In this document: positions 1-64,000 of the stretch, one piece after another | Layout: each line of letters starts with the position of its first letter | Numbering within the stretch: the first letter of the stretch is position 1 | DNA from: Riemerella anatipestifer | GTDB lineage: Bacteria; Bacteroidota; Bacteroidia; Flavobacteriales; Weeksellaceae | NCBI RefSeq assembly: GCF_051132245.1 | Contig: NZ_CP081184.1 | DNA: 64,000 bases | Reading direction: 5' to 3' (one strand) | Program-made: the position numbers and the translations under genes | Notes under the pieces: generated by a model | Databases searched by the model: none | Seen by the model: only the letters and a program-made list of their open reading frames with translations | Told to the model about the DNA's origin: nothing

Positions 1-3000
1 TTCCGCTTATGGGGGCTCATTTACGGGTGGGCTTAATTATACCAACTCCGTTACACAGAGCCGCATCCAGTTTTTGGATATGAACGGCGACGGCTTGGCA
101 GACCGTGTGGTGTATGGCGATAGCCATACGCTGGTGTATCAGAATTTAGGCAACACTTGGGACACAACGCCTTTGGTTATTCCTAAAGTAGCGGGCAACC
201 CTATTGCCGTAAACCGAGCGATTAGCTACGGGGGCAGTGCCAAGTATTCGGTGTATTTCAAATTTAAGTTCATCAAATTTGGCTTCACGGCGGGGGGCTT
301 TGCAGGTAAGAGTACCAGCCGAATGGAGGCGGCGTTTATGGATGTGGACGGCGATGGCGATTTAGACTACATCTTGTCCGATGGCGAGGACGACCTCCGT
401 GTGGCGACCTCTAATATACGCCGTACCAATAGGCTTAAAAGCGTTAAAAATGCCACGGGTAGTACCTTCGAGGTTGATTACGAGTGGGTGGCGCCTACTT
501 ACGAAAACCCTAACAGCAAGTGGGTGCTAAGCAAGGTAACCACTTTTGACGGACATCAAGGCGATGGCGAGGACTATACCGTGAGCCGTTTCACCTATAA
601 AGACCCGTACTACGACCGCCGCGAGCGGGAGTTTTATGGGTTTGCCGAAGTAAAGCAGGAACAGCTGAACCCTAAGGACGGCAAGGTGCTAAGAACTTCC
701 GTGCAGCACTATTATAACAGGGATTACTTCCGCAAATCGTTGGCGAAAAACAGCTATACCTTAGACGCCCAAGGGCGAAAACTCACCGAAAGCACCGTGC
801 AGTATCAGATTAAAAACGCCCGTACCAATACCGATTGGGAGGCGGAGCGTTTGGCACTGCCTGAAAGCGATGCCATTTCGGTCTTTATTGCCCCTACGGA
901 AACCACCGAACGCCAATACGAGGGGTCGGGGTATTTGGAGCACAAAATCGCCCAAAGCTACGATGCTAAGGGGAACATCACCACTTATCAAGACTTTGGC
1001 ACGGGCAATCCCAACTCGGCACTCAAAGCCGAAATCACTTACTACGAGAGCGAAATCCCTTACTTTGGGGGCATTGCCAAGAGCATCACGGTTCACGATG
1101 CCAACGGTTTGGTACGGAAACGCGAGGCGGACATCAACCCGCAAACGGCAGAAACCACCCAAATCCGCAACTATTTTTCGGCAGACCGCTACGCCCGCAC
1201 CGACTTGTCTTACGATGCGTACGGCAACCTTGCCCAAATCACAGGGGCGGAGAACCACAAAGGGGAGCGTTCCAGCCTTCGCTATGAATACGACAACGAA
1301 ACGCACAGCCACCTGACGAAAATTACCGACCATTTCGGCTACGAAACCCGCACGGCGTACGACTACCGCTTTAACGCTCCGTTGGAAGTGACCGACCGCA
1401 ACGGGGAGCAGCTGCACTATACCATAGACGCTAAGGGGCGTACCACGCACATTTTGGCGCCTAAAGAAGCAGCGGCGGGCGTGCCTTATACGGTGGCTTA
1501 CGACTATTATCCGGAAGCCAAAGTGCCTTACGCCAAAACGAGAAACTACGATACCGAGCACGGCAAAGACATCATCACTTATACCTATACCGACGGCTTA
1601 GGGCGTACGCTGCAAGTCAAGAAAACGGCGGCACTGTTCCAAGGGAAAAACCAAGCCGATGCCGAGCGCCTCATCGTATCGGGCAAACAAGTGTACGATG
1701 CTTTGGGTCGGGTGGTAGAGAGCTATTATCCCACCACCGAAACGCCAAGCGAGGCGTTCAGCACCCAAGCGTCCACGGTAACGCCTACCACTACGGCTTA
1801 CGACGAGAAAGACCGCCCAATATTGCAGACCCTTCCCGATGGCAGCACGGTAGCCACGGCTTATGAGGTGTCGGAAACAGCAGGCACCAAGACCCTTAAA
1901 ACCACCGTAACCGATGCGTTGGGCAGGGTGTCCCATAGTGCCACCGATGTTTTGGGCAGAACGCTGAAACAAGTGCAGCCTACGGGGATAGAAACCACCT
2001 ACCACTACAACGCCCAAGGCGAACTCCTAAAAGTAACCGATGCCGAAGGACACCAGACCCTAAGCGAGTACGACCTTTTGGGGCGTCGCACCCAACTCAC
2101 GCACCCCGATGCGGGCATCACCACATTGGCGTACGATGCGGCGGGCAACCTTATTCGCCGTCAGACCGCCCAAATTCGGGAGCAGATGCCCGATGCGGCG
2201 ATAGAATACCACTACGACCACAACCGCTTGCAGGAAATCCGCTACCCTAAGCACCCGGAGAACAATGTCCGTTACCATTACGGTAAGCAGAGCGAGAGCC
2301 CTCGCCGTCGGGGACGCTTGTGGTTGGTGGAGGACGCCAGCGGCGGTACCGAGTATTTCTACGGCAGTATGGGCGAGGTTGAAAAAGAAATCCGCTCGCT
2401 ACGCATCACGCCGACGGAGGTGCACACCTACATCACCGAATACGGGTACGACAGCTTTAACCGTATCCAAACGATGACTTACCCCGATGGTGAAGTCTTG
2501 GACTTTGGTTACAATCGGGCAGGGCAACTCACCACCCTCACGGGTAAAAAGGGCAATTACGAATACACCTACCTTAAACAACAAGGGTACGATGAGTTTG
2601 AGCAGAAAGTGTATCGCCAGTACGGCAACGGCACCGAAACCCGTTATACTTACGACCCTACAATGAGGCGTTTGGCGACACTCAACACCCAAAATACCAA
2701 ACGAACCTTTCAAGACAACCGCTATACTTACGATTTGGTGGGGAACATCTTGCAGGTGGAGAACCAAGTCCCAATCGTGAATTACGCTTTGGGTGGAGCA
2801 AGTAGCTATCAATACCAATACGACGAGCTTAACCGTCTGATAAGTGCCACAGGAACTTACACAGGTGAGGCGACTTCTGCGGAGTACCAGCTCCAAATGC
2901 AGTATAATAAGCTCAACGGTATTGTTCAAAAATCCTTAATCCACAAGCAAAACGGTAAGGATAAAGGCTATGTGCTGGATTATGTTTATGACAATAAGTC

Positions 3001-4720
3001 CCACCCCCACGCCCTAAGCGAACTTAAAGATTCTACTACACCGAAGCCAAGGGCTTACGAGTACGATGGCAATGGTAATCCTATCTCTTACGAGGGCTTT
3101 AAGGACTTTAGAGTAATGGTATGGGACGAGGAGAACAGACTGCAAGGTTTAAACGACAATGGCAAACTCCACCTTTACACTTACGACCACACAGGCGAAA
3201 GAGCCGTAAAAAGTAGTGCGGAAAGTCAGAAGACTGTTATCAATGGGGTAAGTTCCGCCGTCATCGTTCACGCGGAGAATTATACGGCGTACATTAACCC
3301 TTATTTTGTAGTTAATAAGGGTAAGTTTACCAAGCATTATTTTGAAGGTACAAGCCGTATTGTTTCTAAGTTAGGGGAAGGTACATTTCATCAGCCGACG
3401 GGCTTAACCGCTGGCGGTATAGACTACATTAAGCAAAGTGCGAAAGTTCAAGAGGCGATTGACAGTTACATTAGAGGTCTGAATGTCCCACCAGGTCCGC
3501 CAACCCAGCACGGTATATACGGCACACCTGACTTTACAGGTGTAGAATATCCGTCGATTGACTGGAGTGATATATCTCAAGACCAAGAGCCACCAGAGGG
3601 TTGGCCAAGACCGCCGAAGTTTAACGAGCCGGGTGATGTGCCGGGTCCACCAGTACAATACGGCGACCCCGTGAAACCCGATAATGTGAAAGGTGGGTTT
3701 GGTTATGTGGATAATGGGATAGAAGAGAAAAACTTGTATTTCTATCACCCTGACCACTTAGGTAGCAGTAGTTACATTACAGACAAAGACGGGAACATCA
3801 ATCAACATACGGAATATATGGCGTTTGGCGAAATTCTGTTTGACGAGCATAAAGTGAGCAGAAGAATGCCGTATCTTTTCAATGGTAAGGAGTTAGATAG
3901 TGAGACAGGGTTGTATTATTATGGGGCGAGGTATTATGATCCAAGAGTAAGTTTGTGGCTGAATGTAGACCCGTTAGTAGAAAAAACAATGCAACCGTAT
4001 GCTTATACTAATAATAATCCTATAATGTTGATAGATCCTGATGGTAGGGCAGCAATGCCTCCAGATGATCATTTTGATCATAATGGGAAGTTTTTATACA
4101 CAGATAACAGAAAAACAAATAATATTATCATTCATGTACCGTATATTAGAGATAATTCAAATGTTTTTCAAAGTATATCAAATAGTCTCTTTGGAACCAA
4201 ATATGGAATAGAAAAAGGAATAAATCAAGTACAGTTGAAGGATTATAAATTTAATAATGTAAAGGATTTTGCTTTATTAAATAATATAGCAAAGCACTAT
4301 GCCAAAGATGCTGATGTAGATGTTAAGAAACTATATAATGGTAATTTTTCTGTGGGAGCGTTTAATAATGTTACAGGTGTAGGATTGGCACTCTCGGGAA
4401 AAAAGATTGGTTTTAATGGTGGTGAGTTTTGGGGGATGACACAAGAAGGAGCAATTCCAATGATGCATACGGATGGAAATAAGGTTGTCATTGATATTTA
4501 TAATAACCGTATAGCGGATATTTTTTTGAATGATAAATATAACTTTATTAGTGTTTTAGGTCATGAAGGAAGTTCAAAAGGACACTTAGGTTTACCAAAT
4601 GCAAAGCATAGTACAATTTACGAAAATCAAAAACAAAGACCTCTTTTTAAGTATACAACACCAGAGTTTAAAGAGCATGTTGAAAATAATATTAAATATT
4701 ATAAAAGCAATGGAGATTAG
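1..4720 (+). CDS. Rhs/YD-repeat polymorphic toxin, 5'-truncated by window edge. The reading frame is open back to base 2. It has an N-terminal FG-GAP/SpvB-like segment, many YD repeats and an RHS core ending ...YYGARYYDPRVSLWLNVDPL...NNNPIMLIDPDGR. A ~215-aa variable C-terminal toxin domain follows (CT-1, nt ~4075-4720)
   Basis: 1548-aa ORF with repeated YDxxGN/YxYDxxG motifs and the canonical Rhs core terminus PxxxxDPxGL. The core-encoding DNA is visibly GC-rich and the CT-encoding DNA is AT-rich, as in other Rhs genes. Confidence 0.9.
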   Translation, partial: SAYGGSFTGGLNYTNSVTQSRIQFLDMNGDGLADRVVYGDSHTLVYQNLGNTWDTTPLVIPKVAGNPIAVNRAISYGGSAKYSVYFKFKFIKFGFTAGGFAGKSTSRMEAAFMDVDGDGDLDYILSDGEDDLRVATSNIRRTNRLKSVKNATGSTFEVDYEWVAPTYENPNSKWVLSKVTTFDGHQGDGEDYTVSRFTYKDPYYDRREREFYGFAEVKQEQLNPKDGKVLRTSVQHYYNRDYFRKSLAKNSYTLDAQGRKLTESTVQYQIKNARTNTDWEAERLALPESDAISVFIAPTETTERQYEGSGYLEHKIAQSYDAKGNITTYQDFGTGNPNSALKAEITYYESEIPYFGGIAKSITVHDANGLVRKREADINPQTAETTQIRNYFSADRYARTDLSYDAYGNLAQITGAENHKGERSSLRYEYDNETHSHLTKITDHFGYETRTAYDYRFNAPLEVTDRNGEQLHYTIDAKGRTTHILAPKEAAAGVPYTVAYDYYPEAKVPYAKTRNYDTEHGKDIITYTYTDGLGRTLQVKKTAALFQGKNQADAERLIVSGKQVYDALGRVVESYYPTTETPSEAFSTQASTVTPTTTAYDEKDRPILQTLPDGSTVATAYEVSETAGTKTLKTTVTDALGRVSHSATDVLGRTLKQVQPTGIETTYHYNAQGELLKVTDAEGHQTLSEYDLLGRRTQLTHPDAGITTLAYDAAGNLIRRQTAQIREQMPDAAIEYHYDHNRLQEIRYPKHPENNVRYHYGKQSESPRRRGRLWLVEDASGGTEYFYGSMGEVEKEIRSLRITPTEVHTYITEYGYDSFNRIQTMTYPDGEVLDFGYNRAGQLTTLTGKKGNYEYTYLKQQGYDEFEQKVYRQYGNGTETRYTYDPTMRRLATLNTQNTKRTFQDNRYTYDLVGNILQVENQVPIVNYALGGASSYQYQYDELNRLISATGTYTGEATSAEYQLQMQYNKLNGIVQKSLIHKQNGKDKGYVLDYVYDNKSHPHALSELKDSTTPKPRAYEYDGNGNPISYEGFKDFRVMVWDEENRLQGLNDNGKLHLYTYDHTGERAVKSSAESQKTVINGVSSAVIVHAENYTAYINPYFVVNKGKFTKHYFEGTSRIVSKLGEGTFHQPTGLTAGGIDYIKQSAKVQEAIDSYIRGLNVPPGPPTQHGIYGTPDFTGVEYPSIDWSDISQDQEPPEGWPRPPKFNEPGDVPGPPVQYGDPVKPDNVKGGFGYVDNGIEEKNLYFYHPDHLGSSSYITDKDGNINQHTEYMAFGEILFDEHKVSRRMPYLFNGKELDSETGLYYYGARYYDPRVSLWLNVDPLVEKTMQPYAYTNNNPIMLIDPDGRAAMPPDDHFDHNGKFLYTDNRKTNNIIIHVPYIRDNSNVFQSISNSLFGTKYGIEKGINQVQLKDYKFNNVKDFALLNNIAKHYAKDADVDVKKLYNGNFSVGAFNNVTGVGLALSGKKIGFNGGEFWGMTQEGAIPMMHTDGNKVVIDIYNNRIADIFLNDKYNFISVLGHEGSSKGHLGLPNAKHSTIYENQKQRPLFKYTTPEFKEHVENNIKYYKSNGD

Positions 4721-5144
4721 ATATTTTATTATGATTGTGTTTGTAAGTATTATATTGGTAGGGTGTAATTTTAAGAAAGCCCCCATTATAAAACAACAAG
4801 AACTTTTGTACAATCATTCAGAAACAGATGGTAATTGCAAAATTATACTGAAAACCGTACTCGAAATAAATGAAAATAGAAATAAATATTTTTTAGTTTT
4901 AGACAATAATAAAATAGAACTTACTCATAGTCGTAAAGTTCATGATGGAGTAGAGTATATGGTTAGTCTTAAAATAAAAGAGGCTATATGTGAAGATAGC
5001 ATGTTTGTTCATAAAATCAAAAATAGTATTATAACGGATTTAAAAAATGAAAAGATAAGTAAAAGTAAAAACTATAAATTTGATGTAAGGTCTACAGTAT
5101 GGATAGGAAATGATGAAGAAAAACCGTATATAAATTTTAAGTAG
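4712..5144 (+). CDS. Candidate immunity protein for CT-1. Small lipoprotein-like protein (LVGC lipobox); its ATG overlaps the rhs stop (ATGGAGATTAG)
   Basis: AT-rich small ORF immediately 3' of the toxin domain with start/stop overlap, the usual toxin-immunity layout. Signal peptide with Cys. Confidence 0.5.
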
Positions 5145-5156
5145 TATATCAGGTCG

Positions 5157-5180
5157 GGTCGTGTATCAGAGTTAGTGATG
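5157..5180 (+). repeat. Cassette-boundary motif GGTCGTGTATCAGAGTTAGTGATG (copy 1)
   Basis: Near-identical 24-mer recurs directly after each immunity-gene stop codon (5157, 14912, 16712, 19281, 21283, 23815 x2, 23989; partial copy at 6598). Confidence 0.8.
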
Positions 5181-5203
5181 ATGATTTAAAATATTGAGGG
5201 ATA

Positions 5204-6199
5204 TTGTTATCCAGAGGAGAGGTTCTTTTAAATATTGGTTTAGACAAAGACGGTAACATTAGCCAACACACAGAGTATATCGCCTTTGGCGAGGTGCTGT
5301 TTGATGAGCATAAAGTAAGCCGACGAATGCCGTATCTTTTCAATGGTAAGGAGTTAGATAGTGAGACAGGACTATACTACTATGGAGCGAGGTATTACGA
5401 CCCGAGAGTAAGTTTGTGGCTGAATGTAGACCCGTTAGTAGAAAAAACAATGCAACCGTATGCTTATACGAATAATAACCCTATAATGTTGATAGACCCA
5501 ACGGGTATGGAGGCAGAGGATTGTCCTACTTGTCCAAAACCAGAGAGAGCGGAGCAAACTTTTAGGGTAAATAATAACACCTATGTTGCGACCCCTGCAC
5601 AAGAAAATTCTAATAATTTAGAGTGGGTAAAGCAGAGAGATATAGAAGGCGTAACGCTAACAAGAAACAAGGCAGATGAAAATATAAGAGCAGCAAGGTT
5701 GCGTTTAAGCCAAGCCATAGCTAATAGTCCTGCGGCTAAGTCTGTGGAACGATTTGAGAAAGGTTTAGCAATAGCAACGGGAGGTGTTATTTTAGTCCCG
5801 CTACTACCTTATGCGGTAAGTACTGGTTCTACTTCTGTATTAGCGACTAAAGCAGGTATTAGTATAGGTACACAGGTAATGGTCAGCCAAGATGTAAATT
5901 TGGTAAAGTTGGGAGCAGATACATTCTTAACTCCTTTAGCGGGTACTTTGGTTGGTAATTCATCAAACTTGAGTGCAAAACAATTAATAAATCAACGGTA
6001 TGAAAGTGCTTTTTCAATGTCCTCAAAGCAAGAGTTATTTGTTGGGGTAAGTACTGATTTGGTTTTTATGGGGCGTAATAATTTATATAAAAGAGCAGGT
6101 CTTCCAATAGTAGGGAATACTATAATTGAAGTACAATCCGAAATACTTTCACAAGAAATATCAAAACATATTCAAATAAAATTAAATAATGGAAAATAG
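5204..6199 (+). CDS. Orphan Rhs C-terminal fragment. It has only the last ~100 aa of the RHS core (DKDGNISQHTEY...DPTGMEAEDCPTCPKP) plus a distinct Gly/Ala-rich hydrophobic CT (CT-2)
   Basis: Homology to main rhs residues ~1240-1335 starts at nt ~5237. Different C-terminal domain. No YD-repeat body. Confidence 0.7.
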   Translation: MLSRGEVLLNIGLDKDGNISQHTEYIAFGEVLFDEHKVSRRMPYLFNGKELDSETGLYYYGARYYDPRVSLWLNVDPLVEKTMQPYAYTNNNPIMLIDPTGMEAEDCPTCPKPERAEQTFRVNNNTYVATPAQENSNNLEWVKQRDIEGVTLTRNKADENIRAARLRLSQAIANSPAAKSVERFEKGLAIATGGVILVPLLPYAVSTGSTSVLATKAGISIGTQVMVSQDVNLVKLGADTFLTPLAGTLVGNSSNLSAKQLINQRYESAFSMSSKQELFVGVSTDLVFMGRNNLYKRAGLPIVGNTIIEVQSEILSQEISKHIQIKLNNGK

Positions 6200-6593
6200 T
6201 AAGAAGAATACAGTATTGTTTATATCTTTTGTTATAATTATTACGACTACTGTTTTTACATATCGAAAATTTGTTTTGTTGCCAAATTTTGCCTTAAATG
6301 GAAAATATACGATAGGGGTTGTTGATAAAGTTGAGATGAGTATGAAGGGAAGTATATATAACATATATTTCAAGTATAAAGTTGGAGATATTCTATATTA
6401 TTCTAACAGTTCTCATAAAGTATCAGGTAATCCTAAGAAGATTTACGGGAAAAAGTTTATGGTAAATTACTTAGATGATAACAAAGAAAAATCGGAGATT
6501 ATATTGAGTATTCCTATCCCTGATAGTATAAAATCCGCTCCTGCTGAGGGTTGGAAAGAATTACCAGAATGGGCAAAGAAGGAGAAGAAGTAA
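6189..6593 (+). CDS. Candidate immunity protein for CT-2 (N-terminal TM helix)
   Basis: AT-rich ORF overlapping the orphan-CT stop. Followed by a partial boundary motif at 6598. Confidence 0.45.
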   Translation: MENSKKNTVLFISFVIIITTTVFTYRKFVLLPNFALNGKYTIGVVDKVEMSMKGSIYNIYFKYKVGDILYYSNSSHKVSGNPKKIYGKKFMVNYLDDNKEKSEIILSIPIPDSIKSAPAEGWKELPEWAKKEKK

Positions 6594-6597
6594 TGTA

Positions 6598-6735
6598 TTA
6601 AAGTTAGTGATGCTTATCTCCTATTCACTGCATCAGCCTTGCGTAAAATTTCCATCGAGATGGAAATTTTCCTCCATCGAGATGGAGATTTTTTTCCATC
6701 GAGGAGGAAAAAAGTTTGGGGCGGAGAAGAAATTT
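6598..6735. repeat. Palindromic REP/MITE-like element family A, copy 1 (core AAAATTTCCATC-GA-GATGGAAATTTT). Its 5' end carries a partial cassette-boundary motif (AAGTTAGTGATGCTTATCTCCTATTCACTGCATCAG)
   Basis: Same element at 25718-25850 and 45343-45412, with core CTCGCGTAAAATTTCC-N8-GGAAATTTTACGCGAG. Confidence 0.7.
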
Positions 6736-6775
6736 TGTTAGCTTTGGATAGTAATAATTTTTTAATTGTAATGTT

Positions 6776-7153
6776 ATGAAATACAAGTTAGTACAAAGAG
6801 GGAAACCCGGAGATTCGGAAGCCCCAAAGAAGTGGTACGCAAACCCTGTAAAAACGGGAAGCGTTAATCAAAAAAGCCTGTCCAAAGAGATTTCGGGGCG
6901 TTCCTCGCTTACGGCAGGAGATGTGAGCAATGTAATTCAGAACTTGTTGGATATTCTACCGTCAAAACTTGTGGAAGGCAACAGTGTACAGTTGGGGGAT
7001 TTCGGTACATTTAGAGTGTCTTTTTCCAGTGAAGGCGTAGATACAGAGAAAGACTTTACGACGGATAAAATTAAAGGTGTAAAAGTCTTATTCACTCCGA
7101 GTTCGGATTTTAAAAGAGTGTTAAGTGAGATGAGGTTCGAGCAGGAAAAATAA
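6776..7153 (+). CDS. Bacteroidota-type HU-family DNA-binding protein (HU-HIG-like, ~125 aa)
   Basis: Size and C-terminal KGVKVLFTPSSDFK-type HU fold signature. Sits between a family-A and a family-B repeat. Confidence 0.6.
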   Translation: MKYKLVQRGKPGDSEAPKKWYANPVKTGSVNQKSLSKEISGRSSLTAGDVSNVIQNLLDILPSKLVEGNSVQLGDFGTFRVSFSSEGVDTEKDFTTDKIKGVKVLFTPSSDFKRVLSEMRFEQEK

Positions 7154-7159
7154 GACTGA

Positions 7160-10100
7160 ATGCAGGTCGTACCTTCTAAAGCGTTGTGTTATTCGCGTAA
7201 GGGATGGCAGCGGTTACCCCACAGGCACAAAGCGGTGGGGTCTTTTGATGTAGGTGTGGCGAGGAGTAAAAGCGAACAGCCCGACCCGAGTAGTGGGTTT
7301 CAGCATTGGCGGGGGATACGCCCAAGAAAAGGAAAAGGACGCCAACTCACAGACAAAGGGGAGCGTTCGAGCCTTCGCTATGAATACGACGAGGAAACGC
7401 ACAGCCACCTGACGAAAATTACCGACCATTTCGGCTACGAAACCCGCACGGCGTACGACTACCGCTTTAACGCTCCGTTGGAAGTTACCGACCGCAACGG
7501 GGAGCAGCTGCACTATACCATAGACGCTAAGGGGCGTACCACGCATATTTTGGCGCCTAAAGAAGCAGCGGCGGGCGTGCCTTACACGGTGGCTTACGAC
7601 TATTATCCGGAAGCCAAAGTGCCTTACGCCAAAACAAGAAACTACGATGCCGAGCACGGCAAAGACATCATCACTTATACCTATACCGACGGCTTAGGGC
7701 GTACGCTGCAAGTCAAGAAAACGGCGGCACTGTTCCAAGGGAAAAACCAAGCCGATGCCGAGCGCCTCATTGTATCGGGCAAACAAGTGTACGATGCTTT
7801 GGGTCGGGTGGTAGAGAGCTATTACCCGACTACCGAAACGCCAAGCGAAGCGTTCAGCACCCAAGTTTCTACGGTAACGCCTACCACTACGGCTTACGAC
7901 GAGAAAGACCGCCCAATATTGCAAACCCTTCCCGATGGCAGCACGGTAGCCACGGCTTATGAGGTGTCGGAAACAGCAGGCACCAAGACCCTTAAAACCA
8001 CCGTAACCGATGCGTTGGGCAGGGTGTCCCATAGTGCCACCGATGTTTTGGGCAGAACGCTGAAACAGGTGCAGCCTACGGGGATAGAAACCACCTACCA
8101 CTACAACGCCCAAGGCGAACTCCTAAAAGTAACCGATGCCGAGGGACACCAGACCCTGAGCGAGTACGATCTTTTGGGGCGTCGCACCCAACTCACGCAC
8201 CCCGATGCGGGCATCACCACATTGGCGTACGATGCGGCGGGCAACCTTATACGCCGTCAGACCGCCCAAATTAGGGAGCAGATGCCCGATGCGGCGATAG
8301 AATACCACTACGACCACAACCGCTTGCAGGAAATCCGCTACCCTAAGCACCCGGAGAACAATGTCCGTTACCATTACGGTAAGCAGAGCGAGAGCCCTCG
8401 CCGTCGGGGACGCTTGTGGCTGGTGGAGGACGCCAGCGGTGGCACCGAGTATTTCTACGGCAGTATGGGCGAGGTTGAAAAAGAAATCCGCTCGCTACGC
8501 ATCACGCCGACGGAGGTGCACACCTACATCACCGAATACGGGTACGACAGCTTTAACCGTATCCAAACGATGACTTACCCCGATGGCGAAGTCTTGGACT
8601 TTGGCTACAATCGGGCGGGGCAACTCACCACCCTCACGGGGAAAAAGGGCAACTACGAATACACCTACCTTAAACAACAGGGGTACGACGAGTTCGAGCA
8701 GAAAGTGTATCGCCAGTACGGCAACGGTACTGAAACCCGTTATACTTACGACCCTACAATGAGGCGTTTGGCAACGCTCAACACCCAAAACACCAAACGA
8801 ACCTTCCAAGACAACCGCTATACTTACGATTTAGTGGGGAACATCTTGCAGGTGGAGAACCAAGTCCCAATCGTGAATTACGCTTTGGGTGGAGCTTCGT
8901 TATATAGCTATTCTTATGATGAATTGAATAGATTGGTAACGGCAGAGGGAACTTATACAGGCGACCAAAGCCAAGCCAGTTATACGCTGAATATGCAGTA
9001 TAACAAACTTAATGGCATCGTTCAAAAATCCTTAACCCACAAGCAAAACGGTAAGGACAAAGGTTATACATTAGATTATACCTATAACAATTCTAAACAC
9101 CCACACGCTTTAAGTATCCTAAAAGATACCACCACGCCTAAACCTCGCACCTATGAGTACGACGGCAATGGTAATCCGATAAGCTACGAGGGCTTTAAGG
9201 ATTTTAGAGTGATGGTATGGGACGAGGAGAACAGAATGCAAGGTTTAAACGACAATGGCAAACTCCACCTTTACACTTACGACCACACAGGCGAGAGAGC
9301 CGTAAAAAGTAGTGCGGAAAGTCAGAAGACCGTTATCAATGGCGTAAGTTCCGCCGTTATCGTTCACGCCGAGAATTACACGGCTTACATCAACCCTTAT
9401 TTTGTGGTTAATAAGGGTAAGTTTACCAAACATTACTTCGAGGGAACTTCGAGGATAGTAAGCAAACTGGGCGAAGGTACCTTTCATCAGCCAACAGGTA
9501 TAACCGCTGGTGGGATAGATTATATCAAGCAGTCAGCTAAGGTACAAGAGGCGATTGATAGTTATATTAGAGGTCTGAATGTACCACCGGGACCGCCAAC
9601 CCAGCACGGTATATACGGCACACCTGACTTTACAGGTGTGGAATATCCGTCTATTGACTGGAGTGATATATCCCAAGACCAAGAGCCACCAGAGGGTTGG
9701 CCAAGACCACCGAAGTTTAACGAACCGGGCGATGTGCCGGGTCCGCCAGTACAATACGGCGACCCAGTAAAGCCTGACAATGTTAAAGGAGGCTTTGGTT
9801 ATGTGGATAATGGGATAGAGGAAAAGAATTTATACTACTATCACCCTGACCATTTGGGTTCAAGTTCATACATTACAGATGTTAATGGTGATATAAACCA
9901 GCATACGGAGTATATGGCATTTGGTGAGGTATTGTTTGACGAACACAAGGTAAGCCGACGAATGCCGTATCTTTTCAATGGTAAGGAGTTAGACTCTGAA
10001 ACAGGGCTATACTACTACGGTGCAAGGTATTATGACCCAAGAGTATCTATATTCTTAAATGTAGACCCGTTAGTAGAAAAAACAATGCAACCGTATGCTT

Positions 10101-10834
10101 ATACGAATAATAATCCTATAATGTTGATAGACCCAACGGGTATGGAAGCAGAAGACCCGCCAACGAAATCACAATATATAGGACAGATTTACAAAGACGA
10201 CACGGGTACTTTTGTAGGAGGAAAGGACGGTTCTTGGAATGCAACAAGAAATGACGGCTCTAAAGAAACTATAATACCAGAGGTTAACTTGACGGCGAAG
10301 TCAAAGAGTAGTCAGAATGAACAAGCTGCAAGAATGCGTTTAAGCCAAGCTATAGAGAATACTAAAGCAGGGCAATCAATGAAATCTTTAGAGAGTTTTA
10401 TGTTTTATGATATGCCAATGAATATAGCAGGAGGAGAGTTAATTTCTGCTGGTTTAAAGGCTGCAAATATCTCTACAAGAGTTGGTAATTTTTTAAGTAG
10501 ATTTACGACAGCAGAGGGTTTTATGGGAGGAGCTATAGGTTTTAGATTACCGTTTAATTTAAATGTAGGATTGTATGCATCAGAAAATACACTTACATAT
10601 GGAACTTTTAAATGGAGTACCATTGCACCTAAAGTTTTAACTAAGAATGAATGGTTTGGGAGAAATATGCTTCAAATAACTCCAGAGTTTCAGTCAACAT
10701 TAGGCAGTTGGAGTAAGCAAGTTATTCCCAAAGGAACTTATATAAAGGTGGGATTAGTAGGTCAGCAAAGAGGAAATGCTCTGGGAACTTGGGTGCAGAT
10801 TTATGCTCCAAATAGAGTCCCATTTATTAAATAA
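7160..10834 (+). CDS. 5'-truncated rhs duplicate (rhs fragment 2). Near-identical to main rhs residues ~397-1335 from nt ~7356 on. The non-homologous N-terminal 65 codons are read through repeat B1. It carries a distinct Gly-rich CT (CT-3) after DPTGMEAEDPPTKSQ
   Basis: ~2.8-kb near-identical duplication of 1264-4050. The junction (KGERSSLRYEYD) coincides with the end of repeat B1. No credible native start; likely expressed only after recombination into the main gene or from an internal start. Confidence 0.75.
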   Translation: MQVVPSKALCYSRKGWQRLPHRHKAVGSFDVGVARSKSEQPDPSSGFQHWRGIRPRKGKGRQLTDKGERSSLRYEYDEETHSHLTKITDHFGYETRTAYDYRFNAPLEVTDRNGEQLHYTIDAKGRTTHILAPKEAAAGVPYTVAYDYYPEAKVPYAKTRNYDAEHGKDIITYTYTDGLGRTLQVKKTAALFQGKNQADAERLIVSGKQVYDALGRVVESYYPTTETPSEAFSTQVSTVTPTTTAYDEKDRPILQTLPDGSTVATAYEVSETAGTKTLKTTVTDALGRVSHSATDVLGRTLKQVQPTGIETTYHYNAQGELLKVTDAEGHQTLSEYDLLGRRTQLTHPDAGITTLAYDAAGNLIRRQTAQIREQMPDAAIEYHYDHNRLQEIRYPKHPENNVRYHYGKQSESPRRRGRLWLVEDASGGTEYFYGSMGEVEKEIRSLRITPTEVHTYITEYGYDSFNRIQTMTYPDGEVLDFGYNRAGQLTTLTGKKGNYEYTYLKQQGYDEFEQKVYRQYGNGTETRYTYDPTMRRLATLNTQNTKRTFQDNRYTYDLVGNILQVENQVPIVNYALGGASLYSYSYDELNRLVTAEGTYTGDQSQASYTLNMQYNKLNGIVQKSLTHKQNGKDKGYTLDYTYNNSKHPHALSILKDTTTPKPRTYEYDGNGNPISYEGFKDFRVMVWDEENRMQGLNDNGKLHLYTYDHTGERAVKSSAESQKTVINGVSSAVIVHAENYTAYINPYFVVNKGKFTKHYFEGTSRIVSKLGEGTFHQPTGITAGGIDYIKQSAKVQEAIDSYIRGLNVPPGPPTQHGIYGTPDFTGVEYPSIDWSDISQDQEPPEGWPRPPKFNEPGDVPGPPVQYGDPVKPDNVKGGFGYVDNGIEEKNLYYYHPDHLGSSSYITDVNGDINQHTEYMAFGEVLFDEHKVSRRMPYLFNGKELDSETGLYYYGARYYDPRVSIFLNVDPLVEKTMQPYAYTNNNPIMLIDPTGMEAEDPPTKSQYIGQIYKDDTGTFVGGKDGSWNATRNDGSKETIIPEVNLTAKSKSSQNEQAARMRLSQAIENTKAGQSMKSLESFMFYDMPMNIAGGELISAGLKAANISTRVGNFLSRFTTAEGFMGGAIGFRLPFNLNVGLYASENTLTYGTFKWSTIAPKVLTKNEWFGRNMLQITPEFQSTLGSWSKQVIPKGTYIKVGLVGQQRGNALGTWVQIYAPNRVPFIK
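7195..7323 (+). repeat. GC-rich structured repeat family B, copy 1 (GCGTAAGGGATGGCAGCGG...GTGGCGAGGAGTAAAAGCGAACAGCCCGACCCGAG...TTGGCGGGGGATACGCCC)
   Basis: Copies at 25941-26067 (+) and 45101-45213 (-). An internal hairpin covaries between copies (ACCCCAC/GTGGGGT vs CCACAGC/GCTGTGG vs GCTAC/GTAGC). Confidence 0.7.
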
Positions 10835-10851
10835 ATGATAATAAAATTAAA

Positions 10852-11214
10852 ATGGCACGAATAGAGTTTAAAAATTTAGATCAAATTATTAACATGGGTG
10901 GACCATGGGTTGGCGATTTATATATTGATGGTATTAAGATAGAAACAAATATTATTGAATGTAATTATATTGATAAAATAGATTTTTTCTATTTTGTTAA
11001 GTTTTTCGAAACTTCTAGAAAACAAAATGATAATTTTTTTTTAGTCTTGAAAATAGATAAGAATAATTTAAAGATTGAAATGTCTAAAGAAAAATTTGAT
11101 AAAATATATATAGTGGATGTTAAGGATAATAATATGTATTATACAATGGGGTTTCATAAGAATCTAAAGGTAGTAAGTAAGATCTTGACATGGGAAGATT
11201 ATGGAAAAGTATAG
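10852..11214 (+). CDS. Candidate immunity protein for CT-3
   Basis: AT-rich 120-aa ORF 18 bp after the rhs fragment stop. Confidence 0.4.
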   Translation: MARIEFKNLDQIINMGGPWVGDLYIDGIKIETNIIECNYIDKIDFFYFVKFFETSRKQNDNFFLVLKIDKNNLKIEMSKEKFDKIYIVDVKDNNMYYTMGFHKNLKVVSKILTWEDYGKV

Positions 11215-11254
11215 CCGATACATATTGTTAATAATATAAATAAGGAACTAAAAT

Positions 11255-11620
11255 TTGGCTTTATTAAACCTATTCCTTAAAACAATGAAAGATATATTGC
11301 AAAAAAAAATATTTGATATAGCGTATAGAGCTAATGTTCCAATTGATTTATTACCGAGTATAAATATTTCTAATGATTATGCTAAACCTTATATTGAAAT
11401 ACAGGATAATTATTATTATTATGTAATTAGAGAAAGAGGAGAAGAATATGAAAGAACTTTGTACTTTGATATTAAAAAACTATTATATAGGGTTTTTGAT
11501 GATATTTCGTTTGATATGGCTAAGATGATAAATTTTAATAGTGAAAGTGGAGAATATGTATTTTATCTATTAGAAAAAAAGAAAGAAATATTTAATAATA
11601 TGAAGTCATTAATAGGATAA
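11255..11620 (+). CDS. Hypothetical small protein (second candidate immunity/orphan immunity gene)
   Basis: AT-rich ORF in toxin-immunity context. Confidence 0.3.
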   Translation: MALLNLFLKTMKDILQKKIFDIAYRANVPIDLLPSINISNDYAKPYIEIQDNYYYYVIRERGEEYERTLYFDIKKLLYRVFDDISFDMAKMINFNSESGEYVFYLLEKKKEIFNNMKSLIG

Positions 11621-11727
11621 GTGTGTATGTTAAAATTAATTAATATCAAAACAAAAAATCTCACTTTCTTGTATATTTTACAAAAAATAAATATTTTAGT
11701 GAAGTTTAATATTAAAACAAATAAATC

Positions 11728-12285
11728 ATGGCAAAAAGTAAAAATAATGTAATTACCCACGGTTTAAGTGGTAAAGTAGGAGACTTATTGGTATTTAGCC
11801 AAAGAAATGGTAAAACTATAGTATCAAAAGTACCCAAAAAAAGTAATAAGGTAACAGACAAGCAGAAAGAACAAAGGGTCAGATTCCAAGAGGCAGTGTT
11901 ATATACAAAATCAATATCTCAAAAGCCAGACTTGCAAAAATTGTACGAAGAAGAAGCCAAAAGTAAAGGACTAAGTATCAATAATGTTGCAGTAGCAGAC
12001 TTTTTAAAAGCCCCTCAAATAGAAGAAATAGACCTTTCTCATTATACAGGTAAAAAAGGGGAGCCTATTAAAATCAAGGCTTTTGATGATTTTAAAGTAA
12101 AAAAAGTAACTGTAAGAATAGAAAATTCAGACAGTACCTTAGTAGAAGAGGGGGAAGCAGTAGAAGAAGGTTTATATTGGGTTTATACAACCACCTCTAA
12201 TAATGCAGAATTATCGGGCGATAAAATCACAATTAGAGCATATGATTTTTCGGACAATATGACAGAAAAAGAAGAAGGGATATAA
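11728..12285 (+). CDS. Hypothetical protein (185 aa, Lys/Glu-rich)
   Basis: Clean ORF ending in the hairpin GGGATATAAGTATCCC; no recognisable family. Confidence 0.35.
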   Translation: MAKSKNNVITHGLSGKVGDLLVFSQRNGKTIVSKVPKKSNKVTDKQKEQRVRFQEAVLYTKSISQKPDLQKLYEEEAKSKGLSINNVAVADFLKAPQIEEIDLSHYTGKKGEPIKIKAFDDFKVKKVTVRIENSDSTLVEEGEAVEEGLYWVYTTTSNNAELSGDKITIRAYDFSDNMTEKEEGI

Positions 12286-12289
12286 GTAT

Positions 12290-12366
12290 CCCTCTCGGAG
12301 TTCTCTCGAACACATCTCGAACCTACTCCGAAGCGATACGCAAAAAAAATAGGCTGTCAATATGGC
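12290..12366 (+). repeat. Variant-B cassette leader segment (CGGAGTTCTCTCGAACACATCTCGAACCTACTCCGAAGCGATACGCA)
   Basis: Matches the variant-B leader of the 19320 cassette; precedes rhs fragment 3. Confidence 0.6.
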
Positions 12367-12450
12367 AGTAGAGCAGCAGAATTTTGAAATAGCACGAGGA
12401 AAAGGAGTATATCTTACGGCACCGAAACCCGTTATACTTACGACCCTACA

Positions 12451-14532
12451 ATGAGGCGTTTGGCAACGCTCAACACCCAAAATACCAAACGAACCTTCCA
12501 AGACAACCGCTATACTTACGATTTAGTGGGGAACATCTTGCAGGTGGAGAACCAAGTCCCAATCGTGAACTACGCTTTGGGTGGAGCAAGTAACTATCAA
12601 TACCAATACGACGAACTTAACCGTCTAATAAGAGCGACAGGAACTTATACAGGCGAGGCAACTTCTGCGGAGTACCAGCTCCAAATGCAGTACAATAAGC
12701 TCAACGGTATTGTTCAAAAATCCTTAACCCATAAGCAAAACGGTAAGGATAAAGGTTATACATTAGATTATACCTATAACAACCCTAAACACCCTCACGC
12801 TTTAAGTATCTTAAAAGATACTACCACGCCTAAACCTCGCACTTACGAGTACGATGGCAATGGTAATCCTATCTCTTACGAAGGCTTTAAGGATTTTAGA
12901 GTAATGGTATGGGACGAGGAGAATCGTTTGCAAGGATTAAATGATAACGGTAAGTTGCATTTATATACTTACGACCACACAGGCGAGAGAGCCGTAAAGA
13001 GCAGTGCAGAGAGCCAAAAAACGGTGATTAACGGCGTAAGTTCCGCCGTCATCGTTCACGCGGAGAATTATACGGCTTATGTTAATCCTTATTTTGTAGT
13101 TAATAAGGGTAAGTTTACTAAGCATTATTTTGAAGGTACAAGCCGTATTGTGTCAAAATTGGGAGAGGGAACATTTCATCAGCCAAGTGGACTAATGGCA
13201 GGCGGTATAGACTACATTAAACAAAGTGCGAAAATACAGGAAGCCATAGACCAATATATCAAAGGATTAAACATTCCGCCAGGTCCTCCTACTCAACACG
13301 GCATTTATGGAACGCCTGATTTTACTGGCGTAGAATATCCGTCGATTGACTGGAGTGATATATCCCAAGACCAAGAGCCGCCCGAAGGGTGGCCACGCCC
13401 ACCTAAGTTTAACGAGCCGGGCGATGTACCGGGTCCGCCAGTGCAATATGGCGACCCAGTGAAACCAGAAACGGTAGAGGGTGGTTTTGGATTTAAGGAT
13501 AATGGCGTGGAGGAAAAGAATTTATACTACTATCACCCTGACCACCTCGGCAGTAGCAGTTATATTACAGATGCTAATGGCGATGTAAACCAACATACGG
13601 AATATATGGCGTTTGGAGAAGTGTTATTTGACGAGCATAAAGTGAGCAGAAGAATGCCTTATTTGTTTAATGGAAAGGAGCTGGATAGTGAGACGGGATT
13701 GTATTATTACGGTGCGAGATATTATGATGCGAGAGTAAGTTTGTGGCTCGGTACAGACCCATTGAGTGGGTATAACCCAATAATGGAAACAGAGCATTAT
13801 ATAGATGGTCAGCATAACGGAGGAGTATTTAACCCAATGAATGGAGCGACTTACTCTTATACATATCAAAATCCTGTGGTGTTTATAGATCCTAATGGAA
13901 AACAAACCTATTCTTCAACTATCATTGGTACTATTTTAAAACCATATAATTCAGATTATTACAGATTTAGAGAAAGTGCTGCATACCTTTTAAGTAAAAC
14001 ATCAGGTGTGAGTTTTGAAAAAATAAAAGCAGGTAGAATAATTAAGAGTAATCCCGAAGTATTTAATATCCCTTTTTATAGTTCAGGCTCAATAACACTT
14101 CCTTTAGGTGGTAAGAAAAACATTATTTCAACAAAAAACTTTTTTAAGAGCGGTTATAATAGATTGATAGGATATTTGGAGCATATGGCACATGAAGTTA
14201 AACACTTTGATCATATAGATGCTCATAATGCAGATTTAGAAAAATATATTACTGAATTTTCAAAACAGTATATTAAAGCTGGTTCACATGATGGAGCAAA
14301 GTATGAAAGACAAGCTGATTTTGGAGAGTATGTAATGGGAGGATTTGTAGATTTTACTGATAGGTATTATGGTAAAAATGAATTAGCGAAAATATTTGAA
14401 AATAAATCCAATACAGAAAAAGATGTTATGGGAAGAATAGATCAATGGTGGGGAAATTTTCAAAAATCTCCTGAGTATAAAAAAGCATTAGTTGATTATT
14501 ATAAAGAAAGAGTTGATAAAAGTGAAAAATAA
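12451..14532 (+). CDS. 5'-truncated rhs duplicate (rhs fragment 3). Homologous to main rhs from residue ~853 (GTETRYTYDPTMRRLATLN; homology from nt ~12419). Its CT (CT-4) contains an HEVKH (HExxH-like) motif
   Basis: Near-identical to 2633-4000 of the main gene. The RHS core ends DARVSLWLGTDPL, then a divergent pre-toxin segment and a ~260-aa CT with LEHMAHEVKHFDH. Confidence 0.75.
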   Translation: MRRLATLNTQNTKRTFQDNRYTYDLVGNILQVENQVPIVNYALGGASNYQYQYDELNRLIRATGTYTGEATSAEYQLQMQYNKLNGIVQKSLTHKQNGKDKGYTLDYTYNNPKHPHALSILKDTTTPKPRTYEYDGNGNPISYEGFKDFRVMVWDEENRLQGLNDNGKLHLYTYDHTGERAVKSSAESQKTVINGVSSAVIVHAENYTAYVNPYFVVNKGKFTKHYFEGTSRIVSKLGEGTFHQPSGLMAGGIDYIKQSAKIQEAIDQYIKGLNIPPGPPTQHGIYGTPDFTGVEYPSIDWSDISQDQEPPEGWPRPPKFNEPGDVPGPPVQYGDPVKPETVEGGFGFKDNGVEEKNLYYYHPDHLGSSSYITDANGDVNQHTEYMAFGEVLFDEHKVSRRMPYLFNGKELDSETGLYYYGARYYDARVSLWLGTDPLSGYNPIMETEHYIDGQHNGGVFNPMNGATYSYTYQNPVVFIDPNGKQTYSSTIIGTILKPYNSDYYRFRESAAYLLSKTSGVSFEKIKAGRIIKSNPEVFNIPFYSSGSITLPLGGKKNIISTKNFFKSGYNRLIGYLEHMAHEVKHFDHIDAHNADLEKYITEFSKQYIKAGSHDGAKYERQADFGEYVMGGFVDFTDRYYGKNELAKIFENKSNTEKDVMGRIDQWWGNFQKSPEYKKALVDYYKERVDKSEK

Positions 14533-14911
14533 ATATTTTTATATTGTGATCTTTCTGTGCTATTTTTCATGTAGCACAGATTATAGGGTAGTGTTAGATG
14601 GTCAGAGTAATTCAATTATTATACAACCAGATATAAGCTATAATAAAACGATAAATTTATCAGTTTTTGATATGGAAAATCATTTTGAAAATGAGTTTAA
14701 AATAAAAAAAGTAGATAACTCATCAAAAAATGTTATATCTTTCAATAAAGATATTAGTAGTCAATATAGTATAGAGGATAGTAATGGGAAAAGTATTAAA
14801 CGAATAGATTTATATCCTAATCGTCAATACTTTTTGAGTTCTGTAAATTCAGATGTAGTCTTAGAAGTGGAATTTAAAACTAATAGCAAGGGAGATATAG
14901 TGAAGAAATAG
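14492..14911 (+). CDS. Candidate immunity protein for CT-4 (lipoprotein-like; true start probably the GTG at 14519)
   Basis: Overlaps the toxin stop; signal peptide with FSCS; followed immediately by the boundary motif. Confidence 0.4.
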   Translation: MIIIKKELIKVKNKYFYIVIFLCYFSCSTDYRVVLDGQSNSIIIQPDISYNKTINLSVFDMENHFENEFKIKKVDNSSKNVISFNKDISSQYSIEDSNGKSIKRIDLYPNRQYFLSSVNSDVVLEVEFKTNSKGDIVKK

Positions 14912-14935
14912 GGTCGTGCATCAGAGTTAGTGATG
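14912..14935 (+). repeat. Cassette-boundary motif (GGTCGTGCATCAGAGTTAGTGATG)
   Basis: Starts 1 nt after the immunity stop. Confidence 0.8.
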
Positions 14936-14944
14936 CTAAAATAA

Positions 14945-15078
14945 ACTAAAAAATGTACTGTCAAACTGTCATAAAAACGAAAAGTGCGTTTCGGGGTTTC
15001 GTCGGACCTACGACGGAGACACGACGGAGCGATGACGGAGCGGTACGCAATAAAAAAAGACTGCCAAAATGGCAAAAA
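14945..15078 (+). repeat. Conserved cassette leader, variant A (ATGTACTGTCAAACTGTCATAAAAA...GTTTCGGGGTTTCGTCGGACCTACGACGGAGACACGACGGAGCGATGACGGAGCGGTACGCAATAAAAAAAGACTGCCAAAATGGCAAAAAGG). In-frame ATG at 14953
   Basis: Near-identical copies at 16745-16878 and 21325-21458; variant B at 19312-19448. Contains 3x ACGACGGAG-like direct repeats and the hairpin TGCCAAAATGGCA. Confidence 0.8.
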
Positions 15079-16491
15079 GGCAAGTTTACAAAACATTATT
15101 TTGAAGGTACAAGCCGTATTGTGTCAAAATTGGGAGAGGGAACATTTCATCAGCCAACAGGTCTAACCGCTGGCGGGATAGATTATATCAAGCAGTCAGC
15201 TAAGGTACAAGAGGCAATTGATAGTTATATTAGAGGTCTGAATGTACCACCGGGACCACCAACCCAGCACGGTATATATGGTACACCTGACTTTACAGGA
15301 CAAGAGTACCCAAGTATAGATTGGTCAGACATTAGCCAAGACCAAGAGCCACCAGAGGGTTGGCCACGCCCGCCGAAGTTTAACGAACCGGGTGATGTTC
15401 CGGGACCTCCGGTACAGTATGGCGACCCAGTGAAACCCGATAATGTGAAAGGTGGGTTTGGTTATGTGGATAATGGGATAGAAGAGAAAAACTTGTATTT
15501 CTATCACCCCGACCATTTAGGAAGTTCTTCGTATATCACGGATAAGGACGGTAATATCAATCAGCATACCGAATATATGGCATTTGGTGAGGTATTGTTT
15601 GATGAGCACAAAGTGAGTAGGAGAATGCCATACTTATTTAATGGTAAAGAATTAGACTCTGAAACGGGGTTGTATTATTATGGAGCGAGGTATTATGATC
15701 CAAGAGTGTCTATATTCTTAAATGTAGACCCGTTAGCGGAGAAAGCACCAAATTGGACACCATATCGTTATGGTTTTAATAATCCGATAAAATATACTGA
15801 CCCTACAGGACTTTTTGAAACTAAGTTTGGTGCTTGGTGGCATCGATTATGGAATGGAGGAGGTCATAGTAGTAGTATCAAGTATAATGAAAAAAATAAA
15901 GAATATTATTATAATAGACTTAATAATTCTACAGGAAATGAAATTAACTTTTCTGCTGTATATGGTGGAAAATCAAAAATTTCAATCAAGAATACTGCTG
16001 GATATGAATTTAAGGGAAGCGTTGAATTAGGACTTTTAAAGGTAAGAGATAAAGGAACAACAGGATATGAAATTAAAGGACCAACAATTACTTTAGGTGA
16101 GTTATCTATTGGTAAAAGTACTTCGGGTGATAAATTTTTGAAGGCGTATAATCCTTTCTATGAGTTGGGAATGGGAAGAAGGTTAAAAGGCGGTTTGGGC
16201 GGAGTAAAACTTGAAACGAAATATGGAGATTTTAAAGCATTCCGAAGATGGGAACTCCCAACAGTTTGGTTTCATATTGACCATAATGAAATAAATAATG
16301 TAGCTTCATATATGGAGTACAAAGATGAAGTAGGTATAGGTAAACCATGGTTAGAGTTTAAGGTAGAAAGAAGTAATCGGGGCATAATATTGAGATGTGG
16401 AATTCAAGAAGATTGGGGAATATCTATCAACAATGTGCTTGGTATAAAAGGTGAGTTTAGATATCAAGGTATAACAGAAATATCCTACTAA
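14953..16491 (+). CDS. Orphan rhs C-terminal cassette 4. Leader peptide MYCQTVIK... is fused in frame to the RHS core tail from GKFTKHYFEG (nt ~15079). CT-5 (~260 aa) is unclassified
   Basis: Homology to main rhs residues ~1080-1320, then a divergent CT after DPLAEKAPNWTPYRYGFNNPIKYTDPTG. Confidence 0.7.
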   Translation: MYCQTVIKTKSAFRGFVGPTTETRRSDDGAVRNKKRLPKWQKGKFTKHYFEGTSRIVSKLGEGTFHQPTGLTAGGIDYIKQSAKVQEAIDSYIRGLNVPPGPPTQHGIYGTPDFTGQEYPSIDWSDISQDQEPPEGWPRPPKFNEPGDVPGPPVQYGDPVKPDNVKGGFGYVDNGIEEKNLYFYHPDHLGSSSYITDKDGNINQHTEYMAFGEVLFDEHKVSRRMPYLFNGKELDSETGLYYYGARYYDPRVSIFLNVDPLAEKAPNWTPYRYGFNNPIKYTDPTGLFETKFGAWWHRLWNGGGHSSSIKYNEKNKEYYYNRLNNSTGNEINFSAVYGGKSKISIKNTAGYEFKGSVELGLLKVRDKGTTGYEIKGPTITLGELSIGKSTSGDKFLKAYNPFYELGMGRRLKGGLGGVKLETKYGDFKAFRRWELPTVWFHIDHNEINNVASYMEYKDEVGIGKPWLEFKVERSNRGIILRCGIQEDWGISINNVLGIKGEFRYQGITEISY

Positions 16492-16493
16492 AT

Positions 16494-16709
16494 ATGATTA
16501 TAGTAAAAACAATTATAATTACGGTTATTGTTATTTTATTTGGAATAATCTTCTATAATATGGTAATATATGATAAGATAATAGATAAAGAATTGAGTGG
16601 AAAGGAACTTGATGCTTTAGAAAGAAAGAAAGTTTATAAATTAAAAATTTACTTTTTTTTGATGTTTGTGTTTATAGTTTTAGAATTTCTTATAGAAGGA
16701 ATAGGATAA
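16494..16709 (+). CDS. Candidate immunity protein for CT-5 (71 aa, two TM helices)
   Basis: Starts 3 nt after the toxin stop; followed by a degenerate boundary motif at 16712. Confidence 0.4.
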   Translation: MIIVKTIIITVIVILFGIIFYNMVIYDKIIDKELSGKELDALERKKVYKLKIYFFLMFVFIVLEFLIEGIG

Positions 16710-16744
16710 TAGGTCGTATATCAAACTATGTAATAATAAAATAA

Positions 16745-16878
16745 GCTAAAAAATGCACTGTCAAACTGTCATAAAAAGGAGAAATGCGTTTCGGGGTTTC
16801 GTCGGATCTACGACGGAGACACGACGGAGCGATGACGGAGCGGTACGCAATAAAAAAAGACTGCCAAAATGGCAAAAT
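16745..16878 (+). repeat. Conserved cassette leader, variant A (copy 2)
   Basis: See 14945-15078. Confidence 0.8.
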
Positions 16879-18240
16879 AACAAGTTTACCAAGCATTACT
16901 TTGAAGGTACAAGCCGTATTGTTTCTAAGTTAGGGGAAGGTACATTTCATCAACCGTCTGGTATAAATGCAGGAGGAATTGATTATGTGAAACAATCCGC
17001 AAAAGTGCAGGAAGCCATAGACCAATACATCAAAGGATTAAACATTCCGCCAGGTCCGCCAACGCAACACGGCATATACGGCACACCTGACTTTACAGGA
17101 CAAGAGTACCCAAGTATAGATTGGTCAGACATTAGCCAAGACCAAGAGCCACCAGAGGGTTGGCCAAGACCGCCGAAGTTTAACGAGCCGGGCGATGTGC
17201 CGGGTCCGCCAGTACAGTATGGCGACCCCGTGAAACCCGATAATGTGAAAGGTGGGTTTGGTTATGTAGATAATGGGATAGAGGAGAAAAACTTGTATTT
17301 CTATCACCCTGACCATTTGGGTTCAAGTTCATACATTACAGACGCTAATGGCGATGTAAACCAACATACCGAATATATGGCGTTTGGGGAAGTGTTATTT
17401 GACGAACACAAGGTAAGCCGACGAATGCCGTATCTTTTCAATGGTAAGGAACTGGATAGCGAGACGGGGTTATACTACTACGGTGCGAGGTACTACGACC
17501 CAAAAACAAGTATTTGGCTGAATGTAGACCCTTTGGCGGAGAAAACAATGCAACCGTATGCCTATACGAATAATAACCCTATAATGCTGATAGATCCTGA
17601 TGGACAAGAACCTACGCCTTTTTATATAAAACTATTAGGGCATATAGGATATTATGCTTGGAGGGATAGAGATTTTAGGAGACAAAATCCAGGTAAAACA
17701 GCTCCTGATTATTATATGGAATATGGTCATAAATACATAAATAGGTTCACTAATGAAACTAGCAAAACTATGTCACGTTCGGGTAAGATTTGGTTACGAG
17801 AGGCTCGTAAAAACTTACAAGTAGCGATTGAAGATAGATTAGCTAAACCTGATGGTGCTGATTTAGAAAGAGATAATGATAAATTTAGAAGTTTTGCTTT
17901 TGATTCCCATATCAGTGCGTATTGGAATGAGACAGGAAAAGTACCATTATACACATTAGGTGCTGTGGATTTAACAAAAATATTGTTAACACCAGATGTT
18001 AAAGACTTAGTTAGTTCTGATGGATTACGTCAAGTAAAAGGCATGATAGGTAAATTTATAGTTGAAAAACCAGAAGAATTGAAGCGCATTTTAGGTGATG
18101 CTTACGATAATAAGGGGGAAATTATGAATTTGATAGAGAATAAAGCAAAAAAAGAGGGTGTAAGCATAAACAAAATTAAAAATGCTTTAAGTCCATTACT
18201 GATGCTTATTCCAAGTAAAGAACAAAATAAAACAGAATGA
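16753..18240 (+). CDS. Orphan rhs C-terminal cassette 5; CT-6 (~210 aa after DPDGQEP) is unclassified
   Basis: Same leader plus RHS tail architecture; distinct CT. Confidence 0.7.
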   Translation: MHCQTVIKRRNAFRGFVGSTTETRRSDDGAVRNKKRLPKWQNNKFTKHYFEGTSRIVSKLGEGTFHQPSGINAGGIDYVKQSAKVQEAIDQYIKGLNIPPGPPTQHGIYGTPDFTGQEYPSIDWSDISQDQEPPEGWPRPPKFNEPGDVPGPPVQYGDPVKPDNVKGGFGYVDNGIEEKNLYFYHPDHLGSSSYITDANGDVNQHTEYMAFGEVLFDEHKVSRRMPYLFNGKELDSETGLYYYGARYYDPKTSIWLNVDPLAEKTMQPYAYTNNNPIMLIDPDGQEPTPFYIKLLGHIGYYAWRDRDFRRQNPGKTAPDYYMEYGHKYINRFTNETSKTMSRSGKIWLREARKNLQVAIEDRLAKPDGADLERDNDKFRSFAFDSHISAYWNETGKVPLYTLGAVDLTKILLTPDVKDLVSSDGLRQVKGMIGKFIVEKPEELKRILGDAYDNKGEIMNLIENKAKKEGVSINKIKNALSPLLMLIPSKEQNKTE

Positions 18241-18241
18241 T

Positions 18242-19279
18242 ATGAAAAAATTACTAATGTGTTTTCTGATGATTTTAGTAGCTATGGGATGTGAAGATTA
18301 TGTTAAAGAAAAAGATAATATTGAAATTCTCATATTTGAAGGGATGAAAGGAGAGTCGAAGTATATGTTTTTTATCAATCCGAAAGTAGGTTATTCTTTT
18401 AATAATCACACTGTAAGTGATTGGCATAGAGTTACAGAAGAACAACTCAAACAACCTAACTTTTTCCCAAAATCTACTGATATTTCTATTATTTATAAGA
18501 CCATAGATGGCGGTAAAACTTGGGCTAGTGTATATTCAATAGATGATTTTCGTTTTGATAAAGTTGCTTTTTCTGATAAAAATCGGGTTTACATAAAAAT
18601 CATTAATAGTAAAGAGACTTTGAATAATAAACTTTTAAAGTTTGAATTGGAAACTAATAAGGCTACTGTTTTTAGTTTTAATTTTGAAAGAATGGGTGAA
18701 ATATGGGCAATCAATCAAAAAGTTTTCATAAATAGCAAAAATAACGGTATTAATACTTTATATAGTATTGATAATGATTTTACTAAAATAGATTCAATAG
18801 AAGAAAATAAAATTTTTAAAGATAAAATAACTTTATTAGACAATACTCCATATACTATAACTTGGGATAATGAACTTTATAATATAGAAAAAAAAGAAGC
18901 TATTAGGTTATGTGATATTGAACTTGAGAGTATTATTGAAATGGGGAAATCTAATATATTAGTAGCTTGTAAAAAAGAATTTTCTATTATCCTCGTTGAA
19001 TATGACACAAGTACCAAAAAAAGAAAATATTTAAAGGAGTTTTCTGGTTATGATATAGTGAAAGGTTTGCAAAGTAATGATAAGGTGATTTGTGGATTTA
19101 TAGGAAGTATAAAGGGAATGTTTACAGAATATGATTTATTTTATAGTCTAGATAAAGGTAAAACATGGCATATACAAGAACTTAAAGAAAAGAGTTATAT
19201 CTCCTCTAGTGCTTTAGTGGATGATATATTATATATTTTTAGTGGGGGTAAGAGGATGCAAAAAATTTTATTAAAATAG
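18242..19279 (+). CDS. Candidate immunity protein for CT-6: lipoprotein with BNR/Asp-box-like repeats (DGGKTW, DKGKTW), probably a beta-propeller
   Basis: Lipobox LVAMGC; two SxDxGxTW-like motifs; position directly 3' of the toxin. Confidence 0.45.
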   Translation: MKKLLMCFLMILVAMGCEDYVKEKDNIEILIFEGMKGESKYMFFINPKVGYSFNNHTVSDWHRVTEEQLKQPNFFPKSTDISIIYKTIDGGKTWASVYSIDDFRFDKVAFSDKNRVYIKIINSKETLNNKLLKFELETNKATVFSFNFERMGEIWAINQKVFINSKNNGINTLYSIDNDFTKIDSIEENKIFKDKITLLDNTPYTITWDNELYNIEKKEAIRLCDIELESIIEMGKSNILVACKKEFSIILVEYDTSTKKRKYLKEFSGYDIVKGLQSNDKVICGFIGSIKGMFTEYDLFYSLDKGKTWHIQELKEKSYISSSALVDDILYIFSGGKRMQKILLK

Positions 19280-19280
19280 G

Positions 19281-19304
19281 GGTTGCGTATCAGAGTTAGT
19301 GATG
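19281..19304 (+). repeat. Cassette-boundary motif (GGTTGCGTATCAGAGTTAGTGATG)
   Basis: Directly after the immunity stop. Confidence 0.8.
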
Positions 19305-19311
19305 TAAAAAC

Positions 19312-19448
19312 GTTAAAAAATGTACTGTCAAACTGTCATAAAAAGTAAAAATAAGTTTCGGGGTTGTATCGGAGTTCTCTCGAAGAGATCTCGAACCTAC
19401 CCCGAAGCGGTACGCAGTAAAAAAAGACTGCCAAAATGGCAAAAAGGC
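19312..19448 (+). repeat. Conserved cassette leader, variant B. The central 40 nt are replaced by ATCGGAGTTCTCTCGAAGAGATCTCGAACCTACCCCGAAGCG; same length and frame as variant A
   Basis: Flanks identical to variant A; the middle matches the 12290-12366 element. Confidence 0.8.
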
Positions 19449-20921
19449 AAGTTTACCAAGCATTATTTTGAAGGCACAAGCCGTATTGTTTCTAAGTTAG
19501 GGGAAGGAACTTTCCACCAACCAAGTGGACTAATGGCAGGAGGAATTGATTATGTGAAACAATCCGCAAAAGTGCAGGAAGCCATAGACCAATACATCAA
19601 AGGATTAAACATTCCGCCAGGTCCGCCAACGCAACACGGCGTATACGGCACACCTGACTTTACAGGGCAGGAGTACCCAAGTATAGATTGGTCAGACATT
19701 AGCCAAGACCAAGAGCCACCCGAAGGGTGGCCAAGACCGCCTAAGTTTAACGAACCGGGAGATGTACCGGGTCCTCCAGTGCAATACGGTGACCCAGTGA
19801 AACCCGAAACGGTAGAGGGCGGATTTGGATTTAAGGATAATGGCGTGGAGGAAAAGAATTTATACTACTATCACCCTGACCACTTAGGTAGCAGTAGTTA
19901 CATTACAGACAAAGACGGCAACATTAGTCAGCACACAGAGTACATCGCCTTTGGCGAGGTGCTGTTTGACGAGCATAATGTGAGTAGGAGAATGCCGTAT
20001 CTTTTCAATGGTAAGGAGTTGGATAGTGAAACAGGATTGTATTATTACGGTGCGAGGTATTACGACCCAAGAGTGTCTATATTCTTAAATGTAGACCCGT
20101 TAGTAGAAAAAACAATGCAACCATATGCCTATACTAATAATAATCCTATAATGCTAATAGACCCAACGGGAATGGAGGCAGAGGATTGTCCTACTTGCCC
20201 CAAACCGTTATATGAAGGACAAGAGATAAAAGGGAGTGATGGCAAACTGTATGGGGCAGCAAGACAGCAAGGAGATATACATTGGGATGTTCCAACAAAA
20301 CCCCTAGAATGGTTACCGCAAACAAATATTGAAGAAGTTACTTTAACGGGTAAAGCTAAATCATCTTTCACAAGTACAGATACATCTCTGTCAAATTATA
20401 ATTTTCCAGTATCTTCACTTCCAAATGGTAAGGTTGAGATGATGAGTGGTATGTTGGATATAGTTGGAATGCTTCTAGCTAACTCTGAATTGGGGAATAA
20501 ATATATGGTGGGAGTAGCTGGGGTAGCAGCAATAGCACTAACGAAAGGTAAAGCAACAGATGATGTACTAAAAGCTGAAAGTAATTTATGGAAAGTTGGT
20601 AAATATAGTGAATTAAGGGGAACGCAAGTAGGTTTACAAGCACATCATGTTGGGCAGAGTGCATTAATGAAAAAAATGGTAAAAGGTTATAATCATAATT
20701 CAGCACCTTCAATACTTGTTCCTGAAATAGGACATGTTTTTAAGGGGCCATTTGGAAGAATTTCTACATCTACAAAGGGATTAACTACCCCTCGTCAAGT
20801 TTTGGCAAGGGATATTTTTGAATTACGTAGAGTTTATGGTCCACAAGGAATACCTAATACTTCACTACAAAAATTGATTCAAATGAATAAAACAATGTAT
20901 CCTTCATCATTTTCTAAATAA
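19320..20921 (+). CDS. Orphan rhs C-terminal cassette 6. CT-7 contains a QAHHVGQ motif (possible Tox-AHH/HNH-fold nuclease) and shares the DPTGMEAEDCPTCPKP linker with cassette 2
   Basis: Leader plus RHS tail plus distinct CT. An AHH tripeptide with a downstream His (GHVFKG) is consistent with AHH-family HNH nucleases, but this is unproven. Confidence 0.7.
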   Translation: MYCQTVIKSKNKFRGCIGVLSKRSRTYPEAVRSKKRLPKWQKGKFTKHYFEGTSRIVSKLGEGTFHQPSGLMAGGIDYVKQSAKVQEAIDQYIKGLNIPPGPPTQHGVYGTPDFTGQEYPSIDWSDISQDQEPPEGWPRPPKFNEPGDVPGPPVQYGDPVKPETVEGGFGFKDNGVEEKNLYYYHPDHLGSSSYITDKDGNISQHTEYIAFGEVLFDEHNVSRRMPYLFNGKELDSETGLYYYGARYYDPRVSIFLNVDPLVEKTMQPYAYTNNNPIMLIDPTGMEAEDCPTCPKPLYEGQEIKGSDGKLYGAARQQGDIHWDVPTKPLEWLPQTNIEEVTLTGKAKSSFTSTDTSLSNYNFPVSSLPNGKVEMMSGMLDIVGMLLANSELGNKYMVGVAGVAAIALTKGKATDDVLKAESNLWKVGKYSELRGTQVGLQAHHVGQSALMKKMVKGYNHNSAPSILVPEIGHVFKGPFGRISTSTKGLTTPRQVLARDIFELRRVYGPQGIPNTSLQKLIQMNKTMYPSSFSK

Positions 20922-20931
20922 TTTAATTTTT

Positions 20932-21270
20932 ATGACGGCAGAAAAATTTATCAATGGTATTTATAAAGAGTGTGTTACAGATCAATTAAAAATATATGAA
21001 AATTTGCTTGAAAATACACCTAAAGCAACTGATCCGACTTGGATTGATATTATAAATATTTATAAAAATCTTAGTGTTAAGGAGAAAAAGTCTTTTATTG
21101 ATTTTTTAAAAATAGTAGAAGTTAATACAGTTGCCTCTATTTTGAGTATTATAGATGGAGATAAGCCAATAAACAATAACTTTCTAACATTTGAATTAAA
21201 GTCAGAAAGTGGGGAAAATATGAGTGGGGACCTTACGTATAGGTTCTTGGAGAAAGATGATCTTATATAA
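20932..21270 (+). CDS. Candidate immunity protein for CT-7 (112 aa, soluble)
   Basis: 10 nt after the toxin stop; followed by a degenerate tandem boundary motif at 21277-21315. Confidence 0.4.
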   Translation: MTAEKFINGIYKECVTDQLKIYENLLENTPKATDPTWIDIINIYKNLSVKEKKSFIDFLKIVEVNTVASILSIIDGDKPINNNFLTFELKSESGENMSGDLTYRFLEKDDLI

Positions 21271-21324
21271 AAGGAGGTGTATATCATGGTTGGGTGTATA
21301 TCAAAGTCAGTAATGTAAAAACAA

Positions 21325-21458
21325 TTTAAAAAATGTACTGTCAAACTGTCATAAAAAGCAAAAATAAGTTTCGGGGTTTCGTCGGACCTACGACGGAGAC
21401 ACGACGGAGCGATGACGGAGCGGTACGCAGTAAAAAAAGGCTGCCAAAATGGCAAAAA
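21325..21458 (+). repeat. Conserved cassette leader, variant A (copy 3). Here it is fused to a different rhs junction (HPHALSILKD, main-gene residue ~1002)
   Basis: The same leader is joined to a more 5' point of the rhs body. Confidence 0.8.
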
Positions 21459-23171
21459 CACCCACACGCTTTAAGTATCTTAAAAGATACCACCACGCCT
21501 AAACCTCGCACCTATGAGTACGACGGCAATGGTAATCCGATAAGCTACGAGGGCTTTAAGGACTTTAGGGTAATGGTATGGGACGAGGAGAACAGACTGC
21601 AAGGTTTAAACGACAATGGCAAACTCCACCTTTACACTTACGACCACACAGGCGAAAGAGCCGTAAAGAGTAGTGCAGAGAGCCAAAAAACGGTGATTAA
21701 CGGCGTAAGTTCTGCCGTTATCGTTCACGCCGAGAATTACACGGCTTATGTTAATCCTTATTTTGTGGTTAATAAGGGTAAATTTACCAAGCATTACTTT
21801 GAAGGTACAAGCCGTATTGTGTCAAAATTGGGAGAGGGAACATTTCATCAGCCGACAGGTCTAACCGCTGGCGGTATAGACTACATTAAACAGAGTGCGA
21901 AAATACAGGAGGCAATAGATAACTATGTGCGTGGTTTAAATATCCCACCAGGTCCACCAACCCAGCACGGCATTTATGGAACGCCTGATTTTACTGGCGT
22001 AGAATATCCGTCGATTGACTGGAGCGATATATCCCAAGACCAAGAGCCACCTGAAGGGTGGCCACGCCCACCTAAGTTTAACGAGCCGGGCGATGTTCCG
22101 GGTCCGCCAGTACAATACGGCGACCCAGTAAAACCCGATAATGTGAAAGGAGGATTTGGCTATGTAGATAACGGAATAGAGGAAAAGAATTTATACTACT
22201 ATCACCCCGACCACTTGGGTAGCAGTAGCTACATTACAGACAAAGACGGCAACATTAGTCAGCACACAGAGTACATCGCCTTTGGCGAAATTCTGTTTGA
22301 CGAGCATAAAGTGAGCCGACGAATGCCGTATCTTTTCAATGGTAAGGAGTTAGATAGTGAGACAGGGTTGTATTATTATGGAGCAAGGTACTATGACCCA
22401 AGAGTAAGTTTGTGGTTAAATGTAGACCCGTTAGTGTCGGAACCCAATTTTCTTTCTGTTTTAGGAGAAGAAGACATTATAGAAGATAATGGAGGCGGAA
22501 TATTTAATCCAGATAATCTAAGTGTTTATAGCTATTCTCACGATAATCCTGTGATGTTATCTGATCCAGATGGCAGATGCCCTACCTGTTTAGTTGGGGC
22601 AATTGTAGGAGCAGCTACAGACTATGGGATACAAGTTGCGTCAAATTATATAAGTGGTAAAAGAGGTGTTGATGCTTGGACAGATAACATTTCATTATCA
22701 TCAATAGCTTTATCGGCTGCAGAAGGAGCTTTAACACAAGGTGGTAGTGCGTTGAGAAAAGCTGCTGTTTCAACAACAGTAATGATAGCTAAGAATACAA
22801 TAGATATAAATACTACTAAAGGAGTAAGTGTAGAGAAAAATGTTAGGAATATAGCTAAAAATACTATCATAGATGCCTCTGTAGGAGCAACTGTAAAGGG
22901 AATAGGGAATTTAGCTAAGACTAAGGGGTTAAATAAGCTAGCCGATAAGGTACACTTAAATAGTAATAATAAAGCTAAAAACTTTATACAAAAGACAACG
23001 GGGCTAAACTCTAAGCAGTCTAGAGAATTTGCTAAGAAATGGGATGTCAGAGGGGTATCCAAGCAACTAAGAAATGGTATTAACAATATACCGAATAAGA
23101 CATTGGAAAATATGTCAAATTCATATATCAAATATGGTGTAGATAAGTTTAAAGAAAAAACAAATGAATAA
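21333..23171 (+). CDS. Orphan rhs C-terminal cassette 7 (longer rhs tail, ~330 aa of core). CT-8 is a Gly/Ala-rich hydrophobic domain after DPDGRCPTCLVGAIVGAATDYG
   Basis: Leader plus rhs homology from ~21465; distinct CT. Confidence 0.7.
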   Translation: MYCQTVIKSKNKFRGFVGPTTETRRSDDGAVRSKKRLPKWQKHPHALSILKDTTTPKPRTYEYDGNGNPISYEGFKDFRVMVWDEENRLQGLNDNGKLHLYTYDHTGERAVKSSAESQKTVINGVSSAVIVHAENYTAYVNPYFVVNKGKFTKHYFEGTSRIVSKLGEGTFHQPTGLTAGGIDYIKQSAKIQEAIDNYVRGLNIPPGPPTQHGIYGTPDFTGVEYPSIDWSDISQDQEPPEGWPRPPKFNEPGDVPGPPVQYGDPVKPDNVKGGFGYVDNGIEEKNLYYYHPDHLGSSSYITDKDGNISQHTEYIAFGEILFDEHKVSRRMPYLFNGKELDSETGLYYYGARYYDPRVSLWLNVDPLVSEPNFLSVLGEEDIIEDNGGGIFNPDNLSVYSYSHDNPVMLSDPDGRCPTCLVGAIVGAATDYGIQVASNYISGKRGVDAWTDNISLSSIALSAAEGALTQGGSALRKAAVSTTVMIAKNTIDINTTKGVSVEKNVRNIAKNTIIDASVGATVKGIGNLAKTKGLNKLADKVHLNSNNKAKNFIQKTTGLNSKQSREFAKKWDVRGVSKQLRNGINNIPNKTLENMSNSYIKYGVDKFKEKTNE

Positions 23172-23484
23172 AAAATTAAAAATAGGTATTATATTGGTAT
23201 GGCTTATATTTATTAATTATCTCAATAGGGATACATTAATGTATAAGCCTCTTTTGAGCAGTAGTTTTATACAAAAGGAAATAGTACAAGGAAGAATTAT
23301 AAATGAGAAAAACCCTTTGAGAAGAGGTTTTTTAACGGGAGCATTTACATATTCTTATTGTTTTGAGGTAGAGAATATAGTTTATACTAATGATAGCTAC
23401 AATGAAAAATATGAAGTGGGGGATATAGTTTTAGTAGAGTATAGTAAGAAATTTCCTTTTATGAATAGAATAGTGGAAAAATAG
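23164..23484 (+). CDS. Candidate immunity protein 8a (TM anchor plus conserved C-terminal domain)
   Basis: Overlaps the toxin stop. The C-terminal ~60 aa are identical to the next ORF. Confidence 0.45.
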   Translation: MNKKLKIGIILVWLIFINYLNRDTLMYKPLLSSSFIQKEIVQGRIINEKNPLRRGFLTGAFTYSYCFEVENIVYTNDSYNEKYEVGDIVLVEYSKKFPFMNRIVEK

Positions 23485-23503
23485 AGGTTATAAAGGATAA
23501 CAG

Positions 23504-23815
23504 ATGAATAATAAGGGTAAAATAAAGCTATTAGCATTGATCTTAATATTATTAGTTTTATTCAAAGAGATTGTGGTATACAAACCTATTTTAAATTTTT
23601 TTCCAACAAATAAAAAAGAAGGAAGAATTATAAATGAGAAAAATTATCTAAGAAGGGGATTTTTAACAGGGGCATTTACATATTCTTATTGTTTTGAAGT
23701 AGAGAATATAGTTTATACTAATGATAGTTATAATGAAAAATATGAAGTGGGAGATATAGTTTTAGTAGAGTATAGTAAGAAATTTCCTTTTATGAATAGA
23801 ATAGTAGAAAAATAG
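23504..23815 (+). CDS. Candidate immunity protein 8b, tandem paralogue of 23164-23484
   Basis: Identical C-terminal sequence GRIINEKN..KFPFMNRIVEK; divergent N-terminal TM segment. Confidence 0.45.
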   Translation: MNNKGKIKLLALILILLVLFKEIVVYKPILNFFPTNKKEGRIINEKNYLRRGFLTGAFTYSYCFEVENIVYTNDSYNEKYEVGDIVLVEYSKKFPFMNRIVEK

Positions 23816-23866
23816 GTCGTGTATCAAAGTTGGTCGTGTATCAAAGTTAGTGATGATGATGATTTA
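23815..23866 (+). repeat. Tandem double copy of the cassette-boundary motif (GGTCGTGTATCAAAGTT GGTCGTGTATCAAAGTTAGTGATGATGATGATTTAGG)
   Basis: Terminal copy of the array, immediately before the IS1-family transposase region; a further copy at 23989-24012. Confidence 0.75.
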
Positions 23867-23972
23867 GGTTATTAAGTGTTTGGTTGTTAGAGGTGATGTT
23901 ATTGTAGATAAGTCTTAAAAGATGAATGATAGATATATTAGAGTAACAAAAAAGTGATAAAAAAGGAGATAA

Positions 23973-24695
23973 ATGATAGAAATTAAGACCTCGTGTATCA
24001 AAGTTAGTGATACCAAGATGTGTCCCCATTGTTTATCAAAAAAAATTATTAAAAATGGACGCACCAAGACCTTAAAACAACAGTATTACTGTAAGGAGTG
24101 TTATCGTCGTTTTATAGATTATTATACCTATCATGCTTATCATTCAGAGATTAACCGCAAAATAGTGATCTATACAAAAGAGGGTTTGGGGATTCGTTCT
24201 ATAGCGAGGGTATTAGGTATATCTGCTACCACTGTACTGAAAAGACTTTTGGCTATAGCTAAAGCATTGTCTTCTCCTTTGATAGCCTACGGAAAGGAAT
24301 ATGAGGTAGATGAGATTTGTAGTTATGTGAGGCATAAAGGAAATAAAATTTGGATTACTTATGCTATGGAGCGTGATAGTGGAAATGTGGTGAGTTTTAA
24401 CATTGGTAGGCGAACTAAAACCACTTTGTCAAAAGTAATTACCACATTGCTTTATAGCCGTCCAAAGCGTATCTATACAGATGGTTTACATCATTACCGC
24501 TACTTGATTCCTCAAAATATACATAAGGTTTCCCGCTATGGCACTAATAAAATAGAACGATTGAACCTAACCTTGAGAACTAAACTAAGGCGTCTAAATA
24601 GGAGAACGATTTGTTTTAGTAAGAGTCTTTGTATGTTTATGGCGATAATGAAAATGATAAGGTTTATAGAATCAGAAGTATTTATTAATAAATAA
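23973..24695 (+). mobile_element. IS1-family transposase gene (fused InsA-like zinc finger/HTH plus InsB-like DDE domain; probable start MCPHCLSKK at 24018). Element termini not identified
   Basis: CPHC...CKEC zinc finger; the C-terminus NKIERLNLTLRTKLRRLNRRTICFSKSLCMFMAIMKMI closely resembles the IS1 InsB C-terminus ([24 protein letters not shown]...). Confidence 0.7.
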
Positions 24696-25171
24696 TGAGA
24701 AATAAAATAATTAACATATTAGTTATAGCTATAGCTTTTATGGATTATATGTTACATCTTAATTTTTTGGTTTTGACTAATGTTATATATCTTAAGATCC
24801 TTTTATTTAGTGCTGTAATAAGTCTGTTATTACTATTCCTTTTAAGAATAAGATGGCAAAAACTCATTAAAATCTTTTTTTTAGTAGGAATTAGTGGCTA
24901 CTTTATACATTTTTCTTTCCTATATATAAAAGCTAAAAATTATAAAGTTTTTAAAGAAATAGTACCATTGAATGGTTATTATACGAGGAGAATTAATGGA
25001 GTTTTATTTACATTCAGAAATAAGAATTTTGATAGACCTATAAGTAAAATTAGTAGTAAAATATTAGAAAATGATATTTTAAAAAAATATGAATTGGAGT
25101 TGAAATTAGTAGAAGTTGGTGATGATGTTTACTTTATATCTACGAAAAATATAGTTCTTAAACGAAATTAG
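24695..25171 (+). CDS. Hypothetical membrane protein (3-4 TM helices)
   Basis: ORF with hydrophobic N-terminal half; may be an orphan immunity gene or IS cargo. Confidence 0.3.
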   Translation: MRNKIINILVIAIAFMDYMLHLNFLVLTNVIYLKILLFSAVISLLLLFLLRIRWQKLIKIFFLVGISGYFIHFSFLYIKAKNYKVFKEIVPLNGYYTRRINGVLFTFRNKNFDRPISKISSKILENDILKKYELELKLVEVGDDVYFISTKNIVLKRN

Positions 25172-25243
25172 ATATATGAAAAAAATAAATTTATTATTTC
25201 AGTTTTTGAAGTAGGAAATATGAAGGAAAATAATAACATATAG

Positions 25244-25699
25244 TTGGTAATTATGGATATTGAAAACTTAAATGAATTAAAAGTACTTGTTAATAGTAAG
25301 AATGTAAATAATTTTGTTGATGAGTATGGAAGGAATCTACTTCAAAATGCAATTATAGACAATCCTATGGCAATTGATTTTTTAATTGAGGTAGGTATAG
25401 ATATAAATCATATTGATTCTAATAAACAAAATGCTTTACACTTTTGTGCTGAATATGCTAATTATGAATTAGCAGAATTACTTCTTAAGAAAGGTATATA
25501 TAAAAATCAAAAAGATATTTATGGTAATACTCCTATGTGGAGAGCCGTTTTCAATGCAGATGGAGAATACAGCTTGGTGAAATTGTTAAAAAAATATGAT
25601 TGTGATTTTTTATCAAAAAATAATAATAATAAGTCTCCATTAGATTTTGCGATACAAATTGGTGATAACGAATTGCAAAATATTTTATTGAGGAATTAA
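25244..25699 (+). CDS. Ankyrin-repeat protein (three or more ANK repeats), possibly an orphan Imm-Ank-type immunity protein
   Basis: NALHFCAEYANYELAELLLKKG / GNTPMWRAV ankyrin consensus; located at the end of the polymorphic-toxin array. Confidence 0.6.
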   Translation: MVIMDIENLNELKVLVNSKNVNNFVDEYGRNLLQNAIIDNPMAIDFLIEVGIDINHIDSNKQNALHFCAEYANYELAELLLKKGIYKNQKDIYGNTPMWRAVFNADGEYSLVKLLKKYDCDFLSKNNNNKSPLDFAIQIGDNELQNILLRN

Positions 25700-25717
25700 A
25701 TAGATTAAATCGTGATG

Positions 25718-25850
25718 TTAGCTCTCATTCACTGCGTCGGTCTCGCGTAAAATTTCCTGCCCGATGGAAATTTTACGCGAGGCCGACGGAAAAATCACGC
25801 GAGGCTGATGGAAAAAATTTTGCTCCTCGATGGAGTGAAATGGGCTTCGG
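25718..25850. repeat. Repeat family A, copy 2 (CTCGCGTAAAATTTCC-TGCCCGAT-GGAAATTTTACGCGAG perfect 16-bp stem)
   Basis: See 6598-6735. Confidence 0.7.
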
Positions 25851-25940
25851 GGAGGGTGTTTTTTGTTTTGGGGGGTGTGCGTGGTGGTTGCAAGGTGGTG
25901 GTGGAGCGTGGGGCTTGGCGCTGTGGCTAGGGGTGGGGGT

Positions 25941-26067
25941 GCGTAAGGGATAGGAGCGGCTACCCCACAGCCACAGAGGGTAGGCACCGTGCGGAAGCTG
26001 TGGCGAGGAGTAATAGCGGATAGCCCGACCCGAGCAGCGGGCTTAAGCGCTGGCGAGGGATACGCCC
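25941..26067 (+). repeat. Repeat family B, copy 2, preceded by a G-tract-rich segment (25850-25940)
   Basis: See 7195-7323. Confidence 0.7.
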
Positions 26068-26087
26068 CTGTAAATAAGATGGTGGAG

Positions 26088-29000
26088 CTAGCTTCTCTTT
26101 AGGGCTTCTTGTATCCCCTTTAGTCCGTCCGAAAATTCGGCAAGTAATGCGGCTATTTGTGCCATTCTATCGTTCTCGCCTAGTCCTTTGAGACGCTTGT
26201 TCTTCTGGAAGGTTTCTTGTATGTGGTGCCATCTGGTGGCTTCGGTTTCGGTAAGGAGTGCCATCATTTCTTTTAGTTTGAGTAGGTTGGCTTCTGCACC
26301 TGTGGTGAGGGTTTGGGATTCGTTTTGGTAGTGTTCTAGGATAAGTGCTTGTACTTCTGCCTCGGAGAGTATGGGCTGTACTTTGGTAACTAGCTTGCTC
26401 ATATCTCGGTAGGAGCCTTGTAGCTTAAATGCGGGCTCGGTTCTGTAATCGTCTTCCATAGCGGCGGATTGTATGTACTGGGAATTGACTTGCAGTACGA
26501 CCTGCCTTATTTGTATGATTTTCTCCAAAACGGCTCTAAAGTCGGCTATCTCTTGTGCCGTAAAGTTGCCTTCTATGGTAGGGTCTGGCGTTTGGTTTTG
26601 TATGGCGTCGTAGAGCTGATATAGGTTTTGGTAGGCGGGTTGGGTAAGCCTAGTGAGGTAAGGGTTGGAGGTAATGGCGTTTTCGATAAGGCTAAGCTCA
26701 AATAGGTCTGTTTGTGTGCCTGATATGTCGCCTAGGTTATAGATGTCGGCACGGTTGGCCAGCATATCTGGGATTTGGAACTTGTCGCCGCTTTCCGTAT
26801 ATGGGTTGCCCGCCATTACTAGGCAGAACCTTTTGGAGCGCATATCGTAGGTTTTAGAAACGCCGTTGTAGATGCCTTCTATTTTTCGTTGCCCATCTGC
26901 TAAGGAAATGAATTTTTGTAAAAACTCGGGGTTGCAGTGTTGTATGTCGTCTAGGTACAGCATTACATTATCTGCCATTTCTAGGGCGAGGTTGAGCTTT
27001 TCTAGCTCCTGTCTAGCTCCTGCATTTTTGGCTTCGCTAGGGTCGGTAGAGGTAATTTCGTGCCCGATGGCAGGTCCGTTGATTTTCATAAACACCAAGC
27101 CCATTCGGTCTGCCACATACTCCATCAGCGTAGTTTTACCGTAGCCAGGAGGCGATACCAAGAGCAGCATTCCCATTCGGTCGGTTCTCTTTTGTTCTCC
27201 CAAAGCTCCTATTTGCTTTGCGAGGTTGGCTCCAATGAGGTTGAAGTACACCTCGTTAATGAGTTTGTTTCTCACGAAAGAGCTAAGCACCGAGGTCTTG
27301 AACGAGTCGAGCTTTAGTTCCTTTTTCTTCTTCTCTATCCATTCTTTCTTTAGCTTTTGTAGCTCGGTGAACTTAGGAATGATGTTCTGGTGGTAGTAGC
27401 TTAGCCTTTGGCTGAAGTCGTGGAAGTCTAAAATATATTCTGTATTGGTATCCAAAGACTTTAGCCCTGCAATGGCTTCGGTGTGGCTTACTGTGGAGAT
27501 TTGGTTCTCGTGGAAGTTTTGGGTAATGATAAATGCAGAAGCCTCCTCTATAACCATTTGGCTTGCTTCTGTATGCTCGGCAAGGAGGAAGGTTTTTAGG
27601 GCATTTTCTACAATATCATAACACGCCGAAGGGTAGTGGTGCAAATCTTCTATTTGCTGACTGAACACGAGGTCTTTGCCTTTTTCTTTTAATCCGTTAA
27701 CGAATTTCTGATAGAGTTCTGCTGCTTCTTTTGAGATTACAAAGCGGTTTCGGTCCTCTTTCTTGAGGTACACGGCAGCGTTATAGGCAGAGGTGTGGCA
27801 GAAGCCTTGGAAGTCTTTATTAAAATCGTCTATCTTTTGGGATAGGGTAGCGTTGAGGTAGGTAAACTGCTTAGAGTTGGCAAAGGTGTCCGATAGTAGG
27901 TGTACTGCCGAAAACTGTTTTTCGTAAAATACCTTTTCTTCTGGGGCAAGGAAGAACCAAAATAGCTGTGCCAAAGCCCTTTCGGACGGGTTGTATCTAA
28001 GAAGTCCTAAGTGGTTGTTGAGCTGTTGTAGTTTGGTGAGAATCAGTAGGGCATCTTCATCGTGTACGCCTTTTACTAAGCCCTCTCCAAAGTGATTTTT
28101 GAGGAATTGCTCTATGAGCAGTCGGTTGGTTTCTTCGGACGAAATAGCGGGGTTTTTAAGGAAGATTTCCCAAGCGAGGTATTCCATCTTTTTCACCTCT
28201 GTATTTTCCGAAACAAATTCTTGATGCCATACTTCCTGATAATCTTGTATCGCCTCAAAAGCCAATGGTTCGTAGAAGCTCGTCCCAGTAATATGGTAGT
28301 AGTAGGCTCCTTGTCTTAGCACTAAGCTAAGGTCTAGCTTCTGCTGATTAACCGCAAACTGGTACTTGCCGAAGTTAATGGTATTCTCGCCATCGGTATA
28401 GATTTCCTTTTTGTCTTTAAGTTTGCGTATAGCGTCTTGTTGAGCTGTTTTTAGGTGGGTTTGTAGTTCTTCAGCTTTGTTGCTATCCTGTAAATCGTTA
28501 AGCTGGGCAACGAGCTCTCTTAGCTTGTCCACCATCAAATCGGAAGCGAAATAGCCGTTGATTTCCACTTCTGTATCAAAAGATTCGGCTTTGCTGATGA
28601 TGCTCTTCAAGATTCGCTCTCCAGACTGAAATAGGTTTTGTGTTCTTCTGTTTTGAGCCTCGGTAAGCTGCACCATTTTGTTCTGAAAATGGGTGTAAAC
28701 TTCCTCTCTCTTATCGGCGATTATCTGTATAAACTCCTCAAAGTCTATGAATTTGGTCTCTAGTTCTTCTAGTTGTATGGAGAGTTTGGTAAGGTATTCG
28801 TCTGCCTTATCTGGGGTGTTTGCCAACTCTAGGAAGTTGATGGAGGCTTGGTCAAACAATGTAATTTGAGCTTTGAAATCTGCAGAAAGCTCTGTTCCAG
28901 AAATTTCTCTTTTCTTGTTGTTAAGTTCTATTCTCTGCTGGTTGATTTGCGAGAAAATCACCGAAATTTTTTCTATGATTTGGGTAGAATGGGAGGCATC

Positions 29001-30899
29001 GTCTATCTTTAAATTGTTAACGATGTTTACCAATAGTTCTAGCTGTAGTGCGAGTTCGTCTAGGCTTTGCTCTATATTCTTAGCCTCCACCGATTTGGAT
29101 AACTGCTGCGTTTCGCTAATAAGTGCATTTATCTTGTCCTCGTAAACCACCAAAGCATCGTCTTGTAACAAAAACTGAACGCATTGTGCCGCGAGTTCGT
29201 CAGCCCTTTCATTAAGCTGTTGCTCCCACGCTTCTATTTTGGGCAGGTCGGAATATTGTAGTTCTTTGGCACTTATCATTTCGCCCCTTAAGGTTCTTAT
29301 TTCCGACAGGGTTTCTATAAACTGGTGCAAAGCGGTATAGTTTACCAGCGAGGTTTGCGAAAGCAGTTGCTTAAACTTTTCTTCTAAAGTATCTAATGCG
29401 GCTTGTGTGTTTTTTCGGATTTCTACCACCTTTTCATACTCGTTAATGGCGGCGTGAGCTATCTTTCGGATTTCTGATATAGGCTCCGATAGATGCTTTA
29501 CACTTTCTTTATCCAAAAAATAGTAGTTGTCTAGAATGGAAGTGGCTCTTTTTACAATATCGGTATATAGCCCTGCGTAAGAGTCTTTTTTGTTGAGTAG
29601 CACTATAAGCTCTTGGCAGTCTGCCATAGCCTTTACGAGGTCTTTGTTGCCAATCTTAAAAAGCTCGTTTTCTCTAAGAGTTTCACTAATGACAAGTTCT
29701 TTGGTAAAAGGCGTTTGCCATAGCTGTACTAGATGGTTTTTGCTTTCCTCAGTATTTTTAAGGTAGGCTAGGATACCGTTGTCAAAAAGGCTGAAACCAT
29801 TACAATAGATAGGCGTATCTATGGTCTGATTGATGATGTTATAAGGGATAAGAGCGTAATCATTAGAAGTTTCGTCATAAAAAGCGAAGAGGAAGTTTTC
29901 TCCGTTGCTGGCAGTTATCTTTCTGTCAAAGAAAATATTTTTCTCTTCGGTTTCTATCACCTTTATTTCGCCTGTTTGGAGGGCAAATCCGTTGGAGTAA
30001 ATAACGCCTTGGTTCTCGGGAAGAAGTATAGCCGAATGTTTGAGGCTATCTACACGCTTTACCTTTTTCTCTTTATGGTTGTATATAAAGTAGCGTTCGT
30101 CTTCTTGGTAAGGTTTTATTTTGAATAATACGAGGTTGTCATAATCAAAAAAGTGTACTTCGGCATCGTCTAGCGTTTGGTCTTTATGAGCTACGGGTTC
30201 GCTGTAAATTCCTTTGCCTGTTTGGGTATTATCTTCCACTTTAATGGTAATATCTCCGCCTATGGCTTCCACAAAAACCTTGTCTGCCAGAGAAATGTGC
30301 GGGTGCCTACCTGTACGGTGCATATCTCTAGTGGCTTTAACCCACTGGAACTCGTGCTGTGGAGGATACTTTACCTCCGAAGCACTTCTAGAATCTATAA
30401 AGTGCAGTTCGTTGTCTTTTATTAACCATTTAAAAGCCTTAATATCCGAAGCATTTGCAGAGAGCTGAAATACGAAGTAAAGATAATTTTGGGTATAATA
30501 GAACCTAACGAATTGGGTATTTCTATAATATTTGTAAAGATTTTTGAACTCTTGTACAAAATTGGCATCATCTAGAAAAGTGATGGGTTGTGGCTCAAAA
30601 CGATTTTCTTGAAAGGCATAAAGGGCAAATACATCAGTAACTTCCACTTCTGTTTTCAGACCTAAGTGGGTATTATAACCTACGATGCACAGATGGTTAA
30701 CGGCAAATAGGTCTTTTATCTTACACGACTGCTCTGTAGAAATTCGTTCGTTGGCAATCAGTGAGAAGTCTATTCCTCCAAATACTTTCTTTCGGTCTTC
30801 ATTAAGGGCAGCGAGTTTATGAGAAAGATGGTTTTTCTGTTCGTTAAGTCGGTTCTGAATAATCTCGTAAGTACCTGATTGTAGATTGTCCTTTGACAT
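26088..30899 (-). CDS. Giant (1603-aa) protein. It has a ~1200-aa mainly alpha-helical/coiled-coil N-terminal region and a MoxR/AAA_5-like ATPase module near the C-terminus (Walker A LLLVSPPGYGKTTL, Walker B VMLYLDDIQH, FCLVMAGNPYTESG...ANRADIY sensor region)
   Basis: Motifs read directly from the translation. Last gene of the apparent PspA-NfeD-flotillin operon. Probably what automated pipelines label 'DNA repair ATPase'. Confidence 0.8.
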   Translation of the reverse strand: MSKDNLQSGTYEIIQNRLNEQKNHLSHKLAALNEDRKKVFGGIDFSLIANERISTEQSCKIKDLFAVNHLCIVGYNTHLGLKTEVEVTDVFALYAFQENRFEPQPITFLDDANFVQEFKNLYKYYRNTQFVRFYYTQNYLYFVFQLSANASDIKAFKWLIKDNELHFIDSRSASEVKYPPQHEFQWVKATRDMHRTGRHPHISLADKVFVEAIGGDITIKVEDNTQTGKGIYSEPVAHKDQTLDDAEVHFFDYDNLVLFKIKPYQEDERYFIYNHKEKKVKRVDSLKHSAILLPENQGVIYSNGFALQTGEIKVIETEEKNIFFDRKITASNGENFLFAFYDETSNDYALIPYNIINQTIDTPIYCNGFSLFDNGILAYLKNTEESKNHLVQLWQTPFTKELVISETLRENELFKIGNKDLVKAMADCQELIVLLNKKDSYAGLYTDIVKRATSILDNYYFLDKESVKHLSEPISEIRKIAHAAINEYEKVVEIRKNTQAALDTLEEKFKQLLSQTSLVNYTALHQFIETLSEIRTLRGEMISAKELQYSDLPKIEAWEQQLNERADELAAQCVQFLLQDDALVVYEDKINALISETQQLSKSVEAKNIEQSLDELALQLELLVNIVNNLKIDDASHSTQIIEKISVIFSQINQQRIELNNKKREISGTELSADFKAQITLFDQASINFLELANTPDKADEYLTKLSIQLEELETKFIDFEEFIQIIADKREEVYTHFQNKMVQLTEAQNRRTQNLFQSGERILKSIISKAESFDTEVEINGYFASDLMVDKLRELVAQLNDLQDSNKAEELQTHLKTAQQDAIRKLKDKKEIYTDGENTINFGKYQFAVNQQKLDLSLVLRQGAYYYHITGTSFYEPLAFEAIQDYQEVWHQEFVSENTEVKKMEYLAWEIFLKNPAISSEETNRLLIEQFLKNHFGEGLVKGVHDEDALLILTKLQQLNNHLGLLRYNPSERALAQLFWFFLAPEEKVFYEKQFSAVHLLSDTFANSKQFTYLNATLSQKIDDFNKDFQGFCHTSAYNAAVYLKKEDRNRFVISKEAAELYQKFVNGLKEKGKDLVFSQQIEDLHHYPSACYDIVENALKTFLLAEHTEASQMVIEEASAFIITQNFHENQISTVSHTEAIAGLKSLDTNTEYILDFHDFSQRLSYYHQNIIPKFTELQKLKKEWIEKKKKELKLDSFKTSVLSSFVRNKLINEVYFNLIGANLAKQIGALGEQKRTDRMGMLLLVSPPGYGKTTLMEYVADRMGLVFMKINGPAIGHEITSTDPSEAKNAGARQELEKLNLALEMADNVMLYLDDIQHCNPEFLQKFISLADGQRKIEGIYNGVSKTYDMRSKRFCLVMAGNPYTESGDKFQIPDMLANRADIYNLGDISGTQTDLFELSLIENAITSNPYLTRLTQPAYQNLYQLYDAIQNQTPDPTIEGNFTAQEIADFRAVLEKIIQIRQVVLQVNSQYIQSAAMEDDYRTEPAFKLQGSYRDMSKLVTKVQPILSEAEVQALILEHYQNESQTLTTGAEANLLKLKEMMALLTETEATRWHHIQETFQKNKRLKGLGENDRMAQIAALLAEFSDGLKGIQEALKRS

Positions 30900-30994
30900 T
30901 TTATGAGCTACGATTTATGGTTGATAATAATGTTAGAATCTGAAATAAAGGGATAAAAGTCCGCCCACATTTTAAGTGAGCGGAGTTTTCTTTT

Positions 30995-33007
30995 CTATCT
31001 GATAGGTTTATCTTGGATGCCTAAGTGTTTGGCTACATCTAAAGCTCTGGTAAGAAGACCTTGCTCTTGTGGTTCTGCAACCCCTTTGAGTTTGAAGATG
31101 AGAGAAGCAATACTTAGGTTTTTAATATCTTCTGAAGAAATTTTATACTTTTCTACCATCTGCATTACCTTTTCTACCAGATTGTTTTCGCTATCAGAAT
31201 CTAGTAGAGATTCTTTTAAAATCTGTGCATTTTCGCTGTGTTGGATAAGTTTATCTATTCCTTTACCAGCCGAAATTTGTCTTACAACATTATCAAAGAA
31301 AGAGTGGTCGCCTCCTACAATGTCTATTTTCGCTGTTTTAAAGGCTTCTCCTAGCACCTGTGCTTGAGCTTGGGCTATCTCTTTCTGAATGTTTATTTCA
31401 GCTAATTCTACCTCTTTCTCCTTAGCTAATTTCAATCTGAACTCTTCGTGTTCTTTTCCAGCATCGTTGAGTTTTTTCATAGCTTCGGCTTTTTCGGTGA
31501 TACCTGCGGCTTCGGCTAGTGCTTTTTCTTTAATTACATCAGCTTCTGCTAGACCTTCTATCTTCTTAGCTTGAGCTTTTTTCTCTATGATGTTGGCATC
31601 TACAATACCTTGTCTTTCTGATGCTTCCGCTTTTGCGTGCATCACTTGAGCTTCTGATAATCCTATAGTAGCCTCCTCTTTTGCAAGAGCATCTGCAATT
31701 ATTTTTCTTGCTTCGGCTTCTTTTTCGGCGGCATCTCTTTTGGCTTGTGCTTCAATTACATATTTTTGAGCGTCTTTTTCGGCAGCGAGTTTTCTTGCTT
31801 CTGCTGCCTTTGTTTCTGCGATGAGTCTTTCTTCTGCTTCTCTTGCAGCTATAATGAGTTGTACTTGTTTGTCTCTTTCTGCGGATTTAAGTGCTTCTAC
31901 ATCGTAGATGTTTTGTTGTTCTTCTACTACTGTTTTTTCTTTGGCTAGTCTTTCTCGGATAACATCTTGAATGTTTTTCTTCTCTAGTTCTACTGCCTTA
32001 TCTTTTTCTATGTCAGCTAAAGCTACAATTCTTTCTCTTTCTGTAGCTTCTAGCATTTTATCCTTCTGTACTCTTTCGGTTTCTACCAAGTCGGCTCTTT
32101 CCTTGTTTTTAGCAGCGATTACCACTTGTCTTTGTTTGTTTTCTTCTGCAATTTGTAGTGCTTCTTCTGTTGCAATTCGTACAGATTCGTATTTTAATCT
32201 TTCCTCTTCAGCTACTTTCAGGATTTCTGCGTTTTCTCTCGCCTTGATGTTTTCAACCTCTCTTTTTTGTGTTTCTTCTTTTTCGGCTAATTGTTTTTCT
32301 AATTCTAAGATAGCCTCTCTAGCTTCTACATCTTGTTTTTTTATGGTTTTTTCTTCTTCTCTTCTTACAAGGTTAGCCTTTATATTCTGAGAAGCCGTGA
32401 GTTCTGTAATTTTTTTAATACCTTCGGAATCTAAGATGTTATCTTTGTTAAGATATTCAAGTTTGGTTTGTTCTAAATAGTCTATGGCACAGTCGTCTAG
32501 TACATAGCCATTAAGGTCGGTTCCAATGATGTTTAATATTTCTTGTCTAAACTCACTTCTGGCTTCGTAAAGTTCGATGAAATCAAATTTTTTACCAACA
32601 GTTTTTAGAGCTTCCGAAAATTTTGCTTCAAAAAGTTCTCTAAGGGTAGATATATCGGAGGCTCTTTGGCAACCAATGGTTTGTCCTACATTGATGATGT
32701 CATCTACGGATTTATTTACTCTTACAAAGAAGGCTACTTGAATATCAGCACGCATATTATCCTTACAAATCAACCCGTCTTTTCCTTCTCTAGAGATTTC
32801 TAATTTTTTAACAGAAATATCCATTTGTTCCAGCCTGTGGATAATTGGGATTACTACTCCTGCATTAAAGAACACTTTGGCACCTCCGTATCCTGTTCTA
32901 AGTAATACTACGCCCTGTACTGTTTTTTTGTACATGGATAAAATCCAAAAGATAAGCCCTAAAGTTGCGATGGCAATTACAGCAACGCTAATGTAGAATG
33001 TTGTCAT
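30995..33007 (-). CDS. Flotillin-family (SPFH/band-7) protein, YqiK-like: N-terminal TM, SPFH domain, long EA-rich coiled coil
   Basis: TM helix plus LLRTGYGGAKVFFNAGVVIPIIHRLEQMDISV SPFH signature; ~300-aa Glu/Ala/Lys-rich coiled coil. Confidence 0.8.
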   Translation of the reverse strand: MTTFYISVAVIAIATLGLIFWILSMYKKTVQGVVLLRTGYGGAKVFFNAGVVIPIIHRLEQMDISVKKLEISREGKDGLICKDNMRADIQVAFFVRVNKSVDDIINVGQTIGCQRASDISTLRELFEAKFSEALKTVGKKFDFIELYEARSEFRQEILNIIGTDLNGYVLDDCAIDYLEQTKLEYLNKDNILDSEGIKKITELTASQNIKANLVRREEEKTIKKQDVEAREAILELEKQLAEKEETQKREVENIKARENAEILKVAEEERLKYESVRIATEEALQIAEENKQRQVVIAAKNKERADLVETERVQKDKMLEATERERIVALADIEKDKAVELEKKNIQDVIRERLAKEKTVVEEQQNIYDVEALKSAERDKQVQLIIAAREAEERLIAETKAAEARKLAAEKDAQKYVIEAQAKRDAAEKEAEARKIIADALAKEEATIGLSEAQVMHAKAEASERQGIVDANIIEKKAQAKKIEGLAEADVIKEKALAEAAGITEKAEAMKKLNDAGKEHEEFRLKLAKEKEVELAEINIQKEIAQAQAQVLGEAFKTAKIDIVGGDHSFFDNVVRQISAGKGIDKLIQHSENAQILKESLLDSDSENNLVEKVMQMVEKYKISSEDIKNLSIASLIFKLKGVAEPQEQGLLTRALDVAKHLGIQDKPIR

Positions 33008-33058
33008 ATTAGTTTAATTTATTTTTTAATGATAGTTTGTTTTTCATTATTTTGGTTA

Positions 33059-33712
33059 TTAAAGCTCATAGTATTTCTCTACGAAATAATATTTTTTATC
33101 AAGATGTTCATCTATGATGATGACTTTGTCGTTTTCTTTTAAAGGTATTCCGTCTTTGCTTTTTACTAATAGCTTAATTGGGTCTTGGTTGATAACTAGT
33201 TCTATCATACCTATTTTATCTTGTTCTATACTAGATTTTAGTGTGCCTACTCTCCCTAAATAGTCGTATGCTATTTCTCCTTTATGATTAATTTCTTTAA
33301 ATATTGGTTTTAAAGGCATAGACATATATTTACTGATAAACAAACTTATAAAAAAAGCAGGAAATATCGTTATAAAATATGCCCATTGTGGTAACATAAT
33401 AAAGTAACTGATATTAACATTGATAAGCCAAGTAAAAAGCAATACTAGGGTTAAAAAGAAGGTGATAGGAACAATATCTAAGTTTAAAAACTTTAGAAAC
33501 TGAATAAAAGCAGAGGGCTCATGAGGTACTTCTAGCGTTCCATCTGGATTTTTAACAGCTATACTATCAGATTCTAAATCTAGGTCTAAATCAAAGTCTC
33601 CTAAGCCAGAAAATATAGTGAGTAGCCAATACAATACGCTTAAAATGAGTAATATGCTTAGTACAGTATTGGCTGGATTGAAAGATACTTCTATAAGCTC
33701 TCGGATAGTCAT
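33059..33712 (-). CDS. NfeD/YqiJ-like membrane protein (N-terminal TM helices plus C-terminal OB-fold beta domain)
   Basis: Topology and size match YqiJ/NfeD partners of flotillins; directly upstream of the flotillin gene. Confidence 0.55.
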   Translation of the reverse strand: MTIRELIEVSFNPANTVLSILLILSVLYWLLTIFSGLGDFDLDLDLESDSIAVKNPDGTLEVPHEPSAFIQFLKFLNLDIVPITFFLTLVLLFTWLINVNISYFIMLPQWAYFITIFPAFFISLFISKYMSMPLKPIFKEINHKGEIAYDYLGRVGTLKSSIEQDKIGMIELVINQDPIKLLVKSKDGIPLKENDKVIIIDEHLDKKYYFVEKYYEL

Positions 33713-33718
33713 TGTGGA

Positions 33719-34420
33719 TTAGGAATTTTTAAGTTGTTCTTTCAGTGCTGCTAATGCTGTTTCTGCTTTCGCATTAGAAGTATCCGCAGCTTGATTTATT
33801 TCCTCATCTATACTTTTGCTAGCATTGGCTATTTCTCCATAAGCATCTGCGACAGCTTCTTGCTGAAGTACTTTTTCTTTCATTTTTTCTAACATACCGA
33901 TGGTACTATCGTTTGAAAGTTGAGACATTTTTTGGTTAATATCTTTAGTTGCTTGGCTTACCTGTACTCTTGCCTTTAAAGTTTTTAGTTCGCTTTCCCA
34001 TTTGGCAATGTTGGATTTAAGCGTGTTGATATTTGCTTGCATTTTCTCAACATCACTTTCTAATTTTTTACGGTCGGTTTCTGCGATTTTAGAATCGGCT
34101 AAAGAAAGTTCCTTCTTTTTAAGAGCTTCCTTAGCTAATCTATCCGCCTCTTCGGTTGGCATTTCTTCCTTCATTCCTTTTTGAACAAGAATAATGGCTT
34201 TACTTTGATACTCTTCCGCTTGGTTCTCTAAGGCTGTTTGTTCGTTTTTTCTTCTTATTGCTAAGGCTTTCACTTGAGCTAGAGCATCTATGCTTTTGCT
34301 TAGCTGGTCTTTCATTTCTCTAATGCCCTGTTCGGTCATTTTAATAGGATCTTCTAATTTATCTATTGCAGCGTGAGTTTCTGCATTGCCTATTCTGAAA
34401 AGTCTTTTAAGTATGTTCAT
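33719..34420 (-). CDS. pspA: PspA/IM30-family protein (phage-shock protein A / Vipp1 / LiaH family, ESCRT-III-like)
   Basis: The N-terminus MNILKRLFRIGNAETHAAIDKLEDPIKMTEQGIREMKDQL aligns with E. coli PspA [40 protein letters not shown]; ~230 aa, coiled coil. Confidence 0.75.
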   Translation of the reverse strand: MNILKRLFRIGNAETHAAIDKLEDPIKMTEQGIREMKDQLSKSIDALAQVKALAIRRKNEQTALENQAEEYQSKAIILVQKGMKEEMPTEEADRLAKEALKKKELSLADSKIAETDRKKLESDVEKMQANINTLKSNIAKWESELKTLKARVQVSQATKDINQKMSQLSNDSTIGMLEKMKEKVLQQEAVADAYGEIANASKSIDEEINQAADTSNAKAETALAALKEQLKNS

Positions 34421-34496
34421 TTTTTATTTTTTTAATTAGGTTAATAATAATTCTAAGATAAAGTAAATTAAGGTAACGAGTAAGTATGCCATAGTG

Positions 34497-34928
34497 CTAA
34501 TCTTTACTATATTCTATCATTTCCGATGAATACTCACTTAATAATAAACTTAGTGAATTTATGGTTGACATAAGCTCGTTTTGGTCCAAATTCTCTGTTT
34601 GTAAGGTGTTGCGAAAAATTACCTTTTCTCCTGTTTCATCTAGTACAAAAGCTCCGTGAACAATATCTCTATTCTTAATTAGAAGTTCTTTAAATATATT
34701 TTGCTTATTATTTTTGCAATAAAATAGAAACTGTTCTACGATGAGGATTTGTGGAGCAATGGCTATCATCATATTTTTAATGCCATCTGTTTCTTTTTCA
34801 ATGATGAATACTTTATTGTCTGCACTCTCGTATATGAGCTGAAACTCCCATTCTAATAACCATTCTTTAATGGTTTGAAATAAATTAAGCTGTTTCATAG
34901 TTAATAATTTTGCTAATATTTTATGCAA
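34497..34928 (-). CDS. YbjN-like (T3SS-chaperone-fold) small protein; true start probably the ATG at 34898
   Basis: ~135-aa acidic protein whose pattern resembles the YbjN family; first gene of the putative operon. Weak call. Confidence 0.35.
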   Translation of the reverse strand: MHKILAKLLTMKQLNLFQTIKEWLLEWEFQLIYESADNKVFIIEKETDGIKNMMIAIAPQILIVEQFLFYCKNNKQNIFKELLIKNRDIVHGAFVLDETGEKVIFRNTLQTENLDQNELMSTINSLSLLLSEYSSEMIEYSKD

Positions 34929-34992
34929 ATATAATTATAAAAATTAAAATTGCAAATATTTTTAACATTAAAGAGAAAAATATTTTTTAGTT

Positions 34993-35011
<19 letters not shown>
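34910..35011. promoter_or_regulatory. Divergent promoter/operator region: a perfect 19-bp inverted pair TTGCTAATATTTTATGCAA (34910-34928) / TTGCATAAAATATTAGCAA (34993-35011), each preceded by a Bacteroidota -7-like TAnnTTTG
   Basis: Identical 19-mers in inverted orientation 64 bp apart, each abutting the start of one of the divergent genes. TATATTTG and TAGTTTTG match the Bacteroidetes sigma-A -7 consensus TAnnTTTG. Confidence 0.5.
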
Positions 35012-37643
<2,632 letters not shown>

Positions 37644-37779
37644 TTATAAAAAAGATTATATTCTGTTAAAAAAAATGAATATGCTTGAAGGTAATTTTAA
37701 ATTATTTTTATTGGTTCTTGTTTAATAAAACGACAGAAATGAGTTATCTTTGACCCCATTGAAAACTTTAAGAAAGTAA

Positions 37780-38373
37780 ATGAGGGCAGAAGTAAAACAG
37801 TTTCAGTACGAAGTACAAGCATATCAAGAAGATTGTGTTGGGAACATCATTAGTCTTTTTGAAGATTTCAGAAATGAAGTACCATTCACTAAAGCATTAC
37901 AAACCCATCAAGAGCCCGTAATCTCTAGCATCACCATAGAACGCCTCAAACGAGCAGGGCAGAGCATCGCCCAAAAAATAGAAGAAGAAAACACCCGCAG
38001 AAGCACCTCTGGCGAAGACCCAAAACCAATGCCCGATTTAGGATTTAAAGTGTTCGACAGCACAGAAGACCCTCAACTAGAGCTCAACGAGGAAGAAATA
38101 GTTTTCCCAGAACTCTCCAACGATGCCCTAAGCCGCATCTACAATATGATATTTACCGTAGGTATAGACGAGCCTACACAAGCCCCAGAAGTAGTAGTAG
38201 AAGACGCCATCTACAAAATAGGCCACTACTACTACATTACCAATAGCCATAGCCTAACCCCAGAACAGTACGCTATGGCAATAAAAAACGGCAAAGTATT
38301 TATAGACGGCTGGACGGCAAGCCTCAACGGCACAATGCAGAGCTATAAAGAAGAAGTAAAAATCGTGTTTTAG
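37780..38373 (+). CDS. Hypothetical protein (197 aa, acidic)
   Basis: ORF only. Confidence 0.35.
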   Translation: MRAEVKQFQYEVQAYQEDCVGNIISLFEDFRNEVPFTKALQTHQEPVISSITIERLKRAGQSIAQKIEEENTRRSTSGEDPKPMPDLGFKVFDSTEDPQLELNEEEIVFPELSNDALSRIYNMIFTVGIDEPTQAPEVVVEDAIYKIGHYYYITNSHSLTPEQYAMAIKNGKVFIDGWTASLNGTMQSYKEEVKIVF

Positions 38374-38516
38374 GCACAAGACCTCATTTCAGTTTCCGTT
38401 TACCAGCACTTGCGGGCTTACTCACTAGAAGTCGGCAAGTGTTTTTTTTATCGCCCAAGCAAAGTAGGGGCTACCCTCCCAGCCGCATAAATACCCACTA
38501 CTTGATTAACCTCTAC

Positions 38517-38679
38517 CACCACCGTTTTATAGGACAAGTTGTCTTGTTTCGCCTTTCACACAAGTGTATTTAAGTTCCCGCAGGTTGATTGTACCCAATC
38601 ACCATTGTTTTATAGGACAAGTTGTCTTGTTTTGCCTTTCACACAAGTGTATTTAAGTTCCCGCAGGTTGATTGTACTC
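38517..38679. repeat. Tandem direct duplication (~80-bp unit x2) containing the small hairpin ACAAGTTGTCTTGT
   Basis: Unit CACCGTTTTATAGGACAAGTTGTCTTGTTTCGCCTTTCACACAAGTGTATTTAAGTTCCCGCAGGTTGATTGTAC repeated with 2-3 substitutions. Confidence 0.8.
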
Positions 38680-38802
38680 AACTCCACATAACATTAGAAT
38701 AAAAAAAATAGAAAAAAATTTTGCAGAATCAATTATTGTATATACATTAGCCTCGCTGAAATTATCCGCTAGACGGGCAATAAATTGATAACTTAACTTA
38801 CT

Positions 38803-38970
38803 ATGAACATTTTAATTTTAACATTAGTTTTTGCTTTAATTATAGCAAACTTTATTTGGGCAGTCGTAAATATTGGAAAAAACGAACCTAACAGACTATT
38901 ATGGCATTTATTTGTATGTTTTTTTCCTGTATTTGGTCCGCTTGTATTCTTAGCGAAGAGTAGAAAATAA
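38803..38970 (+). CDS. Unannotated 55-aa small membrane protein, PLDc_N-like (W...FFPVFGPLVFL motif)
   Basis: ATG 38803 to TAA 38970. MNILILTLVFALIIANFIWAVVNIGKNEPNRLLWHLFVCFFPVFGPLVFLAKSRK has two TM helices and the Pro-Gly motif typical of PLD-nuclease N-terminal-domain peptides. Confidence 0.4.
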   Translation: MNILILTLVFALIIANFIWAVVNIGKNEPNRLLWHLFVCFFPVFGPLVFLAKSRK

Positions 38971-39600
38971 TACAGAAACAGAGGTAAATGAGGCGAAGAG
39001 CCTCATTTTCTATTAAAATTTGTAAAAGAGAGAAGAGTAATTCAAGAGGGAGCTAAGACATATTATTCTGTAAAAAAAAATCTTCTCGCAAATTGGTTTA
39101 GCTCTGTAAAGCCAAAAATACATTTACTACAATAGAATTGAATAAGCAGCTGATTTTAGTTTGTGTACCAATAGTTTCCGTTTAATAAATCCGTTTTTAG
39201 AACAAAACTTCTCCTTGTTTGCCCATTCGCCAACCAAATTTTAAGGAGAATAAAACCAATTTTAAGAGGCATTAGTTTCTTTAATCTATAAGGTATCGGA
39301 ATAGATAGTTCTGCTTCATAGATAAATTTAATTTTGGGGAAGATATTCTCCAAATAAGCCCTAGACTAAAGCAATACGGAACGAAACTAATGCTACCACA
39401 TCAGTACGATAGTAAAAAAAATAGAACAAAAATTTTGTAGAGTCAATTATTGTAGATACATTTGTCCCGTTAAAATTACTCACTAGATGTACAACAGTCT
39501 TTCAATAATGCCGTGTTTTATGATGTGTCTTGCACAAGATGCGGCGATAGATGGTACACCAGTGTTTTAGACAACAATAACAAATTAAGCACTTGTATAT

Positions 39601-39636
39601 AGCCGCTACTTAGTAAAAGTAAGCGGCTTTTTTATT
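39601..39636 (+). terminator. Rho-independent terminator-like hairpin (AGCCGCTACTTA-GTAAAA-GTAAGCGGCT plus TTTTTTATT) with no upstream ORF; candidate end of an sRNA or attenuator 35 nt before the TonB-receptor start
   Basis: GC stem plus U-tract read from the sequence. Confidence 0.4.
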
Positions 39637-39670
39637 ATCACGAATTTAATTTTTAAAAAGTATAATTATT

Positions 39671-42412
39671 ATGAAACAGTCATTACGAACAAAATCTTAC
39701 CTCATTACAGCCTCGGCGTTGTTTTTTGTGGGAGAAGGACTTTATGGACAAAGCAGAAAGGATACTGTAAAGACCAAACAAGTAGAAGAAGTAGTACTAC
39801 TAGGGAGCCGTTCTGGAGCTCGTTCTAAAACGGATAGCCCCGTGCCAGTAGATGTGTTTGATGTTCAAAAAATGGGGGTTACATTGCCTCAAACCAATAT
39901 CAACCAAATACTGAATGTGGTAGCTCCATCATTTACTTCTACCGTACAGACGGGAGCTGATGGTACAGACCACCTAGACCCTGCACAGCTTAGAGGCTTA
40001 GGTCCAGACCAGGTCTTGGTATTAGTTAATGGTAAAAGGAGGCATACCTCTGCCCTCATCAATGTTAATGGGACACCAGGGAGAGGTACCGTAGGTACCG
40101 ACCTCAACGCCATACCAGCCTTTGCACTTAGCAAAATAGAAGTGCTTAGAGATGGTGCTTCGGCACAATATGGCTCTGATGCTATTGCAGGGGTAATGAA
40201 CCTCAATCTTAAAAGAAATACAGGCAAATTAGAAGGGCAACTCTCCTTCGGAGCTAATCCGAGCAACGCCTCTAATAACCACACCAAAGGGATAGATGGG
40301 GAAACCTTTCAGGTAGATTTAAACTACGGTAATAAGATAGGTTCTAAAGGTGGTTTCTATAACCTTACTTGGTCATCTCAATTCAGAAATCCTACCTATC
40401 GTGCCAACGAGGAAGAAGGTAAAATCTTTAACGCCTATAATGCTATAGAACGAAGAGCGGCAGAGGGAGGCGTTAATCTATCCTCACTATTCACGAATAT
40501 CAATACCACGCCCAACCAGCAGCAGTTGGTAGATTATATTCATAATTATGCCCAAAAGGTAGCCTACTTTGCACCAGATTTTCAGAACAAGATACAGGCT
40601 GCCAACAGCATTAGTGCTTTGCAGAAAATACTCTCGGAAGACGTTACCAACCAAGAATTAGCGTATCGAGGGCTTAACCGAAAAGATTTTAATATGCTCG
40701 TGGGGCAATCTAAACTAAGCACTCACCAGTTTTTTGCCAACATAGAAGTCCCCTTGAATGACGAGTGGAAGGTCTATACCTTTGGGGGATATGGCTTCAG
40801 AAACGGGACTTCAGGAGGCTTCTACCGAAGACCCAACCAATCCAGAACCTTTACAGGGTTTAATCTTGATGGCTTCTTACCTAATATCAATACCAATATA
40901 GAAGACCTCTCGCTAGCGGCAGGTATCAAAGGGAATTTAGGAGCGTGGCAAGTAGATTTGAGCAATACTTTTGGGCAGAACAGTTTTGATTATAATGTAA
41001 GAAACTCTGGCAATACCTCGTTGAGGTTCAACTCTCCAAATGAATTTAATGCTGGAGGGTTGCGTTTCCTTCAAAACACGCTTAATTTAGATGTTTATAG
41101 GAATTATGATGTTTGGGCAGGGCTTAATCTGGCTTTTGGAGCAGAGCAGAGAACCGAAAACTTTAAAATTAGAGAAGGCGAGCCTGCTTCTTATCTTTCC
41201 TATGATGTGTTTGGTAACCCACAAACGGCACGAACGCCCAATAGCCAAAAACCAACGGATTTCTTTGGGAATACTCTACCTGGTGGCTCACAGGTATTTG
41301 GTGGCTTCCGTGCAGAGAATGCAGGTAGTAATGGTAGGAGCTCCTACGCATTCTATGCCGATGTAGAAGCTAACTTTACCAAAAGGTTTCTAGTTGCAGC
41401 AGCTACTCGCTTTGAAAATTATTCGGATTTTGGGTCTACACTAAACTACAAGTTAGCCTCCAGAATAAAAGCAACGGATAATCTTAATTTCCGTCTAGCA
41501 GGTTCTACTGGATTTAGAGCTCCATCTGTACACCAGATTTATTACAATACCACTTCTACACTTTTCCTTAATGGGCAACTGCAAGAGGTAGGGACTTTTA
41601 ACAATCACTCTAGAATAGCCAATCTGTTAGGGATTCCTAAACTTAAGCAAGAGACTTCTCAATCTGTAAGTGCAGGATTTACTTATCGTATTCCTATTGC
41701 AAGATTAAGCATTACAGGAGATGCCTACTTTACACGTATCAACAATAGAGTGGTGCTTACGGATACCTTCAGAGCAGGAGCTAATACAGAACTGCAAAAT
41801 CTATTTGCACAAGCTAACGTAAATGCGGCACAGTTTTTTGCTAATGCCATAGACACAGAAACTAAAGGGCTAGATGTAGTGATAAGCCACGATTTTAAAA
41901 ATAATGATTTTAAACTAACTAATGATTTTGCTCTTAACCTTAGCCAAACAAGAAGGGTAGGAGAGATACATTCTTCACCAGTGCTTAAAGCAGCAGGTTT
42001 AGACGAGACTTATTTCTCCGAGCGTTCTAGAATTTACGTAGAAGAAGCTATTCCTAGATTCAAGGCGGGGCTTTCTCATACCCTTAGTTACAAAAAACTG
42101 AATGTTTATTTAAGAAATAGCTATTTCGGAAAAGTAACAGGAGCTGATGTTGTAGATGCAAACGGCGATGGTATTACGTTGCCTAACGAGCACCAAATAA
42201 TGACGGATAGAGTAGTTACAGATTTATCTATTGGATATGCTTTTTCTCCTAAAATTACCTTTACACTAGGAGCCAACAACCTATTTGATGTTTATCCTAG
42301 CCGAAATCTTCCTGCTTCTACCAGTAATGGACAGTTTGTTTACACACGAGCGACCTCACAGTTTGGGCTCAACGGAAGATATGTGTTTTCTAGATTAAGC
42401 TTTAACTTTTAA
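39671..42412 (+). CDS. TonB-dependent outer-membrane receptor (plug plus 22-strand barrel)
   Basis: Signal peptide; plug-domain motifs (DQVLVLVNGKRRHTS, IEVLRDGASAQYGSDAIAGVMNL); C-terminal ...RLSFNF. Confidence 0.85.
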   Translation: MKQSLRTKSYLITASALFFVGEGLYGQSRKDTVKTKQVEEVVLLGSRSGARSKTDSPVPVDVFDVQKMGVTLPQTNINQILNVVAPSFTSTVQTGADGTDHLDPAQLRGLGPDQVLVLVNGKRRHTSALINVNGTPGRGTVGTDLNAIPAFALSKIEVLRDGASAQYGSDAIAGVMNLNLKRNTGKLEGQLSFGANPSNASNNHTKGIDGETFQVDLNYGNKIGSKGGFYNLTWSSQFRNPTYRANEEEGKIFNAYNAIERRAAEGGVNLSSLFTNINTTPNQQQLVDYIHNYAQKVAYFAPDFQNKIQAANSISALQKILSEDVTNQELAYRGLNRKDFNMLVGQSKLSTHQFFANIEVPLNDEWKVYTFGGYGFRNGTSGGFYRRPNQSRTFTGFNLDGFLPNINTNIEDLSLAAGIKGNLGAWQVDLSNTFGQNSFDYNVRNSGNTSLRFNSPNEFNAGGLRFLQNTLNLDVYRNYDVWAGLNLAFGAEQRTENFKIREGEPASYLSYDVFGNPQTARTPNSQKPTDFFGNTLPGGSQVFGGFRAENAGSNGRSSYAFYADVEANFTKRFLVAAATRFENYSDFGSTLNYKLASRIKATDNLNFRLAGSTGFRAPSVHQIYYNTTSTLFLNGQLQEVGTFNNHSRIANLLGIPKLKQETSQSVSAGFTYRIPIARLSITGDAYFTRINNRVVLTDTFRAGANTELQNLFAQANVNAAQFFANAIDTETKGLDVVISHDFKNNDFKLTNDFALNLSQTRRVGEIHSSPVLKAAGLDETYFSERSRIYVEEAIPRFKAGLSHTLSYKKLNVYLRNSYFGKVTGADVVDANGDGITLPNEHQIMTDRVVTDLSIGYAFSPKITFTLGANNLFDVYPSRNLPASTSNGQFVYTRATSQFGLNGRYVFSRLSFNF

Positions 42413-42594
42413 ACTTTATAAAAATGCTACTTTAGTAAAAATAGAGAATAAAGTAGCATTTTTTGTTACAATATTATCACAGGCCATTTTCTTTTGTGTG
42501 TAGATTAACATTTTTTAGCCTAGTTTCTTTGTGGAACTCCAAAAAAGGTTATATTTGTTGGTCTTTAACGAAAAAGCATAACAATTTTTAATAT

Positions 42595-44379
42595 ATGGAT
42601 ACAACAGTTAGTAAAAAAGGTCACCCAGCGGGGCTGTATCTTTTGTTCGTAACGGAAATGTGGGAGCGTTTTAGTTATTATGGTATGAGAGCCTTATTTG
42701 TATTATTTATGACTAAGGCTTTAATGTTTGATAAAGGATTAGGTGCCCAAATTTATGGTAGTTATACTGGATTGGTATACCTAACACCTTTGATTGGTGG
42801 GTATATAGCAGATAGATATTGGGGGAATAGAAAATCTATAGTTGTAGGAGGTATTTTGATGGCTTTAGGGCAGTTCTTAATGTTTATGTCGGGATACTTA
42901 TATGAGAGTAAGGATATTGCTCCTTTATTTATGTTTACAGGTTTAGGATTCTTAATTTTTGGGAATGGCTTTTTTAAACCTAATATTTCGTCCATGGTTG
43001 GACAATTATATTCTGAAAATGATAGTAGAGTAGATGGTGCTTTTACTATTTTTTATATGGGAATCAATTTGGGTGCCTTTATAGCTCCTTTATTATGTGG
43101 ATATTTGGGAGATACAGGTAATGCTGCAGATTTTAAGTGGGGGTTCTTAGTAGCTTGTATAGGAATGATATTGAGTGTTATTATTTTTTTACTATTTAAA
43201 AATAAGTATTTAGTTACTCCAGAAGGAGAAGCTATAGGTGGAAAACCAACTATTAGTGAGACTCCCGTGAAAGATGATGTAGTTAATGTTGGTTTAGCAG
43301 ATGATACCAGTGCTACAAAAAAAGCGGCAGCAACAAAATTGATGATAGTATGGGGAGGGATTTGGTTAGTTTTATTAGGTGCTTTTTACTTTTTAATGAG
43401 TGGAGATGATGGGAATAAAGATTTAATAGGTGCCTTTATTTTCTCTTTAACATTAGCTGCACCAGGGTATATCATATCTGACCCGTCACTAACCAAGATT
43501 GAAAAGAAAAGAATTTGGGTAATATATATAGTGGCTTTCTTTGTCATATTCTTTTGGTCTGCTTTTGAGCAAGCGGGGGCTTCCCTTACCTATTTTGCAG
43601 AAGAACAAACAGATAGACATTTATTAGGAAAAGTAGTACCAGCATCTTATTTTCAGTCAATCAATGCAGTAGCGATTGTTGTTTTTGCTCCAATATTTGC
43701 AGTTATATGGTCTACTTTGAGTAAAAGGAAAATGGAACCTGCTTCCCCATATAAACAGGCTATAGGTTTATTTTTGCTGGCTTTAGGATATTTAGTAATT
43801 GCTTTTGGAGTAAAAGGCTTAGCTCCAGGAGTGAAAGTAAGTATGATGTGGCTAGTAAGTTTATATACAATACATACATTTGGGGAATTATGTCTTTCGC
43901 CTATAGGTTTATCTATGGTTAATAAACTAGCTCCTGTAAGATTTGTTTCATTACTAATGGGGGTTTGGTTTTTAAGTACAGCAACGGCTAATAAATTTGC
44001 AGGAACGTTATCTTCTTTTTATCCACAATCATATGTTTCTGTAAATAAGGTTCAGAATTTTGAAAAAGAAGTAAATACTTCTCTCATAAATAAAGATTTT
44101 AATATCAAAGACAAGAAGAATGTTGTTCAGATTGATGGACAAAATATGATACCTTTTGATAAGATTACTGTAGCAGATATTAAGAATGAAGACTTGAAAC
44201 AAAACATAAAATTAGAAATAGAGAAAGCACAAGTAGTAAAAGAAAAATCTTTTTTAGGATTTAAAGTAGCTAGTTTGTATGATTTCTTTATGTTATTTGT
44301 ATTTATGTCTGGTATATCTTCAGTTATTTTATTTTTACTAAGTAAGTATTTGGTTAAAATGATGCACGGCGTTAAATAA
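42595..44379 (+). CDS. POT/PTR2-family proton-dependent di/tripeptide transporter
   Basis: PTR2 signature GGYIADRYWGNRKSIVVGGILMALGQF; 12-14 TM helices. Confidence 0.85.
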   Translation: MDTTVSKKGHPAGLYLLFVTEMWERFSYYGMRALFVLFMTKALMFDKGLGAQIYGSYTGLVYLTPLIGGYIADRYWGNRKSIVVGGILMALGQFLMFMSGYLYESKDIAPLFMFTGLGFLIFGNGFFKPNISSMVGQLYSENDSRVDGAFTIFYMGINLGAFIAPLLCGYLGDTGNAADFKWGFLVACIGMILSVIIFLLFKNKYLVTPEGEAIGGKPTISETPVKDDVVNVGLADDTSATKKAAATKLMIVWGGIWLVLLGAFYFLMSGDDGNKDLIGAFIFSLTLAAPGYIISDPSLTKIEKKRIWVIYIVAFFVIFFWSAFEQAGASLTYFAEEQTDRHLLGKVVPASYFQSINAVAIVVFAPIFAVIWSTLSKRKMEPASPYKQAIGLFLLALGYLVIAFGVKGLAPGVKVSMMWLVSLYTIHTFGELCLSPIGLSMVNKLAPVRFVSLLMGVWFLSTATANKFAGTLSSFYPQSYVSVNKVQNFEKEVNTSLINKDFNIKDKKNVVQIDGQNMIPFDKITVADIKNEDLKQNIKLEIEKAQVVKEKSFLGFKVASLYDFFMLFVFMSGISSVILFLLSKYLVKMMHGVK

Positions 44380-44391
44380 CATATTAAAAAA

Positions 44392-44422
44392 AAACTCTGA
44401 ACTTCAAAGTTCAGAGTTTTTA
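44392..44422 (+). terminator. Rho-independent terminator (CTCTGAACTT-CAA-AGTTCAGAG plus TTTTT)
   Basis: Perfect 10-bp stem then U-tract, 13 nt after the transporter stop. Confidence 0.7.
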
Positions 44423-44483
44423 ATTTTATATTTATTTTGGTTTAAAAAAGAATTATGTACATTTGTTGCCTAATTAAAGGAAA

Positions 44484-45026
44484 TTGATAATGAAAAAAGT
44501 AATTATAGTATTCGGATTGTTTGTGTTTAATTTAGTGTTAGCGCAAGAGGTGAAATGGCTTACTTTTGATGAGGCTTTGGCGGCTCAAAAGATTAAACCA
44601 AAAAAAATCTTAGTAGATGTATATGCACCTTGGTGTGGTCCGTGTAAACTAATGGAAAAGGAAACCTACGGTCACCCTGAAATAGCTAGAATTATTAACG
44701 AAAACTATTATGCCGTTAAATTCAACGGCGAAGGCGATGAGGTTGCCCATTATCAGAACAGAACTTTCACTAACCCTAATTATAGAGCTAATATGTCGGG
44801 AAGAAATGCCCCGCACGAATTAGCTAGATTTCTAAATGTGAGTGCTTACCCAACCACAGTTTTTCTAGATGAGATAGGTAAACCAATTACCAATCTAGTG
44901 GGTGCTTTTAAGCCAAAAGAATTGGAGCTTTACCTTTCGTTGTTCCACAAAGACGAGTACAAAAAGATAGAAAATAAGGAACAGTGGGATGCTTTCCAAA
45001 AAAAGTTTGAATCGGTTATTAAGTAG
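44484..45026 (+). CDS. Secreted thioredoxin-family protein (WCGPCK active site)
   Basis: Signal peptide plus CGPC motif. Confidence 0.75.
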   Translation: MIMKKVIIVFGLFVFNLVLAQEVKWLTFDEALAAQKIKPKKILVDVYAPWCGPCKLMEKETYGHPEIARIINENYYAVKFNGEGDEVAHYQNRTFTNPNYRANMSGRNAPHELARFLNVSAYPTTVFLDEIGKPITNLVGAFKPKELELYLSLFHKDEYKKIENKEQWDAFQKKFESVIK

Positions 45027-45053
45027 CCCTGCGATTTGTGTAGAATACGAAAC

Positions 45054-45096
45054 CAAGCGTCTTTCTCTATAAGAAGAGAAAGGCGTTTTTTATAAA
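45054..45096 (+). terminator. Terminator hairpin (GCGTCTTTCTCT-ATAAGAA-GAGAAAGGCG plus TTTTTT)
   Basis: Stem plus U-tract after the thioredoxin gene. Confidence 0.55.
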
Positions 45097-45100
45097 AAGA

Positions 45101-45213
45101 GGGTGTATCCCTCGCCAATGACTTTACCAGTCGCTCGGGTTGGGCTATCCACTTTTACTCCTCGCTACAGCCATACGAAGCCTCATAGAGATAGTAGCTC
45201 CTGTCCCTTACGC
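45101..45213 (-). repeat. Repeat family B, copy 3 (reverse orientation)
   Basis: Reverse complement matches B1/B2 conserved blocks, with a covarying hairpin. Confidence 0.7.
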
Positions 45214-45342
45214 TCTTACTCGCTCTATTTATTTCGCTTAGTCTGATAATTCGTTCCCGTATTTCGTAACACTTTTATGTCGCTTTAAGCCCTAACAAAA
45301 TCTGCCACCTCGAAGCTATTTTTACTCTATAGGGGAGGACTA

Positions 45343-45412
45343 TTTTTTTCATCAGTCTCGCGTAAAATTTCCATCGGGCAAGAAATTTTACGCGAGGCCG
45401 ACGCAACGAAAG
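45343..45412. repeat. Repeat family A, copy 3 (CATCAGTCTCGCGTAAAATTTCCATCGGGCAAGAAATTTTACGCGAGGCCGACG). A boundary-motif-like sequence GGTTGCCGCTGGATACCAGAGTATATATAAGTTAGTGGCAAC follows at 45478-45521
   Basis: See 6598-6735. Confidence 0.65.
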
Positions 45413-45646
45413 TGCTTAGTTCCATAGAAGTTCAGTAGTGCTAATTTTAGCAACTTACCCACGCTGCAATCTTATATCGTACTTGGTTGCCGCTGGATAC
45501 CAGAGTATATATAAGTTAGTGGCAACTTCCCTTCAACGGCAAGGAGGTAATCTTTTTCTTTGGATACAGTAAGAGTCTTTTTTTAAGGAGTTATAGGTAC
45601 AAAGTTTAAATTTAATTAAATTTGTTTCCTAGAAAATAATACTAGA

Positions 45647-46900
45647 ATGAAACATCTATTTAGCCTATGCTTTTTCATTTTATCTCTAGGGTTAAAGTCT
45701 CAAGAGGTTAAAAAAAAAGACACCATTATTCTACTTAAAAAAGATACTGTTTTATCCTCTAAGACGGTTAAACAGCTGCACTTAGAGGCTCTCCCTTACT
45801 ATAGTTTTGGTAAAGGTGTAGGAATTACTTCTCCCGATAGTCTATTCCAATTTAATATTCGTTTTAGAATGCAGAACAGGCTAGAAGCGGATTTTAATGA
45901 TAACAGAAATACAGAGTATAAAGCAGCCATCCGCCGTCTTCGTTTGAGGTTTGATGGGTATGTGGGTAATCCTAGGTTTTTGTATGCCATACAGCTTTCC
46001 TTTGCTCCTGATGATGTGGGTGAAATTAAAGAAGGGAATCCTCTTAACATCATAAGAGATGCAATTGTATTTTATAAAGCCACCAATAAACTTATGCTTG
46101 GTTTCGGACAAACAAAACTACCAGGTAACAGACAAAGGGTGAACTCATCGGGAGCATTAGACCTTACTGACCGTTCCATCAACAACGCTATGTTTAACAT
46201 TGATAGGGATTTTGGTTTCCAAGCCATTTATAACAATACTAAAGCTAACGAGTTTGGGTACAGCTTAAAAGCCGCTATAACTACTGGGGAAGGAAGAAAC
46301 TTTAATGACAAAACTGACGGACTTGCCTACACTGGGAGAGTGGAACTCTACCCTCTAGGAGCTTTTAAGAATAATGGAGAATTTTTTGAAGGCGACCTAC
46401 AACGAGAGCCTACACCTAAGATTTACCTAGGAGGCACTTATCATTTTAACCAAAGGTCTAACTTTTCGCAAGGACAAAGGGGTAAAGAATTACTAGAGAG
46501 TAGAGATTTGCAGTCTATCCTTTTAGATGGTATGATGAAATACAATGGCTGGACAGCTACCGTTGCTTATATGAGCAGAAGCACCAGCAATCCACTCACA
46601 CATAATGCCGATTTTTCTAAAGTAATACCTGTGGCGGCAGGACACGGCTATGATACTCAATTGAGTTATATTTTCCCTAAGAATTGGGAAGTTATTGGGC
46701 GTTTCTCTCAAATGACACCTAATAAAACTATACAGAACTTGATACCAAAACAAAATCAACTTTCCTTTGGTATTACCAAGTATATTTGGGAACACGCCTT
46801 TAAAGCTCAAGTAGAAGTAAGTAAGAACAACTTCCTCTATATAGATGGAAGAAAGGACAATAATTGGTACGCTAGATTTCAGGTAGAAATAGGAATTTAA
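45647..46900 (+). CDS. Outer-membrane beta-barrel porin (phosphate-selective porin O/P-like)
   Basis: Signal peptide; alternating amphipathic beta-strand pattern; weak family call. Confidence 0.45.
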   Translation: MKHLFSLCFFILSLGLKSQEVKKKDTIILLKKDTVLSSKTVKQLHLEALPYYSFGKGVGITSPDSLFQFNIRFRMQNRLEADFNDNRNTEYKAAIRRLRLRFDGYVGNPRFLYAIQLSFAPDDVGEIKEGNPLNIIRDAIVFYKATNKLMLGFGQTKLPGNRQRVNSSGALDLTDRSINNAMFNIDRDFGFQAIYNNTKANEFGYSLKAAITTGEGRNFNDKTDGLAYTGRVELYPLGAFKNNGEFFEGDLQREPTPKIYLGGTYHFNQRSNFSQGQRGKELLESRDLQSILLDGMMKYNGWTATVAYMSRSTSNPLTHNADFSKVIPVAAGHGYDTQLSYIFPKNWEVIGRFSQMTPNKTIQNLIPKQNQLSFGITKYIWEHAFKAQVEVSKNNFLYIDGRKDNNWYARFQVEIGI

Positions 46901-46908
46901 TTATTACA

Positions 46909-47394
46909 ATGAAATACCTTAATAATAAATGGATTTTCCTAGTTTTAGGACTATTAGCAGGGACTTTAATAGGAGTTAAATGTTTTCAGAAATCTAGTCC
47001 TGATGCCCTAAATAATGTTACCTCAGAGGTTAGCACAAGTGCGTCTTCTCAAGAAAGCACTCAGCAAGATATTGAGGTTCTTACAGAAGAAAACACCGTA
47101 ATTGCTTATATAAAAGAACATCACGAACTTCCAGCGTACTACATTACCAAAAGTGAAGCTAAAAAATCAGGGTGGAATCCTTCCTCTGGTAATCTTTGCG
47201 AAGTGCTGCCTGGGAAAGCTATTGGTGGAGATAAATTCCGAAACAGAGAAAATCAGCTTCCTAGAGGAGACCGTTACTACGAGGCGGACATCAACTACCA
47301 ATGTGGTAGAAGAAATGCCGACAGGCTCGTCTTTACAAAAGACGGTAAAGTGTGGATTACCAAAGACCATTACAAAACCTTTCAAGAGAAGTAA
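46909..47394 (+). CDS. Secreted guanyl-specific ribonuclease of the barnase/RNase Sa/N1-T1 family
   Basis: FRNRENQLPRGDRYYEADINYQCGRRNADRLVFTKDGKVWITKDHYKTF aligns with RNase Sa FQNRESVLP...YYHEYTV..GARTRGTRRIIC....YYTGDHYATF, including the catalytic Glu, Arg and His; signal peptide. Confidence 0.7.
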   Translation: MKYLNNKWIFLVLGLLAGTLIGVKCFQKSSPDALNNVTSEVSTSASSQESTQQDIEVLTEENTVIAYIKEHHELPAYYITKSEAKKSGWNPSSGNLCEVLPGKAIGGDKFRNRENQLPRGDRYYEADINYQCGRRNADRLVFTKDGKVWITKDHYKTFQEK

Positions 47395-47459
47395 TTATTT
47401 ATCAATAAAAAAATCCCTTAGCAAAAAGCTAAGGGATTTTTGTTTTATTAACCTATATT

Positions 47460-48029
47460 TTAAAAGAATTTACCTCTTTGTCTCATATTAGGGTTATGCA
47501 TATGTTTCTGCATAGTAGGCATTTTAAGTTGGTCTTTCATCGTTTTAATATGCTCTGTCATCATACCCGAACTATCTAGTCTTTTCGCTTCTTCTAGAAG
47601 TCTTTGGGCTTCTTGTTTGCGTCCTCTTTGCATTGCTCCTGCTGCTAAATTAAGGGTTGCCATTGCACGGTCGTGTTTCATATTCAGACCATATTCTAAA
47701 GCCTTTTTCATTAGAGGTTCTACCTTTCTAGGTTCGTCTTGAGCTAGAGTAAGCCCTTGTAAGTAATGATAATAACCGTATTGCGAACGGTGCAACTGAC
47801 TTTTATAATTCTTTATAGAAGCTAGCCATTGTGCGGCTTTAGGGAAGTTCTGCTTTCTTAACTGCCAAAACGCAAGAAGGATAAACTCATTTTTGAAGAA
47901 TAATATAATAGGCAACGAGGATAGTAACACCATTACAATACCCCAACCTATATTTCTATTAAACATCAAATAAACACCAAAAGCTATCATAAGAGCAGCT
48001 ACCACAAGTTTAATATACTTATTATTCAT
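47460..48029 (-). CDS. Hypothetical membrane-anchored protein with TPR-like C-terminal helices
   Basis: Two N-terminal TM helices plus helical repeat region. Confidence 0.35.
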   Translation of the reverse strand: MNNKYIKLVVAALMIAFGVYLMFNRNIGWGIVMVLLSSLPIILFFKNEFILLAFWQLRKQNFPKAAQWLASIKNYKSQLHRSQYGYYHYLQGLTLAQDEPRKVEPLMKKALEYGLNMKHDRAMATLNLAAGAMQRGRKQEAQRLLEEAKRLDSSGMMTEHIKTMKDQLKMPTMQKHMHNPNMRQRGKFF

Positions 48030-48100
48030 CTGTTTTAGTTGTTTTTTAGTTAAGATTTTTGCAAAGATAAGCCATATTCTTCAAAGAAGCCAAGTTTCTA

Positions 48101-48688
48101 CTACTCACGATTACCAAAAGCACGTTCGTATTCTTCCGCAGCTTCCGTTAATGTTTGGTAAAAACCTTCCCCATACTTTCTGATTAAAGGCGTTTTTAGA
48201 AACTTATATACAGGTACTTTAAGCTCTTTTCCTAAAGCACAGGCATCGCTACATATCTTCCACTCATGATAATTGAACGCTGTAAAAGTAGAGTATTCTG
48301 TAATTCTAATAGGGTACAAATGGCAGGAGATTGGTTTTTGCCAATCGATAGCTCCTTCTTCATAAGCCTTCTCTATACCACATTTGGTGATACCATTTTC
48401 ATCAAAAATAACATAAGCACAATCTCTATTATCAATCAATGGTGTTACTAAATCACCCTCAAAATCTTCCACGGAAGTTCCTTGCTCTTCTATGGCTTTA
48501 ATTCCTTCTGGGCGAAGGTAGCTTTTAATTTTAGGATAAATATCGTCCAATATTTTAATTTCCGACTGTTCTAGTGGAGCTCCAGCATCGCCCTCTATAC
48601 AACAAGCACCTTTACATTTGTTAAGGTTGCATACAAATTCCTCCGAAAACAAATCCTCCGAAATTAGTTTATCTTCTATCTGAATCAT
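48101..48688 (-). CDS. Conserved Cys-rich protein (DUF3109-like)
   Basis: CNLNKCKGACC Cys cluster; family assignment tentative. Confidence 0.4.
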   Translation of the reverse strand: MIQIEDKLISEDLFSEEFVCNLNKCKGACCIEGDAGAPLEQSEIKILDDIYPKIKSYLRPEGIKAIEEQGTSVEDFEGDLVTPLIDNRDCAYVIFDENGITKCGIEKAYEEGAIDWQKPISCHLYPIRITEYSTFTAFNYHEWKICSDACALGKELKVPVYKFLKTPLIRKYGEGFYQTLTEAAEEYERAFGNRE

Positions 48689-49605
48689 AAATTTATTATT
48701 TCTTTAATATCTAAAAAAGTTCCTATTTTAAACAAAACCAAACTCAAAATAACCACCCAAAGCCCTAGCTCTTGCTTCCAATATTGTGGTATAAATCTTA
48801 ATGCTCTACTCACGATAATACTTACTGGTAATGCAATGAATAGCAGATATTCGTACACCGTCCCCATATATAAAAATATCGTTATAGATTGAGTGAGTGT
48901 ATATAGCAATATAAAAGTGTATTTAAACCTACTAATAGGGCTTTTCTTATTAAAATGAATAAAATGATTGGCAACGGCATAAAACACCATCAGTAAAACA
49001 GGTAGCAGAAAATACAACGGATAGTAATTCTCTTGAAGTCGAGGCGTAATTAAAGGTAGATAAGCTGGATTAAATGAATTGTTCCCAAGGAGATACATTA
49101 CTCCAAAGTAAGACAATAATACTAGCATAAAACCAAAAACTAGCCTAAATATATTGAGCCCTATTTTATCTGAAGTTGCTATTAGATGGATAATTACAAA
49201 AATGGTAAATGCCCACACCGTAGGTAAAAATAAATATCCCAAAGCAAGTAACGCCCCCACAATCAGATAGTAATTTTTCTTAAAAACTTCCTCTCCAGTG
49301 GTTAAAATAAGTAATACAAATGCATTAGTGAAAAGATTAAAGGCTATCCCAATATCTAAATTCCCTTCATAAAAAGCAAATACAACGAAAGTATAAATAA
49401 AAAACGGTACGTGTCTATTATAGTTCAGTCCTATCTTATTAAATAAAAAATACCCTAAAGCAATACCCGTGAAGCTAAATAAACCAGAAAAAGCCTCTAC
49501 AGTATTGAAATTTAAAGCATTAAACCCGATTACCATAAGAAACAAAACACCTATATAGATAGGAATAGAAAAAATTTTAATTTCATTTGAGAGTAATCTG
49601 AACAT
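48685..49605 (-). CDS. Polytopic membrane protein (8+ TM helices), unknown function
   Basis: Hydrophobicity pattern. Confidence 0.4.
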   Translation of the reverse strand: MFRLLSNEIKIFSIPIYIGVLFLMVIGFNALNFNTVEAFSGLFSFTGIALGYFLFNKIGLNYNRHVPFFIYTFVVFAFYEGNLDIGIAFNLFTNAFVLLILTTGEEVFKKNYYLIVGALLALGYLFLPTVWAFTIFVIIHLIATSDKIGLNIFRLVFGFMLVLLSYFGVMYLLGNNSFNPAYLPLITPRLQENYYPLYFLLPVLLMVFYAVANHFIHFNKKSPISRFKYTFILLYTLTQSITIFLYMGTVYEYLLFIALPVSIIVSRALRFIPQYWKQELGLWVVILSLVLFKIGTFLDIKEIINL

Positions 49606-49648
49606 TTTTTTATAATTTTGTGCAAAGTTAATTTAAAAAAGAAAAACA

Positions 49649-49882
49649 ATGACTTCTTTCTGGTTATTTTTAAGCGATTTATTTAAATGGTCTTTTGGAT
49701 TCTATGATGCTGCTGGTAATATTTTGAACTGGGTTCTATTCTTACTAGGTTGTGGGTTCTTCATCTACTGGTGCTATACATTAGTAGTTACTCTAGGAGG
49801 AGACAAGGATAAGGAATACCATTCGCCTACGGAAGGTAAGTTCCCTTACTACGATACCAATATTTATAAAAAAGAAGGTTAA
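49649..49882 (+). CDS. Small membrane protein (77 aa)
   Basis: ORF with 2 TM helices. Confidence 0.3.
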   Translation: MTSFWLFLSDLFKWSFGFYDAAGNILNWVLFLLGCGFFIYWCYTLVVTLGGDKDKEYHSPTEGKFPYYDTNIYKKEG

Positions 49883-50050
49883 TCCTTCATTATAAGAATA
49901 TAACAAAACCCTATATTTAACAATATGGGGTATTTTTGTTATACTTCATAAACCATTCATCTTTTCTAGATGTAACAGAAAATTCAAAAATTTCTTTAGC
50001 TATATCGAAATTTGATTTAATTTTGCCCTTATTTTTAATTCAAAGATTAA

Positions 50051-52036
50051 ATGTCTACACTTAACGGAGAGCATTCTCATTTTGACACAAAAAAGCTCTC
50101 AATCATCGGAGTATTAGTCTCTTTAGGTATTGTTTTCGGAGACATAGGTACTTCTCCTCTCTATGTAATGAAAGCCATTGTTAATGCTAGAAAAGATGCT
50201 TCTATTCCTTTTGATGAATATATAGAAGGTGCTCTTTCTTGTATCATTTGGACGCTTACAATTCAAACCACTATAAAATATGTACTCGTTTCTTTAAGAG
50301 CAGATAACAAAGGTGAAGGTGGTATTTTAGCATTGTTTTCATTAGTCAAAAATCTAAAAAAAGGGTGGCTATACCTAATTGCAATACTAGGTGCCTCTGC
50401 ACTGATTGCAGACGGAGTAATAACACCATCACTTACAGTAATGTCTGCTATTGAGGGGTTGAAAATCTATAATCCCGAGACTCCAGTAGTTCCCATTACA
50501 TTAGGGATATTAGTAGCAATCTTCTTTGTACAACAATTTGGAACTTCGTTTATAGGTAAATTTTTTGGACCTGTAATGGTACTTTGGTTTTTGGCTTTGG
50601 GAGGTTTTGGTTTCTTTCGTTTGGCAGAAGACTTAGAGGTTTTAAAAGCCTTTAATCCTTACTATGCTTACAAACTGATAACACACTCTCCTAGTGCCAT
50701 CATTATAATGGGAGCGGTATTTCTTTGTACTACGGGAGCCGAAGCGCTTTACTCTGATTTGGGGCATTGTGGAGCTAAAAATATTAGAGTAAGCTGGAGC
50801 TTTGTTAAAGCAATGCTTATTCTCAATTATTTAGGTCAAGGAGCATGGATATTAAAATATAATCATGAAACTCTTGGCAGCCTCAACCCTTTCTTTGGAA
50901 TAATGCCAGATTGGTTTGTTTTACCTTCAGTAATACTGGCTACTTTAGCAGCTATTATTGCTAGTCAAGCCCTCATTACAGGTTCTTTTACGATATTTTC
51001 AGAAGCAATGTCGCTCAATTTTTGGCCTATCCATAAAATAGATTATCCTTCTGGAGTTAAAGGACAAATGTATATTCCTAAAATTAATTGGGGACTTCTC
51101 CTTATGTGTATAGTAGTGGTACTTTACTTCAAAGAATCCGAAAAAATGGAAGCCGCTTATGGACTTTCTATCACGGTAACTATGCTTACCACTACTTTGC
51201 TACTATCTTTTTTCCTTATCAAAAAACGAGTTAATAAGTTATTGATTTTTCTATTTCTAGGTATTTACGGTACAATAGAGTTAGGTTTCTTCAGTGCTAA
51301 TGTGATAAAATTTCACGAGGGCGGTTGGATTACGGTAGTTCTTGCTGGTTTTATAGGTATTTGTATGTATGCTTGGTATAATGGTAGAATGATAAAAAAC
51401 AGATTTATAAAATTTGTAAAACTAGAGAATTATATTTCTACGATTAGAGATTTAAAACTAGATGATAGTGTGCCTAAATATGCTACTAACCTAGCCTTCT
51501 TTAGCCGTGCTAAAAGGGAAGATGAAATAGAGTCTAAAATTATTTATTCTATAATTAGAGCTCAGCCCAAAAGAGCTGATCATTATTTTATACTGAACAT
51601 CATCAATCAAGAGAACCCTTATACTTTTAAATATGAAATAGATGAGGTGTTACCTGGTACTATTTATAAAATCAATTTCTTACTAGGTTTTAAAATAGAT
51701 AGAAGGATAAATGATTATTTCCAAGATGTATTAGAGGATATGATGAATTCTGGAATTATCTCCGATAAGAGTAACTATCCATCGCTTAGAAGCCATAATA
51801 TACCTCCAGATATGAAGTATGTGATTATAGATAATGTCTATATAAATGATAAACTTTTTACCATAAAGGAAAAAATTACAATGAATATTTATAACTTTGT
51901 AAAAAAATTAGGTAGCAACGATTTTAAAGCCTTTGGGCTTGCCACACACAATGTGGTCGTAGAATCTGCACCACTTTTGTATTCGGCAGCAGGAGATCAA
52001 CGCATACAAATGGATAATTTTAAAACAAGTAATTAA
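50051..52036 (+). CDS. kup: KUP/HAK/KT-family potassium uptake transporter
   Basis: GDIGTSPLYV signature near the N-terminus; 661 aa, 12 TM helices. Confidence 0.9.
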   Translation: MSTLNGEHSHFDTKKLSIIGVLVSLGIVFGDIGTSPLYVMKAIVNARKDASIPFDEYIEGALSCIIWTLTIQTTIKYVLVSLRADNKGEGGILALFSLVKNLKKGWLYLIAILGASALIADGVITPSLTVMSAIEGLKIYNPETPVVPITLGILVAIFFVQQFGTSFIGKFFGPVMVLWFLALGGFGFFRLAEDLEVLKAFNPYYAYKLITHSPSAIIIMGAVFLCTTGAEALYSDLGHCGAKNIRVSWSFVKAMLILNYLGQGAWILKYNHETLGSLNPFFGIMPDWFVLPSVILATLAAIIASQALITGSFTIFSEAMSLNFWPIHKIDYPSGVKGQMYIPKINWGLLLMCIVVVLYFKESEKMEAAYGLSITVTMLTTTLLLSFFLIKKRVNKLLIFLFLGIYGTIELGFFSANVIKFHEGGWITVVLAGFIGICMYAWYNGRMIKNRFIKFVKLENYISTIRDLKLDDSVPKYATNLAFFSRAKREDEIESKIIYSIIRAQPKRADHYFILNIINQENPYTFKYEIDEVLPGTIYKINFLLGFKIDRRINDYFQDVLEDMMNSGIISDKSNYPSLRSHNIPPDMKYVIIDNVYINDKLFTIKEKITMNIYNFVKKLGSNDFKAFGLATHNVVVESAPLLYSAAGDQRIQMDNFKTSN

Positions 52037-52061
52037 ATAATTCTAAAAATAAAAAGACTCG

Positions 52062-52529
52062 ATGGAATATCAAGGAAAAGATATTGAAATAATAAAAGAC
52101 GCTCTAAAGCAGTATTTACAAGAAAACGGATTTAGAAACACGCCTGAACGCTATACTATATTAGAGGAAATTTATAAACTTGATGAACATTTTAATGTAG
52201 ATGACCTCTACCTCATTATGCTTAATAAGAAATATCATGTGAGTAAAGCCACTATCTACAATAGTATAGAAATTTTTCTAGATGCAGGGCTTATTCGTAA
52301 GCACCAGTTTGGCGAAAAATCTATGACTTCGGCTTCTTATGAGAAATCTTTCTTCGATAAACAGCACGACCATTTGGTAATCTATAAAAAGGAAGGAAGC
52401 AAAGAAATTGCGGAAATTATAGAGTTTTGTGACCCTCGTATCCAAGGAATTAAAGATTCTATAGAAGAAATATTTGGAGTGAAAATAGAAAATCATTCGC
52501 TTTATTTCTACGGTCATAAAAAGGCATAA
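52062..52529 (+). CDS. Fur-family transcriptional regulator-like protein
   Basis: Winged-helix region TPERYTILEEIY...VSKATIYNSIEIFLDAGLI resembles Fur/PerR DNA-binding domains; metal-site residues not clear. Confidence 0.5.
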   Translation: MEYQGKDIEIIKDALKQYLQENGFRNTPERYTILEEIYKLDEHFNVDDLYLIMLNKKYHVSKATIYNSIEIFLDAGLIRKHQFGEKSMTSASYEKSFFDKQHDHLVIYKKEGSKEIAEIIEFCDPRIQGIKDSIEEIFGVKIENHSLYFYGHKKA

Positions 52530-54281
52530 ATGAGGCTAATTATACTCGTACTAATGTGCTTAGGGTTTTCTGTATGGGCACAACAGAAAGAGAAAACCTC
52601 TACAATGCCATTGGCAAAAGATGCGTATTTTAAACCGAACCCTAATACCAAAGGTGCTGTTGCAGGAAATGAAGAAAAACTAAAACACATTCACTCAGAT
52701 TCTTTGGTTAGACGCCCCGATTTATACGAGGGTAATCCTGTTTTTATTGGCAATGTAGAGTTTCAGCATCAAGGCTCAGTTTTAAAGGCGGATAAAGTTA
52801 TTTTTTACCAAAACGATAATTTTGTAAAAGCAATAGGCAATGTAGTGCTTACCACTGCCGAAGGTAACCGCATTACTTCCCAAGAAATGGAATATGATGG
52901 TAAAACTCAAAGAGGTATCGCAAGAAAGAATGTAGTACTTACAGACCCACAACAAACCATAAAAACAGAAACGCTCTATTACGACCGTTTACCCAATACG
53001 GCTTATTTTAATTCGGGAGGAACTATTTACAATGTCAGAAATACCATTTGGACGCAGGTGGCCACCTATAACATCAACACGCAGACGGTAGATGTTTCAG
53101 GCAATGTAAGTATTGACAATGATAAATATCGTGTAGAAGGTTCTAAAATCATTCAAAATCAAAAAACCAATGTAGCAGAGTTTCTAGGTGCTACGAAAGT
53201 CATCAATAAACAAAATCCTAGAAATTATGTCTATACAGAAAAGGGGCGTTATCTTATGACTTCCAAAGAGGTATATCTTAATAAAAACTCTAGAATACAT
53301 TACAATGGGAAAGTCCTCACGGGAGAAACCATGTATTATAACCAAAATACAGGCTACGGTACAGCTAAGGGAAATGTCTATTTAGACGACCCAAAAGAGA
53401 ACCGATTTATCAAAGGAGGTTACGGTGAAATTTATGAGTTCAGAGATTCAGCTATGGTAACAGAAAAACCTTATGCGGTGAAGATAATGAAGGAAGATTC
53501 AATCTACTTCGGAGCAGAAAAAATATTAGCCTTCCAAAAGCCAGATAGCACGGGGATAAAAAAAAGCTATCTTAGAGCCTTTCGTAAAGCTAGAATTTTC
53601 AAATCTAATTTCCAAGGCAGAGCCGACTCTCTAAGTTTCAACGAGACTGACGGTATTTTACACCTTATGGGAAAACCGATATTTTGGACGGGACAAAAAC
53701 AAATCTCAGGGGATAAAATAGAGGTCTATATGAATACCCAAAAGGAAGAATTAGATTCCATCAAAGTAATAGGAAATGCTTTTGCTATTAGTAAAGCCGA
53801 TTCGCTTAATAATAAAGATGAGTTCAACCAAGTGAAGGGCAATTTTATGACGGCGTTTTTTGTAGATGGAGAACTTAAACTTACCAAAGTGATTGGCAAT
53901 GCACAAGCCATAACCTATGCCGATTCTCAAGATGAAAAAACAAAACAAGTTGACCGTATTGGTCTCTCTTTTTCTACTTGTGGAGCTATAGAAGCTTTAT
54001 TTGAAGAAAAAAAGGTACAAATCATCTCGTGTAACATTGGGGCAAATACCGATGTGTATCCGATGAGTATGGTAAACAAAGAAAAACGATTTTTTCCAGA
54101 TTTCAATTGGAATACCAGAGACCGACTGAAACATTGGAAAGATATTTTCCTAGACACGCCTAACTATCCCGAGACAGAATATGTGTCTGATGACGGCCTT
54201 TACCAAAAAGCTCAAGAGCTGAAACAAAAGCAAGAAGAAGCAAAAAGGAAAAACGAACCCAAAAGAAAAAAACGAAACTAA
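52530..54281 (+). CDS. OstA-like (LptA/LptD N-terminal-domain) periplasmic/outer-membrane protein
   Basis: Signal peptide; repeated beta-jellyroll-like segments; Lys-rich C-terminus; tentative. Confidence 0.45.
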   Translation: MRLIILVLMCLGFSVWAQQKEKTSTMPLAKDAYFKPNPNTKGAVAGNEEKLKHIHSDSLVRRPDLYEGNPVFIGNVEFQHQGSVLKADKVIFYQNDNFVKAIGNVVLTTAEGNRITSQEMEYDGKTQRGIARKNVVLTDPQQTIKTETLYYDRLPNTAYFNSGGTIYNVRNTIWTQVATYNINTQTVDVSGNVSIDNDKYRVEGSKIIQNQKTNVAEFLGATKVINKQNPRNYVYTEKGRYLMTSKEVYLNKNSRIHYNGKVLTGETMYYNQNTGYGTAKGNVYLDDPKENRFIKGGYGEIYEFRDSAMVTEKPYAVKIMKEDSIYFGAEKILAFQKPDSTGIKKSYLRAFRKARIFKSNFQGRADSLSFNETDGILHLMGKPIFWTGQKQISGDKIEVYMNTQKEELDSIKVIGNAFAISKADSLNNKDEFNQVKGNFMTAFFVDGELKLTKVIGNAQAITYADSQDEKTKQVDRIGLSFSTCGAIEALFEEKKVQIISCNIGANTDVYPMSMVNKEKRFFPDFNWNTRDRLKHWKDIFLDTPNYPETEYVSDDGLYQKAQELKQKQEEAKRKNEPKRKKRN

Positions 54282-54309
54282 CAATTTACTTTTTAACCTT
54301 TAATAGACT

Positions 54310-55491
54310 ATGCAACAAGATTTCTTTAAATATCAAGCTCAAACAACACCTTTTGCTTCTGGGTTTGAGGCAGAAAGAGCAGAAGGGAACTATATTTATG
54401 GAAGAGATGGCAAAGCCTATCTAGACTTTGTAGCTGGAGTGTCTGCTAATACTTTAGGGCATTCGCATCCAAAAATCATTAACGCTATTAAGGAGCAGGC
54501 GGATAAATACCTCCACATAATGGTCTATGGAGAGTATGCACAAGAGAAGCCTGTGGCATTGTGTAAACTACTAGCAGAGGCAACTCCCGCTCCATTAGAG
54601 GTTACCTATTTGGTTAATAGTGGAGCCGAAGCCATAGACGGAGCGTTGAAACTTGCCAAAAGATATACAGGAAGAGAGGAAATTATAGCTTTCAAAAATT
54701 CTTATCACGGCAACACTCACGGAGCATTGAGTGTTTCTGGTAATGAAGTGCATAAAAGAGAATTTCGTCCATTGTTGCCTATGGTTTCGTTCATAGAGTT
54801 TGATAATGAGGGAGATTTGGTCCAAATCACAGAAAAAACCGCAGGCGTTATTGTAGAAACCATACAAGGAGCGGCAGGTTTTCTAGTGCCTAGTCCAAAC
54901 TATCTTATCCAACTAAAAAAAAGATGCGAAGAGGTAGGTGCTTTACTCATACTAGACGAAATACAGCCAGGTTTTGGACGAACAGGCAAACTGTTCGCAT
55001 TTGAACACTTTGGCATTGTACCAGACATTCTAGTGATGGGCAAAGGTATGGGCGGAGGCGTTCCAGTAGGAGCATTTATGAGTTCTAGGGAGATTATGCA
55101 AAGTCTTTCTCATTCTCCTAAATTGGGACATATTACCACTTTTGGAGGTAATCCTTTGATAGCTGCAGCCAGTTATGCAACCTTAAAAGAAATCCTAGAA
55201 AGTGGGTTAATGGAAGAAGTAGAAGAAAAAGAAACTCTTTTTAGACAGCTATTGGTGCACCCAAAAATCAAAAACATCAATGGTAAAGGGCTAATGCTAG
55301 CCGTTAATCTAGGCTCACCAGAATATACCCTAAGAGTGGCTAAAAAATGTATGAATAAAGGGCTTATTGTATTTTGGCAACTGTACCGAAACGAATATCT
55401 AAGAATCTCGCCACCGCTTACTCTAACAAAAGAGGAAATACAGAAAGGGTGTCAAATTATACTAGAAACCTTAGACGAAGAACCATTATAG
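54310..55491 (+). CDS. Class-III PLP-dependent aminotransferase (acetylornithine/ornithine aminotransferase-like)
   Basis: LILDEIQPGFGRTGKLFAFEHFGIVPDILVMGKGMGGG with PLP-binding Lys. Confidence 0.8.
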   Translation: MQQDFFKYQAQTTPFASGFEAERAEGNYIYGRDGKAYLDFVAGVSANTLGHSHPKIINAIKEQADKYLHIMVYGEYAQEKPVALCKLLAEATPAPLEVTYLVNSGAEAIDGALKLAKRYTGREEIIAFKNSYHGNTHGALSVSGNEVHKREFRPLLPMVSFIEFDNEGDLVQITEKTAGVIVETIQGAAGFLVPSPNYLIQLKKRCEEVGALLILDEIQPGFGRTGKLFAFEHFGIVPDILVMGKGMGGGVPVGAFMSSREIMQSLSHSPKLGHITTFGGNPLIAAASYATLKEILESGLMEEVEEKETLFRQLLVHPKIKNINGKGLMLAVNLGSPEYTLRVAKKCMNKGLIVFWQLYRNEYLRISPPLTLTKEEIQKGCQIILETLDEEPL

Positions 55492-55766
55492 CATTAGGCG
55501 TATAAGTTTTATAAATATTTGGGCGTGTCCCAAGCCGAGGCTATTCCCTACGCTTATGGGTCGGTCTGCGGGCAGTCGCTCTTTTTTAGCCGAAGCTCTC
55601 CAGCGGCTAAGCCCAACCTTTCTCCACCTCCGAAAAAAAAGGAGCTCCAACAATGCCCTTTGCCCTCACGCAGTAAAACTCTAAAAATCATAAGATTTGG
55701 TCTTTAAGATTTGCTGGAGTTTGTTTATATTTGTGGGTTACCTGTAAGTCTACTAAAAAAATGTAA

Positions 55767-56312
55767 ATGACAGAAATAAAAAATAGAAAAGAGAATATCA
55801 AATTGATTCTTATTGCTTTTATTTCAAGCCTTATTCTACTATTTTTTGCTACTAAATGGTACTTCTATGAATTACCAGATCAAAATAGTATAGTGGAAAT
55901 TAATGATGTTTTTAAAGAAAAGATTAAAACTGAACGCGGATATAAAGGAAAAATAAGCCTAGTTATCAAATTAAGAAGAAACCCTAACATTAATTTTAAA
56001 ATAAACAGTATTTCTTGGCGAACAACAGATTCCCGTGAATTAATTGAAGAAAATAAAATTGGAGATTCAATTACTTTGTATGTTAAAAAAAGTGATTATA
56101 AAAGTAAAATTTTGAATCCAGAAACGAACGATTCTTATGTTGATGTAGTAGAAATCAGAAACAATAAAACGGTTTATTTGTCTTTAAGTGACTATAATAG
56201 AGTTCATTCTGTTAACAATATATTAGGAATTTTATTCTTTAGTTTTTTTGGAGTATTTATGTTTATACTTGGATTAATGGGCATTAGATACCATAGAAAA
56301 AACTTTAAATAA
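55767..56312 (+). CDS. Hypothetical membrane protein
   Basis: ORF with N- and C-terminal TM helices. Confidence 0.3.
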   Translation: MTEIKNRKENIKLILIAFISSLILLFFATKWYFYELPDQNSIVEINDVFKEKIKTERGYKGKISLVIKLRRNPNINFKINSISWRTTDSRELIEENKIGDSITLYVKKSDYKSKILNPETNDSYVDVVEIRNNKTVYLSLSDYNRVHSVNNILGILFFSFFGVFMFILGLMGIRYHRKNFK

Positions 56313-56566
56313 AGACTTGCAGGTAACATAGTATTTACAATAGGGGCTTACTAATGAAGTTTAGAGTTAAAAATTCCCGCCTCCGCAAAGCGGCAAAATG
56401 TTATCTGCAATTTCCCATCTCAAAGGACGATTTTTTTAAGGCGCTAATGAATTAAAAATTTTACCATTTTAGACAATCAAATAGTAAAATAGATAGAATT
56501 TATGACTATTTGATTATTGAAATTAAAATATAAAGTTATTCAGAATTTTGTGAAAAAATAATGTAA

Positions 56567-57049
56567 ATGAATAAAGTCGCTAAATTAGAATTTAATTCTG
56601 ATAAAAATGTTGAGACTCTAAAAGAGTGCTTTGCTAAATATTTCAACCTTAATCCTGAAAGGAAAAGTGATTTTGAAGACTTTTTCAAACATGAAAATAG
56701 TAAATATCAGGGAATTTTAAAATCTGATAATACATTTTCAATTAAAGCCAACGAGTTAATTTTTTCAAAAAATAATGGAATTGATTTTTTCTTTACCACT
56801 GTGCATGGAAAAATATCTGAAGAAAACAATAAAACTTTAGTAAAATTGGAAGCCGAACTAAGTAGACCAATTATGACTATCTTATTAGTCTCAACTATTA
56901 TCTATCTAATAATTATGTATTTTAGTTTTTCATCAGGTATATTCGGAGTAACTATTTTTGTTGGAATTTATTTCTACGCAAGGAGAAAAGTTAAGGACGA
57001 TTTTGAAATATTTAAAAATGAAATACTGCAGATACTCAACCGTTATTAG
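56567..57049 (+). CDS. Hypothetical protein with C-terminal TM helix
   Basis: ORF only. Confidence 0.3.
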   Translation: MNKVAKLEFNSDKNVETLKECFAKYFNLNPERKSDFEDFFKHENSKYQGILKSDNTFSIKANELIFSKNNGIDFFFTTVHGKISEENNKTLVKLEAELSRPIMTILLVSTIIYLIIMYFSFSSGIFGVTIFVGIYFYARRKVKDDFEIFKNEILQILNRY

Positions 57050-57057
57050 AAATCTTA

Positions 57058-57509
57058 TGAATAAGTACTACCCATTTGTACTTATTTTTGTTATTGTATT
57101 TTTTATTATCACATCTTGTGCTGAAAAAAAAGAATTCAATTCACTCGTATACCGAAGTGGTGGATTTGGCATAGAAAATTATCATTTAATTTTAAATCAT
57201 GATCGGAGTTTCGCTCTAAAGGTAGAATACAACCCTCTTACTGCTGATTCTACAAATGTGGGAACTTTTAAAGGAAAAATAAGTCCTGAACAAATGGAGA
57301 AAATTGAGAAAGCTGTTGCAAAAATTACAAAAAAAGGTTACGATTACAATGATCCTGAATTTGTTTTGGATGCGGGGAATTATGAAGTCATAATTAATAT
57401 TGACAAATCAATAAAGGTGTATAATACTAACAATGCAACTGATGAATTTTATAATGATATAATAACTCCCTTGAATCAAATCTGTGAAAGAATATTAACA
57501 GCTCGGTAA
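57058..57509 (+). CDS. Hypothetical lipoprotein (IITSCAEKK lipobox)
   Basis: ATG at 57058 inside the listed 56958 ORF gives a signal-peptide/lipobox start. Confidence 0.35.
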
Positions 57510-57590
57510 AATGGTAGATTCAATGCTAATCCCAATTTTTGAGTATAACGGTATTGCTTTACTAAGAAATAACAATCTTCTTTCTTTCAA

Positions 57591-58913
57591 TCACTTCAGC
57601 ACTTTTCTAATCAAAGTTTTTTTACCATCAATTTTGTCTAAAGGTTTTAAGCCTAAAATCTCCAAAATAAAAGGGTAAACATCTACATTTCTAAATTCCG
57701 AAATCTCTTTGTTTGATTGAAACTGAACTCCGTTAGCAATGAACATCGCATTCATATCCTTTACCCAATAAGGATTGTAGCCGTGTTTTCCTAAAGTGGT
57801 TTTTTGTCCTTGTTCTAAAAATATTTTTGGAGCTTTGGGCAGAAGGTAAATATCTCCCATTCTGCTAAAACGGTCATCACGAGTAGCGTAATGCAATTTT
57901 TTGGGTAGTTGTTTGGCTAAAACCACCTTGTACTCCAGAGTAGCCTCTTGTTTTAGTTTCTTATAAGTTGCGTTAATATTATGTTTGTCTAAAACAGAAA
58001 TTCTGACTAATGTTTGAGAATTAACATATCGGTATTGATTTTTATCCTTCAAAAAAGAGGGTATTTCTAAAGGGTTTTTAATATCTACATTCGTCATTCC
58101 GTGGTCTGATACAAATACGAAATTCACATTAGGTAAATTTAGCTCTTTTACGCGTTGTACCAGTTCGCCAATGCTTTTATCTACTAGTTGTACGGCATCT
58201 CGTGTTTCAGGAGTTTCTGTTCCGTAGATGTGCCCTGCGTGGTCAACTTCGGGATAGTATAGTGTGATAAAATGCGGACGAATTTCTTCAGGTAGTTTTA
58301 GCCAATCTATAATCTGGGTTACTTTTTCTTCGGGAGTTACTTTTCCGCTATATTTATAAGCGTAGGTAGGTCTTACACCACCAGCATCGCCATCACTTGC
58401 AACCCACATCATTGCGGCAGAAAGCATACCACTTCGTTCCGCTACACCCCAAATAGGATAACCTCCTAACCAAGAGCCGTCACGAATATTTTTGGGATTA
58501 CCAAAATAGAAAGCCTCTTTTCTTTTTTCATCATAGAAATGATTATCCACCATACCGTGGTGCGAAGGATACAATCCCGTAACTAAAGTATAGTGGTTGG
58601 GACCTGTAATAGAAGGATAAGAGGGTATCATAGCTTTGGCACGAACGCCACTTTTACCAAGGGTGATGATGTTTTCGGCATTATATTTTTCGGGATAGTC
58701 GTGGCGAAACCCATCGGCAGAAATCAAAATAACATAAGGCTGTTTCATTGCCCATTCGGTATTTTTTCTGTGAGGCTGTACAATTTTTAAACTATCATTT
58801 TGTGCAAAACATAATACAGAAAACAGAATGGCAATAAGCAAATTCAGTTTCCTAGGACTGTATGGAAAGATTAGTTTATTCTCCGTAAAATTTAATCTAT
58901 GAGTTGTAAACAT
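57591..58913 (-). CDS. Alkaline-phosphatase-superfamily nucleotide pyrophosphatase/phosphodiesterase (NPP/ENPP-like)
   Basis: ISADGFRHDY, TGLYPSHHGMVDN, VSDHGM metal-site motifs. Confidence 0.75.
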   Translation of the reverse strand: MFTTHRLNFTENKLIFPYSPRKLNLLIAILFSVLCFAQNDSLKIVQPHRKNTEWAMKQPYVILISADGFRHDYPEKYNAENIITLGKSGVRAKAMIPSYPSITGPNHYTLVTGLYPSHHGMVDNHFYDEKRKEAFYFGNPKNIRDGSWLGGYPIWGVAERSGMLSAAMMWVASDGDAGGVRPTYAYKYSGKVTPEEKVTQIIDWLKLPEEIRPHFITLYYPEVDHAGHIYGTETPETRDAVQLVDKSIGELVQRVKELNLPNVNFVFVSDHGMTNVDIKNPLEIPSFLKDKNQYRYVNSQTLVRISVLDKHNINATYKKLKQEATLEYKVVLAKQLPKKLHYATRDDRFSRMGDIYLLPKAPKIFLEQGQKTTLGKHGYNPYWVKDMNAMFIANGVQFQSNKEISEFRNVDVYPFILEILGLKPLDKIDGKKTLIRKVLK

Positions 58914-58954
58914 TTTATGAAAATATGGTATTCTTTATCATTATTTTTATGATA

Positions 58955-59746
58955 TTACCTCCATTCTTCAGGAATATCACATACAGGGATTGGGTTCATT
59001 TTGTGCTGAGCCGCTTTGTGCATTCGGTCAAAGATGGTATAGACTTCTCGGTCTCTTCCTGTGTAATCTTCTAGGGTTTTGGTAGGGTATTCTTTCTGTA
59101 TTTTTTCAAGTTCTGGGTAGGTAGCTCCTATTTGTTGCTCATCGGTTCTGTCTGTATCCCAAAGCCCATCGGTAGGAATTGCCTCTTGGATACTTTTCAC
59201 GAGATTCAAAGCTTTAGAAAGGTGGTAAACCTCCGTTTTGTAAAGGTCAGCGATTGGAGAAACATCTACGCCACCATCGCCATATTTGGTGTAGAAACCA
59301 ATCCCAAAATCTTCCACCTTGTTGCCTGTACCACACACGAGGAGTCCGTTAATTTGTCCGTAATAGTAGAGCGTAAGCATTCTTAATCTACTTCTGGTAT
59401 TAGCAAAAGCCAATTTTTCGTTAGGGTAGAGGTCATCTTGGACATTAAAGGTCTTATAAAGCTCCTCAAAAGCAGGAGTGAGGTTTACGCTCATTGCTTC
59501 CACATTATCAGGAAAGCGTTTTTTGAGGTCTTCTATATGTTCCCACGCACGGCTCACTTGGTCTTGCTGTTGTCTAATGGGCATTTCTAGTAGTAGGGTT
59601 TTAAGTCCCGTCATCGCACATAGTGTAGAAACTACTCCAGAATCTACACCGCCAGAAACTCCTACCACATAGCCTTTTGCATTAGCTTTTTGGGCGTAAT
59701 CTTTTAACCAATTTACAATGTGCTGAATTACTTTATCTGTTTGCAT
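58955..59746 (-). CDS. nadE: NH3-dependent NAD+ synthetase
   Basis: GVSGGVDSGVVSTLC PP-loop; 263 aa. Confidence 0.9.
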   Translation of the reverse strand: MQTDKVIQHIVNWLKDYAQKANAKGYVVGVSGGVDSGVVSTLCAMTGLKTLLLEMPIRQQQDQVSRAWEHIEDLKKRFPDNVEAMSVNLTPAFEELYKTFNVQDDLYPNEKLAFANTRSRLRMLTLYYYGQINGLLVCGTGNKVEDFGIGFYTKYGDGGVDVSPIADLYKTEVYHLSKALNLVKSIQEAIPTDGLWDTDRTDEQQIGATYPELEKIQKEYPTKTLEDYTGRDREVYTIFDRMHKAAQHKMNPIPVCDIPEEWR

Positions 59747-59834
59747 AGCTTTTTGTGATATTTAAAATTAGAAGCGTAAAAATACAGAAGTTTTTGGATT
59801 ATGGACTAAAATAAGCGTTTAAAAATGATTACTT

Positions 59835-60830
59835 TTGCGACTTAGAAAAATCTTTAGAACAATGATGAAACACATTAGTTGGTTAATCCTATTACTTGGA
59901 GTGCTAGTTTCTTGCCAAAAGGAAGACAAAGGCTGGAATATAGACCTCAAAGCACCTTTACCTAAGGTAAAAACCGTAGATATTTCTCATCAGTTTTACG
60001 ATGAAAATTACTCTTTGGAAGATTTTAAGAAGGAATACCCTTGGTTTCAAGGGACGGTTTCTGATGAAGATTTTATGCTAAGAAGAAAAGACACCTTGGA
60101 GATAAACATCTACAAAGAAGCCCTCAAAAAAGTGAATGTGCCAGAGTTAGAAAAAGGCTTGAGCGAACTCTTTGCCCGTGTGCAACATTACTTCCCTCAA
60201 TTCAAAACGCCTGTGGTTTACCTTTATTCTTCTGCTGTGCAAGATGTGGAAGTTCCCGTCTTTTATCACGCCGAAAAAAACTGGCTCTTTATAGATATTG
60301 CCGCCTTTATGGGGGAGGGCAACCGCTATTATAGAGGTGTTAATCAGTATTTACAAGTTTCTATGAACCCTCAAAACTTATTACCTAAAGCTGCTTTAGC
60401 GTTGTCGGAACACATCGTGCCGATGGATAGGAGCGAACAAAAATTCATAGACAAAATGATGTACGAAGGAAAACTAATGCTTTTACAAGACGCTCTGTTA
60501 CCCAACACAGCCGATTATTTAAAGATAGGCTACACACCTAAACAATACGAGTGGGCGACTCAAAACAAAAGTAACATTTGGAACTTTTTTGTAGAAAATG
60601 ATTTGTTGTTTAGCGACGATATGCAGCTTTCGGGGAGATTTTTAGCACCCGCACCATTCTCTAAGTTTTATACAGAAGTAGATAACGAGTCTTCGCCTAG
60701 AGTAGGCGTTTATACAGGGTGGGAGATTGGCAGAAAGTTCTTTAAAGAAAAGCCAGAAACACCACTTCCTCAATTCTTGAATATGAAGGGCGAGGAGATT
60801 TTTAACCAATCCAAATATCAAGGTAAGTAG
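59835..60830 (+). CDS. gldB: Gliding-motility lipoprotein GldB-like
   Basis: ~330-aa lipoprotein (LVSCQKEDK lipobox) followed by a ~108-aa GldC-like gene, as in Flavobacterium johnsoniae gldBC. Assignment from size and synteny, not verified. Confidence 0.5.
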   Translation: MRLRKIFRTMMKHISWLILLLGVLVSCQKEDKGWNIDLKAPLPKVKTVDISHQFYDENYSLEDFKKEYPWFQGTVSDEDFMLRRKDTLEINIYKEALKKVNVPELEKGLSELFARVQHYFPQFKTPVVYLYSSAVQDVEVPVFYHAEKNWLFIDIAAFMGEGNRYYRGVNQYLQVSMNPQNLLPKAALALSEHIVPMDRSEQKFIDKMMYEGKLMLLQDALLPNTADYLKIGYTPKQYEWATQNKSNIWNFFVENDLLFSDDMQLSGRFLAPAPFSKFYTEVDNESSPRVGVYTGWEIGRKFFKEKPETPLPQFLNMKGEEIFNQSKYQGK

Positions 60831-60860
60831 CATACAATTAAAAAAAATTAAAGATAGATT

Positions 60861-61187
60861 ATGAGAAAAACACAGATAACAGTAAATGTAGAGCTAGACG
60901 AAAACCATATTCCAGAGAAAATGACTTGGCACGCCCAAGATGGCGGGATAGAAGCTCAAGAAACCAAAGCCACAATGATTTCTGTTTGGGACGACAAAAC
61001 GATGGAAGCACTTAGAATAGACCTCTGGACTAAAGATATGCCCGTGGATCATATGAAACGTTTTTTCCACCAGATATTAGTTTCTTTGGGGCACACTTAC
61101 CAGAGAGCTACAGGGGAAGACGATGTTGCCCAATGGCTAGAAGAGAAAGCGGAAGAATTTGCCGTAAAATCAGCCATTAAAATGTAG
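60861..61187 (+). CDS. gldC: GldC-like small soluble protein
   Basis: 108 aa; N-terminus MRKTQITVNVELDENHIPEKMTWHAQDGG typical of GldC; immediately 3' of the gldB-like gene. Confidence 0.5.
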   Translation: MRKTQITVNVELDENHIPEKMTWHAQDGGIEAQETKATMISVWDDKTMEALRIDLWTKDMPVDHMKRFFHQILVSLGHTYQRATGEDDVAQWLEEKAEEFAVKSAIKM

Positions 61188-61207
61188 CGTTTTAAAAAAT
61201 TAACCCA

Positions 61208-61756
61208 ATGCAAGAGATAGTAGAAGTTTTAAAGTCTGGGGGAACAGTGCTTTACCCTACGGACACCATTTGGGGGCTAGGTTGCGACGCCACAAACCCA
61301 GAAGCCATACAAAAGATTTACAAAATCAAAAAAAGAGAGCCACATAAATCCCTCATTATTTTGGTAGATACCGAAAAAAGGTTGCAAGATTTAGTAGAAG
61401 TACCAGAAATGGCGTGGGAAATTATAGACCTTAGCGAAAAACCCGTTACGATAATCTACGATGCTCCCAAAGGCTTACCCAAAGAACTCTTGGCAGAGGA
61501 CGGCAGCATAGGAATTAGGCTCGTAAAAGACGCTTTTTGTCAAAAACTCATTGGTAAGCTCAACGCCCCGCTGGTTTCCACATCTGCCAACTTTAGTGGC
61601 GACAAAAGTCCCAAGCAATTTTCGGATATTAGTCCCAAACTCATAAACGCCGTAGACTTTGTAGTAGAAGAACAAAAGGATAAAGTATCCCAATGGGCAG
61701 GGTCTTCGGTCATTAGAATATGGAAAGACAACAGAATAAAAGTCTTGAGAGAGTAA
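61208..61756 (+). CDS. tsaC: L-threonylcarbamoyladenylate synthase (YrdC/TsaC family)
   Basis: GGTVLYPTDTIWGLGCDATNPEAIQKIYKIKKR YrdC signature; 182 aa. Confidence 0.8.
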   Translation: MQEIVEVLKSGGTVLYPTDTIWGLGCDATNPEAIQKIYKIKKREPHKSLIILVDTEKRLQDLVEVPEMAWEIIDLSEKPVTIIYDAPKGLPKELLAEDGSIGIRLVKDAFCQKLIGKLNAPLVSTSANFSGDKSPKQFSDISPKLINAVDFVVEEQKDKVSQWAGSSVIRIWKDNRIKVLRE

Positions 61757-61899
61757 GCCATTCACAATAATTAAAAAAATCCCGAAAATACCTCAATCGC
61801 TTCTAAAAAAACATAATAAAGTCTTATAAGTGTCCTTTTTCAATCCCAAAACGCCAACCTTTGGGCGTTAATAAAAAATAATGCTTCAATTTTTAACCT

Positions 61900-62270
61900 A
61901 AAAGTACCTTAGGCGATAGAAAAAATATCGGTAGGGATAGAAAAAAGTCGTGTAGGAACACAAAAATGGTCTGTAGGAATACAAAAACAACGGTGAGGAA
62001 TAGAAGAATGGCAGTGAGGAACACAAAAATGGCTTGTAGGAACACAAAAACGGCTTTGAGGAATAGAAGAATGGCAGTGAGGAACATAAAAATGGCTTGT
62101 AGGAATATAAAAACGACGGTGAGGAATAGAAGAATGGCAGTGAGGAACATAAAAATGGCTTGTAGGAATATAAAAACGACGGTGAGGAATAGAAGAATGG
62201 CAGTGAGGAACACAAAAATGGCTTGTAGGAATACAAAAACGGCTTTGAGGAATAGAAGAATGAACAGTTT
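61900..62270. repeat. Tandem repeat array, ~17 units of 21 bp organised as ~5 higher-order 63-bp units (GTGAGGAACAyAAAAATGGCTT GTAGGAATAyAAAAACGrCG GTGAGGAATAGAAGAATGGCA)
   Basis: Contiguous periodic repeats without spacers. Spurious ORFs are predicted on both strands. Confidence 0.85.
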
Positions 62271-62315
62271 TTGTCTATAAAATTGATAATAATTCAAAAA
62301 GAAACTAATTAGTTG

Positions 62316-62353
62316 TAAAAAATCCCCTTTTCTTCAAAGCAGAAAAAGGGATT
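62316..62353 (-). terminator. Terminator hairpin for the flavin-reductase gene (bidirectional GC-poor stem AAATCCCCTTTT...AAAAGGGATTT with flanking T-tracts)
   Basis: Inverted repeat plus U-tract immediately 3' of the 62362 stop on the minus strand. Confidence 0.5.
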
Positions 62354-62361
62354 TTTGATTT

Positions 62362-63183
62362 TTAACAGGCTAAACATTGCCACGCTTCTTCTATTTTTGC
62401 TTCGGCAAGTAAGCGTTGAGCCTTCAGATGAGTGGCTTCATCATCGGTATAGCTGCCTTTGGGCAGTCGTTCCACATTAGCGAGCATTCCCAAATCATTC
62501 CCTGTAAATACTTTACTGTTTTTTATTTCACAAGGCAGTTGGTCTATGCCAATCCCTTTAGTTACTAGAGGTTTGGGGACTTCAAACAGGTTGTCCGCAT
62601 TGTTTCTAGAATACCAGTTACCCCCCAGTCTTGCCACAAGGTCTAGTTTGGCTTGGTCTAGTGTGCCATTTTCGTTCAGATATTCCTCTCGGATATGTAT
62701 TTTAACCACTTCCGAAATCACCAAGTTCCCCGCACCACCTTCTGTGCCTAGAGGTTTTACCTCTAAGACCTTACATTCTAGGTTTACGGGACATTCTTCT
62801 ATAAGTTTGGGAGCAATTAGGTCGGCATCTTTCATTGTAAACCCCGCTTTCACAAATTCATTGATGCTTTTATCGTATTCCGTAGAAGAAAGAGACATTT
62901 GTTGCACGATGGGGTAGTTTACGATACCGATATTAACTTCAGGAACTTGTAACACATTCTCTAAGGTATCTTTAGTGCTGTTATCTCTCATCCTTCTAGA
63001 AGGAGAAAAAATCACAATGGGCGGATTACAGCTAAAAAGATTAAAGAAACTGAAAGGTGAGAGGTTAATATTGCCTTCTTGGTCTATGGTAGAAGCTAAA
63101 GCAATAGGTCTAGGAGCAATGGCGTGTTGCAGTAGCATCTGAACCTCAAATGGAGGAAGTTCTTTTGGGTTGATAGTTTTCAT
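62362..63183 (-). CDS. Flavin reductase-like FMN-binding (split-barrel) protein
   Basis: HAIAPRPIALASTIDQEGNINLSPFSFFN flavin_reduct-like motif. Confidence 0.65.
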   Translation of the reverse strand: MKTINPKELPPFEVQMLLQHAIAPRPIALASTIDQEGNINLSPFSFFNLFSCNPPIVIFSPSRRMRDNSTKDTLENVLQVPEVNIGIVNYPIVQQMSLSSTEYDKSINEFVKAGFTMKDADLIAPKLIEECPVNLECKVLEVKPLGTEGGAGNLVISEVVKIHIREEYLNENGTLDQAKLDLVARLGGNWYSRNNADNLFEVPKPLVTKGIGIDQLPCEIKNSKVFTGNDLGMLANVERLPKGSYTDDEATHLKAQRLLAEAKIEEAWQCLAC

Positions 63184-63215
63184 TTACTTTGATTTAAAGC
63201 GTAAAAATACAAACT

Positions 63216-63713
63216 TTAAATGAAATTAACCATAACCGACCCCGATTGATGATAGAAAAAATCGCTTTCTTCAAATTCAATATTAGTTTTGCTTTTAAGG
63301 GTATCAAAGACCAACTTTTGCAAAACGCCATCTCCAATGCCGTGGATTATTTCCAATCTTTTTATTTTATTGAGTTTACAAAAGTCCAGCGTTTCCTCTA
63401 GTTTTTGTTTTTGAATAAATAGCCGTTCAAAACTATCGTAATGTTCAGGGTTGTTTACCAACTGGTCAAAATGAAGGTCTAATATCAAGTGCTGATTTTT
63501 CTTTCTAGGAGGTCTAGAGGTTTGATTGGCTTCTTGTTTTCGTACAATAGGCGTTTGTTCATACAGAGAGGCATCTCTTAAAGTGAGCAGATGTTTGGGA
63601 TAGCGGTGAGTAAAATGGTATTCGTCTCGGAAAACCACCTCGTTGCCGTGTATAGAAGTAACAATACCCCACAAGTCATCATCAATCACAGAAACGCTAT
63701 CTCCTATTTTCAT
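63216..63713 (-). CDS. Smr-domain protein (MutS2 C-terminal-like small nuclease domain)
   Basis: LILDLHFDQL...IIHGIGDGVLQ Smr motifs (LDLHG / HGxG). Confidence 0.55.
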   Translation of the reverse strand: MKIGDSVSVIDDDLWGIVTSIHGNEVVFRDEYHFTHRYPKHLLTLRDASLYEQTPIVRKQEANQTSRPPRKKNQHLILDLHFDQLVNNPEHYDSFERLFIQKQKLEETLDFCKLNKIKRLEIIHGIGDGVLQKLVFDTLKSKTNIEFEESDFFYHQSGSVMVNFI

Positions 63714-64000
63714 CTTTTACCGAGTTCTATCACTTCCAAATCTTTGATTTCTGCTCCATCAATCTTAAAACGCATCATAGTTCGCACTTGGTGCCACCCT
63801 TGAGTACCTGCTGCTCCAGGGTTGAGGTGTAGGAGTTGATGCTTTTGGTCGTACATTGCTTTTAGAATATGTGAGTGCCCACTAATGAACAGTTGAGGTG
63901 TTTTTTCTAGAATTTCTTTTCTTGCTAGAGGGCTATATTTGTTGGGGTAACCACCAATGTGAATCATCAGAACTTCTACTTCTTCACATTTAAATCTTAA
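63710..64000 (-). CDS. Metallophosphoesterase (YfcE/calcineurin-like), 5' end beyond the window
   Basis: FISGHSHILKAMYDQ...LNPGAAG phosphoesterase motifs; the ORF is open to the window end. Confidence 0.55.
   Translation of the reverse strand, partial: LRFKCEEVEVLMIHIGGYPNKYSPLARKEILEKTPQLFISGHSHILKAMYDQKHQLLHLNPGAAGTQGWHQVRTMMRFKIDGAEIKDLEVIELGKR

What the first reader, a model, noticed from the sequence alone, without database searches (positions are those of the whole stretch)
1..25700. Rhs polymorphic-toxin locus with eight different C-terminal toxin domains in 25 kb
Most of the locus is made of displaced rhs pieces. There is one main rhs gene, two multi-kb 5'-truncated duplicates and five short orphan C-terminal cassettes. 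Each carries a different CT and is followed by one or two AT-rich candidate immunity genes. The duplicated core DNA is nearly identical: 1264-4050 matches 7356-10130 and 2633-4000 matches 12419-13760. This gives long homology tracts for swapping a new CT into the main gene. Orphan CT-immunity arrays of this kind are known from Enterobacteria and Serratia. An eight-module array with this organisation in a flavobacterial genome is a good target for toxin discovery, because none of the eight CTs has an obvious classified fold.
Basis: partly seen in the sequence, partly recalled or inferred. Interest (0 to 1): 0.7.

Follow-up and report, generated by a model that had tools for sequence, protein, structure and literature searches.

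The report
Swappable Rhs toxin-tip array in Riemerella
This is a real but largely ordinary bacterial weapon locus: one big Rhs toxin gene of the duck pathogen Riemerella anatipestifer followed by seven spare toxin-tip/antidote modules that strains and even species swap by recombination. The unexpected detail is that every module boundary carries an end-repeat of an IS1-type jumping gene.

Summary
Window 1-23,830 is the 3' half of a ~3,040-aa SpvB/TcdB-type Rhs gene of Riemerella anatipestifer plus seven 5'-truncated rhs fragments. There are eight different C-terminal tips, each followed by 1-2 AT-rich ORFs.

Corrections:
- The core duplicates are mosaic, not nearly identical (90% and 85% overall; 94-100% only over the first 1.5 kb).
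- CT1 is a classified toxin (Pfam Tox-MPTase2). CT7 is a probable HNH/AHH-type nuclease. Six tips have no sequence match to a known family.

Strain comparison shows the predicted tip switching. Three different tips sit on the orthologous main gene in different strains, and one strain's main tip is another strain's orphan. Blocks 100% identical (distal core, tip, immunity gene, head of the next module) lie between 54-90% flanks. One block is shared with a Bergeyella species. The mechanism is classical C-terminal displacement by homologous recombination, plausibly fed by natural competence.

New here: each module starts, right after the preceding immunity gene, with a 24-nt box that is an IS1-family terminal repeat. 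The box is usually followed by a conserved ~150-nt leader giving an in-frame ATG. This head is shared by two unrelated Rhs families and four or more Weeksellaceae species. An IS1 transposase gene caps the array. Its role (expression signal or recombination site) is unresolved.

The parts
2..4720 (+). 3' 1,572 codons of the main rhs gene. The 5' half lies outside the window. It has FG-GAP and TcdB_toxin_midN domains, RHS/YD repeats and Rhs_assc_core. The tip CT1 (4046-4720) is Tox-MPTase2.
   Evidence: Orthologues of 3,033-3,045 aa carry a signal peptide and an SpvB domain. Identity to the L001/L002 main genes is 96-100% up to ~2550, then 80-90%.
4710..5144 (+). imm1, an immunity candidate and predicted lipoprotein (MEIRYFIMIVFVSIILVGC...). 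It overlaps the main gene's stop codon.
   Evidence: CT1 plus imm1 is 99-100% identical to Bergeyella sp. RCAD1439 contig L014.
5157..5180 (+). IS1-type box GGTCGTGTATCAGAGTTAGTGATG at the boundary between module 1 and module 2.
5204..6593 (+). Orphan 2 (5204-6199). Core homology starts at 5242 and CT2 spans 5507-6199, with a Gly/Ala-rich hydrophobic segment. imm2 (6189-6593) has an N-terminal TM helix. A box-like sequence at 6591-6611 has 3 mismatches.
6651..6746 (+). Hairpin repeats (TCCATCGAGATGGA, three copies, 6651-6710), followed by a canonical Bacteroidetes promoter: TTG at 6716 and TAGCTTTG at 6739-6746, 37 nt before the HU-HIG gene.
   Evidence: The same upstream region also heads two orphans of a second rhs array (L010).
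6776..7153 (+). HU-HIG family HU-like gene, ending 7 nt upstream of the first long rhs copy.
   Evidence: PF18291, E 2e-32; TIGR01201. HU-HIG fragments also occur in arrays L012 and L015.
7160..11620 (+). Long copy 1 (7160-10834). Core homology starts at 7353 and CT3 spans 10142-10834. It is followed by imm3a (10852-11214) and imm3b (11255-11620, weak Imm63). Both lack signal peptides.
   Evidence: This stretch is 100% identical to Logan contig L006.
11728..12367 (+). p185, a conserved 185-aa gene (11728-12285), followed by a half-leader (12295-12367) with variant-B 11-mers and the palindrome.
12451..14911 (+). Long copy 2 (12451-14532). Core homology starts at 12416 and CT4 spans 13900-14532, with an HEVKH motif. 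imm4 (about 14492/14522-14911) is a predicted lipoprotein.
14912..16709 (+). Head element (box plus leader, 14912-15078). Orphan 5 (14953-16491) has CT5 at 15811-16491. imm5 (16494-16709) is a 71-aa protein with two TM helices.
16710..19279 (+). Head element (16710-16877). Orphan 6 (16753-18240) has CT6 at 17605-18240. imm6 (18242-19279) is a 345-aa lipoprotein with a BNR-like motif.
19281..21270 (+). Head element, variant B (19281-19445). Orphan 7 (19320-20921) has CT7 at 20172-20921 with an AHH...GH motif. imm7 (20932-21270) is predicted cytoplasmic.
   Evidence: Positions ~19,960-21,800 are 100% identical to L002.
21298..23815 (+). Head element (21298-21458), joined to the core at a different point (core 3002). 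Orphan 8 (21333-23171) has CT8 at 22575-23171, Gly/Ala-rich. Duplicated immunity candidates lie at 23164-23484 and 23504-23815; their 3' 197 nt are 93% identical.
23815..24695 (+). IS1-family element left end and transposase. A 17-nt partial box is followed by the full box (23815-23855). A second box lies at 23989-24012, directly before the CPHC zinc ribbon. The transposase ORF spans 23973-24695. No inverted right repeat was found.
24695..25699 (+). A strain-specific 158-aa membrane ORF (24695-25171) and an ankyrin-repeat ORF (25244-25699), both 22-25% GC. They are possible orphan immunity genes.
25735..25788 (.). A 23-nt-arm palindrome marking the end of the variable region. It lies between the array and the convergent DUF3686 ATPase gene (26088-30899, minus strand).

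Best explanation
WHAT IT IS
The region is the distal half of a chromosomal Rhs (YD-repeat) polymorphic toxin gene of Riemerella anatipestifer. It belongs to the signal-peptide/SpvB/TcdB-mid/RHS class. Downstream is an array of seven displaced, 5'-truncated rhs fragments. Each fragment keeps part of the distal core, its own toxin tip and its own downstream immunity-candidate gene(s).

SHOWN
- The array is reshuffled by homologous recombination with crossovers inside the shared distal ~1.5 kb of core. This is C-terminal displacement.
- The unit that moves is distal core + tip + immunity gene + head of the next module.
- This unit is exchanged between strains and with at least one other species.
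- Different strains carry different tips on the orthologous main gene.

INFERRED
- DNA enters by natural transformation. R. anatipestifer and R. columbina are naturally competent.
- The main gene delivers whichever tip is attached. Displaced modules are kept mainly because their immunity genes protect against kin that still fire that tip, and they also serve as a reservoir of tips.
- Immunity-candidate localisation suggests the toxin targets. Lipoproteins follow CT1, CT4 and CT6. Membrane proteins follow CT2, CT5 and CT8. Cytoplasmic proteins follow CT3 and CT7. This points to periplasmic, membrane and cytoplasmic targets respectively. CT1 is a metallopeptidase and CT7 a probable HNH-type nuclease.

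MODULE HEADS
- Shown: every module boundary begins with a 24-nt IS1-family terminal repeat ('box'), placed 0-27 nt after the preceding immunity gene.
- Shown: four orphans then have a conserved ~150-nt leader that supplies an ATG in frame with the rhs fragment.
- Shown: the two long copies are instead headed by an HU-HIG gene with a canonical promoter and by a conserved 185-aa gene.
- Inferred, moderate confidence: these heads provide the transcription and translation starts that keep orphan tip/immunity pairs expressed, and they add flanking homology.
- Open: whether the IS1 transposase acts on the boxes.
For: FAMILY
- PF05593 RHS_repeat E 5e-27, TcdB_toxin_midN E 1.4e-21 and Tox-MPTase2 E 1.9e-11.
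- TIGR03696 is present in all eight copies, and YD_repeat_2x is present.
- SpvB is present in the orthologues.
- The GC pattern is core 42-50%, tips 28-37%, immunity candidates 20-30%.

ORGANISM
-.

TIP SWITCHING
- Three different main-gene tips exist in different strains, and one main tip is an orphan in another strain.
- The main genes are orthologous: 96-100% identical up to ~2550, 80-90% in the distal core, and unrelated in the tip.

RECOMBINATION BLOCKS
- W ~19,960-21,800 is 100% identical to L002, with 54-90% flanks on both sides, both inside the core.
- W ~3,950-5,200 is 99-100% identical to Bergeyella L014, with 69-91% flanks.
- The core shows mosaic identity.

COMPETENCE
- PMC8383284 and PMC7965970.

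INTACT ORFs
- All eight rhs ORFs and all downstream ORFs are open.

HEADS
- The leader is in frame at three different junction types.
- It also occurs in a second, unrelated rhs family (L010).
- It is conserved in R. columbina, Bergeyella and a Weeksellaceae genome.
- A canonical TTG...TAnnTTTG promoter precedes HU-HIG, and the same region heads orphans in L010.
- Stop/start overlaps between tip and immunity ORFs suggest translational coupling.

BOX = IS1 TERMINAL REPEAT
- The box is 15-18/23 identical to the E. coli IS1 terminal repeats. These are themselves 18/23 identical to each other. 57 of 200,000 shuffles reach 15/23, and none reach 18/23.
- The same double box lies upstream of an unlinked 59%-identical IS1 transposase gene on plasmid pRCAD0416RA-1.
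Against: - No tip has been shown to be toxic, and no downstream ORF has been shown to protect. Only one weak Imm63 hit was found, at 23.5 bits, below the cut-off.
- No delivery system is identified. No PAAR, VgrG or T6SS genes lie in the window, and no TcA-like gene was seen.
- The leader has no recognisable Bacteroidetes -33/-7 promoter of its own, so its promoter role is unsupported. Only the in-frame ATG is observed.
- One copy (L015) has an 11-nt deletion that breaks the frame. Several orphans in other strains are truncated.
- The order of modules rests on one assembly. Short-read assemblies of relatives break in this array.
Confidence: 0.8

Rival explanations
1. IS1-dependent cassette system. 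The directly repeated IS1-type boxes at each module boundary are working sites for the IS1-family transposase encoded at the end of the array. Modules would be captured, excised or deleted by transposase action at these ends. This would resemble IS26 translocatable units or an integron array, with homologous recombination only secondary.
For: - The box is a bona fide IS1-family terminal repeat.
- Its left edge is sharp. Pairwise identity is 0.31 upstream and 0.73-0.95 inside, over 22 distinct junctions.
- At least five unrelated sequence classes follow the box: the leader, the orphan-2 type, p185, the IS1 body and others.
- It sits 0-27 nt after each of the unrelated immunity genes.
- The transposase gene caps the array in four R. 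anatipestifer genomes. Its left repeat abuts four different sequences, once inside an rhs ORF (L016). This is the signature of IS1-type adjacent deletions.
- Partial tandem duplications of the box occur at 23815-23848 and near 5145 and 21280.
Against: - All ~40 boxes have one orientation and no inverted partner exists, so no canonical transposable unit can be drawn.
- The transposase gene lacks a detectable right repeat. Its 3' end differs between strains, so it may be defective.
- The demonstrated exchange blocks break inside the rhs core, not at the boxes.
- Arrays in Bergeyella, R. columbina and Weeksellaceae were seen without an adjacent transposase gene in the 4-8 kb held.
- No conservative site-specific activity is known for IS1 transposases (own knowledge).
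Confidence: 0.2
2. Graveyard. The orphans are inert relics of past displacement events. Neither the fragments nor their heads have a present function, and the conserved head is simply inherited with the duplicated unit.
For: - Orphans in related strains include truncated or frameshifted copies: 125 aa and 76 aa ORFs, and the out-of-frame L015 leader.
- Two of the three leader/core junction types are shared across genera. They therefore arose rarely and were propagated.
- No covariation supports an RNA structure in the leader.
Against: - All eight rhs ORFs and eleven downstream ORFs in this window are intact.
- Orphan modules are 100% conserved between strains while their surroundings diverge.
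- The leader is better conserved across genera (~88-94%) than the adjoining core (68-82%). It also serves a second, unrelated rhs family.
Confidence: 0.15
3. Host-directed Tc-like toxin. The SpvB/TcdB-mid/RHS protein is a fused TcB-TcC cocoon that delivers tips into duck cells, not into bacteria.
For: - The architecture matches TcB/TcC. TcdB_toxin_midN is present in the window and SpvB in the orthologue.
- The organism is a pathogen.
Against: - Every tip has its own adjacent small gene, inherited with it as a block.
- Three of these are lipoproteins and three are membrane proteins, as expected for self-protection against antibacterial toxins.
- No TcA-like gene was seen next to the orthologues.
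- Zhang et al. classify this architecture, with Tox-MPTase2, as a polymorphic toxin class of Bacteroidetes (PMC3482391).
Confidence: 0.08

Closest known systems
Enterobacterial rhs loci with orphan rhs-CT/rhsI modules (C-terminal displacement: Jackson 2009; Koskiniemi 2014, PMC3967940; Starsta 2020, PMC7043789)
   Same: - One full-length rhs gene is followed by 5'-truncated fragments with different tips and cognate downstream genes.
- The core is GC-rich and the tips AT-rich.
- Recombination occurs in the shared core.
- Orphans can be re-recruited to the main gene.
   Different: - The phylum is different (Bacteroidota, Weeksellaceae).
- The N-terminal class is different: signal peptide plus SpvB/TcdB-mid, not PAAR/VgrG-linked.
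- The array is longer (7 orphans here, at least 11 in GCA_034096495).
- Orphans carry a conserved head (IS1-type box plus an in-frame leader). I did not find this described for enterobacterial orphans.
Snodgrassella alvi / Gilliamella T6SS Rhs arrays (Steele 2017, PMC5727410)
   Same: - Large arrays of orphan Rhs tips with linked immunity genes.
- Many orphans are intact and expressed.
- Tips are shared between strains.
   Different: - Those arrays are T6SS-associated, and no T6SS context is visible here.
- No IS-derived boundary element is reported there.
Bacteroidetes TcdB/TcaC-type RHS polymorphic toxins with Tox-MPTase2 (Zhang et al. 2012, PMC3482391)
   Same: - The architecture is the same: SpvB, beta-propeller, RHS, then a C-terminal toxin.
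- The CT1 family is the same. Tox-MPTase2 is listed there as Bacteroidetes-specific, with TcdB/TcaC export and RHS repeats.
   Different: - That survey describes proteins and stand-alone cassettes in general.
- It does not describe this array organisation, the head element or strain-level switching.
IS26 translocatable units, integron cassette arrays and Bacteroidales rAID-1 orphan-immunity arrays (functional analogies only; the rAID-1 comparison is from my own knowledge of Ross et al. 2019)
   Same: - Co-oriented cassettes are separated by a short conserved mobile-element-derived site.
- A recombination enzyme gene sits at one end of the array.
   Different: - There is no tyrosine recombinase and no attC-like site.
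- Only single IS1 left-end repeats are reiterated, not whole IS copies.
- The observed exchange breakpoints lie in the rhs core, not at the box.

Membership tests
Rhs / YD-repeat polymorphic toxin | RHS/YD repeats forming the shell | tested here: met
   PF05593 E 5e-27 in the main gene and 5e-23 in long copy 1. TIGR01643 is present.
Rhs / YD-repeat polymorphic toxin | RHS repeat-associated core domain (the DPxG-type motif region) immediately before a variable C-terminal domain | tested here: met
   TIGR03696 scores 50-80 bits (cut-off 32.5) in the five window copies tested and in the L002 main gene. The motif ...NPIMLIDP[DTN]G precedes each tip in all eight copies.
Rhs / YD-repeat polymorphic toxin | Polymorphic C-terminal toxin domain | tested here: met
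   The eight tips are mutually unrelated. CT1 is Tox-MPTase2. CT7 has the conserved AHH...GH...D pattern and weak Tox-SHH matches. Toxicity itself was not tested.
Rhs / YD-repeat polymorphic toxin | Cognate immunity gene directly downstream that neutralises the tip | tested here: inconclusive
   One or two intact small ORFs follow every tip. Tip and ORF are inherited as one 99.9-100% identical block. Only one weak Imm63 hit was found. Neutralisation cannot be tested here.
Orphan array formed by C-terminal displacement | 5'-truncated rhs fragments retaining distal core homology to the main gene | tested here: met
   Self-BLAST shows the seven fragments match core positions from 1257, 2628, 3002, 3317 (three fragments) and 3781 onwards.
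Orphan array formed by C-terminal displacement | Different tips on the orthologous main gene in different strains, and the same tip as main in one strain and orphan in another | tested here: met
Orphan array formed by C-terminal displacement | Recombination breakpoints inside the conserved core | tested here: met
   Identity steps from 54-90% to 100% at W ~19,960 and ~21,800, and at ~3,950 and ~5,200.
T6SS-delivered Rhs effector | PAAR or VgrG linkage and a T6SS gene neighbourhood | tested here: not met
   No PAAR or VgrG domain in the window protein or in the full-length orthologue L002. No T6SS genes in the 64-kb window. The rest of the genome was not examined.
Tc-toxin TcB/TcC-like (SpvB-TcdB-RHS) | SpvB and TcdB middle/N domains N-terminal to the RHS shell | tested here: met
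   TcdB_toxin_midN E 1.4e-21 in the window. SpvB is present in the orthologues.
Tc-toxin TcB/TcC-like (SpvB-TcdB-RHS) | A TcA pentamer partner | not tested
   None is seen next to the orthologue L002, whose upstream gene is DUF8202 + Por_Secre_tail. The genome was not searched.
IS1-family insertion sequence | DDE_Tnp_IS1 transposase with an N-terminal zinc ribbon | tested here: met
   PF03400 E 1e-22. NF033558 E 3.8e-49, 167 bits against a cut-off of 100.
IS1-family insertion sequence | ~23-bp terminal repeat of the GGT...CAA.TTA.TGAT type at the left end | tested here: met
   The box is 15-18/23 identical to E. coli IS1A IRL/IRR. It occupies the same position in an unlinked Riemerella IS1 copy.
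IS1-family insertion sequence | An inverted copy of the repeat at the right end, and a target-site duplication | tested here: not met
   No inverted box with up to 4 mismatches in the window or the array loci. None with up to 8 mismatches in the plasmid IS1 locus L028, and no terminal inverted repeat in a local alignment of the window's IS1 flanks.
Integron | IntI tyrosine recombinase and attC sites | tested here: not met
   No recombinase domain in any ORF of the window. The box is not an imperfect palindrome.

The most novel reading that the evidence does not exclude
The reiterated, co-oriented IS1 left-end repeats that sit right after each immunity gene are functional sites. Together with the IS1-family transposase gene that caps the array, they would form a transposase-driven capture, excision and deletion system for toxin/immunity cassettes. 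The system would be shared by two unrelated Rhs families and several Weeksellaceae genera. It would be a DDE-transposase counterpart of an integron or of IS26 translocatable units, dedicated to interbacterial weapons. Alternatively, the boxes could be InsA-controlled promoters that put the whole orphan arsenal under IS1 regulation.
Probability: 0.18. Interest if true: 0.85.

Novelty: new variant of a known kind. Interest (0 to 1): 0.52.

Why it matters
- The locus gives a clean natural record of tip switching in a Rhs system outside the Proteobacteria. It shows exact exchange blocks, including one shared between species. The host is a naturally competent poultry pathogen, so the process can be reproduced in the laboratory.
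- Six tips have no match to any known family. CT6 has a confident all-alpha model with no toxin-like structural neighbour and only seven known relatives. Their immunity partners already hint at the target compartment.
- The IS1-derived box and in-frame leader at every module boundary have not been described for Rhs arrays, as far as my literature searches show. They suggest how displaced modules stay expressed, or how they are assembled. This turns the question of how orphan arrays are built and kept alive into testable experiments.

Tried and rejected
- RNA gene or riboswitch in the leader. Rfam gave no hit at gathering thresholds over the whole window, and only noise at E 1.7-7.8 on the leader. 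No tRNA or tmRNA was found.
- Conserved RNA structure in the leader. Variant A folds stably (z -3.2 to -4.0), but variant B folds differently (z -4.5). Natural T/C variation at the ATG-proximal stem is uncompensated, and RNAalifold found 1 compensatory pair out of 35. Not supported.
- Leader as the 5' end of the main gene. Rejected: the main gene starts with an unrelated signal peptide.
- Leader as a remnant of the IS1 body or of p185. Only the 24-29-nt box aligns with the IS1 region, and only the 3' 36 nt aligns with the p185 downstream region.
- Wider distribution of the leader. The metagenome scan returned four chance matches only.
- DNA-uptake sequence idea for the ACGACGGAG 11-mers. In the window they are enriched only inside the leaders.
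- Integron-like recombinase. None in the window.
- PADLOC. No defence-system assignment for p185, HU-HIG or the neighbouring DUF3686 cluster.
- Sequence search of CT2-CT8 against the PDB. Nothing found.
- p185 structure. The model is good (pLDDT 83), but only generic Ig-like matches were found.
- The afdb50 fold library was unavailable.
- Assembly artefact. Independent Logan contigs from SRR15412410 reproduce CT3-imm3-p185 and IS1-o158-ank exactly. Short reads cannot confirm the module order.


Full report
1. WHAT IS IN THE SEQUENCE

All genes from 1 to 25,699 are on the + strand.

- An rhs ORF is open from the window edge to 4720. Orthologues in related genomes are 3,033-3,045 aa. They have a signal peptide and SpvB, FG-GAP, TcdB_toxin_midN and RHS repeats. 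The window therefore holds only the distal 1,572 codons.
- Seven further rhs-derived ORFs follow: 5204-6199, 7160-10834, 12451-14532, 14953-16491, 16753-18240, 19320-20921 and 21333-23171.
- Self-BLAST shows they match the main core from positions 3781, 1257, 2628, 3317, 3317, 3317 and 3002 onwards.
- The Rhs_assc_core domain is above cut-off in the five window copies tested, and the core-end motif precedes the tip in all eight.
- The eight tips are unrelated to one another, except for a ~70-85-aa linker shared by CT2, CT3 and CT7.
- Each tip is followed by one or two intact ORFs of 20-30% GC. The tips are 28-37% GC, the core 42-50% and the surrounding genome 36-38%.
- The array ends at ~23,830. 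An IS1-family transposase gene follows (23973-24695), then a 158-aa membrane ORF and an ankyrin ORF. A strong palindrome (25735-25788) closes the region.
- Next come a convergent DUF3686 ATPase/PspA/CesT cluster and housekeeping genes (LigA, TonB receptor, Kup, Fur, LptD-like, GldB). There are no recombinase genes and no T6SS genes.

- The layout, the counts and the repeat coordinates are right.
- 'Nearly identical' is not right. 1257-4054 against 7353-10150 is 90.1% identical, and 2628-3960 against 12416-13748 is 84.6%.
- Identity is mosaic. It is 94-100% over the first ~1.5 kb of the main/copy-1 match, then alternates between 64% and 97%. The longest exact run is 146 nt.
- 'No classified fold' fails for CT1, which is Pfam Tox-MPTase2 at E 1.9e-11, above the cut-off. 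Zhang et al. list that family as Bacteroidetes-specific and linked to TcdB/TcaC-type RHS proteins (PMC3482391).
- CT7 belongs to a family of 48 short, Rhs-linked Bacteroidetes proteins. They have invariant AHH...GH...D residues and weak Tox-SHH matches in 8 of 27 members. It is probably an HNH/EndoVII-type nuclease, but this is below threshold.
- CT4 has an HExxH motif.
- CT2, CT3, CT5, CT6 and CT8 have no Pfam, NCBIfam or PDB sequence match.

3. ORGANISM AND RELATIVES

- The right flank is 99.4% identical to Riemerella anatipestifer NJ-1.
- Exact-protein look-ups brought in the same locus from five other R. anatipestifer assemblies.
- The arrays in these assemblies differ in length and content. 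One (GCA_034096495) has at least 11 orphans.

4. EVIDENCE FOR THE MECHANISM

- The main genes are orthologous. They are 96-100% identical up to window position ~2550, 80-90% identical in the distal 1.5 kb of core, and unrelated in the tip.
- The distal 1.5 kb is exactly the part reiterated in the orphans.
- Three different tips sit on the main gene in different strains. The tip on the main gene of GCA_037861555, GCA_034096635 and GCA_037861375 is an orphan in GCA_034096495.
- CT7 plus imm7 is 100% identical between this window and GCA_034096495, although it is headed differently there (p185 gene and a longer core).
- That identical block runs from ~19,960 to ~21,800. It covers the last 200 nt of core, the tip, the immunity gene, the head element and the first ~450 nt of the next orphan's core. 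Flanks on both sides are 54-90% identical.
- CT1 plus imm1 (~3,950-5,200) is 99-100% identical to a contig of Bergeyella sp. RCAD1439, which represents a different GTDB species. The flanks there are 69-91% identical.
- These are double crossovers in core homology, that is, classical C-terminal displacement (PMC5727410, PMC3967940).
- R. anatipestifer and R. columbina are naturally competent (PMC8383284, PMC7965970). This gives a plausible entry route, but that step is inferred.

5. IMMUNITY CANDIDATES

- Only imm3b gives a weak Imm63 hit.
- Predicted locations fit a toxin/immunity logic. Lipoproteins follow CT1 (a metallopeptidase), CT4 (HExxH) and CT6. Membrane proteins follow the Gly/Ala-rich CT2 and CT8 and follow CT5. 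Cytoplasmic proteins follow CT3 and the nuclease-like CT7.
- This is inference. Toxicity and protection are untested.

The leader:
- Four orphans are preceded by a ~170-nt element that is 79-94% identical between copies.
- From its ATG (MYCQTVIK...RLPKWQ) it reads in frame into the rhs fragment at two different core junctions.
- The same element heads orphans in R. columbina, Bergeyella sp. and a Weeksellaceae genome.
- It also heads orphans of a second, unrelated rhs family in R. anatipestifer NJ-1. There a third junction type is again in frame.
- Across genera it is better conserved than the adjoining core.
- It contains three to four 11-bp repeats in two concerted variants (ACGACGGAG or CTCGAAS) and a TGCCA-N3-TGGCA palindrome.
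- Predicted folds are stable but not conserved between the variants, and no RNA family matches.

The box:
- The first 24 nt of the element, GGTCGTGTATCARAGTTAGTGATG, is an IS1-family terminal inverted repeat.
- It is 15-16/23 identical to E. coli IS1A IRL/IRR. These two are 18/23 identical to each other, and 57 of 200,000 shuffles reach 15.
- The same box occurs twice, 157 nt apart and in direct orientation, in front of the IS1-family transposase gene in this window.
- The same arrangement precedes an unlinked, 59%-identical IS1 gene on R. anatipestifer plasmid pRCAD0416RA-1. Box 1 there is 18/23 identical to IS1 IRR, which no shuffle reaches.
- In the window, a box or a degenerate copy follows seven of the eight modules, 0-27 nt after the immunity gene's stop codon.
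- Over 22 distinct junctions, pairwise identity is 0.31 immediately upstream and 0.73-0.95 within the box. At least five unrelated sequence classes follow it.
- All copies share the array's orientation, and no inverted partner exists.
- The left repeat of the IS1 abuts four different sequences in four strains, once in the middle of an rhs ORF. That pattern resembles IS1 adjacent deletions.

The other heads:
- The two long copies are headed by an HU-HIG gene with a canonical Bacteroidetes promoter (TTG...TAGCTTTG) 37 nt upstream.
- That promoter region, with the first 65 nt of the gene, also heads two orphans of the second array.
- The other head is p185. This gene is 55-72% conserved across Flavobacteriales and lies in variable islands. 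Its model shows a C-terminal Ig-like domain, and its function is unknown.

7. INTERPRETATION

Firm:
- This is an Rhs C-terminal-displacement array that is being reshuffled by homologous recombination within and between species.

Moderate:
- The heads supply start signals that keep orphan tip/immunity pairs expressed. The evidence is the in-frame ATG at three junction types, the captured promoter, and stop/start overlaps between tip and immunity ORFs.
- The heads also add flanking homology.

Open:
- Whether the IS1 transposase acts on the reiterated boxes.
- The demonstrated breakpoints lie in the core, not at the boxes, which argues against a transposase-only model.
- The sharp box boundaries next to many unrelated immunity genes are not fully explained by homologous exchange alone.

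8. NOVELTY AND SCORE

- The kind of locus is well known, and so is the protein class.
- New here are the lineage, the explicit cross-species block exchange, six unclassified tips, and the IS1-derived box and leader at module boundaries.
- Searches of the paper library found nothing on R. anatipestifer Rhs loci. The HU-HIG paper reports almost no conserved gene linkage for that family (PMC5499826).
- I rate it a new variant of a known kind, with interest ~0.5.

Noticed in passing
window 61931-62262: A tandem array with a 63-bp unit in 4.9 copies (92% matches) and a 21-bp sub-period in ~16 copies. It overlaps only short mechanical ORFs on both strands (61893-62297 region). The function is unknown.
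   Followed up: partly
window 38517-38681: An 83-bp unit repeated twice (95% identical), in the gap between a 197-aa ORF and the TonB-dependent receptor gene.
   Followed up: no
window 26088-34928 (minus strand): A conserved cluster directly abuts the array in all R. anatipestifer strains seen. It consists of a 1,603-aa DUF3686/DUF7902/AAA ATPase, a 670-aa and a 217-aa protein without Pfam hits, PspA/IM30 and CesT_Tir_1. PADLOC gave no defence-system match.
   Followed up: partly
window 6651-6710 and 25735-25816: Related 22-nt palindromic units (TCCATCGAGATGGA... / CGCGTAAAATTTCC...) occur upstream of HU-HIG and at the array's end. They look REP-like or terminator-like. The 6633-6670 stretch also matches 25749-25786 in inverted orientation.
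   Followed up: partly
window 11728-12285; loci L021, L023, L024: The 185-aa gene belongs to an unnamed family (410 hits, 55-72% identity across Riemerella, Capnocytophaga, Chryseobacterium, Flavobacterium and Tannerella). It sits as a solitary gene in variable islands next to immunity-like or defence genes (SMI1_KNR4, DRT-like RT, repeated small ORFs). It occurs up to three times in one rhs array.
   Followed up: partly
window 14990-15045 and equivalents in each leader: Three to four head-to-tail 11-bp units occur in two concerted variants (nnACGACGGAG or nnnnCTCGAAS). Both variants are conserved across genera. One Weeksellaceae copy lacks exactly one unit. The one-helical-turn spacing suggests a protein-binding array, but no binding partner is identified.
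   Followed up: partly
window 24695-25699: A 158-aa multi-TM ORF and an ankyrin-repeat ORF (22-25% GC) lie after the IS1 gene. They are present in this strain only, while other strains have 260-350 nt of different sequence there. They may be orphan immunity genes cut off from their toxin.
   Followed up: partly
window 46909-47394: A 161-aa protein with a barnase-type Ribonuclease domain (PF00545, E 3e-15). It lies next to a porin gene and faces a 189-aa ORF without Pfam hits on the opposite strand. It may be another secreted toxin with an inhibitor.
   Followed up: no
window 23164-23815: The immunity candidate of CT8 is duplicated in tandem (106 and 103 aa). The copies have different N-terminal TM segments, and their last 197 nt are 93% identical.
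   Followed up: no
locus L010 (R. anatipestifer NJ-1 NODE_22): A second rhs family (HYTDHLGNVRLSY-type core) has its own orphan array, and it uses the same IS1-box/leader and HU-HIG-promoter heads. One of its tips shares the N-terminal linker of the window's CT3 and then diverges, giving a mosaic tip.
   Followed up: partly

Follow-up and report, generated by a model that had tools for sequence, protein, structure and literature searches.

Homologous recombination is regarded as the means by which Rhs and other polymorphic-toxin arrays diversify, and the locus described here bears on what delimits their cassettes at the 3' end. In the window (the whole 64-kb stretch of Riemerella anatipestifer DNA that was analysed), essentially every immunity gene of an Rhs array has the same 24-nt motif 3' of it. 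As seen from ORF translations and from RHS/TEN_YD-shell Pfam matches in the gene calls of sister strains, a full-length rhs gene is followed by co-oriented orphan units, each made of a variable-length core fragment, a toxin tip and an immunity gene. This is the layout of the Rhs orphan arrays ascribed to C-terminal displacement, for which a circular-intermediate displacement model was put forward that explicitly left open the 3' boundary of new toxin-immunity pairs and the origin of the circular intermediates (Jackson et al., 2009, PMC2935791). Unlike in that model, every unit here has an IS1-type end at its 3' boundary (in other taxa, a whole module of two repeats, A and B, with a spacer between them), and the array ends in a conserved gene for an IS1-family transposase. 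The motif marks cassette boundaries and is of IS1 origin. With moderate confidence, we favor the reading that it represents the IRL-type (left) terminal repeat of an element of the IS1 family that is attached 3' of the toxin-immunity array.

Copies of the motif in the Rhs array

The features of the array are as follows.

5145-5156, + strand: partial outer copy TATATCAGGTCG, filling the gap between the stop at 5144 and the copy at 5157
5157..5180, + strand: A-type motif copy with 0 mismatches, 12 nt after the stop at 5144 of immunity ORF 4599-5144
6589..6612, + strand: full-length variant (A)GTAATGTATTAAAGTTAGTGATG, with the TAA stop of immunity-like ORF 6189-6593 inside it
11621..11644, + strand: GTGTGTATGTTAAAATTAATTAAT, weak candidate for a highly degenerate relic, immediately behind ORF 11255-11620
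12295..12367, + strand: right-hand part of a leader element, between the 185-aa ORF 11728-12285 and orphan 12451-14532
14912..14935, + strand: motif copy with 1 mismatch, 0 nt after the stop at 14911 of immunity ORF 14492-14911
14936..15075, + strand: conserved leader of ~140-160 nt, between the motif and an Rhs core fragment
16712..16735, + strand: degenerate motif copy GGTCGTATATCAAACTATGTAATA with 7/24 mismatches, 2 nt after the stop at 16709; leader next
19281..19304, + strand: motif copy with 2 mismatches, 1 nt after the stop at 19279 of immunity ORF 18242-19279; leader variant next
21276..21315, + strand: partial outer copy GGTGTATATCATGGTT and degenerate full copy GGGTGTATATCAAAGTCAGTAATG (21292-21315), after immunity ORF 20932-21270
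23815..23855, + strand: terminal copy A, a 17-nt partial copy (23815-23831) plus a full copy (23832-23855), at the left end of the IS1-family unit
23856..23972, + strand: spacer from A to the transposase ATG; A-B distance 157 nt
23973..24695, + strand: IS1-family transposase ORF (Pfam DDE_Tnp_IS1, 1e-22)
23989..24012, + strand: copy B, CCTCGTGTATCAAAGTTAGTGATA, in codons 6-13 of the transposase gene

With up to 3 mismatches, the 24-mer occurs in the whole window at 5157, 14912, 19281 and 23832, always on the + strand, where shuffled sequences give an expectation of 0.00. Its 19-nt core, GTGTATCARAGTTAGTGAT, has at the same tolerance eight + strand copies (5161, 6593, 14916, 19285, 21296, 23819, 23836 and 23993) against 0.04 expected, with none on the - strand and none beyond 5.1-24.0 kb of the 64-kb window. 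The single orientation that the first-pass annotation had given for the Rhs-locus copies is borne out, as is the tandem double copy at 23815, which consists of the partial and the full copy listed above. The copy at 16712 is recognisable through alignment and context only, and strain L002 has a clearer copy at the position homologous to the relic at 11621..11644. Internal copies in this window carry 6-7/24 mismatches and terminal copies 0-1; the internal copies are decaying.

Other details of the earlier description change. Placement after the immunity genes stands; the copy at 21292 lies 21 nt past the stop at 21270 with a partial copy between. What had been taken at 6598 for a partial copy is the full-length variant at 6589-6612; it makes a seventh post-immunity copy, and A-type copies of other taxa commonly have its GGTAATG. 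The copy at 23989-24012 had been placed upstream of the transposase start and in fact sits within the ORF, where it encodes T-S-C-I-K-V-S-D; the ATG at 23973 is the start used for NCBI's 232-aa protein. A supposedly related sequence at 45478-45521 is similar at background level (rank 97 of 6394 windows). That stretch belongs to a 620-nt intergenic region that is unrelated and has a modest hairpin. At several junctions the repeat partly supplies the stop codon (TA|G, G-TAA-TG, GTA-TGA); thus the first G of the partial copy 23815-23831 completes the TAG stop of ORF 23504-23815.

The motif was said to have no hairpin, and folding as DNA agrees: all that folds is a weak ATCA-N7-TGAT dyad (-0.4 to -4.5 kcal/mol), whose ATCA/TGAT stem is just 4-6 bp long. 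The copy at 14912 alone beats shuffled sequence (z -3.6, -4.5 kcal/mol), by a stem that is not common to the other copies. Scans of the whole window with Rfam at the gathering threshold and for tRNAs gave no match, and in DNA folding and Rfam the motif shows none of the traits of an intrinsic terminator or REP element (GC-rich hairpin, T run).

What follows the motif varies. The copy at 5157 is followed by ~11 nt of transposase-upstream spacer and then by orphan 5204-6199. Behind the copies at 14912, 16712, 19281 and 21292 the leader follows, and those at 16736-16875, 19305-19445 and 21316-21458 are homologous to the one at 14936..15075. Among the sequences compared, the leader is confined to Rhs loci, and neither BLAST nor inspection by eye found homology between it and the A-spacer-B module of other taxa. 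The leader at 14936..15075 gives orphan 14953-16491 an in-frame ATG (14953, MYCQTVIK...). The Riemerella leader fusions are all in frame, but only ~2 independent junctions are represented. A general role of the element in supplying the start codon of orphan toxins was considered and rejected: of the fusions in other taxa, only that of L144 is in frame, whereas those of L136, L105 and L149 are not. A MITE was likewise rejected, as the A-spacer-B modules (~180 nt) have direct, not inverted, repeats and the Riemerella motif-plus-leader unit has no inverted ends.

A probable IS1-type end and its transposase

The motif matches the IRL and IRR of E. coli IS1 (ends verified from two insertions) at 14-17/23 positions without gaps, and, like them, is 23 bp long, has 5'-GGT as its outer end and is oriented in the same way to the gene; among the 23-mers of the window, a match of at least 14/23 has a frequency of 2.7e-4. 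The verdict that this is not a classical IS terminal repeat therefore needs revision: the motif is homologous to IS1 terminal repeats and is part of the adjacent IS1-family transposase unit, and what is truly missing is the inverted partner. The transposase gene has, besides its DDE_Tnp_IS1 match, weak matches to the InsA Zn-ribbon/HTH, and the motif lies upstream of it as the IS1 ends do. The unit consists of A (GGTCGTGTATCAGAGTTAGTGATG), a spacer of ~133 nt, the ATG, direct copy B in codons 6-13, and the remainder of the transposase; in Riemerella, A lies 137 nt upstream of the ATG. In this window the transposase copy is probably defective, because its homology to intact copies stops at 24659 and the conserved C-terminus ...KIYFWY is replaced.

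The position of A at the end of the transposase unit, its outer end pointing away from the gene, is found in 7/8 genera or lineages and on 3 plasmids. The A/B layout recurs in Flavobacterium, Chryseobacterium, Empedobacter and Emticicia, on plasmids and in >100 metagenome contigs; in other genera the A-B spacing is 153-157 nt and the homologous transposases are 41-62% identical. A Riemerella plasmid and an Empedobacter plasmid carry the unit without Rhs genes nearby. Because the layout recurs with homologous transposases, also on such plasmids, the repeats belong to the transposase unit and not to Rhs. These cross-genus contexts were drawn from exact-protein look-ups, plasmids and a metagenome motif scan; a contig scan seeded with a single protein gave 3 loci. 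The metagenome scan used four variants of an exact 19-mer, for which chance matches are possible in so large a collection. GGT or CCT/CTT prefixes are absent from 38/134 metagenome copies, and some prefix-less ones, such as those of L030 and L072, which fall within coding sequence that is unrelated, probably match by chance.

A and B co-vary by lineage (..AGTTAGTGAT, ..GATGTGTTGAT, ..AATTTGGGGAT). Among 18 transposases below 90% identity, the majority frequency at third codon positions is 0.98 over 7 codons of B, compared with 0.61 +/- 0.17 elsewhere; B is constrained at the DNA level. Conservation begins sharply at GGT in 37 modules, which were picked through B only. The co-variation, the synonymous-site constraint on B and the deletions at the outer edge described below make the motif a presumed binding site of its cognate transposase. 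The terminal pair of A and B beside the transposase is conserved and probably serves transposase binding and autoregulation, by analogy with InsA of IS1.

In other respects the element departs from IS1. Its second copy is direct and lies inside the coding sequence, with no inverted copy at the other end, and one 232-aa ORF encodes its transposase, whereas IS1 has insA/insB' with a frameshift. The earlier statement that there is no inverted partner holds for the window and for the regions downstream of transposase genes. Searched with each locus's own A, 23 loci gave no inverted right-end repeat within 800 nt downstream of the transposase (best 10-15/23, which is noise); none was found within 2.5 kb downstream at the plasmid loci, nor by local alignment of both flanks. 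An 8-9-bp target duplication was sought as a repeat within 3 kb downstream of the 8-9 nt left of A, the right end being undefined, and none was consistent. An exact match to the transposase exists at just one locus, a single contig is listed for most homologues, and the element is single-copy per genome, not present in multiple dispersed copies. Since no inverted right end and no target duplication were found and the element is single-copy, it is unlike a canonical IS in behavior and at most putatively mobile. One recognisable end beside adjacent DNA of variable extent recalls one-ended transposition of the Tn3 family and IS91/ISCR; unlike the present case, those enzymes are DDE with resolvase or HUH, and any mobilisation of DNA from the single end would be hypothetical here.

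Also unlike IS1, the element is found preferentially beside polymorphic-toxin genes. It sits between the Rhs array and the DUF3686 gene in 24/24 R. anatipestifer assemblies examined. Polymorphic-toxin loci adjoin the transposase in 12/17 metagenome loci with enough flank, and in most long loci the element is beside Rhs-type toxin-immunity genes, always on the same strand. Toxin-adjacent chromosomal loci number five (Riemerella, two Flavobacterium, Chryseobacterium and a Salibacteraceae MAG), to which an Emticicia plasmid is added; in toxin-adjacent loci, toxin genes and transposase are always co-oriented. An IRR-less, toxin-locus-associated IS1 subfamily is the interesting part of the finding, and literature searches turned up no paper in which IS1-family transposases are connected with Rhs or polymorphic-toxin loci. 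In E. coli, IS-like elements of the ISAs1 family (H-rpt) are found inside Rhs elements, downstream of rhs core extensions. The present element resembles H-rpt as an IS-type recurrent component of Rhs loci and differs from it in IS family; to our knowledge, an IS-end repeat after each immunity gene has not been reported for H-rpt.

Junctions and cassette exchange

The proposal that the motif delimits cassettes is supported: here, as in other Riemerella strains and in the arrays of other taxa, each toxin-immunity unit ends 3' at the left edge of the motif. Right of the array, conservation between strains sets in precisely where A has its left edge (98.7% as far as 24659), and the immunity gene on its left differs. 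Strain-specific junctions join A to Rhs core (...QVPIV|A, strain L008) or to orphan core (...GEGTF|A, strain L023). In two Riemerella strains, deletions end exactly at the outer edge of A, in the manner of adjacent deletions mediated by an IS. That variable DNA is joined precisely to the outer base is a further likeness to IS1 ends. In all, A has ~14 different left partners. The inner (right) edge is a sharp junction too, with at least 7 different partners in Riemerella. The diversity of these inner-edge junctions is unexplained by adjacent deletion from the outer end.

We propose that the outer (GGT) edge of A would be the transposase-active end, repeatedly joined to new DNA on its left by insertion and/or by IS1-style adjacent deletion that trims as far as the immunity gene and at times removes a few of its bases. 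Selection would protect the immunity gene and so limit trimming, which may be why each distinct immunity gene abuts the motif. Blocks of core fragment, toxin tip, immunity gene, motif and leader would then be multiplied and exchanged by homologous recombination between Rhs core repeats, and it would follow that internal copies are the carried-along ends of former IS copies. The internal copies here probably have no function of their own. In other taxa, A copies within arrays stay well conserved, which hints at a continuing function and not a pure relic.

The exchange step is seen in one recent event, from which the general rule is extrapolated. A 100%-identical block at ~19990-21650/21830, shared with strains L001 and L002, spans the copies at 21276..21315 and the leader behind the motif at 21292. 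Identity runs from 70-80% to 100% and back to 70-80%, and both transitions lie inside Rhs core-coding DNA. Because the block crosses the motif and breaks in core repeats, recent shuffling is attributed to homologous recombination, in core sequence as in the arrays of Jackson et al. (2009), whose model it fits. The suggestion that the motif is a recombination target is not supported by this swap, which broke in core repeats on both sides: in the comparison of cassettes between strains, the breakpoints of this single exchange lie elsewhere than at the motif.

The suggestion of a 3' homology arm fares differently in its two parts, as the 24-mer alone could not be such an arm, whereas the conserved IS that continues for ~830 bp past the terminal copy might be. 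It is unlikely, all the same, that the terminal motif and this IS are simply a portable arm which, together with the Rhs core, provides flanking homology for swapping any toxin-immunity pair between them, across strains or species, by double crossover, the motif having no enzymatic role. The resumption of conserved sequence at the left edge of A beside differing immunity genes, and the same transposase flank in all 24 assemblies, are what such an arm would leave. It does not explain, however, the internal copies that precede non-IS sequence, the fact that many immunity genes abut the motif exactly, or why A and B are conserved across genera and co-vary at the DNA level, and the right arm of the resolved exchange was a core fragment, not the IS.

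Other roles for the transposase and the motif

Quite unlikely is that the IRR-less transposase has become a specialised (domesticated) recombinase, with the motif as its recognition site for cassette capture, excision or deletion. Similarly improbable is its extension to a conserved DDE recombinase of Bacteroidota polymorphic-toxin loci that captures, deletes and reorders cassettes through the 23-nt motif, as a functional analogue of the integron. Integrase/attC and RAG/RSS are the systems for comparison, and the enzyme here would be DDE. As in integron attC arrays, a short conserved element stands 3' of each cassette in one orientation, with a recombinase-type gene at the array end; unlike attC, the motif has no hairpin-forming imperfect palindrome, and the sole recombinase-type gene of the array encodes a DDE transposase and not a tyrosine-recombinase integrase. 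A recombinase would account for two sharp edges with many partners, for the partial outer copies nested just left of A in several taxa, for the conserved internal A copies outside Riemerella, and for a transposase of 232 aa across genera, usually single-copy, without inverted end and co-oriented beside toxin loci. Against this, the one resolved exchange broke in core repeats and not, as at attC, at the motif, and the internal copies in this window are decaying. Arrays are large despite a transposase that is truncated here and not present in strain L001; the B|core junctions of other taxa fall 4-30 nt past B, at no fixed base; and the same A/B unit occurs on plasmids and beside rpoC, ftsZ or rodA with no toxin genes near.

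InsA binds the IRs of IS1 (see the references in PMC9330008), and by analogy the motif might be an operator on which the InsA-like domain of the transposase represses or insulates transcription between cassettes, given that A and B would bracket the transposase promoter, that the A-B spacer of other taxa has a terminator-like hairpin and a promoter-like stretch, that internal copies lie between immunity gene and next orphan, and that the motif has its short dyad; this is very improbable, as the internal copies decay here and an operator would account neither for so many different junctions nor for deletions that stop at the outer edge.

On the favored reading, that of an IS1-type left end, cassettes in Riemerella and in many other Bacteroidota have as their 3' boundary one end of an unusual IS1-family element that travels with toxin loci. 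Its transposase is a concrete candidate for the enzyme that sculpts toxin arrays. In Flavobacteriia genomes and metagenomes, GGTNGTGTWTCARAGTTAGTGAT provides a simple sequence tag by which toxin-immunity cassettes can be found. Even if the element were only a hitch-hiking relic, the finding would still be useful for annotation, as a conspicuous repeat is accounted for and the start of the transposase is put right.

Motif copies and the Rhs array

The region is an Rhs/YD-repeat toxin array, as seen from ORF translations, Pfam matches and gene calls in sister strains. [quoted passage not shown] The array itself is a standard Rhs orphan array. The first-pass annotation was right that a 24-nt motif follows the immunity genes. 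Allowing up to three mismatches, the 24-mer has four matches in the window, all on the + strand (0.00 expected from shuffles), and its 19-nt core, GTGTATCARAGTTAGTGAT, has eight + strand matches in the 64-kb window against 0.04 expected. No copies were found on the - strand, or outside 5.1-24.0 kb of the 64-kb window.

Features of the array and copies of the motif in the window
to 4720, + strand: 3' part of the full-length rhs gene, where the array starts, followed by its own immunity gene
5157, + strand: motif copy, 12 nt past the stop codon at 5144; those 12 nt are a partial copy
6589-6612, + strand: motif copy, full-length variant (A)GTAATGTATTAAAGTTAGTGATG, within which lies the TAA that ends the immunity-like ORF 6189-6593
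11621, + strand: possible, very degenerate relic of the motif, almost gone, after ORF 11255-11620
14912, + strand: motif copy, 0 nt past the stop codon
16712, + strand: degenerate motif copy (7/24 mismatches), 2 nt past the stop codon
19281, + strand: motif copy, 1 nt past the stop codon
21292, + strand: degenerate motif copy (6/24 mismatches), 21 nt past the stop codon, with a partial copy between
14953, 16753, 19320 and 21333, + strand: leader ATGs, starts of orphan toxins
23815/23832, + strand: double motif copy, a 17-nt partial and a full one; the first G completes a TAG stop
23973-24695, + strand: IS1-family transposase ORF, closing the array

The copies at 16712 and 21292 were recognised through alignment with neighbouring copies. 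These internal copies carry 6-7 mismatches in 24, against 0-1 in the terminal copies beside the transposase, and the internal copies in the window are decaying. Three placements in the first-pass annotation need correction. The copy at 6598, called partial, is the full-length variant at 6589-6612 after the immunity-like ORF, and its form (GGTAATG...) is the commonest in other taxa. The copy at 23989-24012, placed upstream of the transposase start, lies inside the transposase ORF. The supposedly related sequence at 45478-45521, rank 97 of 6394 windows, is at background level, and the intergenic region around it is unrelated.

Four copies (14912, 16712, 19281 and 21292) are directly followed by a conserved leader of ~140-160 nt, which gives the next orphan an in-frame ATG (MYCQTVIK.../MHCQTVIK...) and then ~40 leader-encoded residues; gene callers chose these starts in sister strains. 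Every leader-type junction is in frame, yet they represent only ~2 independent junctions. The right-hand part of the leader also lies ahead of orphan 12451, after a 185-aa ORF without Pfam hits (11728-12285). This ORF, which occurs twice in L002, a locus of another R. anatipestifer strain (7158-7715 and 18641-19198), forms a recurrent module: a motif copy stands on one side of it and a partial leader on the other, and long orphans come next. After the 6589 copy, a REP-like tandem of hairpins with TTTCCATCGAGATGGAAA-type units (6613-6775) and a gene for an HU-HIG family DNA-binding protein (6776-7153; Pfam 2e-32) stand directly upstream of the long orphan 7160-10834.

The transposase unit and its direct repeats

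The motif had been held not to be a classical IS terminal repeat. We compared it with the ends of E. coli IS1, verified from two independent insertions (IRL, GGTGATGCTGCCAACTTACTGAT; IRR, as reverse complement, GGTAATGACTCCAACTTATTGAT). Without gaps, the Riemerella motif matches the IS1 ends at 14-15 of 23 positions, and the forms of copy A (the copy at the left end of the transposase unit) from Flavobacterium and metagenomes at 16-17; only 2.7e-4 of the 23-mers in the window reach 14/23 or more. The motif resembles IS1 terminal repeats in its 23-bp length, its GGT outer end and its orientation relative to the gene. From this homology, and from where it lies, at the transposase gene's outer end, we conclude that the motif is an IRL-type terminal repeat of an IS1-family element.

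The transposase homologues are 41-62% identical, nearly all of 232 aa, and have in common an N-terminal peptide, x-S-C-x-K-V-S-D, the DNA for which is the motif. This second direct copy, B, reads CCTCGTGTATCAAAGTTAGTGATA in the window and encodes T-S-C-I-K-V-S-D; a homologue 55% identical in protein has TCGTGTATCAGAGTTAGTGAT at the same codons, with 21 bases matching the Riemerella motif perfectly. Among 18 transposases below 90% identity, the majority base at third codon positions has a frequency of 0.98 in the seven B codons and 0.61 +/- 0.17 in the rest of the gene, and no other 7-codon window reaches 0.98. Because of this contrast, B is predicted to be a cis-acting DNA site embedded in coding sequence.

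In seven of eight lineages (Riemerella, two Flavobacterium, Chryseobacterium and metagenomic lineages), A is a direct copy 153-157 nt upstream of B. For Riemerella this A is the motif's terminal copy, the one that follows the last immunity gene (23832 in the window, 1360 in the strain locus L006). The A/B/transposase unit is also found on a Riemerella plasmid and an Empedobacter plasmid with no Rhs genes nearby, and therefore the repeats belong to the transposase unit, not to Rhs. In 37 modules selected solely through B, conservation starts sharply at the GGT of A, with per-column values of ~0.8-0.99 in A and ~0.3-0.9 in the spacer. A and B co-vary by lineage (..AGTTAGTGAT in most Flavobacteriia, ..GATGTGTTGAT in L025 and L155, ..AATTTGGGGAT on the Emticicia plasmid), the pattern expected of two sites that a single co-evolving protein reads. 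In the arrays of other taxa, what stands between cassettes is the left end in full: an immunity stop codon is followed by A-spacer-ATG..B, then a core fragment, tip and immunity gene, and A again. An intact transposase follows B at some position, and another core fragment often begins ~60-100 nt past its stop codon. The metagenome consensus of the A-B spacer holds a conserved palindrome, ATTGAAAATCAAT, and, just ahead of the transposase start, a terminator-like hairpin with a T run (GAGAGTAGG...CCTACTCTTGTTTATTTTTG); these could be a candidate host-factor site and a terminator/promoter pair. The Emticicia oligotrophica plasmid pEMTOL03 (L154, 4600-5100) carries the whole A-spacer-B module as a tandem duplication upstream of the transposase.

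The annotation's remark that the motif has no inverted partner held over a wider search. No inverted right-end repeat was found within 800 nt downstream of 23 transposase genes, where the best matches (10-15/23) are noise, or within 2.5 kb on the plasmids. Similarity between related elements ends ~10-25 nt from the transposase stop codon, and no 8-9-bp target duplication was found within 3 kb downstream. The exact transposase protein occurs at one locus, so the element is single-copy, and in 24/24 Riemerella assemblies it lies between the Rhs array and a DUF3686/AAA gene. Unlike canonical IS1, the element thus has neither an inverted partner nor multi-copy dispersal, and for these reasons it belongs to an atypical IS1 subfamily.

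In the window, homology to intact alleles stops at 24659, beyond which other sequence takes the place of the conserved ...KIYFWY C-terminus, so this copy of the transposase is truncated; L001, from another strain, has no transposase gene, and A abuts the downstream flank. Because of these two cases, arrays evidently persist without active enzyme. The replacement segment, relative to L006, L008 and L023 of other strains, spans 24660-25727, starting inside the last transposase codons and truncating the gene; homology resumes at 25728. It holds ORFs for a membrane-like 158-aa protein (24695-25171) and a 151-aa protein (25244-25699), the counterpart of the latter in sister strains having ankyrin-repeat Pfam hits. 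Near-perfect 23-nt inverted repeats (CGTCGGTCTCGCGTAAAATTTCC / GGAAATTTTACGCGAGGCCGACG) lie at 25735-25810, between the array and the DUF3686/AAA gene (26088-30899, - strand), and at 2455-2560 in L006, where a G-rich stretch follows. They are a REP-like family, of which a fragment, aaattttacgcgaggccgacg, occurs at the start of 45380-45700.

Junctions at the motif and exchange of cassettes

At its outer (GGT) edge, A is joined abruptly to ~14 different left partners among Riemerella strains. Two of these are strain-specific deletions that have fused A directly to a core, the main Rhs core (...QVPIV) in L008 and an orphan core (...GEGTF) in L023. Several immunity ORFs owe all or part of their stop codon to the repeat (TA|G at 23815, in L006 and at 18538 in L002; G-TAA-TG at 6589; GTA-TGA at 13140 in L001), and in many taxa there are partial outer copies nested immediately to the left of A. 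The left end may have been joined repeatedly to new DNA, through insertion and/or leftward deletion, and selection on the immunity gene would halt trimming at its 3' end, which would explain the constant position of the motif. The earlier proposal of a cassette delimiter survives in this sense: the motif works as a boundary marker at the 3' end of immunity genes.

The same proposal made the motif a point of exchange, and strain comparison places the breakpoints elsewhere in the one event resolved. Identity between the window and L001 or L002 is 70-80%, rises to 100% from ~19990 to ~21650 (L001) or 21830 (L002), and returns to 70-80%. The identical block comprises the 3' core, toxin tip, immunity gene (20932-21270), motif (21292), leader and the first part of the following core fragment. 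Because identity falls to 70-80% within the core on both sides, both breakpoints of this event lie in the Rhs core repeats, and the motif was carried inside the block. For Rhs arrays, Jackson et al. proposed homologous recombination with a circular intermediate (PMC2935791), a model that the exchanged block fits exactly.

The inner edge of the motif is also sharp: beyond ...GTGATG, Riemerella has at least seven different continuations (the native spacer, the leader in two variants, the REP-like element with the HU gene, the module of the 185-aa ORF and two more). This diversity is not a product of adjacent deletion from the outer end, a point in favour of the IS1-family enzyme being a specialised recombinase of toxin arrays. 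However, in other taxa the junctions between B and a core lie 4-30 nt beyond B, not at one fixed base, and look like deletion of the transposase body rather than fixed-base cleavage. We consider such a recombinase unlikely; the inner-edge junctions could have come from recombination within the shared 24 nt, or from some transposase activity at the repeat. An attC-like site was rejected: integron attC has a hairpin and a tyrosine recombinase, the Riemerella motif has neither, and the resolved exchange was not broken at it. The motif as a terminator, REP element or MITE was rejected too.

Association with toxin loci

In F. sediminis, F. johnsoniae, Chryseobacterium geocarposphaerae and a Salibacteraceae MAG, Rhs/DUF6443 toxin and immunity genes lie immediately upstream of the transposase, on the same strand. 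On pEMTOL03 the order is a giant HNH toxin, an SMI1/KNR4 immunity gene, the transposase and another very large ORF, which brings Cytophagia, and polymorphic toxins other than Rhs, into the association. In the metagenomic locus L013, the DNA upstream of A (380-470) encodes ...NFEVEGNHNYYVSEGN, resembling the end of a polymorphic toxin's Hint-type domain, another non-Rhs context.

A metagenome scan with the exact 19-mer gave at least 120 loci, 121 being analysed with one viral-collection contig. Among the matches listed, Rhs-like tblastn hits lie on the motif strand in 62/121 loci and on the opposite strand in none (0/121). Same-strand hits, again among the matches listed, accompany A-type copies (GGT prefix) in 24 of the 40 loci that are 3 kb or longer, and B-type copies (CCT/CTT prefix) in 16 of 20. 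Where at least 2.5 kb is present upstream of the transposase, Rhs-like sequence is found there in 12/17 loci. Transposase loci without an Rhs-like flank adjoin rpoC, ftsZ, rodA and similar genes, so the association with toxin loci is strong but not absolute. L030 (from the viral collection) and L072 have the exact 19-mer in common in unrelated, apparently coding sequence, with no GGT/CCT prefix at the 19-mer and no transposase or Rhs genes nearby. Chance probably accounts for this match, so the 120 metagenome hits include some false positives.

The nearest known precedent is the ISAs1-type H-rpt of E. coli Rhs elements. In our literature search, no paper connected IS1-family transposases with Rhs or polymorphic-toxin loci. 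The motif itself is for the most part accounted for; what is unexpected, and testable, is the lineage behind it, an IS1 lineage lacking IRR that is associated with toxin loci and has co-varying direct repeats, one of them within its own gene.

What the first reader, a model, noticed from the sequence alone, without database searches (positions are those of the whole stretch)
7195..7323. GC-rich ~125-nt element (family B) in three copies with covarying hairpins: candidate structured ncRNA or MITE
In an AT-rich background, three copies (7195-7323 +, 25941-26067 +, 45101-45213 -) share conserved blocks GCGTAAGGGA...AGCGG, GTGGCGAGGAGTAAWAGYG, AGCCCRACCCGAG and TTGGCGRGGGATACRCCC. The segment between the first two blocks differs in sequence but always forms a hairpin: ACCCCAC/GTGGGGT in B1, CCACAGC/GCTGTGG in B2, GCTAC/GTAGC in B3. 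Compensatory change that preserves pairing is the hallmark of selection on RNA or DNA secondary structure. Two copies lie immediately downstream of genes (the giant ATPase and the thioredoxin gene). The third abuts a truncated rhs copy.
Basis: seen in the sequence. Interest (0 to 1): 0.6.

Follow-up and report, generated by a model that had tools for sequence, protein, structure and literature searches.

The report
Flavo-1 structured repeat, three copies
The three GC-rich elements are real copies of Flavo-1, a known many-copy folded repeat of Bacteroidota whose function is still unknown, so this is a correct but largely ordinary observation.

Summary
Three copies sit at 7195-7323 (+), 25941-26067 (+) and 45101-45213 (-) of a Riemerella anatipestifer window, and each conserved block occurs only there.

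They belong to the Flavo-1 motif (Weinberg 2010, RF01705). The published alignment contains the same GCGUKAGGGAUWGNAGCGGUUACCCC...AGCGNAWAGCCCGACC subtype. The current Rfam model scores this subtype only 25-34 bits against a threshold of 42, so pipelines miss it.

From 127 copies in genomes, plasmids and viral contigs I derived a three-way junction:
- a closing helix GCGUK/MACGC, absent from the Rfam model;
- a long arm with purine-rich internal loops and a variable tip;
- a second variable hairpin.

Covariation is strong and the fold is strand-specific.

Copies are intergenic, have no conserved neighbour gene, promoter, terminator, terminal inverted repeat or target duplication, and are oriented almost randomly relative to genes. 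Near-identical copies sit in unrelated flanks within one genome and across genera, which implies amplification. A published Flavobacterium psychrophilum transcriptome reports 128 copies, lying sense or antisense to transcribed regions and many outside them.

Best reading: a REP/BOX-like self-amplifying structured repeat. The mechanism of spread and any host role are unproven. B1 and B2 are intact; B3 is decayed.

The parts
7195..7323 (+). Flavo-1 copy B1, intact, 129 nt. Closing helix P1 is GCGTA 7195-7199 with TACGC 7317-7321. The 5' strand of the long arm is 7201-7225. Variable hairpin 1 is about 7225-7258. The conserved 3' strand GCGAGGAGTAAAAGCGAACAGCCCGA is 7259-7284. Variable hairpin 2 is 7285-7315.
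   Evidence: CM R1 hit of 73.6 bits, E 8e-13. Rfam Flavo-1 hit of 28.3 bits, E 3.5e-4, below the threshold of 42. Sequence read.
25941..26067 (+). Flavo-1 copy B2, intact, 127 nt. P1 is GCGTA 25941-25945 with TACGC 26061-26065. It is identical in strain NJ-1 (L069).
   Evidence: CM R1 hit of 73.0 bits. Rfam Flavo-1 hit of 24.9 bits, E 5.7e-3. L069 scores the same.
45101..45213 (-). Flavo-1 copy B3, decayed, 113 nt. The 5' strand of the long arm is rearranged and P1 has one mismatch (GCGTA/TACAC).
   Evidence: CM R1 hit of only 36.2 bits. Alignment. The orthologous copy in another strain (L071) scores 38.3 bits.
6624..6687 (+). 'Family A' palindrome (GCGTAAAATTTCC...GGAAATTTTACGC type) with short ATCGAG-loop hairpins, upstream of the HU-HIG gene. 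It is not part of Flavo-1 but lies 5' of each copy in this window.
   Evidence: The same element lies upstream of a paralogous HU-HIG gene in other R. anatipestifer strains (L180-L182).
25728..25794 (+). Family A palindrome, about 23-bp stem, 146 nt 5' of B2. The HU gene is missing here.
45344..45410 (-). Family A palindrome 130 nt 5' of B3. It is followed by a remnant resembling the HU gene start (GTTACGAAATAC versus GTTATGAAATAC).
6776..7153 (+). HU-HIG family DNA-binding protein gene. Its stop codon is 42 nt before B1 on the same strand.
   Evidence: Pfam PF18291, E 2e-32. 100% identical to a Riemerella anatipestifer protein.
7355..10834 (+). 5'-truncated Rhs copy. Homology to the main Rhs (74-4720, residues 396-1348, 94% identity) starts 32 nt after B1. 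The ORF listed from 7160 merely reads through the GC-rich element.
   Evidence: BLASTP. ORF list.

Best explanation
**Identity.** The three elements are copies of the Flavo-1 motif. This is a Bacteroidota-wide, high-copy, intergenic, strand-specific element.

**Fold.** One strand folds into a three-way junction with three parts.
- A 5-bp closing helix, GCGUK/MACGC.
- A long irregular arm. It carries conserved purine-rich internal loops (symmetric GNA/GNA, and GRY/AWA) and ends in a hairpin of variable length.
- A second variable hairpin, CCC...GGG.

The unit ends ...ACGCCC and is usually followed by AAA.

**Most likely nature (inferred).** It is a non-autonomous, self-amplifying structured repeat, comparable to REP/BIME, BOX or Correia elements. 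New copies with exact ends GCGU...CGCCC are deposited in AT-rich intergenic DNA. The single-stranded fold is what is selected. It may be RNA when a neighbouring transcript reads through, or single-stranded DNA during propagation. The fold probably serves as the recognition platform for a conserved trans-acting protein.

**In this window.** The copies are passengers. B1 and B2 are intact and B3 is decaying. All three appear to descend from one 'palindrome A - HU-HIG gene - Flavo-1' cassette, of which two copies have lost the gene.

**Shown versus inferred.**
- Shown: identity, fold, strand specificity, dispersal, and amplification with sharp ends.
- Inferred: the mode of propagation, the protein partner and any host role.

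**Confidence.** About 0.95 for identity, about 0.9 for the fold, and about 0.5 for 'selfish or REP-like amplifying repeat' over a dedicated RNA function.
For: **Identity**
- Rfam Flavo-1 is the only significant hit.
- The published Flavo-1 alignment contains the same sequence subtype.

**Distribution**
- 69 loci across Chitinophagia, Cytophagia, Flavobacteriia, Bacteroidia and Sphingobacteriia.
- 61 Bacteroidales plasmid records.
- About 39 IMG/VR contigs.

**Fold**
- Genome set: 95.9% of cells paired, and 19 of 24 pairs change on both sides. Slid controls pair at only 36-48%.
- Independent viral and plasmid set: 94.3% paired, 16 of 24 pairs.
- P1 pair 5 occurs as G-C 38, U-A 30, A-U 5 and C-G 3.
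- The arm pair occurs as A-U 36, U-A 25 and G-C 12.

**Strand specificity**
- Among 92 unique variable hairpins, the sense strand is more stable in 61 and the antisense in 21 (Wilcoxon p = 1.4e-5).
- G-U pairs number 67 on the sense strand and 43 on the antisense.

**Amplification**
- Six copies in one Chitinophagaceae MAG are 95% identical over exactly 94 nt. Their flanks are 26-33% identical, which is chance level.
- L057 and L060 come from different genera. The element is 97% identical, the flanks 55% and 8%.

**Not gene-linked**
- No neighbouring protein family recurs in more than 4 of 69 loci.
- Orientation classes are 15, 14, 10 and 9.
- There is no conserved promoter or terminator in the flanks.

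**Literature**
- F. psychrophilum has 128 copies. They lie sense or antisense to transcribed regions, and many lie outside them (PMC9723704).

**Cassette origin in the window:**
Against: - No filled-versus-empty site was found despite three attempts, so mobility is inferred rather than seen.
- No transposase, reverse transcriptase or RAYT-like gene is associated with the element.
- Internal-loop sequences are conserved across the whole phylum. That is unusual for selfish repeats and fits a conserved host partner, meaning a real function.
- Compensatory changes occur at orthologous loci (L003 versus L062, hairpin 2) and among near-identical copies. This suggests the fold matters after insertion.
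- Alignments were fitted to the model, and many copies are related. Covariation counts are therefore inflated.
- Local GC-skew bias of orientation is only weak, 73:49 with p = 0.04. This gives no support for lagging-strand-coupled ssDNA transposition.
Confidence: 0.55

Rival explanations
1. Host-functional RNA module acting in cis. When a copy lies in the sense orientation inside a 5' or 3' UTR, the three-way junction binds a conserved RNA-binding protein or blocks or directs RNases, tuning the stability or translation of the neighbouring mRNA. For example, B1 lies 42 nt after the HU-HIG stop codon. Antisense or untranscribed copies would be neutral by-products.
For: - The fold is strand-specific, with a G-U excess on one strand.
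- Purine-rich internal loops, tandem G-A modules and GNRA-like loops are typical of protein-binding RNAs.
- The core is conserved phylum-wide.
- Compensatory changes occur at an orthologous locus.
- In one MAG, copies sit 55-80 nt upstream of paralogous MORN-repeat genes in the sense orientation.
- Some F. psychrophilum 5' transcribed regions coincide with Flavo-1.
Against: - Orientation relative to neighbouring genes is near random: 34 downstream genes on the same strand and 23 on the opposite strand.
- B2 and B3 are antisense to their adjacent genes.
- Of the 11 Flavo-1 mentions in the F. psychrophilum table of structured 5' UTRs, 4 are noted as lying on the opposite strand. Many copies are not in transcribed regions.
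- No gene family is associated.
Confidence: 0.25
2. Independent trans-acting small RNA genes, which is the 'Gene; sRNA' label used by Rfam. Each copy would have its own promoter and terminator and would regulate targets by base pairing.
For: - The Rfam type annotation.
- The structure is conserved.
- The variable hairpin tips could in principle carry seed regions.
Against: - There is no conserved promoter-like motif at a fixed distance and no terminator. The 3' flank is A-rich, not U-rich.
- 128 copies per genome, with low sense-strand expression in the examples seen.
- The orientation is random.
- Nothing is conserved outside the sharp element ends.
Confidence: 0.07
3. Element mobilised specifically as single-stranded DNA by a Y1/HUH transposase, like IS200/IS605-derived PATEs or REP-RAYT systems. 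The hairpins would be DNA hairpins and the conserved ends would be cleavage sites. This is a more specific version of the best explanation.
For: - There are no TIRs and no TSD, and the fold is strand-specific.
- The minimal copies cap both hairpins with C(GNA)G triloops such as GCGAAGC. From my own knowledge, these are the classic extra-stable DNA mini-hairpins.
- The flanks are biased, with T or C at -1 and AAA at +1 to +3.
- Copies occur in conjugative plasmids near ArdC-like genes.
Against: - No Y1 transposase was found near any copy.
- Flank preference is loose rather than a fixed tetranucleotide.
- The bias relative to GC skew is only weak.
- The conserved multi-loop junction is more elaborate than known HUH recognition hairpins.
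Confidence: 0.15
4. Protein-coding sequence: B1 is the N-terminus of the Rhs ORF 7160-10834.
For: The ORF list shows an open frame running through B1.
Against: - Rhs homology starts at residue 66, which is nt 7355, after the element.
- The same sequence occurs in non-coding contexts on either strand in more than 100 loci.
- A GC-rich sequence simply lacks stop codons.
Confidence: 0.01

Closest known systems
Flavo-1 RNA motif (Rfam RF01705; Weinberg et al. 2010, PMC2864571)
   Same: - It has the same conserved strands, GGGAUWGNAGCGG and AGCGNAWAGCCCGA.
- It has the same paired arm with two 3x3 internal loops and a variable-length apical hairpin.
- It has the same phylum, multicopy and intergenic distribution.
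- The published alignment contains sequences starting GCGUKAGGGAU... exactly like these.
   Different: - The Rfam model (76 positions) stops at ...GCCCGA. It lacks the closing helix GCGUK/MACGC and the second hairpin, so it describes a hairpin rather than a three-way junction.
- This GC-rich subtype scores only 25-34 bits against the threshold of 42.
- The window copies have long insertions in both hairpins.
REP/BIME elements of Enterobacteria and Pseudomonas
   Same: - They are high-copy, intergenic and structured.
- They have no TSD and are orientation-independent.
- Copies cluster or nest with other repeats (L121).
   Different: - REPs are 20-40 nt simple palindromes, specific to a species or genus, and linked to RAYT genes.
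- Flavo-1 is a 77-190 nt three-way junction conserved across a phylum, with no RAYT seen.
BOX elements of Streptococcus pneumoniae and Correia/NEMIS elements of Neisseria
   Same: - They are about 100-200 nt intergenic repeats with stable folds and modular, variable-length parts.
- They are co-transcribed with neighbours, and their mobilising enzyme is unknown or absent.
   Different: - Correia elements have 26-nt TIRs and a TA duplication.
- BOX is built from boxA/B/C modules.
- Flavo-1 has neither, and it shows much deeper phylogenetic conservation and base-pair covariation.
IS200/IS605-derived PATEs and TnpB omega-RNA scaffolds
   Same: - They have strand-specific hairpins.
- They have no TIR or TSD and have sharp ends.
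   Different: - No fixed target tetranucleotide is seen.
- No TnpA or TnpB gene is nearby.
- There is no guide-like variable segment at an end.

Membership tests
Flavo-1 (RF01705) | Conserved arm strands GGGAUWGNAGCGG ... AGCGNAWAGCCCGA, pairing with two 3x3 internal loops. | tested here: met
   Alignments to the Rfam consensus. The original seed alignment shows the same subtype. B1 and B2 are complete; B3 keeps only the 3' strand.
Flavo-1 (RF01705) | Score at or above Rfam's gathering threshold of 42 bits. | tested here: not met
   B1 scores 28.3 and B2 scores 24.9; B3 gives no hit. The same shortfall appears for minimal copies elsewhere, at 28-34 bits. This is a limit of the model for this subtype and is not a biological criterion.
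Flavo-1 (RF01705) | Variable-length apical hairpin with covariation. The published summary table codes the motif 'COV V nc'; I read COV as covariation and V as variable-length stems. | tested here: met
   Element length ranges from 77 to 191 nt.
Flavo-1 (RF01705) | Bacteroidota host, many intergenic copies per genome. | tested here: met
   The window is Riemerella anatipestifer. There are 3 copies in 64 kb, all intergenic. F. psychrophilum has 128 copies.
Classical MITE | Terminal inverted repeats of 10 bp or more. | tested here: not met
   Only the 5-bp helix GCGUK/MACGC is present, followed by unpaired CC.
Classical MITE | Target-site duplication flanking each copy. | tested here: not met
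   The flanks are T-rich on the 5' side and AAA on the 3' side, with no direct repeats.
Classical MITE | Near-identical copies in unrelated flanks with sharp borders. | tested here: met
   95% identity in the element versus 26-33% in the flanks. 97% versus 55% and 8% across genera.
Classical MITE | Filled and empty sites among related genomes. | tested here: inconclusive
   All close relatives of the plasmid loci carry the copy. The one relative without it is too diverged to align.
Trans-acting sRNA gene | Own promoter and terminator at conserved distances. | tested here: not met
   Flank composition shows no fixed motif and an A-rich 3' flank. Sigma-70-type scans are negative or uninformative. 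The Bacteroidota -7 motif was looked for by eye only.
Cis-regulatory leader or riboswitch | Consistent sense orientation upstream of a gene family. | tested here: not met
   Orientation classes are 15, 14, 10 and 9. There is no recurrent neighbour.
REP-RAYT or IS200/IS605 PATE | Associated Y1/HUH transposase and a fixed target oligonucleotide. | tested here: inconclusive
   None is present within the 8-kb loci, and the flank bias is loose. Whole genomes could not be scanned.

The most novel reading that the evidence does not exclude
Flavo-1 could be a new class of bacterial non-autonomous element.

It would be an RNA-like three-way junction, conserved across a whole phylum, that spreads without terminal inverted repeats or target duplications. 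It could spread through an RNA or single-stranded-DNA intermediate. It would be recognised by a conserved host or mobile-element protein, for example one of the expanded HU-HIG nucleoid proteins next to which B1 lies.

The closing helix and second hairpin found here would be part of that recognition unit.
Probability: 0.12. Interest if true: 0.7.

Novelty: new member of a known kind. Interest (0 to 1): 0.3.

Why it matters
**What is ordinary.** Flavo-1 was reported to be among the most abundant sRNA families in a 2022 survey, and it still has no known function. This window adds nothing dramatic: it holds three further copies.

**What the follow-up does show.**
- The curated Rfam model misses a whole GC-rich subtype that is widespread in genomes, plasmids and viral contigs.
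- The motif is a closed three-way junction, not a hairpin.
- Its genomic behaviour is that of an amplifying repeat rather than a set of sRNA genes. It has sharp ends, near-identical copies in unrelated flanks and random orientation.

**Why that matters.**
- It reframes which experiments are worth doing: finding the protein partner, looking for strain polymorphism, and testing strand bias.
- It warns annotators that ORFs such as 7160-10834 can be falsely extended through these stop-free elements.

Tried and rejected
- **Rfam at gathering thresholds** on the window and on 18 loci found nothing. Only E-value mode revealed Flavo-1.
- **Single-sequence folding** gave z-scores near zero, from -0.8 to +1.0, for all three copies on both strands. 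It was uninformative.
- **A conserved neighbour gene** was sought among 598 ORFs from 69 loci. None was found.
- **Genes flanked by inverted pairs of copies** turned out, from their sequences, to look like a formyltetrahydrofolate deformylase and a membrane permease, not transposases. No family search was run on them.
- **A general HU-HIG to Flavo-1 linkage** was tested. A tblastn search of all loci was negative. Nine loci of HU-HIG homologues from Riemerella, Ornithobacterium and Bergeyella contain no Flavo-1 even with filters off. The idea was rejected as a general association.
- **The empty-site search** was run in Bacteroides plasmid families.
  - All close relatives carry the copy.
  - The Phocaeicola salanitronis relative lacks it but is too diverged for junction mapping.
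- **Exact-protein look-ups** for the thioredoxin gene failed.
- **Pairing of the 5' T-rich flank with the 3' AAA** was considered. It was rejected because there is no covariation: G at +1 is 1% although C at -1 is 35%.
- **Other identities** were considered and rejected from my own knowledge of those families rather than by a dedicated test.
  - tRNA-like: there is no T-loop.
  - Hammerhead or other ribozyme classes: there are no Rfam hits.
  - Bridge RNA or omega-RNA: here the loops are conserved and the tips vary, which is the opposite of programmable guides.
  - Integron attC: the copies are not in arrays.
- **The sigma-70-type promoter scan** is not suited to Bacteroidota and gave nothing useful.
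Full report
**1. Observation**

The three claimed copies are present at 7195-7323 (+), 25941-26067 (+) and 45101-45213 (-). Three conserved blocks were each searched with up to three mismatches. Each hits exactly these three places in 64 kb, against 0.00, 0.09 and 0.31 matches expected by chance.

A three-way alignment gives 72% mean column identity. Conservation starts sharply at GCGTAAGGGA and ends at GGGATACRCCC. The window is Riemerella anatipestifer: its HU-family protein is 100% identical to an NCBI R. anatipestifer protein. Locus L069, from strain NJ-1, contains B2 unchanged.

**2. Identity**

Rfam at curated thresholds finds nothing in the window. In E-value mode the only meaningful hit for B1 and B2 is Flavo-1 (RF01705), at 28.3 and 24.9 bits against a threshold of 42 (E 3.5e-4 and 5.7e-3).

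The supplementary alignment of the paper that defined Flavo-1 (Weinberg et al. 2010, PMC2864571) contains many sequences of the same subtype. One example is GCGUUAGGGAUAGUAGUGGUUACCCUGCAG...UAUAGCCCGG. The elements therefore belong to a family described in 2010.

The current Rfam model is centred on a different, AT-richer subtype (UAGCC-CCGAUUGAAGCGGAAAUCC...). It systematically under-scores this one.
- Eighteen further loci with clean copies give no hit at threshold.
- Four copies in L048 score 28-34 bits or are missed.

The literature held here gives no function.
- The 2010 supplement says only where the motif occurs.
- A review lists it with no function.
- The F. psychrophilum transcriptome study found 128 copies. 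It states that they lie "indistinctly" sense or antisense to transcribed regions and that many are not transcribed (PMC9723704).

**3. Distribution**

An exact scan of one genome per species with a 22-base core pattern returned 69 loci. They span Chitinophagaceae, Cytophagales, Flavobacteriales, Bacteroidales, Sphingobacteriales and Weeksellaceae, including Bergeyella and Riemerella.
- One Chitinophagaceae MAG contributes about 15 loci.
- BLAST finds copies in 61 Bacteroides, Phocaeicola and Parabacteroides plasmid records.
- My covariance model finds 42 copies in about 39 IMG/VR contigs. At least one of those contigs looks like a plasmid or ICE segment rather than a phage.

**4. Structure**

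Elements range from 77 to 191 nt. The 77-nt minimal form is:

GCGUUAGGGAUUGCAGCGAUUACCCCGCAGCGCAGCGAGGAGUAAAAGCGUAAAGCCCGACCCGAAGGGGAACGCCC.

I built a model with 24 base pairs from 19 short copies and searched everything fetched. The model has three parts.
- A 5-bp closing helix P1 (GCGUK/MACGC).
- A long arm equal to the Rfam hairpin, with extra pairs toward the tip.
- A second hairpin (CCC...GGG).

The covariation results are as follows.
- On 83 distinct genome copies, 95.9% of cells pair. Nineteen of 24 pairs show changes on both sides. Sliding the partner by 1-3 columns drops pairing to 36-48%.
- On an independent set of 37 distinct copies, mostly from IMG/VR viral contigs, pairing is 94.3% and 16 of 24 pairs covary.
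- The clearest positions are P1 pair 5 (G-C 38, U-A 30, A-U 5, C-G 3) and an arm pair (A-U 36, U-A 25, G-C 12).
- Whole-helix swaps occur too: GCAUC/GAUGC, GCACA/UGUGC, GCCUG/CAGGC and UAC/GUA to AAG/CUU.

P1 and hairpin 2 are not in the Rfam model, so the motif is a three-way junction rather than a hairpin.

Both variable hairpins grow from C(GNA)G triloops. They often grow by adding a 'GA-C/G-GNA-G/C-GA' module (tandem G-A pairs) or long perfect stems. Extra hairpins can also be inserted at internal loops (L002, L051, L058).

Caveats apply. The alignments are fitted to the model, and many copies are close relatives.

**5. Strand specificity**

For 92 unique variable hairpins, the sense strand folds better in 61 and the antisense in 21 (Wilcoxon p = 1.4e-5). 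G-U pairs number 67 against 43. The structure therefore belongs to one strand of a single-stranded nucleic acid.

This does not separate RNA from single-stranded DNA. GNA triloops such as GCGAAGC are, from my own knowledge, classic stable DNA mini-hairpins. Tandem G-A and GNRA-like loops are common in RNA.

**6. Genomic behaviour**

All copies are intergenic. Among loci with both neighbours called, the orientation classes are 15 divergent, 14 tandem-sense, 10 tandem-antisense and 9 convergent. No protein family recurs near the element in more than 4 of 69 loci.

The flanks show no direct repeats and no long inverted repeats.
- The base before the element is T (51%) or C (35%) and almost never G (3%).
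- The three bases after it are A in 78%, 75% and 73% of copies, with A-richness for about 10 nt.
- There is no fixed promoter-like motif and no U-tract.

Evidence for amplification comes from two comparisons.
- Six copies in one MAG are 95% identical over exactly 94 nt, while their flanks are at chance identity of 26-33%.
- Copies in Bergeyella cardium and an unrelated Flavobacteriaceae MAG are 97% identical, including the otherwise free hairpins, while the flanks are 55% and 8% identical.

Among the six near-identical copies, the P1 pair switches G-C to U-A in a perfectly coupled way. A seventh copy carries compensated changes in hairpin 1.

I could not find a filled/empty pair. Orientation shows only a weak bias toward the G-rich strand, 73:49 with p = 0.04.

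**7. The window itself**

- **B1** lies 42 nt after the stop codon of an HU-HIG gene (6776-7153, Pfam E 2e-32) on the same strand. It lies 32 nt before the point where a 5'-truncated Rhs copy becomes homologous to the main Rhs (residue 66 of ORF 7160-10834, which is nt 7355). The ORF that 'reads through' B1 is therefore an artefact of a stop-free GC-rich sequence.
- **Relatives of B1**, with the same hairpins, also sit just upstream of Rhs-type coding sequence in L057, L059 and L060. I recognised that sequence from its translated YD-repeat motifs. The junctions differ.
- **B2** lies 21 nt beyond the stop codon of a 1603-aa DUF3686/AAA ATPase gene but on the opposite strand.
- **B3** lies beyond what reads as the thioredoxin gene's hairpin-plus-T-run terminator, also on the opposite strand (read; the terminator scan did not list it).
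- **B3 is degenerate**, at 36 bits against 73 for the other two.

Each copy is preceded by a 'family A' palindrome (6624-6687, 25728-25794, 45344-45410). The distance is 130-150 nt in units 2 and 3, and about 500 nt in unit 1, where the HU-HIG gene lies between.
- That palindrome and about 110 nt after it form the conserved upstream region of HU-HIG genes in R. anatipestifer.
- Units 2 and 3 retain it up to a remnant of the start codon but lack the gene.
- The three copies therefore probably descend from duplications of an 'A - HU-HIG - Flavo-1' cassette.
- The HU-HIG link is not general. Homologues in Riemerella, Ornithobacterium and Bergeyella have no Flavo-1 nearby.

**8. Interpretation**

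- **Shown:** membership of Flavo-1, a strand-specific three-way junction under selection for pairing, high copy number, dispersal to plasmids and viral contigs, amplification with sharp ends, and no gene linkage.
- **Inferred:** it behaves as a REP/BOX-like self-amplifying structured repeat. Its fold would be the recognition unit for a conserved protein. Individual copies may incidentally act in RNA when transcribed.
- **Main rival:** a host-functional cis-acting RNA module. This is supported by the depth of conservation and by compensation at orthologous sites. It is weakened by the random orientation and the published expression data.

**9. Verdict**

The finding is real and was correctly sensed as a structured repeat, but it belongs to a family known since 2010. 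The new points are modest.
- A blind spot in the Rfam model.
- The closing helix and second hairpin.
- The conserved 3' CCC-AAA.
- The repeat-like genomic behaviour.

Noticed in passing
window 6624-6687, 25728-25794, 45344-45410; L180-L182 2365-2398: An AT-rich perfect palindrome (CGTCGGCCTCGCGTAAAATTTCC...GGAAATTTTACGCGAGGCCGACG, up to a 23-bp stem) is followed by short hairpins with ATCGAG loops. It is the conserved upstream region of HU-HIG genes in Riemerella anatipestifer. Two of the three window copies have lost the gene but keep a start-codon remnant.
   Followed up: partly
window 74-23200: An array holds one long Rhs gene followed by at least six 5'-truncated Rhs copies. They share a 300-nt core-end repeat at 70-93% identity (3317, 9413, 13105, 15076, 16876, 19443, 21774). 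Each is followed by small ORFs, which I take to be an orphan toxin and immunity cassette array. The 7355-10834 copy is 94% identical to the main gene over 953 residues.
   Followed up: partly
window 7217-7241; L057, L059, L060 hairpin 1: In the B1 lineage, the loop of hairpin 1 carries GUGGGGU. This is perfectly complementary to the family-wide conserved ACCCCAC strand of the main arm. It allows an alternative fold that would break the consensus arm, and it is conserved in three genera.
   Followed up: partly
window 25850-25940: A G-rich tract of about 90 nt (GGGGAGGG...GGGGGG...GGTGGTGGTGG...GGGGTGGGGG) lies between the family A palindrome and B2. It is unusual in this AT-rich genome.
   Followed up: no
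window 61895-62283: A tandem array of at least 12 units with a 21-nt period, 61-87% identical, overlaps ORFs on both strands (61893-62297 on the minus strand, 61966-62280 on the plus strand).
   Followed up: no
L039 804-870 and 2295-2361; L048 about 5810-5880; L029 about 7810-7870: In the 'BW' Bacteroidetes MAGs, a second conserved module of about 70 nt (GGCACAAT..TGCA.CTATGTGTC....CACCTCACGTGCC) sits 5-25 nt upstream of Flavo-1 copies. Those copies precede paralogous MORN-repeat genes. The whole leader appears to be duplicated together with the genes.
   Followed up: partly
L121 282-554 and 6236-6504: A 270-nt inverted repeat in an IMG/VR contig is made of a full Flavo-1 copy plus an upstream GC-rich part. 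That part looks like a partial, inverted Flavo-1 3' half, so the repeats are nested or clustered.
   Followed up: partly
L177 4001-4077 and about 30 related Bacteroides plasmids; L115 8600-9340: In a widespread family of conjugative Bacteroidales plasmids, a Flavo-1 copy abuts the stop codon of a small serine recombinase gene, convergently, in the region next to an ArdC-like gene. In L115, a GC-rich stretch of about 700 nt that looks non-coding separates the copy from the ArdC-like gene.
   Followed up: partly
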